This document shows, in pieces, positions 1 to 39,819 of a DNA stretch of 39,819 nucleotides. The notes under the pieces are model-generated. The model did no database searches. It was not told the origin of the DNA and worked only from the letters and a program-made list of their open reading frames with translations. The stretch comes from Patescibacteria group bacterium (lineage in GTDB: Bacteria; Patescibacteriota; Minisyncoccia; Phycocordibacterales; DATDSR01). Each line of letters opens with the position of its first letter. Positions within the stretch are counted from its first letter, which is position 1. Where the stretch lies: the NCBI GenBank assembly GCA_038062165.1, contig JBBTXQ010000027.1, positions 1 through 39,819 of the forward strand. Reading direction: 5' to 3'. The position numbers and the translations under genes are program-made.

Positions 1-75
1 CATGTACTCTCTGAAGTCTCTTTACTTGAATTATGATAGAGTGAAAATTAAGCCAGAAAAGATCCAAAATCAAAT

Positions 76-1203
76 ATGAATAGTATACAAATGGTAGACC
101 TTGTCGGTCAGTACAAGGAGATTAAAACAGAAATTGATAAAGCAATTTCTGCCGTATTATTATCGGCCAAGTTTGTAAATGGCCCCGAGGTTCATGAATT
201 TGCCACTAATCTTAAAAATTACACCGGAGCGGGGTTCGTGGTTCCGTGTGCAAATGGAACCGATGCCCTCCAGATTGCCATGATGGCTCTTGAATTTGAG
301 CGTGGGGATGAAATAATCGTACCGGCGTTTACTTATGTCGCTACTGTTGAGGCAATTGCTTTGCTAGGCCTTAAACCACGACTTGTAGATGTTGATCCGG
401 ACACATTTAACATAAATCCGAAATCCATAGAACAAAACATTAATTCTCGGACTAGAGGAATAGTCGCTGTTCACATGTTTGGCCAAGCGGCTGACATGGA
501 AGAAATAATGAAGATAGCACAAAAAAATAACTTAAAAGTTATCGAAGATAATGCTCAATCTATCGGGTGCGAAATAACTTTTTCAGATGGCAGCAAGAGA
601 CAAGCCGGTACCATAGGACATATTGGCACTACTTCTTTTTTCCCTTCAAAAAATCTCGGAGCTTATGGGGATGGGGGTGCGATTTTTACCAGTGACGGGC
701 AGTTAAGTGATAGGCTTAAAACAATAAGTAGCCACGGCCAAAGACAGAAGTACTGCTATGATGAGATAGGAGTAAATTCAAGATTGGATACTATCCAGGC
801 CGCTATACTTAATGTGAAGCTTAAGAAACTAGACGAATATATTTCGCGAAGACAAAAAATTGCCGCATATTATGATGCGCAGTTAGGAAGTTTGGATAAC
901 GTTTCAATTCCTAAACGTAACAAAAAAAGTACGCACGTATTTCATCAGTATACTTTGAAATTACACAACAAAGACAGAGGCGTTTTTCAAGATTATTTAA
1001 AGGGGAAAGGGATACCCACAATGATTTATTACCCGTTACCTATGCATCTCCAAAAAGCGTATTTGCATTATGGGCACAAGAAAGGTGATTTCCCCATTTC
1101 AGAAAAATTGTGCGAAGAAGTGATTTCCATCCCCATGCATACCCAAATGAACGATGCAGCGCTCGAGTTCATCACCGGGATTATTAGACAATATTTCGAA
1201 TAA
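76..1203 (+). CDS. DegT/DnrJ/EryC1/StrS PLP-dependent sugar aminotransferase, WbpE/WlbC-like
   Basis: Motifs [29 protein letters not shown] (PLP lysine) and NSRLD; adjacent to WbpD- and WbpB-like genes. Confidence 0.92.
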
Positions 1204-1204
1204 G

Positions 1205-1804
1205 ATGGAGAACAAAAAAATTGAGAACAAAAAGGAATTTTTTGCCCATGAGACGGCAGTTATAGATGAGGGTGCCAAGATTGGCAAGGGCACTAAGATT
1301 TGGCACTTCTGTCATGTCATGCCTGAATCACAAATAGGCGAGGGTTGTAATTTGGGCCAAAATGTATTAGTTTCACCTGGTGTAATACTGGGCAAGAACG
1401 TAAAGGTCCAAAACAACGTGTCTCTCTATACTGGTGTTATTTGCGAAGACGATGTTTTCCTTGGGCCTTCGGTGGTTTTTACGAACATAAAGAACCCCAG
1501 AAGTGCAGTTGTGAGAAAGGGTCAGTATGAGCAAACATTGGTTAAAAAGGGCGCTAGTATAGGGGCCAACGCCACAGTCATTTGTGGCGTTACGATCGGA
1601 GAGTATGCTTTTGTAGGAGCAGGAGCAGTGGTTACCAAGGACGTTTCTCCATATGCTTTAGTTGTAGGTAATCCAGCAAGACAGATTGGTTGGGTTAGTG
1701 AGTATGGACACAGGTTGGAGTTTAAAGAGGGGATTGCAACGTGTCCAGAGAGTGGTGAGAAATACGAACTATCTGACGACGAAGTAAGAAAGATTAATAA
1801 ATAA
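1205..1804 (+). CDS. Hexapeptide-repeat N-acetyltransferase, WbpD/WlbB-like
   Basis: Left-handed beta-helix repeats, [34 protein letters not shown]. Start moved from 1154 to the in-frame ATG at 1205, just after the upstream stop. Confidence 0.9.
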
Positions 1805-1810
1805 TAGATA

Positions 1811-2755
1811 ATGAAAAGGTTCGCCCTTATTGGTGCCGCCGGCTATATCGCCGAAAAGCATATGAAAGCTATTGCCGAGACCGGCAATGATTTGGTGGCT
1901 GCCGTAGATATCAGCGATAGTGTTGGCATACTTGATAAGTATTTTCCGCAGGCACACTTCTTCACAGATTTTGAAAAATTTGAAAAGCATATCGATCTTC
2001 TTCGCGAACAGGGCGAAAAAATAGACTATGTCAGCATATGTACTCCAAATTATCTACATGATTCGCACATTAGATTTGCTCTAAAATGTGGAGCGGATGC
2101 AATATGTGAAAAGCCTCTGGCTTTGGATCCAAGGGGTGTGGAAGCCTTGGCAGACTTTGAGAGAAAGGGAGAGAATAAAATTTATACTATTCTCCAATTA
2201 AGACTCCATCCTAAGATGATTGAGCTTAAAAAGAGAATAGAAGATGGTCCCAAAGACAAGATTTATGATGTGATCCTCACGTACAATCCTCTAAGAGGAA
2301 GATGGTATTTTTCAAGCTGGAAAGGTCAAGATGAGAAGGCGGGAGGAATTGTAATGAATATTGGCGTGCATTTTTTCGATACACTTATTTGGTTGTTCGG
2401 TAATGTTAAGGAGAGCATCGTTCACGTTATGGAGCCCGACAGATCGGCCGGTTATCTTGATTTGGAAAGAGCAAGAGTGAAATGGCTCCTCTCGTTGCGT
2501 GAGGATACTCTTCCAGCGCACATAAAAATAAAACCTCTGGGTGATCGGTATTACAGATCAATAACAGTTGATGGGGAAGAGGTCGAATTTAGTACCGGGT
2601 TTGCAGATCTGCACACTCTCTCCTATAAAGAAATTTTAAGAGGCGATGGTTTTGGTCCTCGAGAGGTGATGCCAAGCATTGAGGTAGTACATAATATACG
2701 TATAGCCAAGCCAATTGGTCTCAAAGGGGAATATCATCCATTTTTAAAAAAATGA
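1811..2755 (+). CDS. Gfo/Idh/MocA NAD-dependent oxidoreductase, WbpB/WlbA-like UDP-GlcNAcA 3-dehydrogenase
   Basis: FALIGAAGYIA, ICTPNYLHDSH, ICEKPL, NIGVHFFD, GFADLHT.SY motifs. Confidence 0.9.
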   Translation: MKRFALIGAAGYIAEKHMKAIAETGNDLVAAVDISDSVGILDKYFPQAHFFTDFEKFEKHIDLLREQGEKIDYVSICTPNYLHDSHIRFALKCGADAICEKPLALDPRGVEALADFERKGENKIYTILQLRLHPKMIELKKRIEDGPKDKIYDVILTYNPLRGRWYFSSWKGQDEKAGGIVMNIGVHFFDTLIWLFGNVKESIVHVMEPDRSAGYLDLERARVKWLLSLREDTLPAHIKIKPLGDRYYRSITVDGEEVEFSTGFADLHTLSYKEILRGDGFGPREVMPSIEVVHNIRIAKPIGLKGEYHPFLKK

Positions 2756-2776
2756 GTGGCTATATAATGACTATGA

Positions 2777-3478
2777 ATGACAGAGGATATTAGTAGAAAG
2801 AATATCGAAAGTTTTTCTTCCACTAATTCTGTGGAAGCCTACTCGAATGATTACTTGCGTGAGAGCGAGCGTTATGTGATAGATACTTATGGCACGAGGG
2901 GCAAGCGGGTGCTTGATCTCGGTTGCGGCACAGGTCGCACAACTTCGTACATATATAAGAATGGTGCAGATGTAGTGGGGATTGATCCGGCCGAAGGCAT
3001 GATTACTCGAGGTCGCGAGTTGCATCCAGAATTGGACTTGCGAGTGGGGGACGCGCGCCATCTCGATTTCCCAGACAATTATTTTGATTTAGTTTTTTTC
3101 TCATTCAATGGTTTGGATAATCTTTACCCAATTTCAGAAAGGCAAAATGCAGTCAGAGAGATTAAGAGAGTTTTGAAAACTGGCGGGATCTTCGCCTATT
3201 CATCCCACAATTCGCTTGCCTTGCCGCGCACCGCAAGAGGCTTAAGGGATTGGTTCCTAAATCTGCCACATTTCCATTTAGGCCCTCATTATAGAATTGA
3301 ACGTCATGATTTCGGCAAACTAATTCAGTACTACAACAACGTCTGGAACGAAGAGCGCTGGATCACATCTGAAGGTTTTAAGCTTGAGAAGCGCATCGGC
3401 GGCCCCTTCAGCGAGCGCTTCCCCATGTATATCTGCCGCAAGCCACAACTTGGAGGCCTTGCCTCTAAGTTGTTATAG
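2777..3478 (+). CDS. Class I SAM-dependent methyltransferase
   Basis: VLDLGCGTG motif I, GDARHLDFPDNYFDLV, RVLKTGG; the last codons run through the hairpin at 3445-3473. Confidence 0.9.
   Translation: MTEDISRKNIESFSSTNSVEAYSNDYLRESERYVIDTYGTRGKRVLDLGCGTGRTTSYIYKNGADVVGIDPAEGMITRGRELHPELDLRVGDARHLDFPDNYFDLVFFSFNGLDNLYPISERQNAVREIKRVLKTGGIFAYSSHNSLALPRTARGLRDWFLNLPHFHLGPHYRIERHDFGKLIQYYNNVWNEERWITSEGFKLEKRIGGPFSERFPMYICRKPQLGGLASKLL
3445..3473. repeat. REP-like hairpin in the methyltransferase 3' end
   Basis: ACAACTTGGAGGC-CTT-GCCTCTAAGTTGT; 13-bp stem with one G-T pair; GGAGG-N5-CCTC core. Confidence 0.75.
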
Positions 3479-3490
3479 GTGCTACACCTG

Positions 3491-3519
3491 TTGACATTCG
3501 TCAAGTTCTCTGATAGCCT
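3491..3519 (+). promoter_or_regulatory. Sigma70 promoter of orphan ORF 3546
   Basis: TTGACA (3491-3496), 17-nt spacer, TG-a-TAGCCT; a TTGAC-N4-GTCAA dyad overlaps the -35. Confidence 0.6.
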
Positions 3520-3545
3520 CCGTTTAGAAAGAGAGGTAAAGGGCC

Positions 3546-3920
3546 ATGGGACTTAACCTATCAATTTATCCACTTGTGGATCCAAGCCGTTTAAGGGGAA
3601 CTGCGAGTTGTCTAGACAGGCTTTCCTTCGATCGGGATTATAGGATCTTTGCTCAATTCTCCGACGCAGAGCTTCGAGCCGGAGATACGCCAGAATATCC
3701 TGTAGGCTCTATCAAGTGCGAGAGGATTCCTTCGGACTGCTGGCTGGACATAAACGGCAAGAGAACGAGAAAAAACGGTGATCAGGTGGTCACCTTCGTC
3801 TATGCCGAAGACGCTCAAAGACTCATGATGCCAGCCGATACGTCACAGAAGAACAAGGCCATCAAAGCCTTCATCGATGCTCTGCCTCCGGATGCTCCAA
3901 TCATCCTTTGGTGGAGCTAA
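3546..3920 (+). CDS. Hypothetical protein (stand-alone orphan cassette)
   Basis: 124-aa ORF with GAGGT Shine-Dalgarno, own promoter and downstream hairpin; no family recognised with confidence. Confidence 0.7.
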   Translation: MGLNLSIYPLVDPSRLRGTASCLDRLSFDRDYRIFAQFSDAELRAGDTPEYPVGSIKCERIPSDCWLDINGKRTRKNGDQVVTFVYAEDAQRLMMPADTSQKNKAIKAFIDALPPDAPIILWWS

Positions 3921-3937
3921 TTTGGAATCTCGCACAC

Positions 3938-3964
3938 GAACCCCGAGGATCATCCTCGGGGTTC
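3938..3964. terminator. Hairpin after ORF 3546, probable terminator
   Basis: GAACCCCGAGGAT-C-ATCCTCGGGGTTC perfect inverted repeat; no strong U-tract. Confidence 0.6.
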
Positions 3965-4002
3965 TCATATTTATACTAGAATTTTTGAATTAGAGAATCC
4001 CC

Positions 4003-4019
4003 CGGAGGGTAACCCTCCG
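4003..4019. repeat. REP palindrome, RAYT1 type
   Basis: CGGAGGGTAACCCTCCG; reverse complement of the copies at 4052 and 4332. Confidence 0.9.
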
Positions 4020-4038
4020 TAGCAAAGCAATGATAACT

Positions 4039-4085
4039 CTAATTTGTCAAACGGAGGGTTACCCTCCGTAGGTTAGCCATTCGAG
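4039..4085 (-). pseudogene. Remnant 3' tail of a second RAYT allele
   Basis: Aligns with 4369-4419 (RAYT1 3' end); the minus strand reads LEWLTYGG* versus LDWLTYEPT... in RAYT1. Confidence 0.65.
4052..4068. repeat. REP palindrome, RAYT1 type
   Basis: CGGAGGGTTACCCTCCG. Confidence 0.9.
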
Positions 4086-4362
4086 TCACAATTCACTTGC
4101 CATCCCACACACATTGCCCGGCCTGAAAGATTTATTTAGAAATATGTTCAAATTGCGAGTAGGCCCTCATTATCGCAATATCAACCAAGGTTTCGGGCCC
4201 CTAGTGCAGTACTATAACAACGTCTGGCAGGAAAAAAAGTTCATAGAAAATTGTGGATTTAGGTTATTAGAACGCCTCGGAGGTTCCGTGAGAGAACGCT
4301 TCCCCCTTTATATTTGCAAAAAATCACAACCCGGAGGGTTACCCTCCGGAACAACACGATAA
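4078..4362 (+). pseudogene. 5'-truncated paralogue (C-terminal part) of the methyltransferase at 2777
   Basis: HSSHNSLAIP...GPHYR...QYYNNVW...ERFPLYICKKSQ aligns without gaps to YSSHNSLALP...GPHYR...QYYNNVW...ERFPMYICRKPQ; SAM-binding region absent. Confidence 0.85.
4331..4349. repeat. REP palindrome, RAYT1 type
   Basis: CCGGAGGGTTACCCTCCGG. Confidence 0.9.
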
Positions 4363-4368
4363 AGAAAG

Positions 4369-5052
4369 CTACTTGTCAAACAAGGGGTTACCCTTCGTAG
4401 GTTCGTAGGTTAGCCAATCAAGCATTTCGGTTTCGTATTCTTCAATATTTGCAAAATATTTTGGAAAGGTATCTAAGTTTAATATCTTAGATTCCGGTCT
4501 CCATAGGTCCAGATGATCGGAGTAACTTGAGAATTTGTAATCTCGCAAATTTTGTAATACCTTTCTCGCCGCATGCTTATTCAGTTTGCCGGGTTTAATT
4601 CCAAACAATGCTCCAGGATTTAGGTGAATGTATGCGAACAAATATTTTAGGTGTTCGTTATTTTTTATATGTACGGCCTTGAATGTTCCCTCAAACAGTC
4701 TGCCAGTTCTATTATTACAGAGATTGAAGTACATAGAGTGAGACGTACCTAATTTCATCATAAATTTACTTATACCTCCTTCCTGTCTCTCCTTGGCAAG
4801 TACATGGTGATGGTTGTCCATCATTGCGTAGGAACCAATGTCGATTAATCTCTTCCCAACATCAACATCGTAGGCAGAATCAATAGTTGGAATTTCCCGA
4901 AAGTTTAATTCTTTGTTTCCGTTGCACAAGTAGAGTAATTTTTGAAATCTGATTTTGTCATTCTCGTTAGTGAAAATATTTCTCTTCTCAATGCCTCGGT
5001 TAAAGCAGTGATAGTACTCATTTAGAGAAAATTTAAAGTTTCTAGTTGCCAT
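4369..5052 (-). mobile_element. REP-associated tyrosine transposase (RAYT, HUH/Y1 superfamily), RAYT1
   Basis: YYHCFNRG, MDNHHH (HUH position), GRLFEG.F, YIHLNP (catalytic Tyr) and YKFSSY motifs; flanked by palindromes. Confidence 0.9.
4381..4397. repeat. Degenerate RAYT1-type REP inside the last codons of RAYT1
   Basis: CAAGGGGTTACCCTTCG; 4 mismatches to the consensus. Confidence 0.7.
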
Positions 5053-5082
5053 GTAGTAATTTTATACTAATCCACTCTTCTA

Positions 5083-5099
5083 CAAAGGGTAACCCTCCG
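5083..5099. repeat. Degenerate RAYT1-type REP upstream of RAYT1
   Basis: CAAAGGGTAACCCTCCG; 2 mismatches to the 4003 copy. Confidence 0.8.
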
Positions 5100-5162
5100 G
5101 AATTATGACATATTGATAATAATCAGTAAACATGATAGGGTGTGCAGAGGGAGGACAAAGCA

Positions 5163-5465
5163 ATGTACAACGTTGCATTTGTGTACACGAGAGAAACTGG
5201 TGGCTTCGAAGGAGTTGTGACATGGTGCACTTTCAAATCCAAAGAGGATTTCGACAAATTTTACACAGATGAGATCCGAAAAAGAGAACGAGTGGTGGAA
5301 GAAGGGATCTCGCAAGAACGTTGTATCGAACTTGTTAAGTTGACCCCTCATGCTTGTAGAGTAGCCGCTGCCATTCAAAAGGCAACGGGGCCGGATGGAG
5401 AAATTGATGTGGAATCGCTAAAAATGGAACTCCACATGGCACTAATGGCAAGCAGTCTGGAGTAG
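5163..5465 (+). CDS. Hypothetical protein (stand-alone orphan cassette)
   Basis: Start moved to the ATG at 5163 behind GGAGG (5150-5154); promoter TTGATA-17-TAGGGT at 5113-5141. Confidence 0.7.
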   Translation: MYNVAFVYTRETGGFEGVVTWCTFKSKEDFDKFYTDEIRKRERVVEEGISQERCIELVKLTPHACRVAAAIQKATGPDGEIDVESLKMELHMALMASSLE

Positions 5466-5484
5466 CATCGACTGCTCGAGTAAC

Positions 5485-5518
5485 AAGGGGCCACGTTCTG
5501 ACGAGAACGTGGCCCCTT
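5485..5518. terminator. Hairpin after ORF 5163, probable terminator
   Basis: AAGGGGCCACGTTCT-GACG-AGAACGTGGCCCCTT perfect 15-bp stem. Confidence 0.7.
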
Positions 5519-5561
5519 ACAATTTTTCGGGCGAATTTTATGCTAGACTTTTTAATACTTT

Positions 5562-6278
5562 ATGATTTTGATTCACAGAAAGTTCGGTTTGTTTAAGTCA
5601 GTTAGGATTTTACTCCAAAGGGAGACTTTGGAGCAGATTCTAAAATTCAGCAAATGGGATTACGTGACTGTTGTTTCTTATAATCCTTTACCAGAATTGG
5701 AGAAAGCGGGATTTGTTTTGACTACGAAAAATATCGCTAATATTTACTTAGGCGAGAGAAAAAGTGATGAGGAAATTCTGGCAAGTTTCTCTCGCAACAC
5801 ACGCAATGAGATACACAGAACTGAAACGATTCAGGAATTACGATTCATGATTCATGAAGGGTATAAAAAAGAAGAATACGAGTTGTATGAAAGTTTTGAG
5901 AAGAGCCAAGATAGGAAACCTTGGAGAGAGGAGACGCTAAAAGAGGGAATTGTGCACTTCAATGCTTATTATAAGGGTGAGTTAGTCTCAAGTCTGCCTT
6001 GTTATGATCTATTTCCAGCACTTCAGGTGCGGGCCATGTTTTCTAAGCGTTTAAGTACACACGATCATGAATTTAACAAGATAATTAGCAACGCGAACAG
6101 AAGGTTGGTTTACGAAACTTGCAAATGGGCGCTTAATAAAGGGTATAAATTTGTTGGTTTGGGTGCTGTTACTACCAGTACAGAACAAAAGGCGAATGTG
6201 GCCCAGTTTAAGATGTTCTTTGATCCTAAAGTAGAGACAGAATACACCTATACACGTAGGCCTTGGTTTATGTTATGA
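5562..6278 (+). CDS. GNAT/FemAB-like acyltransferase-fold protein
   Basis: EEILASFSRNTRNEI and ANRRLVYE..KWA..KGYKFVGLG...QFKMFF resemble FemAB/Acetyltransf_6 signatures. Confidence 0.6.
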   Translation: MILIHRKFGLFKSVRILLQRETLEQILKFSKWDYVTVVSYNPLPELEKAGFVLTTKNIANIYLGERKSDEEILASFSRNTRNEIHRTETIQELRFMIHEGYKKEEYELYESFEKSQDRKPWREETLKEGIVHFNAYYKGELVSSLPCYDLFPALQVRAMFSKRLSTHDHEFNKIISNANRRLVYETCKWALNKGYKFVGLGAVTTSTEQKANVAQFKMFFDPKVETEYTYTRRPWFML

Positions 6279-6285
6279 TTGCCAC

Positions 6286-8505
6286 ATGCCCGTGAATACG
6301 ACTGACAAGGTTCTCAAAGGTTTGCTGTATCTGTCTCTATTTGCCGCGCTTTTCCTCCCTCTGTTCGTAGCTAATGGTATGTTTTTCCCTTTCATCGTCG
6401 GCAAGAATTTTGCTTTTCGCATAATTGTTGAGATCGCTCTTGCTATTTGGCTTATCTTATTATCACGCAAGGCCATCACCGGTCCCAAATCGTCATGGAT
6501 CGTCACGACAGTTGCGATTTTCGCTTGTGTTTTAATATTAGCCGCGATTTTTAGCGTTAATCCATACCGAAGTTTCTGGTCTAACTATGAACGCATGGAT
6601 GGTCTCATCAATCTACTTCATGTTTTCGGCTATTTCTTTTTGATGGCTTCAGTTTTCAATACCCAGAAATTGTGGAATTGGTACTTACACACATCGCTTG
6701 CCTCGGCCACCATCACTTCCCTTATCGGCTTGGCCCAACTTACGGGGCTGAAAGCTATCAGCCAGAGTAGTACGCGAGTAGATACCACTTTCGGCAATGC
6801 CACTTACTTGGCTGTGTACATGTTCTTTCACATTTTCATCGCCCTGTACTTTTTCATCAAGAATCGCGATTTAAACAAATGGCATAGAATAGGTTACGGC
6901 GCGCTTGTCTTACTTTATGGCTTGATTCTCTATCACACAGCCACAAGAGGCGCAATTTTGGGATTAATTGGCGGTCTCATTTTCGCTCTCATTCTCTCGT
7001 TTTTCACAACAGAGGGGAGGATGCGCAAATTAATCGCCGCTCCACTTGTACTCATTGTTCTCTTTGCTGGGGGATTTTATCTTGCTCGTGATACTAAATT
7101 TGTCCAAGGGAGTCCTGTGTTAAGCCGATTTTCCAATATGTCACTTAAAGATTCCACCACGCGCACGCGCTTCATTGTTTGGAGCATGGCTCTCAAGGGT
7201 GTAGCCGAGAGGCCAATTTTAGGCTGGGGTCAAGAGAATTTCAACATAGTTTTCAATAAGCATTATGACGCGCGTCTGCATAGTCAAGAGACTTGGTTCG
7301 ACAGAGCTCATAATGTATTCCTAGATTGGCTTGTGGCGGCCGGTATCTTGGGCCTTGCAGCGTATCTTTCTATCTTTGTAGCTTTATTTTGGATTATATG
7401 GAAAAACACGAGTTCTACTGTTTCTCGTTTAGAGCGTAATTTATTGGCGGGATTATTTGCTGGTTATTTATTCCAGAATATTTTCGTTTTCGATAACATT
7501 ACGAGCTATATAATGTTTTTCAGCCTACTTGCTTACATTCACTTTATTTCTGATAGGGAAGTCTCGTTTAATCTTGTGCAGAGAGTGCGAAGTTTATTTG
7601 CGCGTTTGGGAGCATTTATGTCTGGCGCGTATAGAACAATCGTTTATGCTCTCGTGCCCGTACTTGCAATTTTCGTTATTTACTTCGTTAATGTTAAGCC
7701 CATCAAAGCAAACGGTCTTATCCTTACTAATATGTATCCGAGAGTGATATCAGAAGAGCGCCTCACTAGCATAAGCAAGCTTTTCGATATGGGCACTTTC
7801 GGCAATATGGAAGCGCGCGAACAGTTGCTATTCTTATTGATAGAGGTGTCTGGTCAACAAAATGTAGATCAGAATCTCATGATGAAATATCTCGAGCTTG
7901 CCTATCAGCAAATGAGCAAACAACTTGAAAGCACAGGAAATGACGCTAGGCATCAACTTTTCATGGGATCATTCTTGCAGACATTTGGGAAGGCTGATGA
8001 CGCATTAGTTAACTACAAAAATGCGCAAGTCCTCTCACCCAAGAAGCAGATTATTCTTAATTCACTTTCTAGGGTTTATCTTGAGAAGGGGGATTATGCC
8101 GAAGCTATGCGCTTATCAAAAGAGGCTTACGAATCCGATCAATCATATAGTCGAGGAGCTATCGAGTATGCTATAACACTTATCTATGCAGGAGAAAATG
8201 AAGCTGCCGAAGCCCTTTTCAAAAAGCGTTTTGGCACAGAACTTGTGGCAGATCCTCGGGTCATTCAGGCGTATGTCCATCTTGGTAGGTACGACAAAAT
8301 AATCGCAATTTGGAAAGAGCAGATTGCTGATAATCCCACTAATCCTCAAGCGTACTTATCGCTTGCCGCAACCTATTATGCGGATCATCAAGACACTAAA
8401 GCTATCCAGACACTTAGACAGATGATAGAAGTTGATCCCAACACAAAAGCTCAAGCCGAAGAATATATAAAGCAAATTGAGTCAGGAACTCTTCCCCGAA
8501 ATTAG
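6286..8505 (+). CDS. O-antigen ligase/Wzy_C-family membrane protein with C-terminal TPR repeats
   Basis: About 12 hydrophobic segments; TFGNATYLA, TATRGA, RPILGWGQENF and FDRAHN motifs; TPR-like tail. Confidence 0.88.
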   Translation: MPVNTTDKVLKGLLYLSLFAALFLPLFVANGMFFPFIVGKNFAFRIIVEIALAIWLILLSRKAITGPKSSWIVTTVAIFACVLILAAIFSVNPYRSFWSNYERMDGLINLLHVFGYFFLMASVFNTQKLWNWYLHTSLASATITSLIGLAQLTGLKAISQSSTRVDTTFGNATYLAVYMFFHIFIALYFFIKNRDLNKWHRIGYGALVLLYGLILYHTATRGAILGLIGGLIFALILSFFTTEGRMRKLIAAPLVLIVLFAGGFYLARDTKFVQGSPVLSRFSNMSLKDSTTRTRFIVWSMALKGVAERPILGWGQENFNIVFNKHYDARLHSQETWFDRAHNVFLDWLVAAGILGLAAYLSIFVALFWIIWKNTSSTVSRLERNLLAGLFAGYLFQNIFVFDNITSYIMFFSLLAYIHFISDREVSFNLVQRVRSLFARLGAFMSGAYRTIVYALVPVLAIFVIYFVNVKPIKANGLILTNMYPRVISEERLTSISKLFDMGTFGNMEAREQLLFLLIEVSGQQNVDQNLMMKYLELAYQQMSKQLESTGNDARHQLFMGSFLQTFGKADDALVNYKNAQVLSPKKQIILNSLSRVYLEKGDYAEAMRLSKEAYESDQSYSRGAIEYAITLIYAGENEAAEALFKKRFGTELVADPRVIQAYVHLGRYDKIIAIWKEQIADNPTNPQAYLSLAATYYADHQDTKAIQTLRQMIEVDPNTKAQAEEYIKQIESGTLPRN

Positions 8506-8522
8506 GTCATATTAGTGACTTG

Positions 8523-8553
8523 ACCCCGTTAGAAATCATATTTCTAACGGGGT
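8523..8553. repeat. Palindromic element flanked by a TTGAC direct repeat
   Basis: ACCCCGTTAGAAAT-CAT-ATTTCTAACGGGGT perfect 14-bp stem; TTGAC at 8520 and 8553. Confidence 0.8.
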
Positions 8554-8604
8554 TGACAAATTAATTCTTTCTGATAGGATAGTTTATGTATGGGTGTGCT
8601 CCCT

Positions 8605-8625
8605 GCCCTGAGTTTATCGAAGGGC
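8605..8625. repeat. Short imperfect hairpin, REP-like
   Basis: GCCCTGAGTTTATCGAAGGGC; interrupts the longer stem of the candidate RNA. Confidence 0.5.
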
Positions 8626-8661
8626 CGATAGTAATATCATTGGGATCCTCTTACAAAATCG

Positions 8662-8693
8662 CTCAAAGCCGCCTTCGGGCGGCTTTGAGTTTT
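8662..8693 (+). terminator. Rho-independent terminator
   Basis: CTCAAAGCCGCC-TTCG-GGCGGCTTTGAG followed by TTTT. Confidence 0.8.
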
Positions 8694-8706
8694 AAAAGTT
8701 TATCTC

Positions 8707-8772
8707 CACTCACGACCCTCGGTGGCGACCTCCTACAAAATCTTATATGAGTGCGACCGAGAGTCGTGGGTG
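8707..8772. repeat. MITE-like imperfect inverted repeat
   Basis: CACTCACGACCCTCGGTGGCGAC ... GTGCGACCGAGAGTCGTGGGTG, arms of about 22 bp. Confidence 0.6.
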
Positions 8773-8809
8773 ATGACAACAAAAAATAGTATACCAAAAA
8801 TAAAAATAC

Positions 8810-8818
8810 TTATCCACA
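8810..8818 (+). promoter_or_regulatory. DnaA box consensus
   Basis: TTATCCACA perfect match, single copy; a one-mismatch box lies at 24669-24677 (minus strand). Confidence 0.45.
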
Positions 8819-8917
8819 CAATGCACTTGCATGCAACTTTTTGTGTGCAGATTGATTTATAATTGAGTGAAGGAGGAATCTCAAAAGGTCGAGAACAAAA
8901 AACAAAATAAAAATATT

Positions 8918-8977
8918 ATGGCAAAGAGAAAGAAGGCCACAAAAAAGAAGGCCAAGAAGCGATCAAAGAAGAGATAA
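8918..8977 (+). CDS. 19-aa Lys/Arg-rich micropeptide MAKRKKATKKKAKKRSKKR
   Basis: Not in the ORF track; TATAAT at 8858-8863, A-rich leader and own terminator at 9000-9029. Confidence 0.65.
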   Translation: MAKRKKATKKKAKKRSKKR

Positions 8978-8999
8978 TATCTTTATCTCCCACTAACAT

Positions 9000-9029
9000 A
9001 AAATCCCTTCCGGAAACGGTAGGGATTTT
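9000..9029 (+). terminator. Rho-independent terminator after the micropeptide
   Basis: AAAATCCCTTCCG-GAAA-CGGTAGGGATTTT. Confidence 0.7.
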
Positions 9030-9048
9030 ATGTTATAATTGAGCACTT

Positions 9049-11556
9049 ATGTCATTTCTAAACAAAATTTTTGGCAACGCAGGCGACCGCCGAGTCAAGG
9101 AAGTTGCCCCTTTAGTCGAGCAAGTTAACTCCCACGAGGACGGAATAAAAGCGCTTTCTGATCAAGAACTTAAGGCTAAAACACTTGAGTTTAAGGCTCG
9201 ATTAGAGAAGGGCGAGACTTTGGACGATATTTTGCCTGAAGCTTTTGCTTGTGCGCGTGAGGCGGCTCGGCGCACTCGAGTCGAGCGACACTTTGACGTG
9301 CAATTGATTGGCGGGGTTGTTCTACACCAGAAGGGCATTGCCGAGATGCGTACCGGAGAAGGCAAAACTCTTGTGGCCACTTTGCCCGCGTATCTGAATG
9401 CGCTTACAAGGAAGGGCGTGCACATTGTAACTGTGAATGATTATCTCTCGCGACGTGATGCTACTTGGATGGGGCAAGTTTATAACGCACTCGGCCTTTC
9501 TGTTGGCGTGCTTAATCACGAGGCGTCATATATATATGACGAAAGCGCAAAACTCAAAGCGCAAAACTCAAATCTTGACGAAGAGAGAGACACAGAGGGA
9601 TACTTCAAAGTTGTGCACGAGTTCTTGCGACCGGTGTCACGCCGCGAAGCTTATCAAGCCGATATCACATATGGCACTAATAACGAATTTGGCTTTGATT
9701 ATTTGCGAGATAATCTTTCGTATCATCCCGATGGTTTGGTTCAGCGCGAACATAATTACGCAATTGTTGACGAAGTTGACTCTATTTTAATAGACGAAGC
9801 ACGCACACCTTTGATTATCTCCGGGCCCATAGGCGAGAGCGAATCGCTCTACGGCCAGTTTGCCAAGATCTCTGGCCAATTGATGGAAGGTGAAGACTAT
9901 ACTAAAGACGAAAAGTTAAAGGCAATTCAAATTACAGAAAAAGGGATAGAGAAAGTCGAAAAGATTTTGGGAATAGAAAATATTTATACTGATAAGGGCA
10001 TCAAGTATGTTCACCATCTTGAGACTGCCGTCCGCGCGAAAGCGTTATTTCTGAATGAGAAAGATTACGTAGTGCGCGAGGGTAAGGTGGTAATAGTAGA
10101 TGCCTTCACAGGCCGCCTTCAACCCGGCAGACGTTGGAGTGAGGGCTTGCATCAAGCCATTGAGGCCAAAGAGGGAGTTAAAGTTGAGCAAGAATCGCGC
10201 ACTTATGCCTCTATCACATTCCAGAACTATTTCAGACTCTACAATAAGCTCTCTGGCATGACGGGCACGGCCCTGACAAGCGCAGAAGAGTTTGCTAAAG
10301 TTTATGGCCTGGAAGTCACAAGTATCCCCACCAACAAACCATCCAAGAGAACAGATTATAACGATCTAGTATTTCAAAGTGAGAAGGGCAAATTCCAAGC
10401 AGTAGCTAAGAAAGTCAAAGAACTTAATCAAAAGGGTCAACCAGTCTTGATCGGCACAGTCTCGATCGATAAGAACGAGATGTTAAGTGCGTATTTAACG
10501 CGCGAAGGGGTGCGTCACAATCTCTTGAACGCCAAGAATCACGAGAACGAAGGCGCGATTATAGCTGATGCTGGCAAGAAGGGTTCTGTGACTGTGGCCA
10601 CTAACATGGCTGGCCGCGGCGTAGACATCAAGCTTCGTGGCACACATGCAAATGAGAGCGAGCATGATGAAGTCAAGACTTTAGGAGGTTTGTTTGTTTT
10701 GGGAACAGAGCGTCACGAAGCCAGACGCATAGACAACCAACTAAGGGGTCGCGCGGGCAGACAAGGTGACGCGGGAGAAACTCAATTTTTTGTGTCGCTT
10801 GAAGATGACTTAATGCGCATATTCGGCTCTGAACGCATCAAGAGCATGATGGGTAAGTTTGGCATCAAAGAAGACGAGCCCATAGAAAGTCGGTTAGTCT
10901 CAAAATCGATAGAAGGGGCACAAGAAAAAATAGAGGGCTTTCATTTTGACGCTCGCAAGCACACGCTCGAATATGACGACGTGCTTAATTTTCAACGTAA
11001 GCTTATCTATGGTCGCAGACGCAAACTGCTTGTGGGCACAGATCAAGAAGTAGAGTTGTATTTGTCTGAATTAATGGCCGGTAATCAAGAACTTGAGGAG
11101 CTGATTACTAAAAAAAGGGAAGAATTAAATAGTCCGCCAGCTGGCGGATTCTTACCCAGTGTGCGTCAACTATTGCTCCAGATCATAGACATGCTTTGGC
11201 TTGAGCACTTAGAAGCGATGGATTATTTGCGCTCTTCCGTGCGCCTGCGAGCCTATGGCCAGCGAGATCCACTCATCGAGTACAAGCGCGAAGGTTTGAG
11301 TATGTTCAAAGAACTCGAAGCCAACTTGGTTGCAAACATAACCCACATGCTCCCGAACGTAGGCGGCGTCAGGATTACTAGCGAGCAGAAGAACTTAAAC
11401 GAAGTGCGCGAAGGAGCGAAAGATATAGCCACCCGTTCACTTAGCGACCATGTCGCTAAGTCAAAAGAAGTGGGCCGTAACGACCCTTGCCCGTGCGGAA
11501 GCGGTCTAAAGTATAAACGTTGTGGCATGATAAATGCTCCAGAGCATAATGGGTAG
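9049..11556 (+). CDS. secA: Preprotein translocase ATPase SecA
   Basis: MRTGEGKT, VTVNDYL, DEVDSILIDEARTPLIISG, TNMAGRG, QLRGRAGRQGD and C-terminal SEC-C motif GRNDPCPCGSGLKYKRC. Confidence 0.99.
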   Translation: MSFLNKIFGNAGDRRVKEVAPLVEQVNSHEDGIKALSDQELKAKTLEFKARLEKGETLDDILPEAFACAREAARRTRVERHFDVQLIGGVVLHQKGIAEMRTGEGKTLVATLPAYLNALTRKGVHIVTVNDYLSRRDATWMGQVYNALGLSVGVLNHEASYIYDESAKLKAQNSNLDEERDTEGYFKVVHEFLRPVSRREAYQADITYGTNNEFGFDYLRDNLSYHPDGLVQREHNYAIVDEVDSILIDEARTPLIISGPIGESESLYGQFAKISGQLMEGEDYTKDEKLKAIQITEKGIEKVEKILGIENIYTDKGIKYVHHLETAVRAKALFLNEKDYVVREGKVVIVDAFTGRLQPGRRWSEGLHQAIEAKEGVKVEQESRTYASITFQNYFRLYNKLSGMTGTALTSAEEFAKVYGLEVTSIPTNKPSKRTDYNDLVFQSEKGKFQAVAKKVKELNQKGQPVLIGTVSIDKNEMLSAYLTREGVRHNLLNAKNHENEGAIIADAGKKGSVTVATNMAGRGVDIKLRGTHANESEHDEVKTLGGLFVLGTERHEARRIDNQLRGRAGRQGDAGETQFFVSLEDDLMRIFGSERIKSMMGKFGIKEDEPIESRLVSKSIEGAQEKIEGFHFDARKHTLEYDDVLNFQRKLIYGRRRKLLVGTDQEVELYLSELMAGNQELEELITKKREELNSPPAGGFLPSVRQLLLQIIDMLWLEHLEAMDYLRSSVRLRAYGQRDPLIEYKREGLSMFKELEANLVANITHMLPNVGGVRITSEQKNLNEVREGAKDIATRSLSDHVAKSKEVGRNDPCPCGSGLKYKRCGMINAPEHNG
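9542..9572. repeat. Tandem heptamer-based repeat inside secA
   Basis: (AAAGCGC AAAACTC)x2 AAA, within ESAKLKAQNSN. Confidence 0.6.
11131..11150. repeat. In-frame palindrome in secA
   Basis: TCCGCCAGCTGGCGGA perfect 16-bp palindrome (11133-11148), encodes SPPAGGF. Confidence 0.8.
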
Positions 11557-11588
11557 ATTGAGCTTAAGTTCTGTGATATGATAGACTC

Positions 11589-11813
11589 ATGAATCAGCAC
11601 GAATTTACAGCTGTGTACCAGAAAAGAGGGAATTGGATTTTGGCTTGGATCGAAGAAATCCCGGGCGTAAATACGCAAGGCAGGACTAGGAAGGAAGCAA
11701 AAGAAAATTTAAAAGAGGCCCTACAGTTAGTCCTCGAAACGAACTACGCACTTTCTTCTGGAAAAGAAACCGAAACTAGTAGGGAATCTTTCAGGATAGC
11801 TGTCCCCGCTTAA
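11589..11813 (+). CDS. hicB: HicB-family antitoxin (short, no DNA-binding domain)
   Basis: WIEEIPGVNTQGRTRKEAKENLKEAL partial RNase H fold signature. Confidence 0.9.
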   Translation: MNQHEFTAVYQKRGNWILAWIEEIPGVNTQGRTRKEAKENLKEALQLVLETNYALSSGKETETSRESFRIAVPA

Positions 11814-11817
11814 CTTT

Positions 11818-12012
11818 ATGAAGAGGGTTGACCTCTTGAGATATTTGAATGAGCAAGGGTGTCTAATGATCAGAGAGGGCAAGAAACATTCAGTTCTCAT
11901 CAATCCCAATACTGAACGTACCTCGACTGTACCTAGACACAATGAGGTCGATAGCTTTTTGGCCAAGAAGATCTGCAAAGATCTAGGCATAAAACAGCTA
12001 GAAAAAAAGTAA
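11818..12012 (+). CDS. hicA: HicA-family mRNA interferase toxin
   Basis: GC...REGKKHS and VPRH.EV...LAKKICKDLG; downstream of hicB. Confidence 0.9.
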   Translation: MKRVDLLRYLNEQGCLMIREGKKHSVLINPNTERTSTVPRHNEVDSFLAKKICKDLGIKQLEKK

Positions 12013-12443
12013 TGGACAAGAAAATTGCAGAGAACATTCAGGGGAAGGTTGAAGGTTTGTTGCTAACGTTGGGAGGTGACTTGCGGATTGCGACCAAGGA
12101 TCAATGCAGTGAAGTGGCTCGACTGGTTGGGTGTTGGATATTAAATGAGTGCCCTGGGTGCGAAGTTCAGGTTTGGAAGGGGGAATTATCTGGTGAGCTA
12201 GCTCACGATATCTTGGTTGTAAAAATTGACAACCTACTTTATTTAACAGACCCAACAATATGGCAGATATTTCCGGAAAGCGAAAGCATATTTGTTGGAT
12301 CTGGCCAGAATGCATTAGAAGTAATCAACCTCCTCACGGTTAAATACGGCGGGACATGGGGAATGTCCGAGGTCATGAAGAATTGTGACGAAAGGTACCA
12401 GCGAGAGCTTCTAACCACAATACATGAAAACTCTCAAGCTTAA
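12012..12443 (+). CDS. Hypothetical protein, possible transglutaminase/papain-like fold
   Basis: Candidate Cys-His-Asp triad: DQCSEVAR, LAHDIL, LTDPT; TAATG overlap with hicA. Confidence 0.55.
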   Translation: MDKKIAENIQGKVEGLLLTLGGDLRIATKDQCSEVARLVGCWILNECPGCEVQVWKGELSGELAHDILVVKIDNLLYLTDPTIWQIFPESESIFVGSGQNALEVINLLTVKYGGTWGMSEVMKNCDERYQRELLTTIHENSQA

Positions 12444-12491
12444 TGATGGCAAGAACTAACTGGTATTCGAACTTATGCTAGACTAGCTGAC

Positions 12492-12884
12492 ATGAAGGGG
12501 CTAGAGAAGGATATTTTGAAATACTTGAAGGAGCGGGGGTGGGATAATCTTCGGCCATCGGATCTAGCCAAATCAATCATGATCGAGGGAGCAGAGCTTT
12601 TGGAACTTTTTCAGTGGGATAACCAGGAACTTAAGGGGGTGAGGAAAAACAAAGAAAAGCTCGAGAGCATTAAGAAAGAACTTGCGGATGTAATGATATA
12701 CGCAATCGAAATGTCGGTTCTGCTCGGTCTTGATACTAAGGAGATTATTCGTACCAAACTACACAAATCAGCAGAGAAATATCCTGCAAAGTTGATGAAG
12801 AAAAATGCCAAGAAAGGGGCTGGTTCAGGAGGAGACACAGATTATTGGAAGATAAAGCGAGCTCACCGAGTAAAGGTTAAATGA
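12492..12884 (+). CDS. MazG-like nucleotide pyrophosphohydrolase
   Basis: DLAKSIMIEGAELLELFQW, KKELADV and K....EKYP all-alpha NTP-PPase motifs. Confidence 0.9.
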   Translation: MKGLEKDILKYLKERGWDNLRPSDLAKSIMIEGAELLELFQWDNQELKGVRKNKEKLESIKKELADVMIYAIEMSVLLGLDTKEIIRTKLHKSAEKYPAKLMKKNAKKGAGSGGDTDYWKIKRAHRVKVK

Positions 12885-13060
12885 AAAAGAATAAAGTCAT
12901 GGGTCGAGTAAGTAAAGAGAGGTTACAGCACTTCAATTGTGGCAAGTGCACGCGTTGGTGGAGTATTGGCGATGCGTCTGTGAATAAGAAGGTCTGGCAT
13001 TGCCCTTGGTGCGGTTTGAAGCAAGAGTTTAAAATTATGCCACTTTCAAAATCGAAATGA
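12881..13060 (+). CDS. 59-aa zinc-ribbon microprotein
   Basis: Not in the track; HFNCGKCTRWWSIGDA...WHCPWCG (two CxxC); ATGA overlaps with both neighbours. Confidence 0.8.
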   Translation: MKKNKVMGRVSKERLQHFNCGKCTRWWSIGDASVNKKVWHCPWCGLKQEFKIMPLSKSK

Positions 13061-13953
13061 AAAAACTTATCGTTACTCATAGTGGCACTTTTCATCCGGA
13101 CGATCTCTTGGCATGTACGGTTATAAAAATTATTGAGGAGAGGCAGGGCAATAGTGTGGGAATTATGCGGAGTCGCAAAGAGGAAGATTGGGCTCGGGGT
13201 GATTATGTAATAGATGTTGGTTCTGTTTATGATCCAGAGCACAATAGATTCGATCACCATCAGAAGGGTGGCGCGGGTGGGCGTGAGAATGGCATCAAAT
13301 ATTCGTCGTTGGGTCTTGTGTGGCAGAAATTTGGCATAGAGTTTTGCGAAGGTAACGAAGAGATCGCCAACAAAATAGATAAGAAAATTGTTGAAGCGAC
13401 GGACGCTCTCGATAATGGTCAAGTTGTGGTGGAGAGCAAATATAAAGATGTATATCCATACACACTCTATGACGTGTTTGATCTATATCGCCCGGCATGG
13501 CACGAGAAGCACAAGACATTTGATGAGGGATTCTTAGAAGCGGTTACTTTTGTTGAGAGATTCTTATTGCGAGAAGTTGAGATGGAGAAGGCTCTCATTG
13601 TCGCTCGCGAACGCGTACACGCCCTGCTCGCAGACAGAGAAGATAGGAGGCTTTTAGTAATGGACGAATATATCCCCATACACAATGACATATACGAAAA
13701 AGAAAAGGAGCTTTTATTTGTAGTTTCACCAGACCCTTCAGGCAGATGGGCAGTTCACACAGTTCCGGCCGCATTGCACACATATGACAGTCGCAAGCTT
13801 TTTCCCAGGAATTGGGCTGGCAAAACAGAGGATGAGTTAGCAAAAGTAACTGGCATTGGCGATGCTCTCTTTTGCCACAACGCCAGGTTTATTGCAGTTG
13901 CGGCGAGCAAAGAAGGGGCAATCGCATTGGCCAAACTTGCGCTTGCAGAATAA
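13057..13953 (+). CDS. MYG1 (UPF0160) family metal-dependent hydrolase/exonuclease
   Basis: THSGTFHPDD, DVG.VYDP...RFDHHQ, YSSLGLVW, DALDNG and FCH..RFIA. Confidence 0.95.
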   Translation: MKKLIVTHSGTFHPDDLLACTVIKIIEERQGNSVGIMRSRKEEDWARGDYVIDVGSVYDPEHNRFDHHQKGGAGGRENGIKYSSLGLVWQKFGIEFCEGNEEIANKIDKKIVEATDALDNGQVVVESKYKDVYPYTLYDVFDLYRPAWHEKHKTFDEGFLEAVTFVERFLLREVEMEKALIVARERVHALLADREDRRLLVMDEYIPIHNDIYEKEKELLFVVSPDPSGRWAVHTVPAALHTYDSRKLFPRNWAGKTEDELAKVTGIGDALFCHNARFIAVAASKEGAIALAKLALAE

Positions 13954-13992
13954 GTGTGTTTTGTGGTATAATTCGAACAGGAGGGTCCCAAG

Positions 13993-14442
13993 ATGACGGC
14001 AAGATCTCGTAAGGGAGCGTTGAAGAGCTTTCACTATCACAGAAACCAATTATTCTATTGTAATAATCAGATCCAGGGATACGACAGTATTCCGGAGTGG
14101 ATCATCGCGAAGTGTCTGGCTTGGTGGCATAGCTTCTGTGCTGGCCAGATGGCCATGGATCTCTACAGTCAGCGTGACGAGTTCCCGATCGCAGGCCCCG
14201 AGTGGTGGCCACTCATGCAATTTCTCTCCGACGACTTCTCCGGAGCCTTCTTCAACATCGAAGAGCTCAAGAAGGTGGTGGAGGAGGCCATCGCCCACCC
14301 GGATTGCCCGCCACACGACCAGGCCATGATCCTCGAGATTCTCGAGGCGCATTATTTACAAAAAGAAATGGTGACGGAATCGTTCATGATCAATGATCGC
14401 ATCAAGCTGATCCGGGGGCGTGCACCAGTCATCAGTCTATAG
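13993..14442 (+). CDS. Hypothetical protein (stand-alone orphan cassette)
   Basis: TG-g-TATAAT (13964-13972), AGGAGG Shine-Dalgarno, GC-rich centre and own terminator. Confidence 0.65.
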   Translation: MTARSRKGALKSFHYHRNQLFYCNNQIQGYDSIPEWIIAKCLAWWHSFCAGQMAMDLYSQRDEFPIAGPEWWPLMQFLSDDFSGAFFNIEELKKVVEEAIAHPDCPPHDQAMILEILEAHYLQKEMVTESFMINDRIKLIRGRAPVISL

Positions 14443-14461
14443 AAAATAAGAAGAGAGATTG

Positions 14462-14490
14462 ACAGGATGGGCGAACACCCATCCTGTTTT
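14462..14490 (+). terminator. Rho-independent terminator
   Basis: ACAGGATGGG-CGAACA-CCCATCCTGT followed by a T-run. Confidence 0.75.
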
Positions 14491-14515
14491 CATTTTGTTT
14501 TGATATTATGCAGTA

Positions 14516-15544
14516 ATGATTATCAGAGAAAACGTGTTGCTTGCGCCATACACAACATTGCGTATCGGTGGGCCGGCAAGGTATTTCGCAGAGATTGAAA
14601 ACGAGCAGGAGCTTTCCGAAGGCTTAACCTTTGCGAAGGTTAAGCCTTCGGGTTTACCAATTTTCGTGTTAGGTGGTGGGTCAAACATTTTAGTTTCTGA
14701 CAAAGGCTTCGACGGACTAGTGATCAGACCCATGATCATGGGCAGAGAAGTAATATCCCCACCTATACCCTCCCCTTATAATAAGGGGAGGGCTGGGGAG
14801 GAGATAAGAATCAGGGTGGGAGCAGGGGAGGTGCTTGATGATGTGATCGGGTGGACGGTAGAGAACGGTTGGTGGGGTCTCGAAAACTTATCCTTTATCC
14901 CGGGTCTCACGGGCGCGCTGGCTATACAAAATGTAGGCGCTTATGGGACTGAAGCAAGTGAAGTAATCGAGAGCGTGGAAGTGTTTGACAGGGCGAATAA
15001 TGATTTAAGAATTATGAGTAATGAAGAGTGCGGGTTTGAATATAGAAGGAGTCGTTTTAATACTACTGATAAAAATAAATTCATAATATTGCGTGTGCTT
15101 CTTAAGCTTAAAAAAAATGGCAGGTCTAATCTATCATACGAAGATGTCAAAAGTTATTTTGGGAATCGCCTGCCTGCCGGCAAGACAGGGATTCCCAAGT
15201 TGATTGAACTACGTAATGCAATAATTGAAATTAGAAAAAATAAGGGCCAGGATCCAAATGAGATCTGGAGCGCAGGATCGTTCTTTAAGAACTTCGTTGT
15301 ATGTGACAACGAAGGAGTTGAGTACAAAATTTCGGCCGCCGAGATCCTCGATAAGAGATTGGGTCTTAAGGGCTTGCAAGTAGGCGGGGCTAAACTTAGT
15401 GAGAAGCAGGTGATAAATATGGTGAACACGGGCAACGCCACAGCTCGTGATTGCATAGAACTGTTTGAAAGAGTGCGGGCCATAGTTCTGGATAAAACAG
15501 GGTTGAAGCTAGTGAACGAGCCAGAGTTTGTGGGCTTTGAATAG
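14516..15544 (+). CDS. murB: UDP-N-acetylmuramate dehydrogenase
   Basis: TTLRIGGPA, LGGGSNIL, GLENLSFIPG..G, QNVGAYG, FEYRRSRF, SAGSFFKN and L.NEP. Confidence 0.96.
   Translation: MIIRENVLLAPYTTLRIGGPARYFAEIENEQELSEGLTFAKVKPSGLPIFVLGGGSNILVSDKGFDGLVIRPMIMGREVISPPIPSPYNKGRAGEEIRIRVGAGEVLDDVIGWTVENGWWGLENLSFIPGLTGALAIQNVGAYGTEASEVIESVEVFDRANNDLRIMSNEECGFEYRRSRFNTTDKNKFIILRVLLKLKKNGRSNLSYEDVKSYFGNRLPAGKTGIPKLIELRNAIIEIRKNKGQDPNEIWSAGSFFKNFVVCDNEGVEYKISAAEILDKRLGLKGLQVGGAKLSEKQVINMVNTGNATARDCIELFERVRAIVLDKTGLKLVNEPEFVGFE
14616..14651. repeat. In-frame REP doublet (REPIN-like) in murB
   Basis: CCGAAGGCTTAACCTT-TGCG-AAGGTTAAGCCTTCGG perfect 16-bp stem made of two inverted GAAGG-N5-CCTT units. Confidence 0.85.
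14756..14799. repeat. In-frame palindrome in murB
   Basis: CCCTCCCCTTAT-A-ATAAGGGGAGGG (14768-14792) with outer TCCCCA/TGGGGA; encodes SPPIPSPYNKGRAGE. Confidence 0.85.
15159..15198. repeat. In-frame palindrome in murB
   Basis: TTGGGAATC-G-CCTGCCTGCCGGCAAGACAGG-GATTCCCAA; encodes GNRLPAGKTGIP. Confidence 0.85.
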
Positions 15545-15548
15545 TAGG

Positions 15549-15572
15549 GCCGCCCGGTTTATGCCGGGCGGC
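15549..15572. terminator. Hairpin between convergent genes
   Basis: GCCGCCCGG-TTTATG-CCGGGCGGC. Confidence 0.6.
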
Positions 15573-15595
15573 GGATGAGTGTCCGAGGGGAGATT

Positions 15596-15769
15596 TTATC
15601 GGCCTTCTTTCTGGTGTGTTGTGTGGGTAAAGAGGTACTTGTTGACCAAATAGCTGGCCCCTTCGAATGCGACCGTGAGGCAGATGATTGCGGTAACAAT
15701 GATAACACCCACCCAGTCGATCTTGTATTTCTCGTCGCGCCCAATCACGGCCCTTCGCTCCCACGACAT
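15596..15769 (-). CDS. 57-aa single-pass membrane protein
   Basis: Not in the track; MSWERRAVIGRDEKYKIDWVGVIIVTAIICLTVAFEGASYLVNKYLF...; one clear hydrophobic helix; overlaps the 3' end of the upstream ORF. Confidence 0.5.
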   Translation of the reverse strand: MSWERRAVIGRDEKYKIDWVGVIIVTAIICLTVAFEGASYLVNKYLFTHTTHQKEGR

Positions 15770-16008
15770 TGCGTCTCAGCTTTGTTCGTAGTTACCTTTG
15801 TTGCGTGCTTGATGGCGTCATTGTTCCCTGAGTGAATGAGGATGCCACCAAAGAAAGTGAGAACAGTGGCGCAAACGATTGCTCCGGGCAGAAGCACCCA
15901 AAGATTCTGTTGGTGTTGACCAGCTGTTCGTTTGTGCAATGCTGTCACAGCGGCAATTCCTGCCGATACTCCCGCCAAGAACACAAGTACGGCTCCGAAA
16001 AAAGTCAT
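15745..16008 (-). CDS. 87-aa two-TM membrane protein
   Basis: Start moved to the ATG at 16008 behind GGAGG (16016-16020); two hydrophobic segments. Confidence 0.6.
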   Translation of the reverse strand: MTFFGAVLVFLAGVSAGIAAVTALHKRTAGQHQQNLWVLLPGAIVCATVLTFFGGILIHSGNNDAIKHATKVTTNKAETQCRGSEGP

Positions 16009-16064
16009 TCGCGTTCCTCCTGCGAGTAAGTTAGCACGTGGTATAATATGTTGCAAACTACAAG

Positions 16065-17531
16065 ATGAGTGAATATTTTCCAACAATAGGCCTGGAAATA
16101 CACGCGGAATTGAAGACGCGGACCAAGATGTTCTGTGATACCAAGAACGATCCTAACGAGACGAGGCCGAATGTGAATATTTGCCCCATTTGCACGGCCC
16201 AGCCCGGGACTCTGCCTGTTATCAATCGCGAGGCGGTGAAACACGTCTTGAAAGTGGGCGTGGCTTGTGGCAGTGAGCTCGCAGATTATTCCGAATTTGA
16301 TCGCAAGAATTATTTCTACCCTGACATTCCCAAAGGCTACCAAATCTCGCAATACAAGTATCCGTTAGTTAGTGGCGGAAGTTTAAATGAAGTGGCGCTT
16401 ACGCGTATACACTTAGAAGAAGATACAGCTAGCTCGCAACACTTCGATGATTATTCACTTGTCGACTTCAACCGCGCAGGCGTACCCTTAATGGAGCTAG
16501 TCACAGAACCCGTGATGCACGATGCTGTCACGGCCGGGCATTTTGCTCGTGAGTTGCAGCTACTTTTACGCTATTTGGGCGCGAGTGAGGCCAACATGGA
16601 AAAGGGCCAGATGCGCTTAGAGGCAAATGTGAGTGTGATGAAGCTGGGCCTAAACCAATCCTCCGGATTGGTCGGCCGAACTCCGCAGGGCGGAGTTTTA
16701 GGCACGAAAGTAGAAGTGAAGAATATTAACTCTTTTAGGGCACTCGAAAAAGCAATTGAGTATGAGATTAAGCGACAGAGTGAAGAACTGGAAAGTGGGG
16801 GAGTGATCGTGCAAGAGACGCGCGGTTGGGATGACGTTAAAAATAAAACTTTCTCACAAAGAAAGAAAGAATCAAGTCATGATTATAGATATTTCCCCGA
16901 ACCTGATCTACCCAAGCTTAAGTTGTCAGAAGTAGAAGAGTTCAGTGTAGAAAACTTATACAAGACCTTACCAGAATTACCTTCGCAGAAGCGCGAGCGT
17001 TACCAGAGAGATTATGGCATTAAGTTAGAAGACATAGAGAGTTATGTCACTAATCTAGATCTTGCTAATTTCTTCGAAAGTGTTGCGGAAATTTTGAAAG
17101 ACAAAGATAAGGTAAAGCTTGCAAGTAATTACATCACAAGTGATCTAGTTGGTCACTTAGTCGCCTTGCCGCTAAGTGAGAATGAAGAGTACAAACTGCC
17201 GAGTCATGAGCATTTTGCAAAGCTAATAGAGATGATTGCTCGGGGTGACTTATCTAGTAGGGGAGGCAAGGATGTGCTGGCGATCATGCACAAAGAGGGC
17301 GGTGATCCAGAGGTGATCGCAAAGGATAAGGGACTGATTCAGAAACATGACGAGGGTGAGCTCACTAAGATAGTTGATAAAGTGATAAATGAGAATGATA
17401 AAGTTTGGCAAGATTTCAAATCCGGCAAAGAAGCCAGCCTGCAATTCCTAATTGGCCAAGGCATGAAGCTCTCAAAAGGAAGCGCAAACCCTAATTTGTT
17501 GAAAAAAATACTACTTGACAAGCTAGTCTAA
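16065..17531 (+). CDS. gatB: Asp-tRNA(Asn)/Glu-tRNA(Gln) amidotransferase subunit B
   Basis: IGLEIHAEL, FDRKNYFYPDIPKGYQISQ, RIHLEED, DFNRAGVPLMELVTEP, EVKNINSF and DYRYFPEPDLP. Confidence 0.99.
   Translation: MSEYFPTIGLEIHAELKTRTKMFCDTKNDPNETRPNVNICPICTAQPGTLPVINREAVKHVLKVGVACGSELADYSEFDRKNYFYPDIPKGYQISQYKYPLVSGGSLNEVALTRIHLEEDTASSQHFDDYSLVDFNRAGVPLMELVTEPVMHDAVTAGHFARELQLLLRYLGASEANMEKGQMRLEANVSVMKLGLNQSSGLVGRTPQGGVLGTKVEVKNINSFRALEKAIEYEIKRQSEELESGGVIVQETRGWDDVKNKTFSQRKKESSHDYRYFPEPDLPKLKLSEVEEFSVENLYKTLPELPSQKRERYQRDYGIKLEDIESYVTNLDLANFFESVAEILKDKDKVKLASNYITSDLVGHLVALPLSENEEYKLPSHEHFAKLIEMIARGDLSSRGGKDVLAIMHKEGGDPEVIAKDKGLIQKHDEGELTKIVDKVINENDKVWQDFKSGKEASLQFLIGQGMKLSKGSANPNLLKKILLDKLV
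16648..16703. repeat. In-frame branched double-hairpin insertion in gatB
   Basis: ACCAATCC-TCC-GGATTGGT and AACTCCGC-AGG-GCGGAGTT closed by GCCTAA/TTAGGC; encodes GLNQSSGLVGRTPQGGVLG. Confidence 0.85.
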
Positions 17532-17543
17532 AGGTGATATACT
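17515..17543 (+). promoter_or_regulatory. Near-consensus sigma70 promoter overlapping the gatB 3' end
   Basis: TTGACA, 17-nt spacer, TG-a-TATACT. Confidence 0.75.
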
Positions 17544-17643
17544 CCGTAACGGTTTCAGGTCAATTAATTTTTCCGAATTTCTTGTCTGATTTGTTTGCCG
17601 CCAGGCCCGGCTAAGGCCACGTTCTAGCCCAGGAGGGCGCCCC

Positions 17644-18795
17644 ATGACCCACTTCAACTCGCTCGCCAACAAGCTTGCCACCGTCGCTCCCGTGCTCCAC
17701 CTCGTGCCCCAGCCCGGACAGGATCTCACCTACGAGGTTCGCCGGTCGGGCTACCGCGAGCACAATATCGCGGACGGCTCCGGGGCTCGCAGGATCGTCT
17801 CGAGCCTCTTCCTCGACCAGAACGTACGGCCCGAGGTCAAGGCCCGGGCCATCGAGCTCTTCGAGACCTCCACGCTCGAGGTGTGCGTTCTGTCGATCGT
17901 GTCGAGCGATGGCAACGTCACGCATCGTGTGCGTGCCAACGGCGCGATCTGGATCGGATTCCTGGCCGTCGGCTTGCGCAAGGCCGAGGCCAAGGCCCGC
18001 AAGATCTGGCTCGAGGGAGACCAGAACAGCTTCAAGTGGCTCTCGACCTCGGGTCGCATCGAGTACCTACCGCAGTGGTATCTCACGGGCGTCGAAGTGC
18101 GCGCTGGGAGTAGCAACGACAAGCAGAGCATTCTCACGCACGTCGAGATCCTGGCCGCGCTTCGACGCTCGGTCGAGGTCTTCGTCCCCAAAGGGGCGAG
18201 CGCCTCGGCAATGATTCCGGACCCGTCGGTCAAGGCGGAATCGGAGAGCACTGCCGACACGGGCATCGTTGCCGAAATCCTGGCAGTCCCCACCGTGATC
18301 GAGACGGGCGAGGAGCTCGAGATGCGCTTCGCCTGGCGCGAGACCAAGAAGGTCGACCCCGCGACGGGCGAGATCAAAACGAGGCGCTACATGCAGGCCT
18401 CGCGCATCGACAACATGCACGGCGTGGTGGTCTACCAGGTCCAGGAGGAGGACAGTCCCTTCCCGGGCTCGGGCGAGACCTGGCAGTTCACGGTTGGACC
18501 GGTCCAGTATTACCGTCCGGCCAAGGGGAAGAAGGTTGGCCTGACCACTTACAGGGCCGATCTCATCCGAATCGTGCCGTACGTTCCGAAGGGCAAGACG
18601 GCCGAGGACTTCGATCCGAACTCGCACGAGATGCTCGTTGGTCTGCCCGGCGGCAATGGCGACGGTCAGCCCAGCAAGGGCAGACTGCCGCGCGAACTGC
18701 GCCGGGCCGCCGCGGAGACCCGCAAGCACGCCCCCAAGCCGCCCAAGTCCGACAAGAAGGACAAGGGCGGCAAGAACAAGGGCAAGAAGAAGTAG
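17644..18795 (+). CDS. GC-rich orphan protein with Lys-rich C-terminal tail
   Basis: 383 aa; AGGAGG at 17631; third codon positions mostly G/C in this frame; no family recognised. Confidence 0.75.
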   Translation: MTHFNSLANKLATVAPVLHLVPQPGQDLTYEVRRSGYREHNIADGSGARRIVSSLFLDQNVRPEVKARAIELFETSTLEVCVLSIVSSDGNVTHRVRANGAIWIGFLAVGLRKAEAKARKIWLEGDQNSFKWLSTSGRIEYLPQWYLTGVEVRAGSSNDKQSILTHVEILAALRRSVEVFVPKGASASAMIPDPSVKAESESTADTGIVAEILAVPTVIETGEELEMRFAWRETKKVDPATGEIKTRRYMQASRIDNMHGVVVYQVQEEDSPFPGSGETWQFTVGPVQYYRPAKGKKVGLTTYRADLIRIVPYVPKGKTAEDFDPNSHEMLVGLPGGNGDGQPSKGRLPRELRRAAAETRKHAPKPPKSDKKDKGGKNKGKKK

Positions 18796-18799
18796 CAAT

Positions 18800-18855
18800 A
18801 AAAGCCGGTGTCTCAATCCCCCAATCTTTACATGGGGGTGCGAGGCACCGGTTTT
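18800..18855. terminator. Long hairpin after the GC-rich orphan
   Basis: AAAAGCCGGTGTCTC...GAGGCACCGGTTTT with inner CCCCCA/TGGGGG. Confidence 0.65.
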
Positions 18856-18875
18856 CTCTATGCTATAATTTCTGC

Positions 18876-19877
18876 ATGAAGAAACTTAAAGTAGCTATTA
18901 ATGGATTCGGACGGATTGGACGGGCTTTTTATAAATTATCTTTTGGACGGGAGGATATGGAGGTTGTGGCGGTCAATGATCTTGGTGACTTCAAAAACTT
19001 GCAGTACTTGCTCAAGTTCGATAGTGCATACGGCATCTGGGCCAAAGATAAATTAGAACAGGTTAAGTTTATTCAGGAAAAAGAACTAGTTAAACTTCCT
19101 TGGCGCGAATATGAAGTAGATGTAGTAATTGAATCAACAGGATTTTATACAAAGTACAAAGATGCCAAGGGTCACTTAGACGCCGGAGCTCGGCGCGTTG
19201 TGATCACTGCGCCTGCACATGGCGAGCACGATCATGGCGAACATGCCATGGGTGCGACGGTGCTTATGGGGATTAATGAGAACAAACTCGAAACTTGCCA
19301 AATTAGTTCTAACGCATCTTGCACAACTAATGCCAGTTCGCCGGTGATCCAAGTTATTCACGAAGCACTGGGCATTGAAAAGGCAATCTTAAGTACCACT
19401 CATGCGTACACTGCATCGCAGAGAATAGTTGATAGCCCGAATGCGAAAGATTTCAGAGAGGGCCGTGCGGCGGCGGTGAATATTATTCCATCAAGTACTG
19501 GTGCCGCCATTGCTGTTACGAAAGCGATTCCGGATTTGGAAAATAAGTTTGATGGCATTGCAATGCGCGTGCCTGTTGTTACCGGCTCGATTGCCGACAT
19601 CACAATGTTAACCAAAAAGAACACTAGCAAAGAAGAAATAAATCAAATTTTGCGTGATGCGGCAAAAACAGATAGATGGCGGGATATCTTGGAAGTTTGT
19701 GACGAGCCTATCGTCTCAAGTGACGTGCGCGGTTCGGCTCACCCGGCGATTGTAGATAGTGAGATGACGCGAGTGGTAGATGGCAACTTGGTGAAAGTGC
19801 TCTCATGGTATGACAACGAAATGGGATACACGAACACATTAATTGCCCATGTGCGTAAAATCGGGCAATTAATGTGA
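18876..19877 (+). CDS. gap: Type I glyceraldehyde-3-phosphate dehydrogenase
   Basis: INGFGRIGR, SNASCTTN, NIIPSSTGAA, RVPV..GS and SWYDNEMGY. Confidence 0.98.
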   Translation: MKKLKVAINGFGRIGRAFYKLSFGREDMEVVAVNDLGDFKNLQYLLKFDSAYGIWAKDKLEQVKFIQEKELVKLPWREYEVDVVIESTGFYTKYKDAKGHLDAGARRVVITAPAHGEHDHGEHAMGATVLMGINENKLETCQISSNASCTTNASSPVIQVIHEALGIEKAILSTTHAYTASQRIVDSPNAKDFREGRAAAVNIIPSSTGAAIAVTKAIPDLENKFDGIAMRVPVVTGSIADITMLTKKNTSKEEINQILRDAAKTDRWRDILEVCDEPIVSSDVRGSAHPAIVDSEMTRVVDGNLVKVLSWYDNEMGYTNTLIAHVRKIGQLM

Positions 19878-19913
19878 AGTACCAAACATAACAAATCGAC
19901 AAACATTTCAAAC

Positions 19914-20354
19914 ATGAAAATCATAATTGGGGCAGATCATGCGGGGTACGGGATGAAAGAGGCTCTCAAACAAGGGCTTACTCTAGCGGGGCATGACGTT
20001 AAAGACGTAGGCGCTTATGCATATGATGAGACTGACGATTATCCTGATTTCGTGAAGTCTCTAGTCGAGAAGGTGCTAGCCAATCCCGATTCGCAGGCAG
20101 TATTCTGCTCGGGTTCCGGTCAAGCTGAAGCAATGTGCGCTAATCGTTATAAGAGCATTAGGGCCGCTGTGTATTATCATCACGATCTTGAAATTGCGCG
20201 ATTATCGCGCGAACACAACAACGCAAATGTGCTGAGTATAGGCGCAAGATTCGTGAGTGCAGAAGAAGCCAAAGAGGCGATTGAATTTTGGCTCACAATA
20301 CCGTTTGATCCCCAGTCCCGCCATGCCAGAAGACTAGCTAAAATTGACCAATGA
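19914..20354 (+). CDS. rpiB: Ribose-5-phosphate isomerase B (RpiB/LacA/LacB family)
   Basis: GADHAG, DDYPD, SREHNNANVL and RHARRL. Confidence 0.95.
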   Translation: MKIIIGADHAGYGMKEALKQGLTLAGHDVKDVGAYAYDETDDYPDFVKSLVEKVLANPDSQAVFCSGSGQAEAMCANRYKSIRAAVYYHHDLEIARLSREHNNANVLSIGARFVSAEEAKEAIEFWLTIPFDPQSRHARRLAKIDQ

Positions 20355-21046
20355 TTATTGTTCCATCAATTGTAGCCAAGGACGAACTCGATCTTGAGTA
20401 CAAACTCAAACAACTTAGCGGTCGGGCCAATCACCGCTCCGAGCGGGACCCCGCCAACGGCGGTGGGTGGGTGCACATAGATGTTGTAGATGGCGAATTT
20501 GCGACCCCGGCTTCGTGGCCTTATACAGAAGATGATCATGAGGAGGCTATTCGGAGTTTAGCCGGACTACAAACAGAGTTAAACTTGGGCATACACTTAA
20601 TGGTCAAGGATCCGCAAGAATATCTTGATCAGTGGATAGACACGCCCGTTAAGAGGATATTGGTCCAGTACGAGTCTCCAGAGCACTTGCAAAACGCGCT
20701 GGCGGTGCTAGATATGAGTAAAATAGAGTCGGGCATTGTGCTCGCCCTTGATACACCCATAGAAGTGATAGCTGAATTGCCGGAAAAAATAAAGTTTGTG
20801 CAACTAATGAGCATAAACAAAATTGGCCATTACGGCGAAACATTCCAGGAAGAAATTTTCAAGAAAATCAAAGAAGTCAAAAGTTTAAACAAAAATATAA
20901 TAGTCTCTGTTGACGGTGGCATCAAAGAAGAGCACTTGAAAGACTTAAAAAAAGCCGGAGCCGACCAAGTAGTCATGGGCAGTGCAATATTTGAGGCTAC
21001 TGATCCCGCCGCCGAACTCTCCCGGCTTCAAAACCTAATAACCTAA
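20351..21046 (+). CDS. rpe: Ribulose-phosphate 3-epimerase
   Basis: PSI, HIDVVDG.F, HLMV..P, SVDGGI and GAD.VV.GSAIF. Confidence 0.93.
   Translation: MIIVPSIVAKDELDLEYKLKQLSGRANHRSERDPANGGGWVHIDVVDGEFATPASWPYTEDDHEEAIRSLAGLQTELNLGIHLMVKDPQEYLDQWIDTPVKRILVQYESPEHLQNALAVLDMSKIESGIVLALDTPIEVIAELPEKIKFVQLMSINKIGHYGETFQEEIFKKIKEVKSLNKNIIVSVDGGIKEEHLKDLKKAGADQVVMGSAIFEATDPAAELSRLQNLIT
20432..20466. repeat. In-frame double hairpin in rpe
   Basis: CCGCTC-C-GAGCGG (20434-20446) and CCGCC-AAC-GGCGG (20451-20463); encodes HRSERDPANGG just before WVHIDVVDG. Confidence 0.7.
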
Positions 21047-21051
21047 AATTC

Positions 21052-21942
21052 GTGGCATATCTTGAGGACAAGAAGATAAGTTTTCTCGAGGAAGCGGCGC
21101 GCAAAATCCGTATTTCAATAATAGAATCACTGATTGCGGCGGGTTCTGGGCACACGGCTGGACCACTTGGCATGGCTGACATTTTCACTACTTTATTTTT
21201 CCACTCACTCAAACATGATGCTAAACGGCCGGATTGGAATGAGCGGGATTTGCTCGTTCTATCGAATGGTCACATCTGCCCAGTTTATTACGCCACGCTT
21301 GCGCATGCTGGCTACTTCCCAGTTGAAGAGTTGAAGACTTTGCGCAAATTTGGCTCGCGCTTGCAGGGTCACCCGCACAGAGATTTCTTGCCAATTTTGG
21401 AAACATCAAGCGGGCCGCTTGGGGCTGGGCTATCGCAGGCCGTGGGCATGGCTCTTGCTTTGCGCATCAACGCAGGTGACGAGAGCGCGCCCGGATTTGA
21501 TTCGCATAGATATGTGTACTGCCTTATGAGTGATGGTGAACTTGACGAGGGTAATAGTTGGGAGGGGGCGATGCTTGCGGGCAAAGAGAAGTTGCACAAC
21601 CTCATAGCCATCATTGATCGCAACAATATTCAGATAGATGGCTACACAGAGAACATAATGCCTCTGGAAAATCTGCGCGACAAATGGGAAGCCTGGAATT
21701 GGCACGTGCAAGAGATCGACGGCCACAATTTCTATGACATCAACATGGCAATTGAAAGAGCCAAGGCTGTGTTTGAAAAACCTAGTGTGATCATAGCCCG
21801 CACGATACCAGGCAAGGGCGTGCACGAGATCGAAAAGAATTATAAATATCACGGCTACCCAGTGGGTGGCAAGGAGGAAGCAGAAGGGTTTTTGAAAGAA
21901 TTGCGTACGCTGGGAGGCAAGATTAAGAGCGAACATGAATAA
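21052..21942 (+). CDS. Transketolase, N-terminal (ThDP-binding) subunit
   Basis: SGH, LSNGH, LQGHP, SGPLGAG, SDGELDEG..WE and IDRNNIQIDG; GTG start. Confidence 0.95.
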   Translation: MAYLEDKKISFLEEAARKIRISIIESLIAAGSGHTAGPLGMADIFTTLFFHSLKHDAKRPDWNERDLLVLSNGHICPVYYATLAHAGYFPVEELKTLRKFGSRLQGHPHRDFLPILETSSGPLGAGLSQAVGMALALRINAGDESAPGFDSHRYVYCLMSDGELDEGNSWEGAMLAGKEKLHNLIAIIDRNNIQIDGYTENIMPLENLRDKWEAWNWHVQEIDGHNFYDINMAIERAKAVFEKPSVIIARTIPGKGVHEIEKNYKYHGYPVGGKEEAEGFLKELRTLGGKIKSEHE

Positions 21943-22690
21943 CGCTTATAAAATTCTCGTAATCCTGGTTGTCCTCGGTCTAATCGCGGTTGGAGCATTT
22001 GTGCTCACTTGGCCGAAGATTGAAGTTCCCAATGATATTGCTAATGATACTCCAAGGGATGTACCCACATCAGAAAAATCAAACGAGCCGCCACCCCCAA
22101 TAGACATGTCTGAATGGAAAACGTACAAACATGCTCAAGTAGGTTTTCAATTTCAATATCCAGCCGAATACTTATTAATGACCAGTACCGCAGATGATCC
22201 GGATAATCCCGGCACGTATCATTTTAGTCGCAAGGATCCGGTGGCCGATTCACTGAACGAGGACGTCTATGCTCGTATAACAGAGGAACATAATGATATT
22301 TTCTATTACCCAGACACCATCTCGGTGGATACTCTAAATGTATATTCACTTCCAGCAGATAAAAAAGACCATTATTTAGAGGAGTGGAAGAATATTAGTG
22401 ACGGGAATGCTTATCCAATTGGTGAATCATCATACGAAAAGTTTCACTCAGCTGTACTTGACTCTAAAATTGTTGATGTGGCTGGCCTCAAGGGACAGAG
22501 GTTGCTACTTGAAGAGACTGAAGATGGCAGAGAAGATAAGTCATATGTAATAACTTTTACTTTCTACACACCAAAGGGGGACTATGTATATTTCGCTATA
22601 ATTCTAGATAAAGCGACAAATAGAGAGGAAGCTTTGAATGATCCCCGCAATAAGATTTTTGACGATATTATAGTAACTTTTCGAGCATAA
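21935..22690 (+). CDS. Membrane-anchored extracytoplasmic hypothetical protein
   Basis: N-terminal TM helix, Pro-rich linker, WKTY....GFQFQYP motif and FDDIIVTFR end (PsbP-like pattern). Confidence 0.7.
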   Translation: MNNAYKILVILVVLGLIAVGAFVLTWPKIEVPNDIANDTPRDVPTSEKSNEPPPPIDMSEWKTYKHAQVGFQFQYPAEYLLMTSTADDPDNPGTYHFSRKDPVADSLNEDVYARITEEHNDIFYYPDTISVDTLNVYSLPADKKDHYLEEWKNISDGNAYPIGESSYEKFHSAVLDSKIVDVAGLKGQRLLLEETEDGREDKSYVITFTFYTPKGDYVYFAIILDKATNREEALNDPRNKIFDDIIVTFRA

Positions 22691-22819
22691 TTAGTAACAT
22701 GGGTGTGATTAAAACATGTTCCCCACCTCTTGCGAGATGGGGTCGTGGGTAAATCCCAAAAGTGATTTTAGTATATACTTGTAGACGTAAGCCTGTCAAG
22801 TAAATTCCAATAATTAATA

Positions 22820-23026
22820 ATGGCAGAGAAACCAAAAGGCAAAGATAAACCTAAAGCCCCATCGCCAGGAGATTCGTTCTGGACAGTGATGATTGTGCTC
22901 GTACTTATTGGTCTATCACTGAATAGGACCGAGTGGGGCAAGAAATTATTAGGCACAGCTACATCGACTCCAGAGTATTCTTTAAGCACGCCATCTGATA
23001 AACCCACAATAATAATCGGCAAATAA
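22820..23026 (+). CDS. Small single-pass membrane protein
   Basis: Basic N-terminus followed by FWTVMIVLVLIGLSL; co-oriented within the operon. Confidence 0.55.
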   Translation: MAEKPKGKDKPKAPSPGDSFWTVMIVLVLIGLSLNRTEWGKKLLGTATSTPEYSLSTPSDKPTIIIGK

Positions 23027-23036
23027 ACTAGATTAA

Positions 23037-24029
23037 ATGATTAATCAAGCACAAAAACTGAATCCCAAAATATTTGAGCGGGATTGCGAGCAGGAGCCTA
23101 TTCGCAAGGGTTTTGGCTTGGGATTGCTTGAGGCAGGAGAAAAAAATGAGAATGTGGTTGGTTTGTGCGCGGATCTGACTGAATCGACGCAAATGCACTT
23201 ATTTGCCAATAAATTTCCCAAAAGATTTATCGAAATTGGTGTGGCCGAGCAGAATTTGGTGACGGTTGCGAGTGGCTTAGCTCACATGGGCAAGATTCCT
23301 TTTGTTTCGAGTTACGCCATGTTTAGTCCCGGGAGGAATTGGGAGCAAATCAGGACAACTATTACATATAATAATGTGCCTGTGAAAATAGTGGGCTCGC
23401 ATGCGGGAGTATCTGTGGGCCCGGACGGCGGCACGCATCAGGCGATCGAAGACATTGCCCTTATGCGCGTCTTGCCGCGCATGGTGGTAGTGGCGCCCTG
23501 CGACGCAATCGAAGCGCGCAAAGCCACGCTCGCACTTGCCACTAACAACCAGCCCAGCTACTTACGCCTAGCCCGAGAGAAAACGCCAGTCATTACCACA
23601 AGTGATTCGCCATTTGAAATAGGCAAAGCTAATTTGTTGTGGGAGAAAGAGAAACCCGAGGTGGCCATCATCGCCTGTGGTTCGCTGGTCCATAATGCGC
23701 TCTTAGCCGCTAGTGAATTATGGCACCAAGGCACGAGCGTACTTGTGCTCAACATGCACACAATCAAGCCTATGGACGAGAGGGCCCTAATTGAGGTAGC
23801 GAGGCCCGCCAGGGCGATTGTAACTGTTGAAGAGCATCAGATGGCTGGAGGCATGGGTTCTGCCGTGGCCGAAGTCTTGGCGCGCAATTATCCCGTGCCC
23901 GTTGAATTCGTAGGTATTAATGATGAATACGGTCAAAGTGGCGAACCGGACGAGCTTATCAAGCATTTCGGCCTTGATGCGAAAGGCATTATGGAAAAGG
24001 TGCGTAAAGTAATAAGGAGAAAAAATTAA
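23037..24029 (+). CDS. Transketolase, C-terminal subunit
   Basis: ADLTES, GVAEQN, GPDGGTHQ, YLRLAR, IKPMD and TVEEH...GGMGS. Confidence 0.95.
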   Translation: MINQAQKLNPKIFERDCEQEPIRKGFGLGLLEAGEKNENVVGLCADLTESTQMHLFANKFPKRFIEIGVAEQNLVTVASGLAHMGKIPFVSSYAMFSPGRNWEQIRTTITYNNVPVKIVGSHAGVSVGPDGGTHQAIEDIALMRVLPRMVVVAPCDAIEARKATLALATNNQPSYLRLAREKTPVITTSDSPFEIGKANLLWEKEKPEVAIIACGSLVHNALLAASELWHQGTSVLVLNMHTIKPMDERALIEVARPARAIVTVEEHQMAGGMGSAVAEVLARNYPVPVEFVGINDEYGQSGEPDELIKHFGLDAKGIMEKVRKVIRRKN

Positions 24030-24084
24030 AATACAGCAGAAGTAATGTTGATTTCATTAAAATAGCGGTCGCTATCATAAGGAA

Positions 24085-24627
24085 ATGAGAAAAAATAAGA
24101 CATCTGAAATGGTAATGGACATTTTGGCCAGAGTAAAGAGAGCTCAAGGAGTTGTCGTCGAGGAATTGTTGGAGATACTATTCCCTCGAGGAGCAAACGG
24201 AACTCCATTGAATATGTTTCGCCTGAAGAGTACTCTGACCAAGGCCATCGAGGATGGTTACATAGAGTTAAAAGAATCTGTACGGGGCAAGAAGTTCCTT
24301 TCGATAACAGAAAGAGGCAGAGAACGTCTCTCGTGGTACAAGCTACAAGACTATAAGGTTGTGAAGCCGCGTCACTGGGATGGTAAATGGAGATTGTACA
24401 TATTTGATATTAAGGAGAACAGAAGGAGTTCTCGAGAATATCTTCGCAAATGCTTGAGACGTATCGGGTTCGTCAGATTACAGGACAGCGTCTGGGTCTA
24501 TCCTTATGACTGTCCGGAACTAATGTTACTTATAAAAACAGGAATGGGAATAGGCAAGGATGCCTTGTATCTGGTGGTTGAGAGTATAGAGAACGACCGC
24601 TGGCTTAGACGAGAGTTTGGATTATGA
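24085..24627 (+). CDS. PaaX-like protein (winged helix plus Cas2-like ferredoxin-fold domain)
   Basis: ITERG, WDGKWRLYIFDI.E and GFVRLQDSVWVYPYDC. Confidence 0.85.
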   Translation: MRKNKTSEMVMDILARVKRAQGVVVEELLEILFPRGANGTPLNMFRLKSTLTKAIEDGYIELKESVRGKKFLSITERGRERLSWYKLQDYKVVKPRHWDGKWRLYIFDIKENRRSSREYLRKCLRRIGFVRLQDSVWVYPYDCPELMLLIKTGMGIGKDALYLVVESIENDRWLRREFGL

Positions 24628-24662
24628 TTTCCGTAAAGTAGCTATCGCGATCTTGCGGAAAT
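24627..24662. repeat. Imperfect inverted repeat at the PaaX-like gene 3' end
   Basis: ATTTCCGTAAAG...CTTGCGGAAAT; one arm recurs at 24708-24718. Confidence 0.55.
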
Positions 24663-24734
24663 TGAAGGTGGGGATAACTTTTTGTTTATCGTGCTGAGGC
24701 GGGCTACAATTTCCGTAATTAACTCACAAATATC

Positions 24735-25388
24735 ATGAACAAAAAATTATTATTCGTGGGAGTTTTGTTGTCTGCCATCGTAACAGGAACAGCTTTTGCT
24801 AATCCACCAATTATCACAGTAGACGAAATTCCGGACATGGAGTTCGCCACTTTCCCTCAAGCCTACACTGTGACCGGCTTCGTCACGCACGATAGCGCCA
24901 CTGGTCCTGGCACCAAGAATGTTTGTCGTCTCACCTTTTTTGAAGTGATCGTGGGTAATGGTACTGCTACTACTACACTACTTAGTCTCACGGGGACGAC
25001 TACTATCTCAACTTATTTCGGATGGCTACCTGATTGCTTCGAGACAGATACTTGGAGCGCCGATTGGTCTATTCTCGCCCCAGGTATTTACACGGTAGTG
25101 GTCACGGCCAAGCATATGGGCGCGAGTGATACTGACGATGAAGTAACATTAATCACTGAGACCCCAGTTGTGATCGCACTATGTCCAGCCGCGCCATCTT
25201 ACGCCGCCCACTACTTGCAAGAATTAGGGGTGAAATCCGGTAGCAAACTCTACAAGAATGTAGTCTCTCTAGTGGCTAAGCACATGGGGCCTACCACAGA
25301 CTTCGACGGCATAGCGGCTTGCGATGAGATCCCCTACGAGGTTGCAGTTCGCGCTTTCGTGGATGCCAATAGGACAATCGCCAAGTAA
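24735..25388 (+). CDS. Secreted hypothetical protein
   Basis: Signal peptide ending in AFA; Thr-rich, beta-rich body with four Cys. Confidence 0.7.
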   Translation: MNKKLLFVGVLLSAIVTGTAFANPPIITVDEIPDMEFATFPQAYTVTGFVTHDSATGPGTKNVCRLTFFEVIVGNGTATTTLLSLTGTTTISTYFGWLPDCFETDTWSADWSILAPGIYTVVVTAKHMGASDTDDEVTLITETPVVIALCPAAPSYAAHYLQELGVKSGSKLYKNVVSLVAKHMGPTTDFDGIAACDEIPYEVAVRAFVDANRTIAK

Positions 25389-25402
25389 CGCATATGGTGT
25401 GC

Positions 25403-25429
25403 GTTGCAGGAGGTTTAGCCTCCTGCAAC
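25403..25429. repeat. REP palindrome, RAYT2 type (dispersed copy)
   Basis: GTTGCAGGAGG-TTTAG-CCTCCTGCAAC; 19-bp core identical to 35911-35929. Confidence 0.9.
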
Positions 25430-25503
25430 CTCCCTGTTTAGTCAGGTGATTGTGAACAAAGTGTGCTAGAGTGGGGTTGAAAATTAACAATAACACTTAA
25501 TAT

Positions 25504-25893
25504 ATGGCTCGCTTTGACAGAGGTGGATTCAAGGGAGGGGGTGATCGCAGACCCAAGCAATTATTCGACGCGACTTGCGCCAATTGTGGCAAGGCAACTC
25601 AAGTGCCATTTCGTCCCACGGGTGATCGGCCGGTGTATTGTCGCGAGTGTTTCGCCCAAATGGGCGGGGGAGAAGAGCGCGGGCGAGAGGCAGGAGCACG
25701 CGGTTTCAAGCCCACACAGTCTAGTCCAATTACTAATTCTCCCGATCACAGCGCACTCAAGCGCGAGTTGCAAGAGGTGAATGCCAAACTCGAACGACTC
25801 ATCACGGCCGTGCAATCACTTGCCCAAGTCACTACCTCTGCCGAACCAATTAAGTCTCTCAAGAAGCCAGTTAAAAAAGTATCAAAGAAATAA
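25504..25893 (+). CDS. CxxC-x17-CxxC domain protein
   Basis: ATCANCGKATQVPFRPTGDRPVYCRECF. Confidence 0.9.
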   Translation: MARFDRGGFKGGGDRRPKQLFDATCANCGKATQVPFRPTGDRPVYCRECFAQMGGGEERGREAGARGFKPTQSSPITNSPDHSALKRELQEVNAKLERLITAVQSLAQVTTSAEPIKSLKKPVKKVSKK

Positions 25894-25897
25894 AATT

Positions 25898-26200
25898 ATG
25901 AAGGGGAATATTAAGGAACAGGCACGGATACCGGACGAGGATGTGGTTGAGTGGATTAGAACGCTACAAGAAGGTGGATTTTCACCACAAGAGATTGACA
26001 TAATGATGTCAAATTTGAACGAAGAGTATCTGAGTCAGAAATTTGGCAAATATATAAATGAAGAAGTTTTGAAAGCGATAACTATGGCTGAAAGAGAACA
26101 TGGTCGGGCACTTGACGACGAGGAGAGGAAAATTTTCGAACGAGCCGTTCGTGCAAGATTAAGACAGATCATAATCAACAGTTCTGGTATCGGTTTGTAA
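25898..26200 (+). CDS. Hypothetical protein
   Basis: Start moved to the in-frame ATG at 25898, after the upstream stop; 100 aa. Confidence 0.6.
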   Translation: MKGNIKEQARIPDEDVVEWIRTLQEGGFSPQEIDIMMSNLNEEYLSQKFGKYINEEVLKAITMAEREHGRALDDEERKIFERAVRARLRQIIINSSGIGL

Positions 26201-26208
26201 TTCAAAGC

Positions 26209-27807
26209 ATGACCCAAGCAGAGGCGCTTAATATTCTCAAGACCGGGGCGAATGTTTTCCTGACGGGCGAACCGGGCTCGGGCAAGACTCACACTGTCAA
26301 TGAGTTCGTTCGGTATCTAAAAAGTCAGGGAGTAGAACCAGCCATCACCGCCTCGACGGGCATTGCCGCTACTCATATTGGCGGCATGACTATACATTCT
26401 TGGGCAGGGATTGGAATAAAGAGATACTTATCGAAGTATGAGCTCGACAAGATTGCTACCAATGAGCGTGTGCACAAGCGTGTATCTCGTGCGCGCGTGC
26501 TCATAATAGATGAGATCTCGATGCTCGGCCCAGACACACTCGATATGATTGACGCTGTCTGCCGCACAGTGAGGCGCTCGCACGAACCCTTCGGCGGGCT
26601 CACGGTATTGCTCGTGGGCGACTTCTTCCAATTACCGCCAGTCGTGAAGCGCGAAGAGTTGAACGAGGATGCAGATCTAGAGGAGTCTCGATTGTTTACG
26701 CAAGAAAGGGCCCGCTTCGCCTATCAATCGAGCGTATGGGCTAGAGCAAACTTGCTCACTTGTTATCTGCACGAACAATATCGCCAAGACGATCAAGTTT
26801 TTTTAAATTTACTAGGCGCAATCAGACGCAACGAGTTTGATTTTGATGGTGAGCATCTCGAGCATGTCGAAAAGCGCAAAGTGTCAAACAGCGAGAATCT
26901 CGAACACATACCACAGCTTTATGCTCACAATATTGATGTTGACAGAGTGAACACAGGCAAGCTCGCCCAGATCAAGAGTGATGAGAGAATGTTTGAAATG
27001 TATGCTGAAGGTCCGGAGCACATGACAGAAGCGCTCGCTCGCGGTTGTTTGTCACCCGAGAAGTTGATTCTCAAAGTGGGTGCGGCTGTGATGTGCACCA
27101 AGAATAATCAGAAAGAGAGATTTGTGAACGGCACTCTTGGTACTGTCAGGGCATTTGATAAGACAAGCGGCTACCCGATAATCAAAACGAGATCAGGCAG
27201 AAATATTTTGATAGAACCCATGGAGTGGACGGTGGAAGAGAACGGCAAAGTCAAAGCCAGAATCAGGCAGGTGCCCTTGCGTCTGTCGTGGGCCATCACT
27301 GTACACAAGAGTCAGGGCATGAGCATGGATGCCGCTCTTATGGACCTATCGAATGTTTTTGAACACGGACAAGGCTATGTGGCACTCTCAAGAGTGCGCA
27401 GGCTCGATGGTTTGCACTTGCTTGGCTGGAACGAGCGCACCTTCCAAGTTCATCCCCATGTTCTCGAGCGCGACGTTGCCTTCCGCGCTAATTCCGAAGA
27501 AACCCAAGCAACCTTCGCTAAACTAGACAGGAGCGAACTTGAGAAAATGCACTCAAACTTTGTTCGAGCCTCCGGTGGTAAGCTGAGCAACTTGGCGGTG
27601 AAACCGCCAAGTGAGAAAAAAAGTTATGATGTGGCGAGTCTGCGCACGAAGTATCCGAAAGCGTATCAAGCCTGGGAAAGCGAAGAAGACGGCAAGCTCA
27701 TCCAAATGCATAACAGTGGCATCAAGATAAGCGAAATAGCCAAAGAACTAGGAAGAAAAACCGGCAGTATTACCTCGCGCCTGCGCAAGCACGGCTTAAT
27801 GAAATGA
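26209..27807 (+). CDS. Pif1-family SF1B DNA helicase with C-terminal HTH-like domain
   Basis: GEPGSGKT, TASTGIAA, IIDEISM, GDFFQLPPV, WAITVHKSQG and GQGYVALSR; tail AYQAW..EED...IAKELGRKTGSI.SRL. Confidence 0.93.
   Translation: MTQAEALNILKTGANVFLTGEPGSGKTHTVNEFVRYLKSQGVEPAITASTGIAATHIGGMTIHSWAGIGIKRYLSKYELDKIATNERVHKRVSRARVLIIDEISMLGPDTLDMIDAVCRTVRRSHEPFGGLTVLLVGDFFQLPPVVKREELNEDADLEESRLFTQERARFAYQSSVWARANLLTCYLHEQYRQDDQVFLNLLGAIRRNEFDFDGEHLEHVEKRKVSNSENLEHIPQLYAHNIDVDRVNTGKLAQIKSDERMFEMYAEGPEHMTEALARGCLSPEKLILKVGAAVMCTKNNQKERFVNGTLGTVRAFDKTSGYPIIKTRSGRNILIEPMEWTVEENGKVKARIRQVPLRLSWAITVHKSQGMSMDAALMDLSNVFEHGQGYVALSRVRRLDGLHLLGWNERTFQVHPHVLERDVAFRANSEETQATFAKLDRSELEKMHSNFVRASGGKLSNLAVKPPSEKKSYDVASLRTKYPKAYQAWESEEDGKLIQMHNSGIKISEIAKELGRKTGSITSRLRKHGLMK
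27590..27612. repeat. In-frame REP-like hairpin in the Pif1 linker
   Basis: ACTTGGCGGT-GAA-ACCGCCAAGT perfect 10-bp stem, within NLAVKPPS. Confidence 0.8.
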
Positions 27808-28025
27808 AAATATCGGTCACAATTCGGGCATGTGCTGGGGAGGAGAAGGTGGAAGACTTGGGCTTGGGCAAATACAAAGTCTGGGTGCGCGAGCCGCCAG
27901 AGAAGGGCTCGGCTAACAAAGCACTCATCTTAGCTTTATCCAAATTCTTAAAAGTCTCGCGCTCGCAGATCACTATCCTCTCCGGCCACACAGCCCGTAA
28001 CAAGATTGTGGAGATAGCGGGTTAG
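27804..28025 (+). CDS. DUF167 (YggU/UPF0235) protein
   Basis: V.EPPEKGSANKALI..LS and I.SGHTARNK. Confidence 0.9.
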   Translation: MKISVTIRACAGEEKVEDLGLGKYKVWVREPPEKGSANKALILALSKFLKVSRSQITILSGHTARNKIVEIAG

Positions 28026-28040
28026 GTATAAAATTAAAAA

Positions 28041-28334
28041 ATGAGATTCATTCAATGGCACGATGGTTGCGGGACTAAAATTTCACAGCATGTGCCTTGT
28101 TTTGGGCCACCTGATTCGTACTACACACTTTTCGGGCACGAGCTTTTTGCACAGACTCAGTGGATGATGGTTTCTGTGGCGGCCGGGATTCTACTGGCCA
28201 TTGTCCTTATTGTGTGGCGATCTCGTCAACTGCGCAGGGGTCCATTTTTTCTCGTTATTATTGCACCCGCTATAGTCTCAGTTACTCTTTTTATTTTGCT
28301 TGTATACCTCTGGCCAGTGGTTGTTTACTACTGA
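28041..28334 (+). CDS. Two-TM membrane protein
   Basis: Two hydrophobic helices; TAAAAT 6 nt before the ATG. Confidence 0.6.
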   Translation: MRFIQWHDGCGTKISQHVPCFGPPDSYYTLFGHELFAQTQWMMVSVAAGILLAIVLIVWRSRQLRRGPFFLVIIAPAIVSVTLFILLVYLWPVVVYY

Positions 28335-28439
28335 TTCTTATTCAGAGCTTCGGGACTATGCTAGTATTTTGCAGAAAGTTGCAATAACAAGAATAACAAG
28401 GTGGGGTGTAATTGGTGAAAAAAGTTCTATAATAGGGAA

Positions 28440-28832
28440 ATGAAAGTGATATATAAAATAATCGCTCTGGTTGTATTGGTGGGTGGGGCACTTCTCTTGT
28501 CGCAGGGGTTGAGCGACATAAGAGAGATTGAGACGGCAGAGGATCTGAGGATGAAGAAGTGGATCTGGACAGAGTCGTCCAAATTTGGACTGACATTTAA
28601 TTCAGACGGTCAGCTTGATATTGATACCGATTGCAACAACATGAGCAGTACCTACACAGTGGAGGGGGAGCGACTGATCCTCGGCAGGATCTCTACCACC
28701 CTTATGGCTTGCAACAATTCACGTGAAGGAGAGTTCTCCGCGTCACTTATAAAGACAGAGAGATATACTTTTACCAGTAGCGGTGAGCTAGTTCTCCATC
28801 TCTCCGATGGATCCTCTCTAATGTTCCGATAA
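28440..28832 (+). CDS. META (HslJ-like) domain protein
   Basis: TDCNNM.STY and ISTTLMAC; N-terminal anchor. Confidence 0.88.
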   Translation: MKVIYKIIALVVLVGGALLLSQGLSDIREIETAEDLRMKKWIWTESSKFGLTFNSDGQLDIDTDCNNMSSTYTVEGERLILGRISTTLMACNNSREGEFSASLIKTERYTFTSSGELVLHLSDGSSLMFR

Positions 28833-28883
28833 CCAAGCAAACCATACTGGCATTTTGTAAAAAGTGCAATAAATATATAAACC

Positions 28884-29267
28884 ATGATTGAGCTTACGTT
28901 ATTTGGACGGATCTTCATGCTCGTGGTTGGAGCGATAATCTACCCTCTTATATTGGTAGAGACGATTGCCTTTCTCAAAGCCTCCAAACCAAAACTAACA
29001 CATGCACTTGTTCTCTCTGTTGTCGCCGTGCTTATCTCCAAACTGTTCACACCGCTTCTTCCCTCAAGCATTCTTCTTTCATATATCTTGCTCGCGGCGC
29101 ACTTTATTGGTGTGCCTGCTGGATTACGTTATCTAACCAAGCGATCCATGACTGACGCTCCGGTTCGAGCCTACGTACTCGGGGCCCTCGTGTCCGTCAT
29201 AGTGTTTGTTGTCATCGGCGCCATTCTCCTCAAGATCCTAGCCCCGTACATATTCAAACTAGTTTAG
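28884..29267 (+). CDS. Four-TM membrane protein
   Basis: Four hydrophobic segments. Confidence 0.65.
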   Translation: MIELTLFGRIFMLVVGAIIYPLILVETIAFLKASKPKLTHALVLSVVAVLISKLFTPLLPSSILLSYILLAAHFIGVPAGLRYLTKRSMTDAPVRAYVLGALVSVIVFVVIGAILLKILAPYIFKLV

Positions 29268-29333
29268 TGAATTTCTCACTATCGCTAAGACGGGCGCGCT
29301 TGCGTATTTGACAAAAAGGAGTATAAAGGATGT

Positions 29334-31085
29334 ATGAAAACAAAAATTGCCTTTCTGCCCCTATTTTTAGCCATTATTTTAGTCCCTCTTAGCTTTGTTT
29401 CGGCGGGTAAGCCAAGTGGTGGGGGTGGCGTAAATTCAGGCATCTCTATTGTGAGTCCCAATGGTGGAGAAGTTTACACCGAGGGCGATATCGTCAATAT
29501 AACCTGGACGGCTGGTAAGCGAGTGGGTGATATTTGGATCGGCTATTTTTCCGCACCGAACACGCTTGACTGGATCGCTACTGGCCTATCTAATACCGGT
29601 TCCTATAAGTGGACGGTCAATGTGGGCAATACCACCAACACGCAGTTCAAAATTTACATTTCGAGCAACGGCGGTTCTGATTATTCTAATAATTACTTTA
29701 CAGTCAATCAGCGCGTCCCAGCGCTCACCTTCACCGCTGATAGCGCAAGTCTCCCATACAATGGGAGCACCACACTGCGTTGGAACGCAACTGACGTAAC
29801 ATCATGTACTGCCACAGGCGCTTGGAGTGGCAGCAAGACCCTCGCTGGTTCGCAAGCCGTCGGGCCACTCACAAGTTCGCGTACTTATTGGCTTAACTGC
29901 ACGGGCATATATGGTTCGATAAGTAAGAGTGTGACTATCACCGTCGCACCGGCACCAGTGCCTACGCTCGCACTTACTCCCGATGACACAAGTCTTGCTT
30001 ATGGTGGCGAGACCACGATTCGCTGGACTAGCACTAATGCCACGAGCTGCTCTGCTTCTGGTGCTTGGAGCGGAAGCAAGCCTACATCTGGAGCTTATGC
30101 GACCGGCGCACTCACAAGCTCAAAGACTTACACACTAATTTGCTACGGCAATGGGAGTTCTGTTGTGAAGAGTGTGAGTGTCTCGATCGCTCCGGCGCCT
30201 GCACCAACTGTGGCGCTTGCGGCCGATGACTCTGACTTGCCTTATGGTGGCGAGACTACTCTGCGGTGGATTTCTACAAACGCCACTTCTTGTGCCGCTT
30301 CTGGCTCTTGGACTGGTAGCAAGGCAACGACTGGCGAACAGGCCACGGGCAGACTCGGCGGTGGTAGTCGCAGCTTTACTCTCACTTGCACAGGTGCAGG
30401 TGGGTCAGCTTCTTCTACTGTTACAGTGTACGTTGCGCCTTCGATCTATCCTGTGCCAACGGTCAAGCTCACGGCTGCCGATCCGATCGTTAGTTCCGGT
30501 AACGCGACCACACTTAATTGGACTTCTACGGGAGCAGAGCGTTGCGTTGCGTATGGGGCTTGGGATGGAGATGTCGCCACAAGTGGTTCTATCTCCACGG
30601 GCGCCTTGTATGAAGATCATTACTACAGCATCACTTGTTACAACCCAGACAATATCAGCAACTATTATCTGGTGGTGGTAAATGTTATAAATGGTCCGGT
30701 TAATCTTGTGCCTTTTGCGGGTACCTTCCAAGAAATGTTGGACTCTGGAAATAGTTACGTTTGCTATAGCGATTTCTGGCCGGAAGGAAAAGGTCCAAGT
30801 TCTAAATACACTTATTACCTAGCCGACGGGAAAGTGCGCAGAGAAGCCGAATACCTAGACGGCACTACCGGAACCTTTTTCCCATCTACTGGTTCGTATT
30901 ACCTTGAGTTGTACTATCCTTCGATCGCGCTCTATACCAAAGACTATCTCAACAACACTCGAACATTCTATCCCGGAGAATCAACATACGAGAGCTTTGC
31001 CAAAGGAATGAGTGAACCAACAAATAGCGTAGATTATTGTAGCCAAGGTTCCCTCGACCCAGCTCTCTTTACTCTACCCCTGTAA
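29334..31085 (+). CDS. Secreted surface protein with a Ser/Thr-rich Ig-like domain and four tandem Ig-like repeats
   Basis: Signal peptide; SPNGGE...ITW; four repeats of about 82 aa with TTL.W...A..C.A.G.W.G...Y.L.C. Confidence 0.85.
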   Translation: MKTKIAFLPLFLAIILVPLSFVSAGKPSGGGGVNSGISIVSPNGGEVYTEGDIVNITWTAGKRVGDIWIGYFSAPNTLDWIATGLSNTGSYKWTVNVGNTTNTQFKIYISSNGGSDYSNNYFTVNQRVPALTFTADSASLPYNGSTTLRWNATDVTSCTATGAWSGSKTLAGSQAVGPLTSSRTYWLNCTGIYGSISKSVTITVAPAPVPTLALTPDDTSLAYGGETTIRWTSTNATSCSASGAWSGSKPTSGAYATGALTSSKTYTLICYGNGSSVVKSVSVSIAPAPAPTVALAADDSDLPYGGETTLRWISTNATSCAASGSWTGSKATTGEQATGRLGGGSRSFTLTCTGAGGSASSTVTVYVAPSIYPVPTVKLTAADPIVSSGNATTLNWTSTGAERCVAYGAWDGDVATSGSISTGALYEDHYYSITCYNPDNISNYYLVVVNVINGPVNLVPFAGTFQEMLDSGNSYVCYSDFWPEGKGPSSKYTYYLADGKVRREAEYLDGTTGTFFPSTGSYYLELYYPSIALYTKDYLNNTRTFYPGESTYESFAKGMSEPTNSVDYCSQGSLDPALFTLPL

Positions 31086-31114
31086 CAAACTCAAGCATCT
31101 GTTATAATTAACGT

Positions 31115-31483
31115 ATGAATAATTGGCTCAAAATAATCGGCTCTCTAGTTGTGCTTGTTGGCATTGCTCTAGTGCTTACTCAATTTCAGAATACTAACGA
31201 GCAAACACCACAACCAGAACCAGAACCACAAGAAGAGCCCGCACCCGAACCCACACCTTCCGATGATCCCGAACCTCCCAATTCTGGGAATGACGTTGTG
31301 TATTGCAAACCCGAACAGCGCAGAGCAGATGCTTGCATTACTCTCTACAAACCAGTCTGCGGCAATGTGAATGTGCAGTGTATTAAAGAACCTTGTCCTC
31401 CGCTCAAGCAAACTTACGGAAACTCTTGCGAGGCGTGTAGCAACGAACTTGTAGACTTCTACACCGAAGGGGAGTGTCGGTAA
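31115..31483 (+). CDS. Membrane-anchored Cys-rich (Kazal-like) protein
   Basis: CITLYKPVCG...TYGNSCEAC...GEC after a Pro/Glu linker. Confidence 0.75.
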   Translation: MNNWLKIIGSLVVLVGIALVLTQFQNTNEQTPQPEPEPQEEPAPEPTPSDDPEPPNSGNDVVYCKPEQRRADACITLYKPVCGNVNVQCIKEPCPPLKQTYGNSCEACSNELVDFYTEGECR

Positions 31484-31496
31484 GTGAGACTTAAAT

Positions 31497-32168
31497 ATGA
31501 CAGTTCTGGTCACAGGTATTGGCAAAGGGATTGGACAGGCCCTGGCCCAAAAGTTCTTGGCTGAAGGGCACGATGTTGTGGGCACTTATTTCCAGTCTGT
31601 GCCCGATTTCTCTCACGACAAACTCACATGCATCCCGCTTGATTTGAGTGATGGTGCAAGTGTTGTGAGTGCTGTGCACGAGATAGAAAAGTTAGGAATT
31701 AAATTTGATGTGCTTATCAATAATGCCGGGGCACTCTTCGATGAAGAAGAAACGAAAGTTGTTATAGATAAATTACGCAAGACGCTTGAAGTGAACTTAA
31801 TCGGCACTATTAATTTTACCGAGCAAATTTTAGAATCAGTGAGTAGTAACGCACACATAATCAATATCTCCTCCCGAGCTGGTTCACACGAAATGCATCT
31901 ACAAGAAAAGAGTCACGAACCATTTCAGTATCCCGCATATCGTATTTCTAAGTCTGCACTCAACATGTACACTGTCTTTCTTTCGCATCAACTTGCCCCG
32001 CGCAAGATCACTGTCTCCTCTGTGCATCCGGGTTGGGTGCGCACAGATATGGGTGGCGAGGAAGCAGATATTACACCCGAAGAAGCCGCGAGTGATATTT
32101 ACAAATTTGCTCTCACGCGTCCAGAGTCGGGCCAATTTTGGCATAATGGAAAACGACTACCATGGTAA
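31497..32168 (+). CDS. Short-chain dehydrogenase/reductase
   Basis: TGIGKGIG, LINNAG, YRISK (YxxxK) and HPGWVRTDMGG. Confidence 0.95.
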   Translation: MTVLVTGIGKGIGQALAQKFLAEGHDVVGTYFQSVPDFSHDKLTCIPLDLSDGASVVSAVHEIEKLGIKFDVLINNAGALFDEEETKVVIDKLRKTLEVNLIGTINFTEQILESVSSNAHIINISSRAGSHEMHLQEKSHEPFQYPAYRISKSALNMYTVFLSHQLAPRKITVSSVHPGWVRTDMGGEEADITPEEAASDIYKFALTRPESGQFWHNGKRLPW

Positions 32169-32554
32169 AAAAATTACATCTTGAATTTATTGGCACTCTC
32201 ATCTTTGTTCTCGGAGGAACTTATGTTGCTTACAAGTTGATTGGTGGTGTGGGCGAATTCTGGAGCGCACAGAAGTTCTGGAATGTCGCGCTCATTATCT
32301 GTTGGCTCTTTGTCTCGGCCGGCTATTATCATCAAGGCTGGAAGGTGCATAAACGGCGTGATTCAAGTGAGGTCTCGCTTCTTCTGCCCGTAACAGTCTT
32401 TATCGTGCAGTGTATCCTCTTTGTGAAGGGGATCTATTATCATGACTGGTCGCTTATAGCGGGAGCTATGATGGTCAATTCCGGTGTGGTATTCAGTATT
32501 TACCAAATAGTCAAGAATAAACCAGTAGTGTATAATAAGAGTACTATTAATTAA
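32162..32554 (+). CDS. Small membrane protein, PQ-loop/SemiSWEET-like
   Basis: Four TM segments; HQGWKVHKRRDSSEVSL resembles the PQ-loop pattern but lacks the Pro. Confidence 0.5.
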   Translation: MVKKLHLEFIGTLIFVLGGTYVAYKLIGGVGEFWSAQKFWNVALIICWLFVSAGYYHQGWKVHKRRDSSEVSLLLPVTVFIVQCILFVKGIYYHDWSLIAGAMMVNSGVVFSIYQIVKNKPVVYNKSTIN

Positions 32555-32568
32555 GTAACAATAAGTAT

Positions 32569-32823
32569 ATGGCAAAAGAGAATTCGGCTTTCATGAAGCC
32601 CTTGAAAGTGAGTGACGATTTGGCGGCAGTGGTCGGTCCTGGCCCCTTACCTCGTTCAGAAGTGGTTAAGAAGCTCTGGGTCTACATCAAGGGTCACAAT
32701 CTTCAGAATCCTAAGAAAAGACGCAATATCATCGCCGATGATAAGCTCAAAGCAGTTTTCGGTGGTAAAGGTGAGGTTGATATGTTCGAGATGCAAAAAT
32801 TAGTTTCGGCCCACCTCTCATAA
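32569..32823 (+). CDS. Stand-alone SWIB/MDM2 domain protein
   Basis: LAAVVG..PLPRSEVVKKLWVYIK.HNLQ and DMFEM.KLVS.HL. Confidence 0.93.
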   Translation: MAKENSAFMKPLKVSDDLAAVVGPGPLPRSEVVKKLWVYIKGHNLQNPKKRRNIIADDKLKAVFGGKGEVDMFEMQKLVSAHLS

Positions 32824-32866
32824 CCTCTCAAATTAACAAAAATAAAGTAAATCACAATAAAATAAT

Positions 32867-33073
32867 ATGACAGGAACAATCAAAACACTTCTTACTGAAA
32901 AGAAGTTCGGCTTCATCACAGTAGAAGGACGCGAGAAGGATCTCTTCTTCCACAAAGACAAAGTAGCCGCTGGCACCAACTTCGACGATCTTAAAGAGGG
33001 TGACACAGTCTCCTTTGACATCAACGAGACTGGTCCTAAGGGCCCAGCCGCAGAGAACGTCGCCCGCGCGTAA
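32867..33073 (+). CDS. Cold-shock domain protein
   Basis: KFGFI (RNP1), DLFFH (RNP2) and GPKGPAAENV. Confidence 0.95.
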   Translation: MTGTIKTLLTEKKFGFITVEGREKDLFFHKDKVAAGTNFDDLKEGDTVSFDINETGPKGPAAENVARA

Positions 33074-33082
33074 GCAAATCGC

Positions 33083-33940
33083 ATGAGGTCGTATCGGGAG
33101 ATCTTGGCCCTGGCTAAGTCTGGCAATTACGCGATTGGCCACTTCAATTTTGCCAATTTCGAGATGCTCTGGGGTGTGGTGAACGCGGCTAAGAAATTGC
33201 AAGTGCCTGCTTTGTTAGGCTTGGCTGAAGGCGAACGCGATTGGGTGGGGATAAAACAAGCAGTTGCTTTGGTTAAAAGCTTGCGTGAAGAAGGGTTAGA
33301 AGTATATCTGAATGCCGATCACACTTATTCGCTTGAAAGAGTTAAAGAGGCAATTGATGCAGGTTTCGATTCTGTTATATTTGACGGGGCAAAATTAGGC
33401 ATAGAAGAGAATATTAAGATCACAAAGGAGTGCGTTGACTATGCCAGGGCCGTATCATCTTCTTCGGGTCGAGATGTGATTATAGAGGGCGAACTTGGTT
33501 ATATCGGCGAGGGATCGACTGTGCGTGACGCACTTCCTGACGGTGTGCAAATGACTAGTGTGGGTGATGCACAAAGATTTGTAGAAGAGACGGGTGTTGA
33601 TTTGTTCGCGCCTGCTGTGGGCAATGTGCACGGCATGTTGCGCGGCTCTTATGATCCACCCCTAGATTTATCTAGGATAGAAGAAATTGTAGGCGCAGTA
33701 AATGTGCCACTTGTCTTGCACGGTGGTTCGGGTACGCCCAATTTGAGTGAGGGTATCGCGGCGGGCATTAGTGTGGTGCATATTTCTACTGAATTGCGCA
33801 AAGCCTGGCACGACGCAATGCTAGTGCACTTAGAAGAATTTCCAGACGAAATTGCGCCGTATAAAGTGGGCAAAGGCGCCCTGGAGGCAATCCAAAAAGT
33901 AGTCGAATCTCGCTTGGAATTATTTTCAAGCCCTAATTAA
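33083..33940 (+). CDS. fba: Class II fructose-bisphosphate aldolase
   Basis: NADH, FDSVIFDG, EGELGYIG, AVGNVHG and PLVLHGGSG. Confidence 0.93.
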   Translation: MRSYREILALAKSGNYAIGHFNFANFEMLWGVVNAAKKLQVPALLGLAEGERDWVGIKQAVALVKSLREEGLEVYLNADHTYSLERVKEAIDAGFDSVIFDGAKLGIEENIKITKECVDYARAVSSSSGRDVIIEGELGYIGEGSTVRDALPDGVQMTSVGDAQRFVEETGVDLFAPAVGNVHGMLRGSYDPPLDLSRIEEIVGAVNVPLVLHGGSGTPNLSEGIAAGISVVHISTELRKAWHDAMLVHLEEFPDEIAPYKVGKGALEAIQKVVESRLELFSSPN

Positions 33941-33958
33941 TTTTCTAAATTTTAGTCC

Positions 33959-35605
33959 GTGACACTTAAAGAGCAATTACAGCACATAATCAAGGGCGAC
34001 GTTTCTGATGCAATTGAGATTCTCAATAAGAATTCTACCGACGCTTCCATATTTCAGATACAGCCGGAACTTGTTGTGTCACCGCATTCAAGCGAGGATA
34101 TCAAGAATCTAGTCAGTTTTGTTAATTTGCACAAGAGCGAATTCCCACATCTCTCGCTTACTGCCCGGGCGGCCGGTACAGACATGAGTGGTGGCCCGCT
34201 TACAGAATCGGTCGTGCTGGATTTTCTGAAATATTTCCAAGGAGTTAAGAATATAGATATTGATAAGCAAGAGGCAACTGTCTTGCCCGGCACGTATTAT
34301 CGCGATTTCGAGAAAGCCACATTAGGCAAGGGCTTACTCTTACCCAGCTATACTGCGAGTAAGGAGTTGTGCACCGTGGGTGGTATGGTGGCCAATAATT
34401 CTGGCGGCGAGAAAACTCTTACCTATGGCAAAACGATCGATTATGTGCGTGAACTTAAAATTGTTCTTTCAGATGGTAATGAGTATGTAACTAGGGCACT
34501 TGACCGTGCGGGTCTGGATGAGAAGATCGCCCAGAATAATTTCGAAGGGAAAATTTATTCTGAAATAAAAAAGTTAGTGGAAGTTAATAGAAACTTGTTG
34601 CGCGAGGCTAAGCCCAAAGTGCACAAGAATTCGGCCGGTTATTACTTATGGGATGTGTGGGATGGTGAGACATTTGATCTGAACAAATTGATCGTTGGCT
34701 CGCAGGGCACACTGGGTATAATCACTGAAATCAAATTAGGCTTAATCAAGCCCAAAGAGCACTCAAGTCTACTTGTGATCATGCTCGACGAGTTCGCCAT
34801 GCTTTCAGAGGTGGTAGGAACGATCCTTGCGCATAAACCAGAAAGTTTTGAGGCATATGATGATCACTCTATGAAGCTCGCCGTGCGCTTCATGCCGGAC
34901 ATGATGAAGCAATTGGGGGCAAAGAACTTAATCGCGTTGGGTTGGCAATTCTTGCCAGAAATTAGATTGATCTTGCTGGGCGGTGTGCCTAAATTAATCC
35001 TAGTTGCAGAATTTACAGGCGATTCTGAAGACGAGATATATGCAAAAGCGCGTGCCGCAGAAAAAGACTTAAAAAAGTTCGATATCAGGACGCATATTGC
35101 CAAAAATGACAAAGAAGAGAATAAATATTGGACAATGCGTCGCGAGAGCTTCAATCTCCTGCGCAAGCATGTTCACGGCAAGCACACGGCACCCTTCATA
35201 GACGACATTGTTGTCTTGCCAGAGCACTTGCCTAAGTTCTTGCCAGAATTAAATGCCTTGATGAAAGATTATAAACTTGAGTACACAATCGCAGGCCATA
35301 TCGGCGATGGGAATTTCCATATTATTCCCTTGATGGACTTTGAGAGACCGGATTTCAAACAGATTATAAGTGAACTCTCGAAAAAAGTTTATGATCTAGT
35401 AGGGAAGTATGGCGGTTCGATCACAGGCGAACACAATGACGGTCTAATCAGGACGCCCTTTCTAAACAGGATGTATAAACCAGAAATTCTGGAACTTTTC
35501 AATCAAACCAAGCAAATTTTTGACCCCCTGAACATTTTTAACCCTGGCAAGAAGACGGGAGCTGACCTAGGCTATACCCTTTCCCACATCAGACATTGGC
35601 AATAA
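33959..35605 (+). CDS. FAD-linked oxidoreductase (GlcD/D-lactate dehydrogenase family)
   Basis: RAAGTDMSG, GGMVANNSGG, GSQGTLGII, GHIGDGNFH, TGEHNDG and FDPLNIFNPGK. Confidence 0.93.
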   Translation: MTLKEQLQHIIKGDVSDAIEILNKNSTDASIFQIQPELVVSPHSSEDIKNLVSFVNLHKSEFPHLSLTARAAGTDMSGGPLTESVVLDFLKYFQGVKNIDIDKQEATVLPGTYYRDFEKATLGKGLLLPSYTASKELCTVGGMVANNSGGEKTLTYGKTIDYVRELKIVLSDGNEYVTRALDRAGLDEKIAQNNFEGKIYSEIKKLVEVNRNLLREAKPKVHKNSAGYYLWDVWDGETFDLNKLIVGSQGTLGIITEIKLGLIKPKEHSSLLVIMLDEFAMLSEVVGTILAHKPESFEAYDDHSMKLAVRFMPDMMKQLGAKNLIALGWQFLPEIRLILLGGVPKLILVAEFTGDSEDEIYAKARAAEKDLKKFDIRTHIAKNDKEENKYWTMRRESFNLLRKHVHGKHTAPFIDDIVVLPEHLPKFLPELNALMKDYKLEYTIAGHIGDGNFHIIPLMDFERPDFKQIISELSKKVYDLVGKYGGSITGEHNDGLIRTPFLNRMYKPEILELFNQTKQIFDPLNIFNPGKKTGADLGYTLSHIRHWQ

Positions 35606-35610
35606 CAGTA

Positions 35611-35641
35611 ACTTGACATCTGGTCAAGTATATGATATGCT
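35611..35641 (+). promoter_or_regulatory. Sigma70 promoter with a dyad over the -35
   Basis: TTGACA (35613), 17-nt spacer, TG-a-TATGCT; ACTTGAC-N5-GTCAAGT. Confidence 0.65.
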
Positions 35642-35662
35642 TCAGTTTGGAGGGTCAAAATC

Positions 35663-35842
35663 ATGATCACGCAGCGAGGCTACAGGGCTCTGGAGAGCCG
35701 CGCGATCGAATCGCGCGAAATCGAGCTTCTCGAGCGAGAGCTCGACTCGATCTTCGGCATTCCGGAGATGATGCGCTCCGGCGAGCCCCAGCAGTTTCGG
35801 GCTCGGCGGGATCTCCATCCGGAGATCCCGAAGAAGCCGTAG
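35663..35842 (+). CDS. 59-aa GC-rich orphan protein
   Basis: Not in the track; MITQRGYRALESRAIESREIELLERELDSIFGIPEMM...; GGAGG at 35649; preferred over the overlapping track ORFs. Confidence 0.6.
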   Translation: MITQRGYRALESRAIESREIELLERELDSIFGIPEMMRSGEPQQFRARRDLHPEIPKKP

Positions 35843-35910
35843 TCGCGAATCTCCCAGCGCGGCCAGTGCCCAGACCGTCCCGACGCAAATCGAGACGGTC
35901 TTTGCTTTTT

Positions 35911-35929
35911 CAGGAGGTTTAGCCTCCTG
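35911..35929. repeat. REP palindrome, RAYT2 type (3' flank)
   Basis: CAGGAGGTTTAGCCTCCTG, 2 nt from the RAYT2 stop. Confidence 0.92.
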
Positions 35930-35931
35930 TA

Positions 35932-36600
35932 TTACTTGGTTAGAGCATTGAGCTCTGGCGCTATCTCCATCCAATCGTGTATGTTATCAAGAAGTTCAGT
36001 GGCGGAATCATAAATATCTAGTAGTGAATTTTGTGATAATATCCTATTTTCAATTCTTTCGTCTCCGAGATAATCGTAAAGACTTGAGTACTTATAATTA
36101 ATTAGAAATCTTTTTGCCGCTTCCTTGTCTTTTACGCCATTAATTTTCCAGTTTGGCTCAAAAATGTCTAGGTGGTTTAAATGTATGTATGTAGGAATGT
36201 GTTTAAAATAGTTGTCGGTATTCATGTGTTTCGCCCTATAAGTACCTTGGAACAAACTTCCGGACCTTTCATTCATTGCATTAAAATACATTGTGTAGGC
36301 AGTTAATAATTTTTGCATAAATTTCGATATGCCGCCCTCACGTATTTCTTTTAACAATAAATGAAAGTGGTTAGTAAGTAGAGAGTATGCACACACATCA
36401 ACAAGCTGTTCACCGCGATTCCACTCATAGACATCCTCAATTTTTTCAGCATTTATGTCGAAAGAATTAGTTCCGTTTGATATAAATAGCAATTTCATAA
36501 AGCGATCATGATCGTGTTCGTTACTAAAAATAATGCGCCTGTCTACGCCCCGATTGTAAACGTGGTAGTACTCTCCAGTTGAAAATTTGAATTTCCTCAC
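35932..36600 (-). mobile_element. REP-associated tyrosine transposase (RAYT, HUH/Y1 superfamily), RAYT2
   Basis: YYHVYNRG, TNHFHLL (HUH), GSLFQG.Y, YIHLN and YKYSSL; GTG start; collinear with RAYT1. Confidence 0.92.
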
Positions 36601-36613
36601 CCAGTCATTTTAT

Positions 36614-36632
36614 CAGGAGGCTAAACCTCCTG
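36614..36632. repeat. REP palindrome, RAYT2 type (5' flank, inverted)
   Basis: CAGGAGGCTAAACCTCCTG, exact reverse complement of 35911-35929. Confidence 0.92.
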
Positions 36633-36691
36633 CAAATACCTCCTGCAAGACCAGTCTTTCTTTTTTGTCCGTATTGTGTATACTAGTCGCT

Positions 36692-37375
36692 ATGCACGAA
36701 ATGATATTAGAGAAGCGGGAGACATTTGGTAAGAAGCTGGCTAAGCATCGATTGGCTGGCAAATTGCCTGTGGTGGTCTATGGTTCAGGACACAAGTCTG
36801 GATCATTCTTTGTAGATCTAAAAAATTTTAAGAAACTTTGGAAAGTTGCTGGAGAATCTACTCTCGTTTCGCTCAAGGAGGATAAAAAGAATTACGACGT
36901 ACTAATTCAAGATGTCGCTGTCCACCCACTCTCCGGCGAGCCTATACATGCTGATTTTTATGCGATCGATGTCAACAAGCCGGTGGAAGTGAAAGTGGCA
37001 TTGGAGTTCATCGGAGTGTCGCCCGCGGTCAAGAATCTGGGAGCACTTTTGGTTAAAGTAATGCACGAGATCGAGATTAAAGTCTTGCCCAAGAATCTGG
37101 TGCATCAGATTGAAGTGGATATTTCAAGTCTTGCTAATTTCGGCGATTCTGTTCACGCGCGAGATATCAAACTTCCCGAGACCGCTGAACTTCTAACTAA
37201 TCCAGACGAGGCCATAGCCCTTGTGAAAGAAATAATTGAAGAAAAAGAAGAAGAAGTAGCCCCAGTCGATCTAACGGCCATTGAAGTAGAAAAGAAAGGC
37301 AAGGAGCCAAAGGAAGGTGAGGAGAATAGCGAAACCGCGCCGGCCGACAAAAAAGAAAAAGAAGAAAAGAAGTAG
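36692..37375 (+). CDS. rplY: 50S ribosomal protein L25/Ctc
   Basis: GKLPVVVYG, HP......HADFY, V.VKVALEFIG.SPAVK and an acidic tail; start moved to the ATG at 36692, 7 nt after TATACT. Confidence 0.95.
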   Translation: MHEMILEKRETFGKKLAKHRLAGKLPVVVYGSGHKSGSFFVDLKNFKKLWKVAGESTLVSLKEDKKNYDVLIQDVAVHPLSGEPIHADFYAIDVNKPVEVKVALEFIGVSPAVKNLGALLVKVMHEIEIKVLPKNLVHQIEVDISSLANFGDSVHARDIKLPETAELLTNPDEAIALVKEIIEEKEEEVAPVDLTAIEVEKKGKEPKEGEENSETAPADKKEKEEKK

Positions 37376-37390
37376 TGGTATAATGGGGCA

Positions 37391-38776
37391 ATGAAGAAGG
37401 TTTTTAGCTTTTTAGCTTTTAGCTTGTTAATTTTGGGGCCTAGTATGGCCTTGGCTCAGGCCTCTTGTCCGGCTAATATATCAGGCTATACAGACGAGCA
37501 ATTGCAAGAATTTTTGGCTGTTTGCGAGAAGGAGATTGCCGAGAATCAGGCCAAGCTGACATTCACGCAAAAACAAGCTACTTCGATTGAGAGAGTTATT
37601 GCTGAACTCAAGTATAAGATTCAGAAATCAGAACTCGAGATTAAAGCACGCAATATCAAGATCACCCAGTTAGGAGATGACATCTCTGTTAGAAACAAAA
37701 ATATAAATGTGTTAAGTGAGAAGATTGATAAAATGCGTGATTCGCTTAGCGAACTCTTGCGCAAGACAGACGAAGTGAGCGCTTTTACTCCCGCCGAAGC
37801 ACTACTTTCCAATTCGGATTTATCAGAATTTTTCGCTAATTTAGATGATTACGAGGTAATTAGAGGTCACTTGCGAAACACTCTCTTGGAAATATCAGAA
37901 GTCAAAACGCAGACAGAGGCCGAGAAGGCTCGCCTCGAGCAGTCGAAAGTTAAAGAAGGCGAACTTAAATATCAGCAAGAACAAGAGAAGAAGCGCACTA
38001 ATAGTCTAAAAAGTGAACAGGAGCATGTGCTTAAACTGACACGCGCTGAAGAGAGTGCTTTTAAAAAAGAAATTGCCGATAAAGAGCGTGTTAAAAATGA
38101 AATAAGAAATCGAATTTTCAAAACCGTGGGCGGTCAGGAATTGCGTTTCGAGGAAGCGCTCAAGCTTGTGCGACAGTACGAGGCACGCGTCGGCGTGAAC
38201 GCCGCCCTTACCCTCGCCATTCTCACGCAAGAATCTTCAGTCAACGGACTCATCGGCAAGAATATCGGTAAGTGCACATATAATCAGAGCGCAAGTAATG
38301 AAAGTGGCACAGTGATGGCGCCTTCGCAGCAAGCATCATTTCTCGCCATTATGAATGAACTCGGATTGAACGCCAACACCACGCCAGTGTCGTGCCCGAT
38401 ATATTCTGACGGATCATATGGCGGAGCGATGGGACCATCGCAATTCATGCCCAATACTTGGTGGAATGTGAACACCGGTTTCGGCTACAAACAGAGAGTG
38501 GCCGAAGTGATGGGTGTGACTGTGCCCAGTCCGTTTAATAATCTCGATGCCTTCACCGGCACAGCACTATACTTATCTGACGCGCTAGAGCGTTGTCGCA
38601 GTGCCTTCACGAGTACGTTTGAATTGCGTGCCTGCACGGCGGCTAAGTATTACGCCGGCCTAACCGCGTCTGGTTCACGACTCGCCCGGCATATGAACCC
38701 AGCAAGCAGTTATGGTTACAAAGTAGCAATGAGAGCCGCCCAATTCGAGAAAGACATCACCCTTCTAGATCAGTAG
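37391..38776 (+). CDS. Secreted coiled-coil protein with C-terminal lytic transglycosylase (SLT_2/MltB-like) domain
   Basis: Signal peptide, long heptad region, LAILTQES (catalytic Glu) and GGAMGPSQFMPNTW. Confidence 0.88.
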   Translation: MKKVFSFLAFSLLILGPSMALAQASCPANISGYTDEQLQEFLAVCEKEIAENQAKLTFTQKQATSIERVIAELKYKIQKSELEIKARNIKITQLGDDISVRNKNINVLSEKIDKMRDSLSELLRKTDEVSAFTPAEALLSNSDLSEFFANLDDYEVIRGHLRNTLLEISEVKTQTEAEKARLEQSKVKEGELKYQQEQEKKRTNSLKSEQEHVLKLTRAEESAFKKEIADKERVKNEIRNRIFKTVGGQELRFEEALKLVRQYEARVGVNAALTLAILTQESSVNGLIGKNIGKCTYNQSASNESGTVMAPSQQASFLAIMNELGLNANTTPVSCPIYSDGSYGGAMGPSQFMPNTWWNVNTGFGYKQRVAEVMGVTVPSPFNNLDAFTGTALYLSDALERCRSAFTSTFELRACTAAKYYAGLTASGSRLARHMNPASSYGYKVAMRAAQFEKDITLLDQ

Positions 38777-38812
38777 AACGCCGGTTGCAATTTGAGGAGA
38801 GTATGCTAATTT

Positions 38813-39109
38813 ATGGACATGAAGAAAGACGGGGCTAAAAAGAATGGGAAGAATCGGCTTATTACTAATAAGGATCTGTCACACCAGATCGAAGTTCTAG
38901 CTTCTAATGTGAATGGGATTGCGGAGCGGTTGACAAATGTGGAGGATAATATGGCCACAAAGAGGGACCTTAAAGACACAGAAGAAAGGCTAGATAATAG
39001 GATCAGAGGTTTAGAGAGGCGAATGGATGAATTTGCTGTGCAATATGTCAAGAAAGAGCATCACATGAAGTTGGCAGAGAAAGTTTCCAAATTAGAGCAT
39101 AGAGTATAA
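38813..39109 (+). CDS. Coiled-coil hypothetical protein
   Basis: Heptad pattern with a MATK.DL motif. Confidence 0.7.
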   Translation: MDMKKDGAKKNGKNRLITNKDLSHQIEVLASNVNGIAERLTNVEDNMATKRDLKDTEERLDNRIRGLERRMDEFAVQYVKKEHHMKLAEKVSKLEHRV

Positions 39110-39127
39110 ACCTTCAATTAAATTAAT

Positions 39128-39379
39128 ATGAAAAAAGATACACACCCAATTTATTATACTAATGCACTCGTCACCTGTTCGTGCGGCAATACTTTCAATG
39201 TGGGTGGCACGCAGGAGAAAATTAAAGTTGAAATTTGCAGTGTCTGTCACCCATTCTTCACAGGCGACAAGAAGATTATTGACACAGCCGGTCGAGTAGA
39301 ACGTTTCAGGACGCGCAGTTCTAAGAAGTCAACCACACCCAAAAAAGTCAAAGCGCCAAAAAAGAAAAAGGTAGCCTAG
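39128..39379 (+). CDS. rpmE: 50S ribosomal protein L31 (zinc-binding type)
   Basis: [18 protein letters not shown] and DTAGRVERF. Confidence 0.97.
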
Positions 39380-39819
39380 ATGGATATTAGCGAGTTCAAG
39401 GCAAATCCGAAGACTAAATATCTAGCTTTTCAATATGAAGAGATGCTTAAATCTGATCCGGAAACGGCTAAATTTTTGCTTACTCAAATGGAGGGGATAA
39501 TTAATGGTGGCAAGAGCGATAACTTAGACGAAGATAATTCGGGAGATAAATATGGGAGTGCACGAGAAATAATTCTAGAGATTAGAGCAGGCGCCGGTGG
39601 CAGTGAAGCAAGTCTTTTTGCTCGCGAGCTTGGCAATATGTACTCAAGCTATGCGCGCAAAAAAGGATGGGGAGTGGTGGAACTTGACGACCTTGTCTAT
39701 GAGATCCGAGGGGCGGGTGCTTACGAAGCACTTAGATGGGAGTCGGGCGTACACAGAATTCAACGCGTACCCGTAACCGAGAAATCCGGTCGCGTGCATA
39801 CGAGTACGGCGTCTGTGGC
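39380..39819 (+). CDS. prfA: Peptide chain release factor 1 (partial, runs off the window)
   Basis: [14 protein letters not shown] and [26 protein letters not shown] with the RF1 PxT motif; follows rpmE. Confidence 0.95.

Follow-up and report, generated by a model that had tools for sequence, protein, structure and literature searches.

Probable REPtron-like units pairing HUH/Y1 genes with cognate hairpins in a Patescibacteria genome

Results

The RAYT1 and RAYT2 loci

The stretch of DNA analyzed here (the window) is 39,819 nt long and covers positions 1–39,819 of contig JBBTXQ010000027.1 from a Patescibacteria MAG (assembly GCA_038062165.1; 0.66 Mb, 53 contigs, 89.7% complete) of a groundwater bacterium. 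Two of the eight RAYT-like paralogous units in this genome fall inside the window. RAYT1 (4369–5052, minus strand) encodes a 227-aa HUH/Y1 protein with NHHH at residues 80–83 and Y141 within YIHLNP. A −10-like TAAAAT hexamer (5059–5064, minus strand) ends 6 nt before its ATG, consistent with a promoter of the leaderless type, and the upstream hairpin (5083–5099) is an R1-family member with a degenerate foot (CAAAGGGTAACCCTCCG) and a loop inverted relative to the R1 hairpin at 4332–4348, which lies 19 nt 3′ of the stop codon. A degenerate R1 hairpin (CAAGGGGTTACCCTTCG, 4381–4397) sits within the 3′ coding end, where it encodes TKGNPL; with the 4332–4348 copy it forms an inverted, REPIN-like doublet with a spacer of ~32 nt. 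In the C35 paralog, the loop TAA of the hairpin serves as the stop codon, and by likeness to that gene the 4381–4397 copy may be the original stop-codon hairpin of RAYT1. The C-terminus has been lengthened by an 8-nt tandem duplication (CGTAGGTT twice, plus strand), because of which the frame would now run through the old stop-codon hairpin.

A second R1 doublet (4003–4068; hairpins at 4003–4019 and 4052–4068) is a 74-nt copy, at 74% identity, of the doublet at 4330–4403, including the RAYT1 3′-end motif GTAGGTTAGCCA. An ORF at 4114–4362 (plus strand), which corresponds to just the C-terminal part of a methyltransferase paralog (...ERFPLYICKK...), terminates in an R1 hairpin. The hairpin occupies the position held in the SAM-methyltransferase gene at 2777–3478 by the hairpin at 3445–3473; the two paralog ends (3405–3465 and 4286–4346) are 70% identical, and their hairpins belong to different families. 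The contigs of four public runs contained no variants at 3300–5300.

RAYT2 (35932–36600, minus strand; GTG start) encodes a 222-aa HUH/Y1 protein with NHFH and YIHLNH, 40% identical to RAYT1. Its downstream hairpin (CAGGAGGTTTAGCCTCCTG, 35911–35929) begins 2 nt past the stop codon. Upstream lies a promoter–hairpin unit (36607–36632, minus strand) made up of the hairpin at 36614–36632, an A, and TAAAAT (36607–36612); the TG at the hairpin's 3′ end, the A, and TAAAAT together read as an extended −10 that stops 6 nt short of the GTG. A solo R2-family hairpin (CAGGAGGTTTAGCCTCCTG, 25407–25425) is intergenic, between ORFs at 24735–25388 and 25504–25893.

Exact GGAGG-N5-CCTCC occurs six times in the window against 0.01 expected, and none of 100 shuffles reaches six. 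An earlier sequence-only reading had listed these hairpins, and all of its copies are present. Its description of RAYT2 as bracketed by a TTTAG/CTAAA pair, with a distant copy at 25407, agrees with exact matches at 25409, 35913, and 36616; the GTTAC/GTAAC core that it gave for five copies around RAYT1 is exact for those listed at 4003, 4052, and 4331 (pattern positions 4004, 4053, and 4333) and degenerate for those at 5083 and 4381. Both stems are in truth longer than was described, R1 being C-GGAGGG-TTA-CCCTCC-G and R2 CA-GGAGG-TTTAG-CCTCC-TG. With up to two mismatches the pattern does not rise above chance: 16 matches compare with 10.4 expected, and 8 of 100 shuffles give as many. The hairpins at 3452, 14635, and 27594, which had been grouped with the others by geometry, are therefore validated solely by membership in genome-wide families.

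Protein family and fold

Both proteins had been called RAYT-type HUH/Y1 enzymes, and profile and fold agree. Pfam Y1_Tnp (PF01797) scores 26.2 bits for RAYT1 and 27.4 for RAYT2 (cut-off 23). Across 59 aligned sequences, N80, H81, H83, and Y141 never vary; the HUH motif is NHHH in RAYT1 and NHFH in RAYT2. N145 is nearly invariant; the P of Y---NP is not, with YIHLNP in RAYT1, YIHLNH in RAYT2, and Y[IV]NLN[ND] in the C41, C1, C19, and C32 paralogs. In the AF2 model (pLDDT 93.7), Y141 lies within the helix at residues 132–150. Sequence-only PDB searches returned weak or empty results. In Foldseek, the top match was 4er8_A, a complex of E. coli TnpA-REP with a REP hairpin (E 3.2e-7, TM 0.67 on target); the transposases of IS608 and ISDra2 ranked next, and 4er8, 2a6m, 2xo6, and 2vjv were all at probability 1.00.

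The RayT equivalog of NCBIfam (NF047646, REP_Tyr_transpos) has a cut-off of 80 bits, of which RAYT1 and RAYT2 reach only 25.8 and 25.6; they are a distant branch rather than the proteobacterial equivalog. Their consensus (...NHFH...LFQG...YIHLNP...SS), compared by eye with a published table and not by profiles, fits the motif set of TnpA-Y1 subclass 2.1—Bertels group 1, the "TIRYT" of Di Nocera 2013—and by motifs only this subclass appears closest. As outlined in the sections of Quentin 2018 (PMC6006769) that treat it, subclass 2.1 (about 238 aa) has NH[YF]H, FQ instead of WE/WQ, Y[IV]HLNP, and an SS motif that follows the Tyr helix; an HTH domain (DnaA_C-like) lies at its C-terminus, and neither automatic nor manual search turned up REP-like sequences. 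The present proteins share the motif set and a length of about 220–240 aa (by eye). They differ, however, in lacking a Pfam hit to a C-terminal HTH (Bac_DnaA_C / HTH_23 / HTH_28) at E ≤ 0.01, and their genes are flanked by clear cognate hairpins.

Gene–hairpin pairing

Eight paralogs carry eight distinct flanking palindromes, the upstream flank of the C11 paralog being missing at a contig end. Within the order, 52 of 67 RAYT loci are bracketed by the same palindrome on both flanks (score of at least 12), compared with 6 of 455 other long ORFs, and in a phylum-wide sample this holds for 59 of 77 RAYT loci; the proposal of a private hairpin family per RAYT is upheld. Placement is stereotyped, with a median distance of −24.5 nt from hairpin end to start codon and of +0.5 nt from stop codon to downstream hairpin. 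At 40/52 loci, compared with 70/209 control genes, the start codon is preceded by a −10-like hexamer that ends 4–10 nt away (6 nt in most cases); the upstream hairpin adjoins a leaderless-type promoter. The ORFs are intact at nearly all loci; two matches have an internal stop.

A gene with a Y1_Tnp domain and a hairpin at both ends could also be an ordinary IS200/IS605-type insertion sequence, in which the hairpins are left and right ends and gene and ends transpose jointly; contig C25 of this genome, and no other, does carry two ORFs of the classical IS200 type. We consider this distinctly improbable for RAYT1 and RAYT2. The seven other paralogs are 31–62% identical to RAYT1, and near-identical copies are absent genome-wide. 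One and the same palindrome is found on either side, where an insertion sequence would have distinct left and right ends, and hairpins have spread without the gene. RAYT2 is syntenic with a 63%-identical ortholog in the congener G003 (in opposite orientation there), no TnpB-sized ORF adjoins either gene, and the proteins have Y---N(P), as in class 2, rather than the Y---Q of IS200, going by the class descriptions in Quentin 2018 (PMC6006769).

Many RAYT ORFs also hold copies of their own hairpin. Of 52 loci, 19 have a cognate copy inside the ORF, as do 8 of 2652 non-cognate pairs used for comparison; the cognate copies sit at two fixed sites: aa 51–67, before HuH, and aa 146–165, after the Tyr helix. 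In the AF2 model these correspond to the two loops of lower confidence, and at the second site the palindrome CACCAACTTGG...CCAAGTTGGTG encodes HQLG...KLV, a segment of constant length. For subclass 2.4, the relevant section of Quentin 2018 (PMC6006769) describes REPs in frame inside the tnpA-REP gene, in peripheral loops. The likeness extends to cognate hairpins inside the transposase ORF, an unbroken frame, and peripheral loops; the sites themselves differ.

Beyond the RAYT loci, the cores of resident RAYTs recur elsewhere in the genome in seven of seven scorable cases (mean 4.0), whereas foreign cores, taken from RAYTs of other genomes, do so in 3 of 99 (mean 0.06). The families dispersed in this genome are thus those of its resident RAYTs; each of the seven scored families numbers 2–7 dispersed copies. 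Covariation of hairpin with RAYT sequence is present as a weak correlation among kin that are not independent (Mantel r = 0.153, reached by 3 of 2000 permutations), with a mean hairpin distance of 0.18 for pairs with protein distance below 0.3 and about 0.55 for distant pairs.

It is conceivable, albeit unlikely, that another agent spreads the hairpins—a different nuclease, or quasi-palindrome correction through replication slippage or template switching—and that RAYT genes are merely favored landing sites. One family is RAYT-less here and one G002 RAYT is without dispersed copies; copies arising in conserved motifs without length change (see below) are, moreover, what quasi-palindrome correction would yield. 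But such an agent would not account for the resident-versus-foreign contrast, for the fixed positions relative to promoter and stop codon at the bracketed loci, or for internal copies that are cognate only, and among solved structures the closest match shows a RAYT in complex with its REP hairpin.

The hairpins share less than had been proposed. A common GGAGG scaffold is not borne out: the shared scaffold is at most AGG-N5-CCT, found in 61 of 111 flanking hairpins, with 35 cores. The outer stem, or foot, is as variable between families as the core, other families have unrelated stems, and in a second clade the foot ACTTRG...CYAAGT is conserved and the inner stem varies. Close RAYT pairs differ through compensatory stem changes (e.g., R1 vs. 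C35 and R1 vs. L002). These comparisons do not suggest that the 5-nt core alone sets specificity. The canonical 5′ GT[AG]G tag of REPs is absent as a feature, occurring within 6 nt at 5 of 52 loci where about 7.5 are expected by chance. The reported lack of GTAG stands in this sense, but GTAG does adjoin three R1 copies on the 3′ side (4019–4023, 4068–4072, and 4397–4401), where it is part of the duplicated RAYT1 3′ coding end (...L-T-Y...) and no conserved tag. Nor is the orientation of flanking copies consistent: the inverted arrangement fits better at 20 loci and the direct one at 27, with five tied.

Hairpins within host genes

Dispersed copies lie mostly in coding sequence: 24 of 37 fall within ORFs and 8 of 37 are intergenic in a census based on our own greedy ORF set, with a Pfam check of 11 host genes. 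The frames stay open, and the hosts include murB, a PIF1-like helicase, cysS, and xseA. Orphan cores had been predicted to point to further or lost RAYTs, and three hairpins in the window do so. The first is a 24-nt hairpin (AACTTGGCGG-TGAAA-CCGCCAAGT, 27589–27612; listed at 27594), in frame in the PIF1-like helicase gene (26209–27807), where it encodes NLAVKPPS; it belongs to the family of the C19 RAYT. The second, listed at 14635, makes up half of an inverted doublet of 34 nt (14617–14650), a C35-family variant (CGAAGGCTTAACCTTTG and CGAAGGTTAAGCCTTCG) in frame in murB, where it encodes EGLTFAKVKPS and leaves the protein only 2 aa longer than its orthologs. The third (ACAACTTGGAGGC-CTT-GCCTCTAAGTTGT, 3445–3473; listed at 3452) has a 13-bp stem and stands in frame at the SAM-methyltransferase gene's 3′ end; compared with the ortholog in the sister genome G002, it is an insertion of 30 nt. 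Its cognate RAYT was found only in G002 (locus L039), where the family has just three local copies, and not in the present 89.7%-complete assembly, where five dispersed copies occur.

Might the hairpins instead be RNA-level or transcription signals, such as terminators or mRNA stabilizers, repeated by chance and only secondarily linked to RAYTs? Two copies are predicted to be terminator-like (4350–4330, minus strand; 35911–35929, plus strand), and passages of Di Nocera 2013 (PMC3733652) note such roles as proposed for REPs. Yet this is very unlikely given the predominance of copies inside open reading frames and the lack of a T-run in most; no Rfam family was found in the window, and the family-specific tie to RAYT paralogs would be left unexplained.

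At 9 of 9 intragenic sites compared, the presence or family of the hairpin differs from that in three congeners. The same codons of the PIF1-like helicase hold three different hairpins and one decayed hairpin among four congeners; in xseA, the copy in this genome is the hairpin of its own C32 RAYT, and the G003 copy is the hairpin of a G003 RAYT (L029). Such turnover speaks against site-specific host functions, and therefore against the suggestion that these are fully domesticated host enzymes whose dispersed hairpins are functional binding sites—for single-stranded DNA processing at replication forks, or for gene regulation—rather than selfish copies. Vertical inheritance and synteny, intact ORFs at nearly all loci, and promoter-embedded hairpins would suit that suggestion, and class 2 proteins are discussed in such light in portions of Quentin 2018 (PMC6006769). 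We give it little credence, while recognizing that it overlaps with a REPtron-like explanation rather than excluding one.

Discussion

We consider it probable, at roughly three chances in four, that RAYT1 and RAYT2 are REPtron-like units, each an HUH/Y1 gene packaged with its cognate palindromic hairpin. REPtrons, RAYT or TnpA-REP genes flanked by cognate REPs, were reportedly described by Nunvar in 2010, by Bertels and Rainey in 2011, and by Ton-Hoang in 2012; examples include E. coli YafM (PDB 4er8) and systems in Pseudomonas and Stenotrophomonas. The unit would consist of a vertically inherited, single-copy gene for an HUH/Y1 ssDNA endonuclease/transposase (of RAYT or TnpA-REP type) and its hairpin, one copy in or next to a leaderless-mRNA promoter, one at or across the stop codon, and in many relatives more in frame at two loops of the ORF. 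Acting on single-stranded DNA, each enzyme would recognize the hairpin of its own unit, cleave next to it, and rejoin the strand, which may both start and sustain a small family of dispersed copies private to that enzyme. The pairs may also be orthogonal, with no cross-cleavage. Because ~91% of the genome is coding, surviving copies lie mostly in genes, in frame, within loops, linkers, and termini of housekeeping proteins.

The units resemble known REPtrons in that a short palindrome found on both sides of a single-copy HUH/Y1 gene also has copies elsewhere in the genome, in that several divergent paralogs per genome have their own families, and in their best structural match, 4er8_A. They differ in lacking the 5′ tag, in having 2–7 dispersed copies rather than hundreds, in the mostly intragenic, in-frame location of those copies, and in their host phylum. 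The extragenic location and high copy number of canonical GTAG-type REPs are likewise not encountered here. The tiny families, the missing tag, the low RayT equivalog score, the inconsistent inversion of flanks, and the RAYT-less 3445–3473 family all count against a REPtron reading.

The principle of one REP family per tnpA-REP, with several in a genome, is already published, and most class 2 subclasses have a mean of 1.5–1.9 TnpA-REP per genome, as given in Table 1 and accompanying text of Quentin 2018 (PMC6006769). The Patescibacteria genomes of 0.66–0.7 Mb compared here, in contrast, hold 8–12 RAYT paralogs. The observed in-frame hairpins also recall other intragenic elements. Rickettsia palindromic elements were reportedly described by Ogata in 2000. 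Palindromic repeats occur in frame in housekeeping genes, often replication or repair genes, according to the relevant section of Di Nocera 2013 (PMC3733652). In-frame palindromes are similarly tolerated in housekeeping genes here; however, these are single hairpins of 17–30 nt, each tied to a resident Y1 paralog, and the intragenic state is the majority rather than the exception.

A more tentative idea, possible but on balance doubtful, is that hairpins are rewritten in place and not only inserted, fixed-codon copies being overwritten to match the current hairpin of the resident RAYT. Copies in murB, in the Mur ligase motif SGYRVTGS, and at aa 177 of xseA lie within conserved motifs and change length by nothing or almost nothing; simple cut-and-paste insertion is no adequate explanation for them. 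Rewriting would amount to a conversion-like cassette exchange on single-stranded DNA, in essential genes and at the two RAYT-internal sites. The xseA pair, the helicase series, the methyltransferase paralogs, and perfect hairpins without length change are pointers in this direction. If so, short segments of housekeeping proteins would co-evolve with endonuclease specificity, and the enzyme would carry a translated copy of its own target, HQLG...KLV, just after its catalytic Tyr helix.

Our literature search found no published description of RAYT–hairpin units in CPR. The REPtron-like reading would extend the RAYT/REP system to Patescibacteria in an extreme form, with 8–12 divergent enzyme–hairpin pairs in genomes under 1 Mb, and would attach cognate hairpins to a Y1 branch resembling subclass 2.1 by motifs, for which the published searches, as described in the source cited above, found no REPs. 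The 111 natural gene–hairpin pairs, whose variable positions include the stem foot and not just the core, offer a panel for studying how HUH/Y1 enzymes read hairpins and, should the pairs be orthogonal, for orthogonal HUH tags. The promoter-embedded hairpin, together with a leaderless start, provides a testable model of autoregulation in which the hairpin may control expression of its own enzyme. Finally, nominally "extragenic" palindromes are here mostly translated, and a mobile or domesticated nuclease may therefore keep supplying essential proteins with small insertions and substitutions.

Hairpins at the two RAYT genes

The sequence-only reading had placed GGAGG-N5-CCTCC hairpins at two RAYT genes of the window, RAYT1 (ORF 4369-5052, minus strand; 227 aa) and RAYT2 (ORF 35932-36600, minus strand; 222 aa), and this observation is confirmed. 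The exact pattern occurs six times in the window against 0.01 expected, a number that none of 100 shuffles reached: with cores GTAAC/GTTAC at 4004, 4053 and 4333 (the R1 family), and with cores TTTAG/CTAAA at 25409, 35913 and 36616 (the R2 family). Degenerate copies lie near RAYT1 at 5083-5099 and 4381-4397. The stems as first written hold as a pattern, but the true stems are longer, namely C-GGAGGG-TTA-CCCTCC-G for R1 and CA-GGAGG-TTTAG-CCTCC-TG for R2. A further half-site (GCAGGAGG / CCTCCTGC-like) stands 3-6 nt from three of four R2-family hairpins (window 36633-36650 and 25426-25434; C19:3849-3860 on another contig of the same genome) and may either be left over from a doublet or contribute to the recognised element. 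Three other hairpins, listed at 3452, 14635 and 27594, correspond to a 13-bp stem at 3445-3473, one half of a 34-nt inverted doublet at 14617-14650, and a 24-nt hairpin at 27589-27612; since the bare pattern at up to two mismatches is not above chance in the window (16 matches versus 10.4 expected), it is membership of a genome-wide family alone that validates each of them. A tblastn search for the decayed remains of a second RAYT at 4069-4331 came back empty, and the ORF in that interval is a fragment of a methyltransferase.

Both RAYT proteins, which share 40% identity, pass the Pfam Y1_Tnp cut-off of 23 (26.2 and 27.4 bits) and score far under that of the NCBIfam RayT equivalog. The histidines of the HUH motif (H81, H83) and Y141 are invariant in an alignment of 59 relatives; another alignment, of the order-level proteins, left out those shorter than 190 aa (2/67). 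In a Foldseek search of the PDB, an AlphaFold model (mean pLDDT 93.7) best matches the REP-associated tyrosine transposase of E. coli in complex with a REP hairpin (4er8_A; E 3.2e-7, TM 0.67 on the target), followed by the IS608 and ISDra2 transposases. The RAYT1 sequence alone found no PDB match with phmmer and a profile search gave weak matches only (ISDra2 E 0.027, 4er8 E 0.85), so the evidence for the fold comes from the AlphaFold2 model and Foldseek.

Eight RAYT paralogs and their palindromes

The window is one entire contig of a metagenome-assembled genome of 663 kb (53 contigs, 89.7% complete), in which tblastn recovers eight RAYT-like paralogs: two in the window and one each on contigs C35, C41, C1, C19, C32 and C11, whose names we also use for the genes and their hairpins. 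Identity to RAYT1 ranges from 31 to 62%, and all eight ORFs are open, that on C11 being cut by the contig end. Each is closely flanked by a palindrome of its own: CCGGAGGG-TTA-CCCTCCGG (R1), CAGGAGG-TTTAG-CCTCCTG (R2), CGAAGGT-TTA-ACCTTCG (C35), CCGGTTAC-CCG-GTAACCGG (C41), CAGCGGT-CGG-ACCGCTG (C1), ACTTGGCGGT-TTC-ACCGCCAAGT (C19), ACTTGGGATCC-G-GGATCCTAAGT (C32) and AATGTTCGAG-GCCGGGG-CTCGAACATT (C11, downstream flank only, the contig end having removed the other). Beyond these eight, a Pfam search of the genome adds just two ORFs, both on the 1.5-kb contig C25 (482-1392), where they stand in tandem as classical IS200-type Y1_Tnp genes (137.7 and 93 bits), a class different from the RAYT-like genes.

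The proposal that each RAYT has its own hairpin family is borne out by these eight different palindromes and by two comparisons. A same-palindrome bracket score of at least 12 was reached by 52 of 67 RAYT loci of the order, drawn from this genome and 26 of 40 relatives, the other 14 having yielded no RAYT; among 455 other long ORFs in the genome of the window, 6 reached it. Phylum-wide the figure was 59 of 77 loci, from the best 80 of 498 confirmed relatives; by record title, about three quarters of that sample are Patescibacteria/CPR lineages, with eight Gammaproteobacteria and one Bathyarchaeia. Loci scoring below 12 (15/67 order-level, 18/77 phylum-level) were excluded from the hairpin statistics, and three of the 80 had no flank. 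Of the resident RAYTs, seven could be scored, and the hairpin cores of all seven recur at dispersed sites elsewhere in the genome (mean 4.0 copies), versus 3 of 99 cores from the RAYTs of other genomes (mean 0.06), the family of locus L039 being the chief exception among the foreign cores.

The expectation that orphan cores point to further or lost RAYTs was likewise upheld. The 27594 hairpin belongs to the C19 family, and the one at 14635 is of C35 type in variant form. No RAYT of the assembly is flanked by the 3452 family, although it has five dispersed copies there; in a congeneric genome, G002, it flanks RAYT L039, and all three of its copies lie at that locus. Two short public contigs that match only 3439-3474, with different flanks, represent other copies of this family. 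On C19, one R2-family and one R1-family hairpin (3864 and 4732) lie downstream of recA, separated by 870 nt in which all ORFs are short, and could be what is left of a lost unit. The REPtron of the same contig encloses a small basic ORF, with a CxxCKPHK-like motif, that lies after the RAYT stop (~12708) and before the downstream hairpin (~12845).

It is unlikely that these units are ordinary insertion sequences. The paralogs are divergent, the same palindrome stands at both ends, no tnpB adjoins either gene of the window, and RAYT2 is syntenic with its ortholog in the congener G003, where it is inverted; for RAYT1, comparison with the closest G003 and G001 relatives matched the gene alone. Between the gene at 33959-35605 and the R2 hairpin, the window has a GC-rich stretch (35640-35910), containing a small ORF led by GGAGG (35663-35842; 59 aa) as well as a terminator-like hairpin with a T-run (~35873-35910), that is missing from the syntenic G003 locus (L023).

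Variable positions in the hairpins

The idea of a shared GGAGG scaffold holds in part. Of 111 flanking hairpins, 61 contain the motif AGG-N5-CCT, between them with 35 different 5-nt cores, but the full GGAGG is not common to them. As the triplet framing the 5-nt centre, AGG occurs 68 times and every other at most 10 times; this bears out the proposed geometry, though for AGG rather than for GGAGG. Families differ in the outer stem too. In a second RAYT clade (C41, C1, C19, C32 and relatives), the foot ACTTRG...CYAAGT is kept and the inner stem varied, and close paralogs differ by compensatory stem pairs, as between R1 (CGGAGGGTTACCCTCCG) and C35 (CGAAGGTTTAACCTTCG) or R1 and the relative L002 (CCGAAGGGTAACCCTTCGG). 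In these comparisons, nothing marks the loop as the sole determinant of specificity, the role the earlier interpretation had given it. Covariation of hairpin and RAYT was found in that close pairs share hairpins and distant ones do not, but the correlation of protein and hairpin distances is weak (Mantel r = 0.153, reached by 3 of 2000 permutations) and indicative only, because kin are not independent; hairpins saturate quickly. The stated lack of an E. coli-type GTAG at the 5' foot was correct: a GT[AG]G tag occurs at 5 of 52 loci, a chance level that rules out GTAG as a conserved tag, and the GTAG beside three R1 copies comes from a duplication of the 3' end of RAYT1.

Layout of the units

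Between the end of the upstream hairpin and the start codon the median distance is 24.5 nt, and the downstream hairpin begins a median of 0.5 nt past the stop; at C35, the loop TAA itself serves as stop codon. The RAYT1 frame has been shifted by a tandem duplication of 8 nt, so that its ORF reads through the old hairpin. Both flanking pairs of the window are inverted; across loci, a consistent inverted orientation is ruled out (inverted better at 20, direct at 27, tied at 5).

At 40 of 52 loci, versus 70 of 209 control genes, the end of a -10-like hexamer lies 4-10 nt (in most cases exactly 6) ahead of the start codon; this suggests that RAYT mRNAs are leaderless. In RAYT2 and many loci of the second clade, the TG of an extended -10 is the last TG of the hairpin, and this promoter hairpin may have a regulatory role. 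The neighboring L25/Ctc ribosomal protein ORF, as listed (36587-37375), has a TTG start that overlaps the RAYT2 promoter hairpin, and its Pfam match begins at aa 42; the ATG at 36692, with TATACT 6 nt upstream, is the likelier start and of leaderless type. Separately, the 21-mer AAGTAACTTCTAACGGGATGA has nine copies in the genome at up to two mismatches (e.g., C2:8592, C18:9824, C18:11604, C35:1860); most end ~4 nt inside a downstream ORF, consistent with its terminal ATG as start, and the 21-mer may be a shared leader or promoter box.

Copies within genes and their turnover

Hairpins also lie within reading frames, beginning with those of the RAYTs. With at most one mismatch allowed in the central 15 nt, a RAYT's own hairpin is found inside its ORF at 19 of 52 loci, versus 8 of 2652 non-cognate hairpin/ORF pairs; RAYT1 and RAYT2 have no strictly internal copy. 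Internal copies concentrate in two stretches, aa 51-67 and aa 146-165, which are the two loops with lower confidence in the AlphaFold model. At the second site, members of the second clade have a constant-length segment HQLG...KLV encoded by the palindrome CACCAACTTGG...CCAAGTTGGTG, perfect in many and decayed in others, including the C41 and C32 paralogs. In-frame REPs between HuH and Y are described inside the tnpA-REP genes of subclass 2.4 (Quentin, 2018; PMC6006769), but the internal positions here differ.

Outside the RAYT genes, our own greedy ORF calls (91% coding) assign 37 dispersed copies of nine families to ORF interiors (24, of which 23 in ORFs of at least 273 aa), C-terminal ends (4), a doubtful N-terminus (1) and intergenic sites (8). 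Host proteins checked by Pfam include, within the window, MurB, a SAM methyltransferase and a PIF1-like helicase; elsewhere they are, among others, ComEC, XseA, a Mur ligase, CysRS, a class-I W/Y tRNA synthetase, LepA, MnmA and a glycosyltransferase. A role of the hairpins as terminators or RNA-level signals could fit two copies that look terminator-like, and only those; it leaves the in-frame copies and the link to paralogs unaccounted for, and no Rfam family is found across the whole window.

All nine sites compared with three congeners (G001, G002, G003) differ in presence or family. At the 3' end of the methyltransferase gene the hairpin is a clean 30-nt in-frame insertion, absent from G002. 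The copies at comEC aa 73 and in cysS are absent from the congeners, with length differences of 3-9 and 3-5 aa; that at the comEC C-terminus is polymorphic among them; and the murB doublet is absent from proteins just 2 aa shorter. At two sites length is unchanged: the Mur ligase (SGYRVTGS) has a perfect hairpin here, a shorter stem in G002 and none in G001 and G003, and xseA aa 177 has a C35-family hairpin here, a TTAAG variant in G002 and none in the other two. In the PIF1-like helicase, the C19-family hairpin is matched in G002 by the same loop on a compensatory foot (TT>CC / AA>GG), in G003 by a decayed copy and in G001 by GGAGG-CCCGA-CCTCC. At xseA aa 60, this genome has a C32-family hairpin and G003 that of its own RAYT (L029), with a decayed palindrome in G002 and none in G001. 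Two methyltransferase paralogs of the window likewise carry different families at the same spot (repeat D3). From these alignments, orthologous and paralogous sites with different families would suggest in-place replacement. Copies without length change may instead owe their position to a RAYT-independent spreader, but this does not account for the bracketing of 52 of 67 loci, the internal cognate copies at 19 of 52 or the resident cores at 7 of 7. The stretch 3300-5300 is present, whole or in part, in contigs of eight public runs of two studies, four of them with at least half of its words; contigs from four of the eight runs, fragmentary in cover, show no indel, joint or variant, which speaks neither for mobility nor against it.

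Relation to known systems

It is already published that each tnpA-REP goes with a REP family of its own, that one genome may hold more than one such pair, and that REPs can lie inside tnpA-REP (Quentin, 2018; PMC6006769); in-frame REPs within genes are also in print (Quentin, 2018; Di Nocera, 2013, PMC3733652). By motifs alone (NH[YF]H, FQ, Y[IV]HLNP, SS), the present proteins resemble TnpA-Y1 subclass 2.1. For that subclass, a C-terminal HTH domain and no REP-like sequences are reported (Quentin, 2018; PMC6006769), whereas here cognate hairpins flank the genes and Pfam finds no C-terminal HTH. A full-text literature search turned up no account of a RAYT/REP system from CPR or Patescibacteria; one preprint mentions only a K07491 match in an archaeon.

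The interpretation offered by the sequence-only reading is thus partly supported, and the system is a variant of an already published kind of repeat-enzyme system. What the window adds is a multi-family view, with eight pairs in one genome, the comparison of resident with foreign cores, the assignment of the orphan hairpins, and orthologous sites that hold different families.

Follow-up and report, generated by a model that had tools for sequence, protein, structure and literature searches.

In-frame hairpins in conserved genes of a very small patescibacterial genome, probably REPs of several REP/RAYT systems

Short palindromic hairpins occur within protein-coding genes across a genome of the Patescibacteria group, and we consider it probable that they are REPs of REP/RAYT systems that have spread into coding sequence, with selection sparing the copies that are tolerated in frame. 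The first-pass annotation of one stretch of this genome (39,819 nt, hereafter the window) had proposed that several mobile hairpin families write peptide loops into core proteins; this proposal is supported by the families recovered here and by sites that are empty in relatives. The host is a very small groundwater bacterium with a genome of 663 kb, which the labels of its relatives would place in the Patescibacteria/CPR. The assembly is a metagenome-assembled bin of 53 contigs, about 90% complete.

The hairpin-in-gene pattern is genome-wide. In a count of perfect stems with loops of up to 9 nt, using crude ORFs, 109 hairpins of at least 9 bp fall within ORFs, compared to 11–22 in five codon-shuffled genomes; with the minimum stem raised to 11 bp, the respective numbers are 50 and 0–2. 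Under a stricter procedure (ORFs of at least 200 aa, hairpin more than 20 codons from both ends), 66 coding hairpins remain versus 9–18 in the shuffles, and 40 of the 66 have a 10-mer in common with another hairpin of the genome. Among conserved genes, 50/394 carry a hairpin, and these are genes of all kinds. Hairpins within ORFs comprise 109 of 190, so the predominantly extragenic location typical of REPs is not observed here. By location, stems of at least 8 bp are distributed among conserved genes (135), other ORFs (76) and intergenic DNA (117), where their density per kb is about 6 times greater; about 91% of the assembly is ORF (by the crude call), so that most landing sites are coding. 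Hairpin copies have no common position along genes (5/65 in the last 15 codons, 4/65 in the first 15), and none was found at the one split-gene junction detected.

The features of the window are as follows (no strand is assigned to hairpins and inserts):
3445–3473: A-type hairpin with ACTTGG...CTAAGT as its foot, 3'-terminal in a methyltransferase gene (2777–3478); fold z -4.5
4003–4069: two G-type hairpins (GGAGGGTWACCCTCC), inverted to each other, at 4003–4019 and 4051–4069
4331–4349: G-type hairpin, 20 nt downstream of RAYT-like gene 4369–5052
4369–5052, minus strand: RAYT-like Y1 (HUH) transposase gene, 227 aa, PF01797
5085–5100: degenerate G-type copy upstream of the same gene
11133–11148: F-type 16-nt perfect palindrome in secA (9049–11556), peptide SPPAGG
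11439–11461: A-type hairpin in secA, 10-bp stem, peptide SLSDHVAKS
14616–14651: E-type hairpin in murB (14516–15544), 16-bp stem, peptide SEGLTFAKVKPS
14754–14806: C-type hairpin in murB, core 14768–14792, peptide PPIPSPYNKGRAG
15159–15198: degenerate, imperfect D-type hairpin in murB, peptide LPAGKTG
16648–16697: two-hairpin composite insert in gatB (16065–17531)
20432–20467: GC-rich 12-aa insert in rpe (20351–21046)
25403–25429: intergenic K-type hairpin, CAGGAGG n5 CCTCCTG
27590–27612: A1-type hairpin in pif1 (26209–27807), 10-bp stem, peptide NLAVKPPS
35911–35929: K-type hairpin directly downstream of RAYT-like gene 35932–36600
35932–36600, minus strand: second RAYT-like Y1 transposase gene, 222 aa, PF01797
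36614–36632: K-type hairpin directly upstream of the same gene

All ORFs with hairpins are intact, and their Pfam identities are SecA, MurB, GatB, Ribul_P_3_epim, PIF1 and a methyltransferase. When folded as single-stranded DNA, eight of the nine tested stretches yield z values from -2.8 to -8.0, with 0–1 of 200 shuffles reaching an equally good fold. The eight sites that the first-pass annotation had reported as in-frame hairpins are all present, and the peptides it quoted are indeed translations of the hairpin stretches; folding is significant at seven of them, the exception being rpe (20420–20480, z = -0.44, 61/200 shuffles with an equally good fold). The rpe insert contains no perfect stem of at least 7 bp and has no second copy in the genome; it is a real 12-residue insertion, the palindromic character of which is within chance. 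The second secA hairpin (11439–11461) was absent from the first-pass list.

The eight named sites fall into at least seven types, most of them multi-copy, compared to at least five in the original claim. Units are 16–54 nt long, and families recur with shared feet but different interiors. The F type has six genome copies, and the A type (pif1, methyltransferase and second secA hairpins; foot ACTTRG...CYAAGT) has 38 motif matches; in two genomes combined, at least three interior pairs are found in 48/70 matches to the A motif versus 3% of shuffled interiors. The three murB hairpins belong to three separate types. The 36-nt E unit recurs with one mismatch in an unrelated gene of G002, the closest relative of this genome (G000); the C-type hairpin, with a 12-bp core stem nested in a longer imperfect one, has a 54-nt copy, 94% identical, in a 695-aa ORF on contig C41; and the D type is represented by five identical 20-mers. 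D-type copies are read in a single phase (9/9 and 9/10), which requires either strong peptide selection or some unknown form of targeting. The gatB insert, with 8-bp stems at 16654–16672 and 16679–16697 and an outer pairing that encloses both, resembles a composite family, L (conserved linker, variable stems), with six other copies. The REP superfamily tags are not enriched: GTAG is present in 8/189 and CGTC in 14/189 hairpins, against 7.0% and 6.2% at random positions.

Candidate enzymes are encoded in the same genome. There are 10 matches to PF01797 in the 663 kb, namely, 8 RAYT-like ORFs, which range from 210 to 227 aa and include one truncated where its contig stops, and 2 IS200-like matches, both on contig C25. 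All eight RAYT-like products reach the family cut-off of 23 bits, that of gene 4369–5052 only with its frame neighbours (23.6 bits; 22.9 alone). The N-H-x-H and Y...N motifs are invariant across the seven aligned paralogues, which are 30–63% identical; the genes are single-copy and divergent, without the near-identical repetition that characterizes autonomous IS200/IS605 elements. The four proteins tested of the eight score 16.9–28.4 bits against NCBIfam REP_Tyr_transpos (NF047646), below its cut-off of 80, and no solved structure was matched by sequence. RAYT paralogues are widespread in the order (27/41 genomes), and genomes of the genus, of about 0.7 Mb, have 3–13 PF01797 matches each, including a few IS200-like ones.

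The association of these genes with hairpins suggests that their products are active transposases. All seven complete RAYT-like genes lie between two copies of a hairpin type of their own (14 copies in total, 1 of them degenerate), and the gene cut by the contig end has its type on the one available side; at the second window gene, the loop of the upstream K-type copy is inverted relative to the downstream one. Families A, B, E, G, H, J and K also have copies away from their RAYT-like genes; the G-type pair at 4003–4069 is an intergenic, REPIN-like doublet. Two RAYT-like genes are flanked by types seen in genes, those of pif1 and murB 14616, in accord with the RAYT link postulated earlier for at least one type, activity being the inferred part; the 10-bp stem in pif1 recurs, with the loop reverse-complemented, in the upstream hairpin of the C19 contig's RAYT-like gene. 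In G002, a cognate hairpin is present on at least one side of 6/7 RAYT-like paralogues, and in other CPR genomes, an identical hairpin is found on both sides at 41/80 homologous loci. The interiors AGGC and GGGGTT of G002 RAYT-flanking hairpins are represented in this genome by coding copies only. Types C, D and F, composite L and the rpe insert have no adjoining RAYT-like gene in this approximately 90%-complete assembly.

Alignment with orthologues, proposed at the outset as the way to find empty sites, identified them in G002 (median protein identity 70.5%): its alleles of secA, murB (14756 and 15159) and gatB are shorter and lack the hairpin, and that of rpe is also shorter. The secA 11133 insert adds a net 4 aa relative to G001 and G002, and at its place G003 has a tandem pair. 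The murB C-type insert (+10 aa relative to G002) is present in G001 and missing in G002 and the 26 further sequences covering the site, with 28 more distant MurB sequences also without it, the 7-aa insert at murB 15159 is confined to this genome among the MurB sequences compared, the gatB insert adds 10 aa relative to G002 and 17 relative to G001, and the rpe insert is present in G001 and absent from G002 and G003. The methyltransferase hairpin, whose 13-bp stem includes a single G-T pair, codes for a C-terminal tail of 10 residues, which is missing from the orthologue in G002. At murB 14616, the net gain is 2 aa, the central F-A-K is ancestral in MurB and G002 has an apparent half of the E unit in the corresponding position. 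A simple insertion was rejected for this site, given the gain of just 2 residues.

Among the alignable hairpins in conserved genes, 21/59 fall where the segment exceeds that of G002 by 3 aa or more (21/64 reciprocally) and 19/59 where the two segments are equal in length; the latter, together with murB 14616, imply that some copies replaced sequence or arose in place. There are 15 clean empty-site cases, and in several that were inspected, including the D type, the insertion consists of little besides the palindrome, without the target-site duplication expected of MITEs. Indels of 3–30 aa contain a stem of at least 7 bp in 34/231 and 17/243 cases versus 29/1155 and 23/1215 controls, and the orthologous site also has a hairpin of at least 8 bp in 14/59 and 15/64 cases versus about 1% of control windows. 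Related inserts of diverged sequence, at the same or other sites, are present in three other species of the genus. In G038, with six PF01797 matches, REP copies are mostly intergenic, with about 2–3 judged coding by reading (227 kb sampled).

IS200/IS605 elements possess a Y1 HUH transposase and subterminal hairpins, make no target duplication and excise seamlessly. By analogy with these elements and with the E. coli RAYT, we propose that several REP/RAYT systems operate here, in which eight divergent single-copy Y1 (HUH) enzymes, each with its own hairpin type, would recognize hairpins folded in single-stranded DNA and carry out cleavage and rejoining at their foot, so that hairpins could be copied or moved without target duplication and excised seamlessly. 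Selection would purge the copies that break the frame, add a stop codon or hit the structured core, and the survivors would be short in-frame loops rich in Pro, Gly, Ala and Ser in variable protein regions, or C-terminal tails. The families, their multi-copy status, the empty sites, the gene-hairpin association, frame preservation and site reuse are direct observations; the RAYT-like proteins are the likely catalysts of the spread, the inserts are presumably translated, and perfect palindromy might be upheld by re-insertion or intrastrand templating. Seamless excision would also explain the presence-absence patterns, in which the rpe and murB 14756 inserts unite G000 with G001 and the secA insert unites G000 with G003, splits that are incompatible on any tree. 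Several observations run counter to the REP/RAYT reading: the hairpin excess in the RAYT-free genome G004, the types without a RAYT-like gene, the equal-length segments, the low NCBIfam scores, the lack of a GTAG/CGTC tag, the mostly intergenic copies in G038 and the single phase of the D type.

Some of these observations would fit palindromes that originate and stay perfect where they are, through intrastrand template switching or hairpin-templated repair at replication with no transposase, similar sequences recurring through sequence bias or gene conversion. The small net gain and apparent half-unit at murB 14616 point this way, as do C20:2844, where a conserved ungapped stretch contains different perfect stems in the two species, and the paired compensatory changes between orthologous hairpins (C32:4933, GGTTACC/GGTAACC versus GGCTACC/GGTAGCC; C43:12711; and the foot of the hairpin at the equivalent site of G002 pif1). 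Moreover, G004, with no RAYT-like gene (0 matches to Pfam and CPR-specific profiles), has 26 coding hairpins versus 9–10 in shuffles, nearly all unique (2/26 with a shared 10-mer); in RAYT-free G035, however, stems of at least 11 bp show no excess (0 versus 0–1). We regard such an origin as unlikely, given that it leaves unexplained the near-identical units in unrelated genes (D-type 20-mers, the 54-nt C-type copy, the cross-species E unit), the clean insertions of exactly the palindrome and the flanking of each family's own transposase gene.

It is also unlikely that the hairpins are retained because their DNA or mRNA structure serves the cell (in pausing, in mRNA stability or as a target for a domesticated RAYT), with the peptide as a by-product. 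Perfect stems do persist at orthologous sites despite the divergence of the proteins, compensatory change may cost an amino acid (Thr to Ala at C32:4933), and the single-copy, widespread RAYT paralogues match the pattern of domesticated RAYTs, as far as the part of that study used here describes it (Bertels et al., 2017, PMC5581495). Nevertheless, sites are often empty in close relatives, so no given copy is needed, there is no Rfam family match in the window, and the copies lack a common position in genes. Assembly or amplification artefacts, which the fragmented bin and the frequent ending of other-run contigs within hairpins (14800, 11146, 16691) might suggest, are extremely improbable: contigs from another sample equal 10930–14800 and 19410–21777 with 0 differences and 0 gaps, the three other species have related, diverged inserts, and every ORF remains open.

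The systems favored here, REP/RAYT, share with IS200/IS605 and its hairpin-only derivatives the Y1 HUH transposase, the hairpins and the lack of target duplication. Unlike in IS200/IS605, there are multiple copies of the hairpins alone and not of whole units with the RAYT-like gene, and the paralogues are only 30–63% identical, with true IS200-like copies separate on C25. As far as described in the parts of the reports considered here, the Proteobacterial REP/RAYT (REPIN-RAYT) systems (Nunvar et al., 2010, PMC2817692; Bertels and Rainey, 2011, PMC3116915; Ton-Hoang et al., 2012, PMC3333891) likewise pair a single-copy Y1 HUH gene with a short GC-rich palindrome of its own on either side; the palindrome differs between paralogues, occurs in many gene-free copies elsewhere and in places forms inverted doublets (here, 4003–4069). 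One or a few paralogues per much larger genome are usual, compared to eight in this small one; here, more than half of the hairpins are in ORFs, there is no GTAG/CGTC tag and the proteins (4/8 tested) are far under the NCBIfam RAYT cut-off.

The first-pass annotation had contrasted the Rickettsia elements with REPs as classically extragenic; outside Rickettsia, this is too strict, because intragenic REPs have been documented in Opitutus terrae, Thauera and others, as well as in Rickettsia conorii (Di Nocera et al., 2013, PMC3733652). In the portion of that study considered here, units or dimers lie in ORFs of known proteins, encode short stretches and are read as neutral loop inserts, as here, and RAYT genes are flanked by REPs; those REPs are mostly intergenic, with an intragenic minority found chiefly in genes for replication and repair, in contrast to the 50/394 conserved genes of all kinds in this CPR lineage. 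Rickettsia palindromic elements, described in the account used here as in-frame units of about 150 bp with a conserved peptide domain (PMC10969869), similarly comprise several palindromic families that lie within housekeeping genes with no relation to one another, in a genome that is likewise reduced. By that description they stand apart from the present units, which are also in frame but 16–54 nt long rather than about 100–150 bp, and the account names no transposase, whereas a candidate enzyme lies beside each of eight families here. Palindromes within genes thus have precedents in intragenic REPs and in the Rickettsia elements; what distinguishes the present case is the density of hairpins in coding sequence and the many RAYT paralogues in a tiny genome.

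The genome under study (G000; 663,133 bases in 53 contigs, ~90% complete, 45% G+C), in which the window is contig C27, carries hairpins inside several core genes. All the gene names given in the first-pass annotation were confirmed with Pfam:

Methyltransferase, 2777-3478
SecA, 9049-11556
MurB, 14516-15544
GatB, 16065-17531
Ribulose-phosphate 3-epimerase (Rpe), 20351-21046
PIF1-type helicase, 26209-27807

The eight hairpin sites that it had named in these genes, one each in secA, gatB, rpe, pif1 and the methyltransferase tail and three in murB (14616, 14756 and 15159), are all present in the sequence where they had been placed, and secA holds one additional hairpin at 11439-11461. When the nine stretches were folded as single-stranded DNA, eight did better than 199-200 of 200 dinucleotide shuffles (z = -2.8 to -8.0). 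The rpe stretch is the exception: its z is -0.44, 61 of 200 shuffles equal it and none of its perfect stems reaches 7 bp; thus, the reading of these stretches as hairpins holds for all but the rpe insert. Outside the named families, the window contains perfect or near-perfect intergenic hairpins with stems of 12-19 bp (3938-3964, 5485-5518, 8523-8553, 8662-8689 and 8994-9035), some of which may be terminators; no known RNA family was detected in the window at Rfam gathering scores. At 15280-15320, MurB is missing ~20-40 residues, depending on the relative, compared with almost all of the 29 aligned relatives; the MurB of another genome, G006, is short at the matching stretch too, and the gap adjoins a 9-bp hairpin (15292-15314).

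The proposal that such elements had been inserted into core proteins was borne out by comparison with the closest relative, G002, a different species of the same genus (712,009 bases in 23 contigs; 394 reciprocal best-hit pairs with a median identity of 70.5%), which is without the hairpin and shorter at five of the sites.

Length gain of G000 proteins relative to G002
SecA, +4 aa
MurB at 14756, +10 aa
MurB at 15159, +7 aa
GatB, +10 aa
Rpe, +12 aa

The methyltransferase hairpin forms a new C-terminal tail, given that the G002 orthologue ends 10 residues earlier. At murB 14616, the net gain is two residues only, and the central Phe-Ala-Lys is ancestral in MurB. In a 30-sequence alignment, the MurB 14756 insert is present only in G000 and in another species of the genus, G001, among the 29 sequences that cover it, and this stretch is absent from the Pseudomonas MurB of solved structure; the 15159 insert is present only in G000, and the remaining species, G003, has a different insert there. 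Judging from the alignments, the inserts in MurB, SecA, GatB and Rpe are probably located in loops.

Across conserved genes, 59 G000 hairpins could be aligned with G002. The G000 segment exceeds that of G002 by 3 aa or more for 21 of them and is shorter for 5; its length is unchanged for 19, and for the other 14 G002 has a hairpin of its own (8 bp or longer) at the orthologous position. The reciprocal comparison of 64 G002 hairpins gives a similar distribution (21 longer, 15 with a hairpin at the orthologous site, 25 unchanged and 3 shorter). The inserted block is exposed directly in 15 clean cases, from which no common target sequence could be defined; for example, the family D unit of G002 is an exact 18-nt palindrome, i.e., six codons, with no target duplication. 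Stems of at least 7 bp occur in 34 of 231 and 17 of 243 indels of 3-30 aa, compared with 29 of 1155 and 23 of 1215 controls; despite this enrichment, most indels in this size range are not hairpins.

As had been suggested, several hairpin families are involved, and these are recurrent types (A-H and J-L) rather than unique sequences.

Hairpin families of G000
A: foot ACTTRG...CYAAGT, interior variable yet self-complementary; pif1 27590, secA 11439, methyltransferase tail
B: core GGTTACC/GGTAACC
C: CCCTCYCTTAT...ATAAGRGAGGG; murB 14768 (core of the 14756 site) and a 54-nt copy, 94% identical, in a 695-aa ORF on contig C41
D: CCTGCCTGCC GGCAGGCAGG; five identical 20-mers, with murB 15159 a degenerate copy
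E: CGAAGG...CCTTCG; murB 14616
F: the secA 16-nt palindrome; three exact copies and three with one mismatch
G, H, J and K: other types, mostly beside RAYT-like genes

A regular-expression census of the families undercounts type C because its pattern is too strict. The A motif occurs 70 times in G000 and G002 together, and in 48 of these at least three interior pairs adjoin the foot (3% in shuffled interiors), with 11 different interiors in each genome. Family L is composite, consisting of a conserved start, two hairpins of variable sequence joined by a conserved linker, and a conserved end. The gatB insert resembles this family and was assigned to it by architecture only, since its linker is a variant missed by the linker pattern; of the six other G000 copies, five are in large ORFs. 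A seventh linker match, C52:32539, was dropped for lack of the two-hairpin fold. In G002, a 48-54-nt composite palindromic unit is found in two unrelated genes (C14:33443-34528 and C9:26465-27391), where it encodes SRF(D/G)L(S/P)NRGSSISQAK; the G000 orthologues of both genes are empty sites, and part of the unit occurs in another G000 gene (C44:23799).

By the criterion of a perfect stem of 9 bp or more and a loop of up to 9 nt, G000 contains 190 hairpins, 109 of them inside crude ORFs compared with 11-22 in five control genomes that had their codons shuffled gene by gene; restricted to stems of 11 bp or more in ORFs, the counts are 50 and 0-2, respectively. The codon-shuffled control proposed in the first-pass annotation is thus far exceeded, and many of the hairpins are multi-copy. 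At least one hairpin is present in 50 of the 394 conserved genes (those with a reciprocal best hit in G002), 13 of which carry more than one, and the hairpins are spread over the gene length, with 4 of 65 in the first and 5 of 65 in the last 15 codons. Under a strict rule (ORFs of 200 aa or more, with the hairpin more than 20 codons from both ends), G000 was compared with G002 and with three further genomes, of which G004 and G035 lack genes for RAYT-like proteins (RAYT, REP-associated tyrosine transposase) by both Pfam and a CPR-specific profile.

Coding hairpins under the strict rule (shuffles in parentheses; the last figure is the number of hairpins that have a 10-mer in common with another hairpin elsewhere in the genome)
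G000, whole genome, 663 kb: PF01797 matches, 10; stems of at least 9 bp, 66 (9-18); at least 11 bp, 31 (0-1); 40/66
G002, whole genome, 712 kb: PF01797, 7; at least 9 bp, 70 (17-21); at least 11 bp, 21; 36/70
G004, 400 kb sampled: PF01797, 0; at least 9 bp, 26 (9-10); at least 11 bp, 9; 2/26
G035, 400 kb sampled: PF01797, 0; at least 9 bp, 15 (9-11); at least 11 bp, 0; 2/15
G038 (other family, 35% G+C), 227 kb sampled: PF01797, 6; at least 9 bp, 23 (6-12); at least 11 bp, 4

These counts indicate that multi-copy coding hairpins go with RAYT-like genes, against a background of unique coding palindromes that exists without such genes. The coding hairpins in excess in G004 are nearly all unique sequences. 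The presence of a RAYT as a sufficient cause is not supported, given that RAYT-free G004 has an excess whereas G038 has few coding copies; in the latter, REP families are evident but lie mainly between genes, with ~2-3 coding copies by reading in 227 kb.

The search of G000 with the Pfam Y1_Tnp profile (PF01797) gave 10 matches, namely eight RAYT-like ORFs of 210-227 aa, one of which is cut by a contig end, and two IS200-like ones. The latter two, of the IS200/IS605 type (137.7 and 93 bits), are both on contig C25 (1553 bases) and are distinct from the RAYT-like eight. The seven RAYT-like paralogues that were aligned are 30-63% identical and retain the N-H-x-H and Y...N motifs. Every one of the genes has its own hairpin type on either side, usually 15-45 nt upstream of the start and 0-20 nt past the stop.

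RAYT-like genes of G000 and their hairpins
C27:4369-5052, in the window: hairpin G
C27:35932-36600, in the window: hairpin K
C19: hairpin A1, the stem found in pif1
C32: hairpin A2
C41: hairpin B
C35: hairpin E, the murB 14616 type
C11, gene cut by contig end: hairpin H
C1: hairpin J

No RAYT is found next to families C, D, F and L or the rpe insert in the G000 assembly. Among the seven paralogues of G002, six have the cognate hairpin on at least one side, and two of the interiors (AGGC and GGGGTT) occur in G000 solely as coding copies. Within its coding sequence, the C19 gene has an in-frame copy of its cognate A1 hairpin (C19:12500-12530, peptide QLGGETAKLV), at a place where its paralogues have a shorter, similar stretch.

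The RAYT-like family comprises at least 2195 homologues, which, where labeled, are annotated as 'transposase' or 'hypothetical protein' of Patescibacteria, Paceibacterota or Parcubacteria. In contigs of one genome per species, a relative is encoded in 502 stretches. Labels of the CPR/Patescibacteria type predominate among the best 80, along with some that read only 'bacterium', Gammaproteobacteria or Bdellovibrionales, and 41 of these 80 loci have the same hairpin on both sides of the gene, several with the ACTTRG foot. PF01797 matches are present in 27 of the 41 genomes of the order that were searched (10, 3, 7 and 13 in the members of the genus). On the NCBIfam RAYT model the proteins remain far under the cut-off, GTAG and CGTC tags are absent as a feature of the G000 hairpins, and no solved structure related by sequence was found with a single-protein or profile query; the sole structure match, a mitochondrial ribosomal protein (E = 0.22), was disregarded.

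An assembly artefact was considered and rejected. The window is represented in groundwater metagenome runs of two studies, with no RNA data set among those listed for 11000-17000. Both 10930-14800 and 19410-21777 are matched with zero differences by contigs from a sample that is not the likely source, which excludes an artefact for secA, murB 14616 and rpe; the other sample thus reproduces the hairpin-bearing alleles, and relatives carry diverged versions. Contig joints at hairpin positions (15191 to 11131; 16737 to 27589), with sides of 21-31 nt at 90% likeness, were set aside and probably come from other repeat copies or other organisms. Contigs, in which rare variants are lost, list no empty-site alleles at hairpin positions in four runs. 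In G000, a contig end is no more than 80 nt away for only 5 of the 190 hairpins. Contigs of independent runs start or stop within hairpin units or at their margins (11146, 14800, 16691 and 20452), and therefore these repeats seem to break short-read assembly graphs. One base is missing at each of 18818 and 18834 in contigs of three other runs; both positions are in the spacer between the ORFs 17644-18795 and 18876-19877.

Taken as a whole, the interpretation of the first-pass annotation is supported. Its attribution of a hairpin type to RAYT activity agrees with the cognate pairing, which includes the pif1 and murB 14616 types, and we infer the enzymatic step; we consider a REP/RAYT origin of the coding hairpins likely. 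Against a simple form of this model stand the families that have no RAYT beside them, the low NCBIfam scores of the proteins, the missing tags and the small net gain at murB 14616.

The hairpins also appear to turn over. Orthologous hairpins differ by paired changes that leave the stem perfect, even where, at C32:4933, one such change costs an amino acid change. The same loop can be occupied by different families in G000 and G002 (B and A at C39:26461; A and E-like at C35:9695), and the palindromes in the gatB loop of G000 and of G003 are unrelated, the one of G003 being part of a ~78-nt insert that has a long imperfect outer stem. Among the four species of the genus, the rpe and murB 14756 inserts are confined to G000 and G001, whereas the secA insert is confined to G000 and G003, as a tandem pair in the latter. 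No single tree fits both splits, and therefore at least one site has been hit twice or precisely emptied. Y1 transposases of the IS200/IS605 type combine seamless excision with site-specific insertion. At the only split-gene junction found, there is no hairpin.

The D-type copies in conserved genes keep to one reading phase (9 of 9 and 9 of 10), and the A-type copies are distributed 14, 9 and 1 among the phases, the third of which would contain a stop codon in the ACTTAG variant. We read this bias as selection on the putative translated peptides. It is conceivable, although we consider it improbable, that the RAYT paralogues and hairpins constitute a standing in-frame cassette system, in which loops of essential proteins would serve as landing pads for units that are seamlessly excised, re-inserted or swapped between families and kept perfectly palindromic. 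If so, RAYT activity would keep changing short surface loops throughout the proteome of an ultra-small symbiont, as a built-in generator of protein-surface variation and not mere junk tolerated by selection.

The genomes of CPR/Patescibacteria are regarded as streamlined. With 8-13 RAYT-like paralogues that have their own hairpin families, and hairpins in ~1/8 of the conserved genes, a class of selfish or domesticated DNA thrives in them and appears to shape protein sequences directly. The hairpins provide, as a data set, hundreds of natural examples of loop insertions that essential proteins tolerate, and, with candidate enzymes attached, the mechanism is testable in vitro. In practical terms, such repeats fragment assemblies, make proteins look more diverged than they are and add lineage-specific indels to marker genes for CPR phylogeny.

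REP-flanked RAYT genes and RAYT-specific REP families are established (PMC2817692, PMC3116915, PMC3333891), and intragenic REPs are described in Opitutus terrae, Rickettsia conorii, Thauera and others (PMC3733652). A literature search, with most subscription journals outside its scope, returned no paper tying RAYT, REPIN or REP to CPR/Patescibacteria. What is new here is a divergent, radiated RAYT-like clade in ultra-small CPR genomes, together with untagged hairpins of 16-54 nt that colonize coding sequence to an unusual degree. The Rickettsia palindromic elements are described as in-frame insertions of ~150 bp (PMC10969869); the G000 units are much shorter but likewise in frame, and represent a second, independent case of in-frame palindromic elements in reduced genomes.
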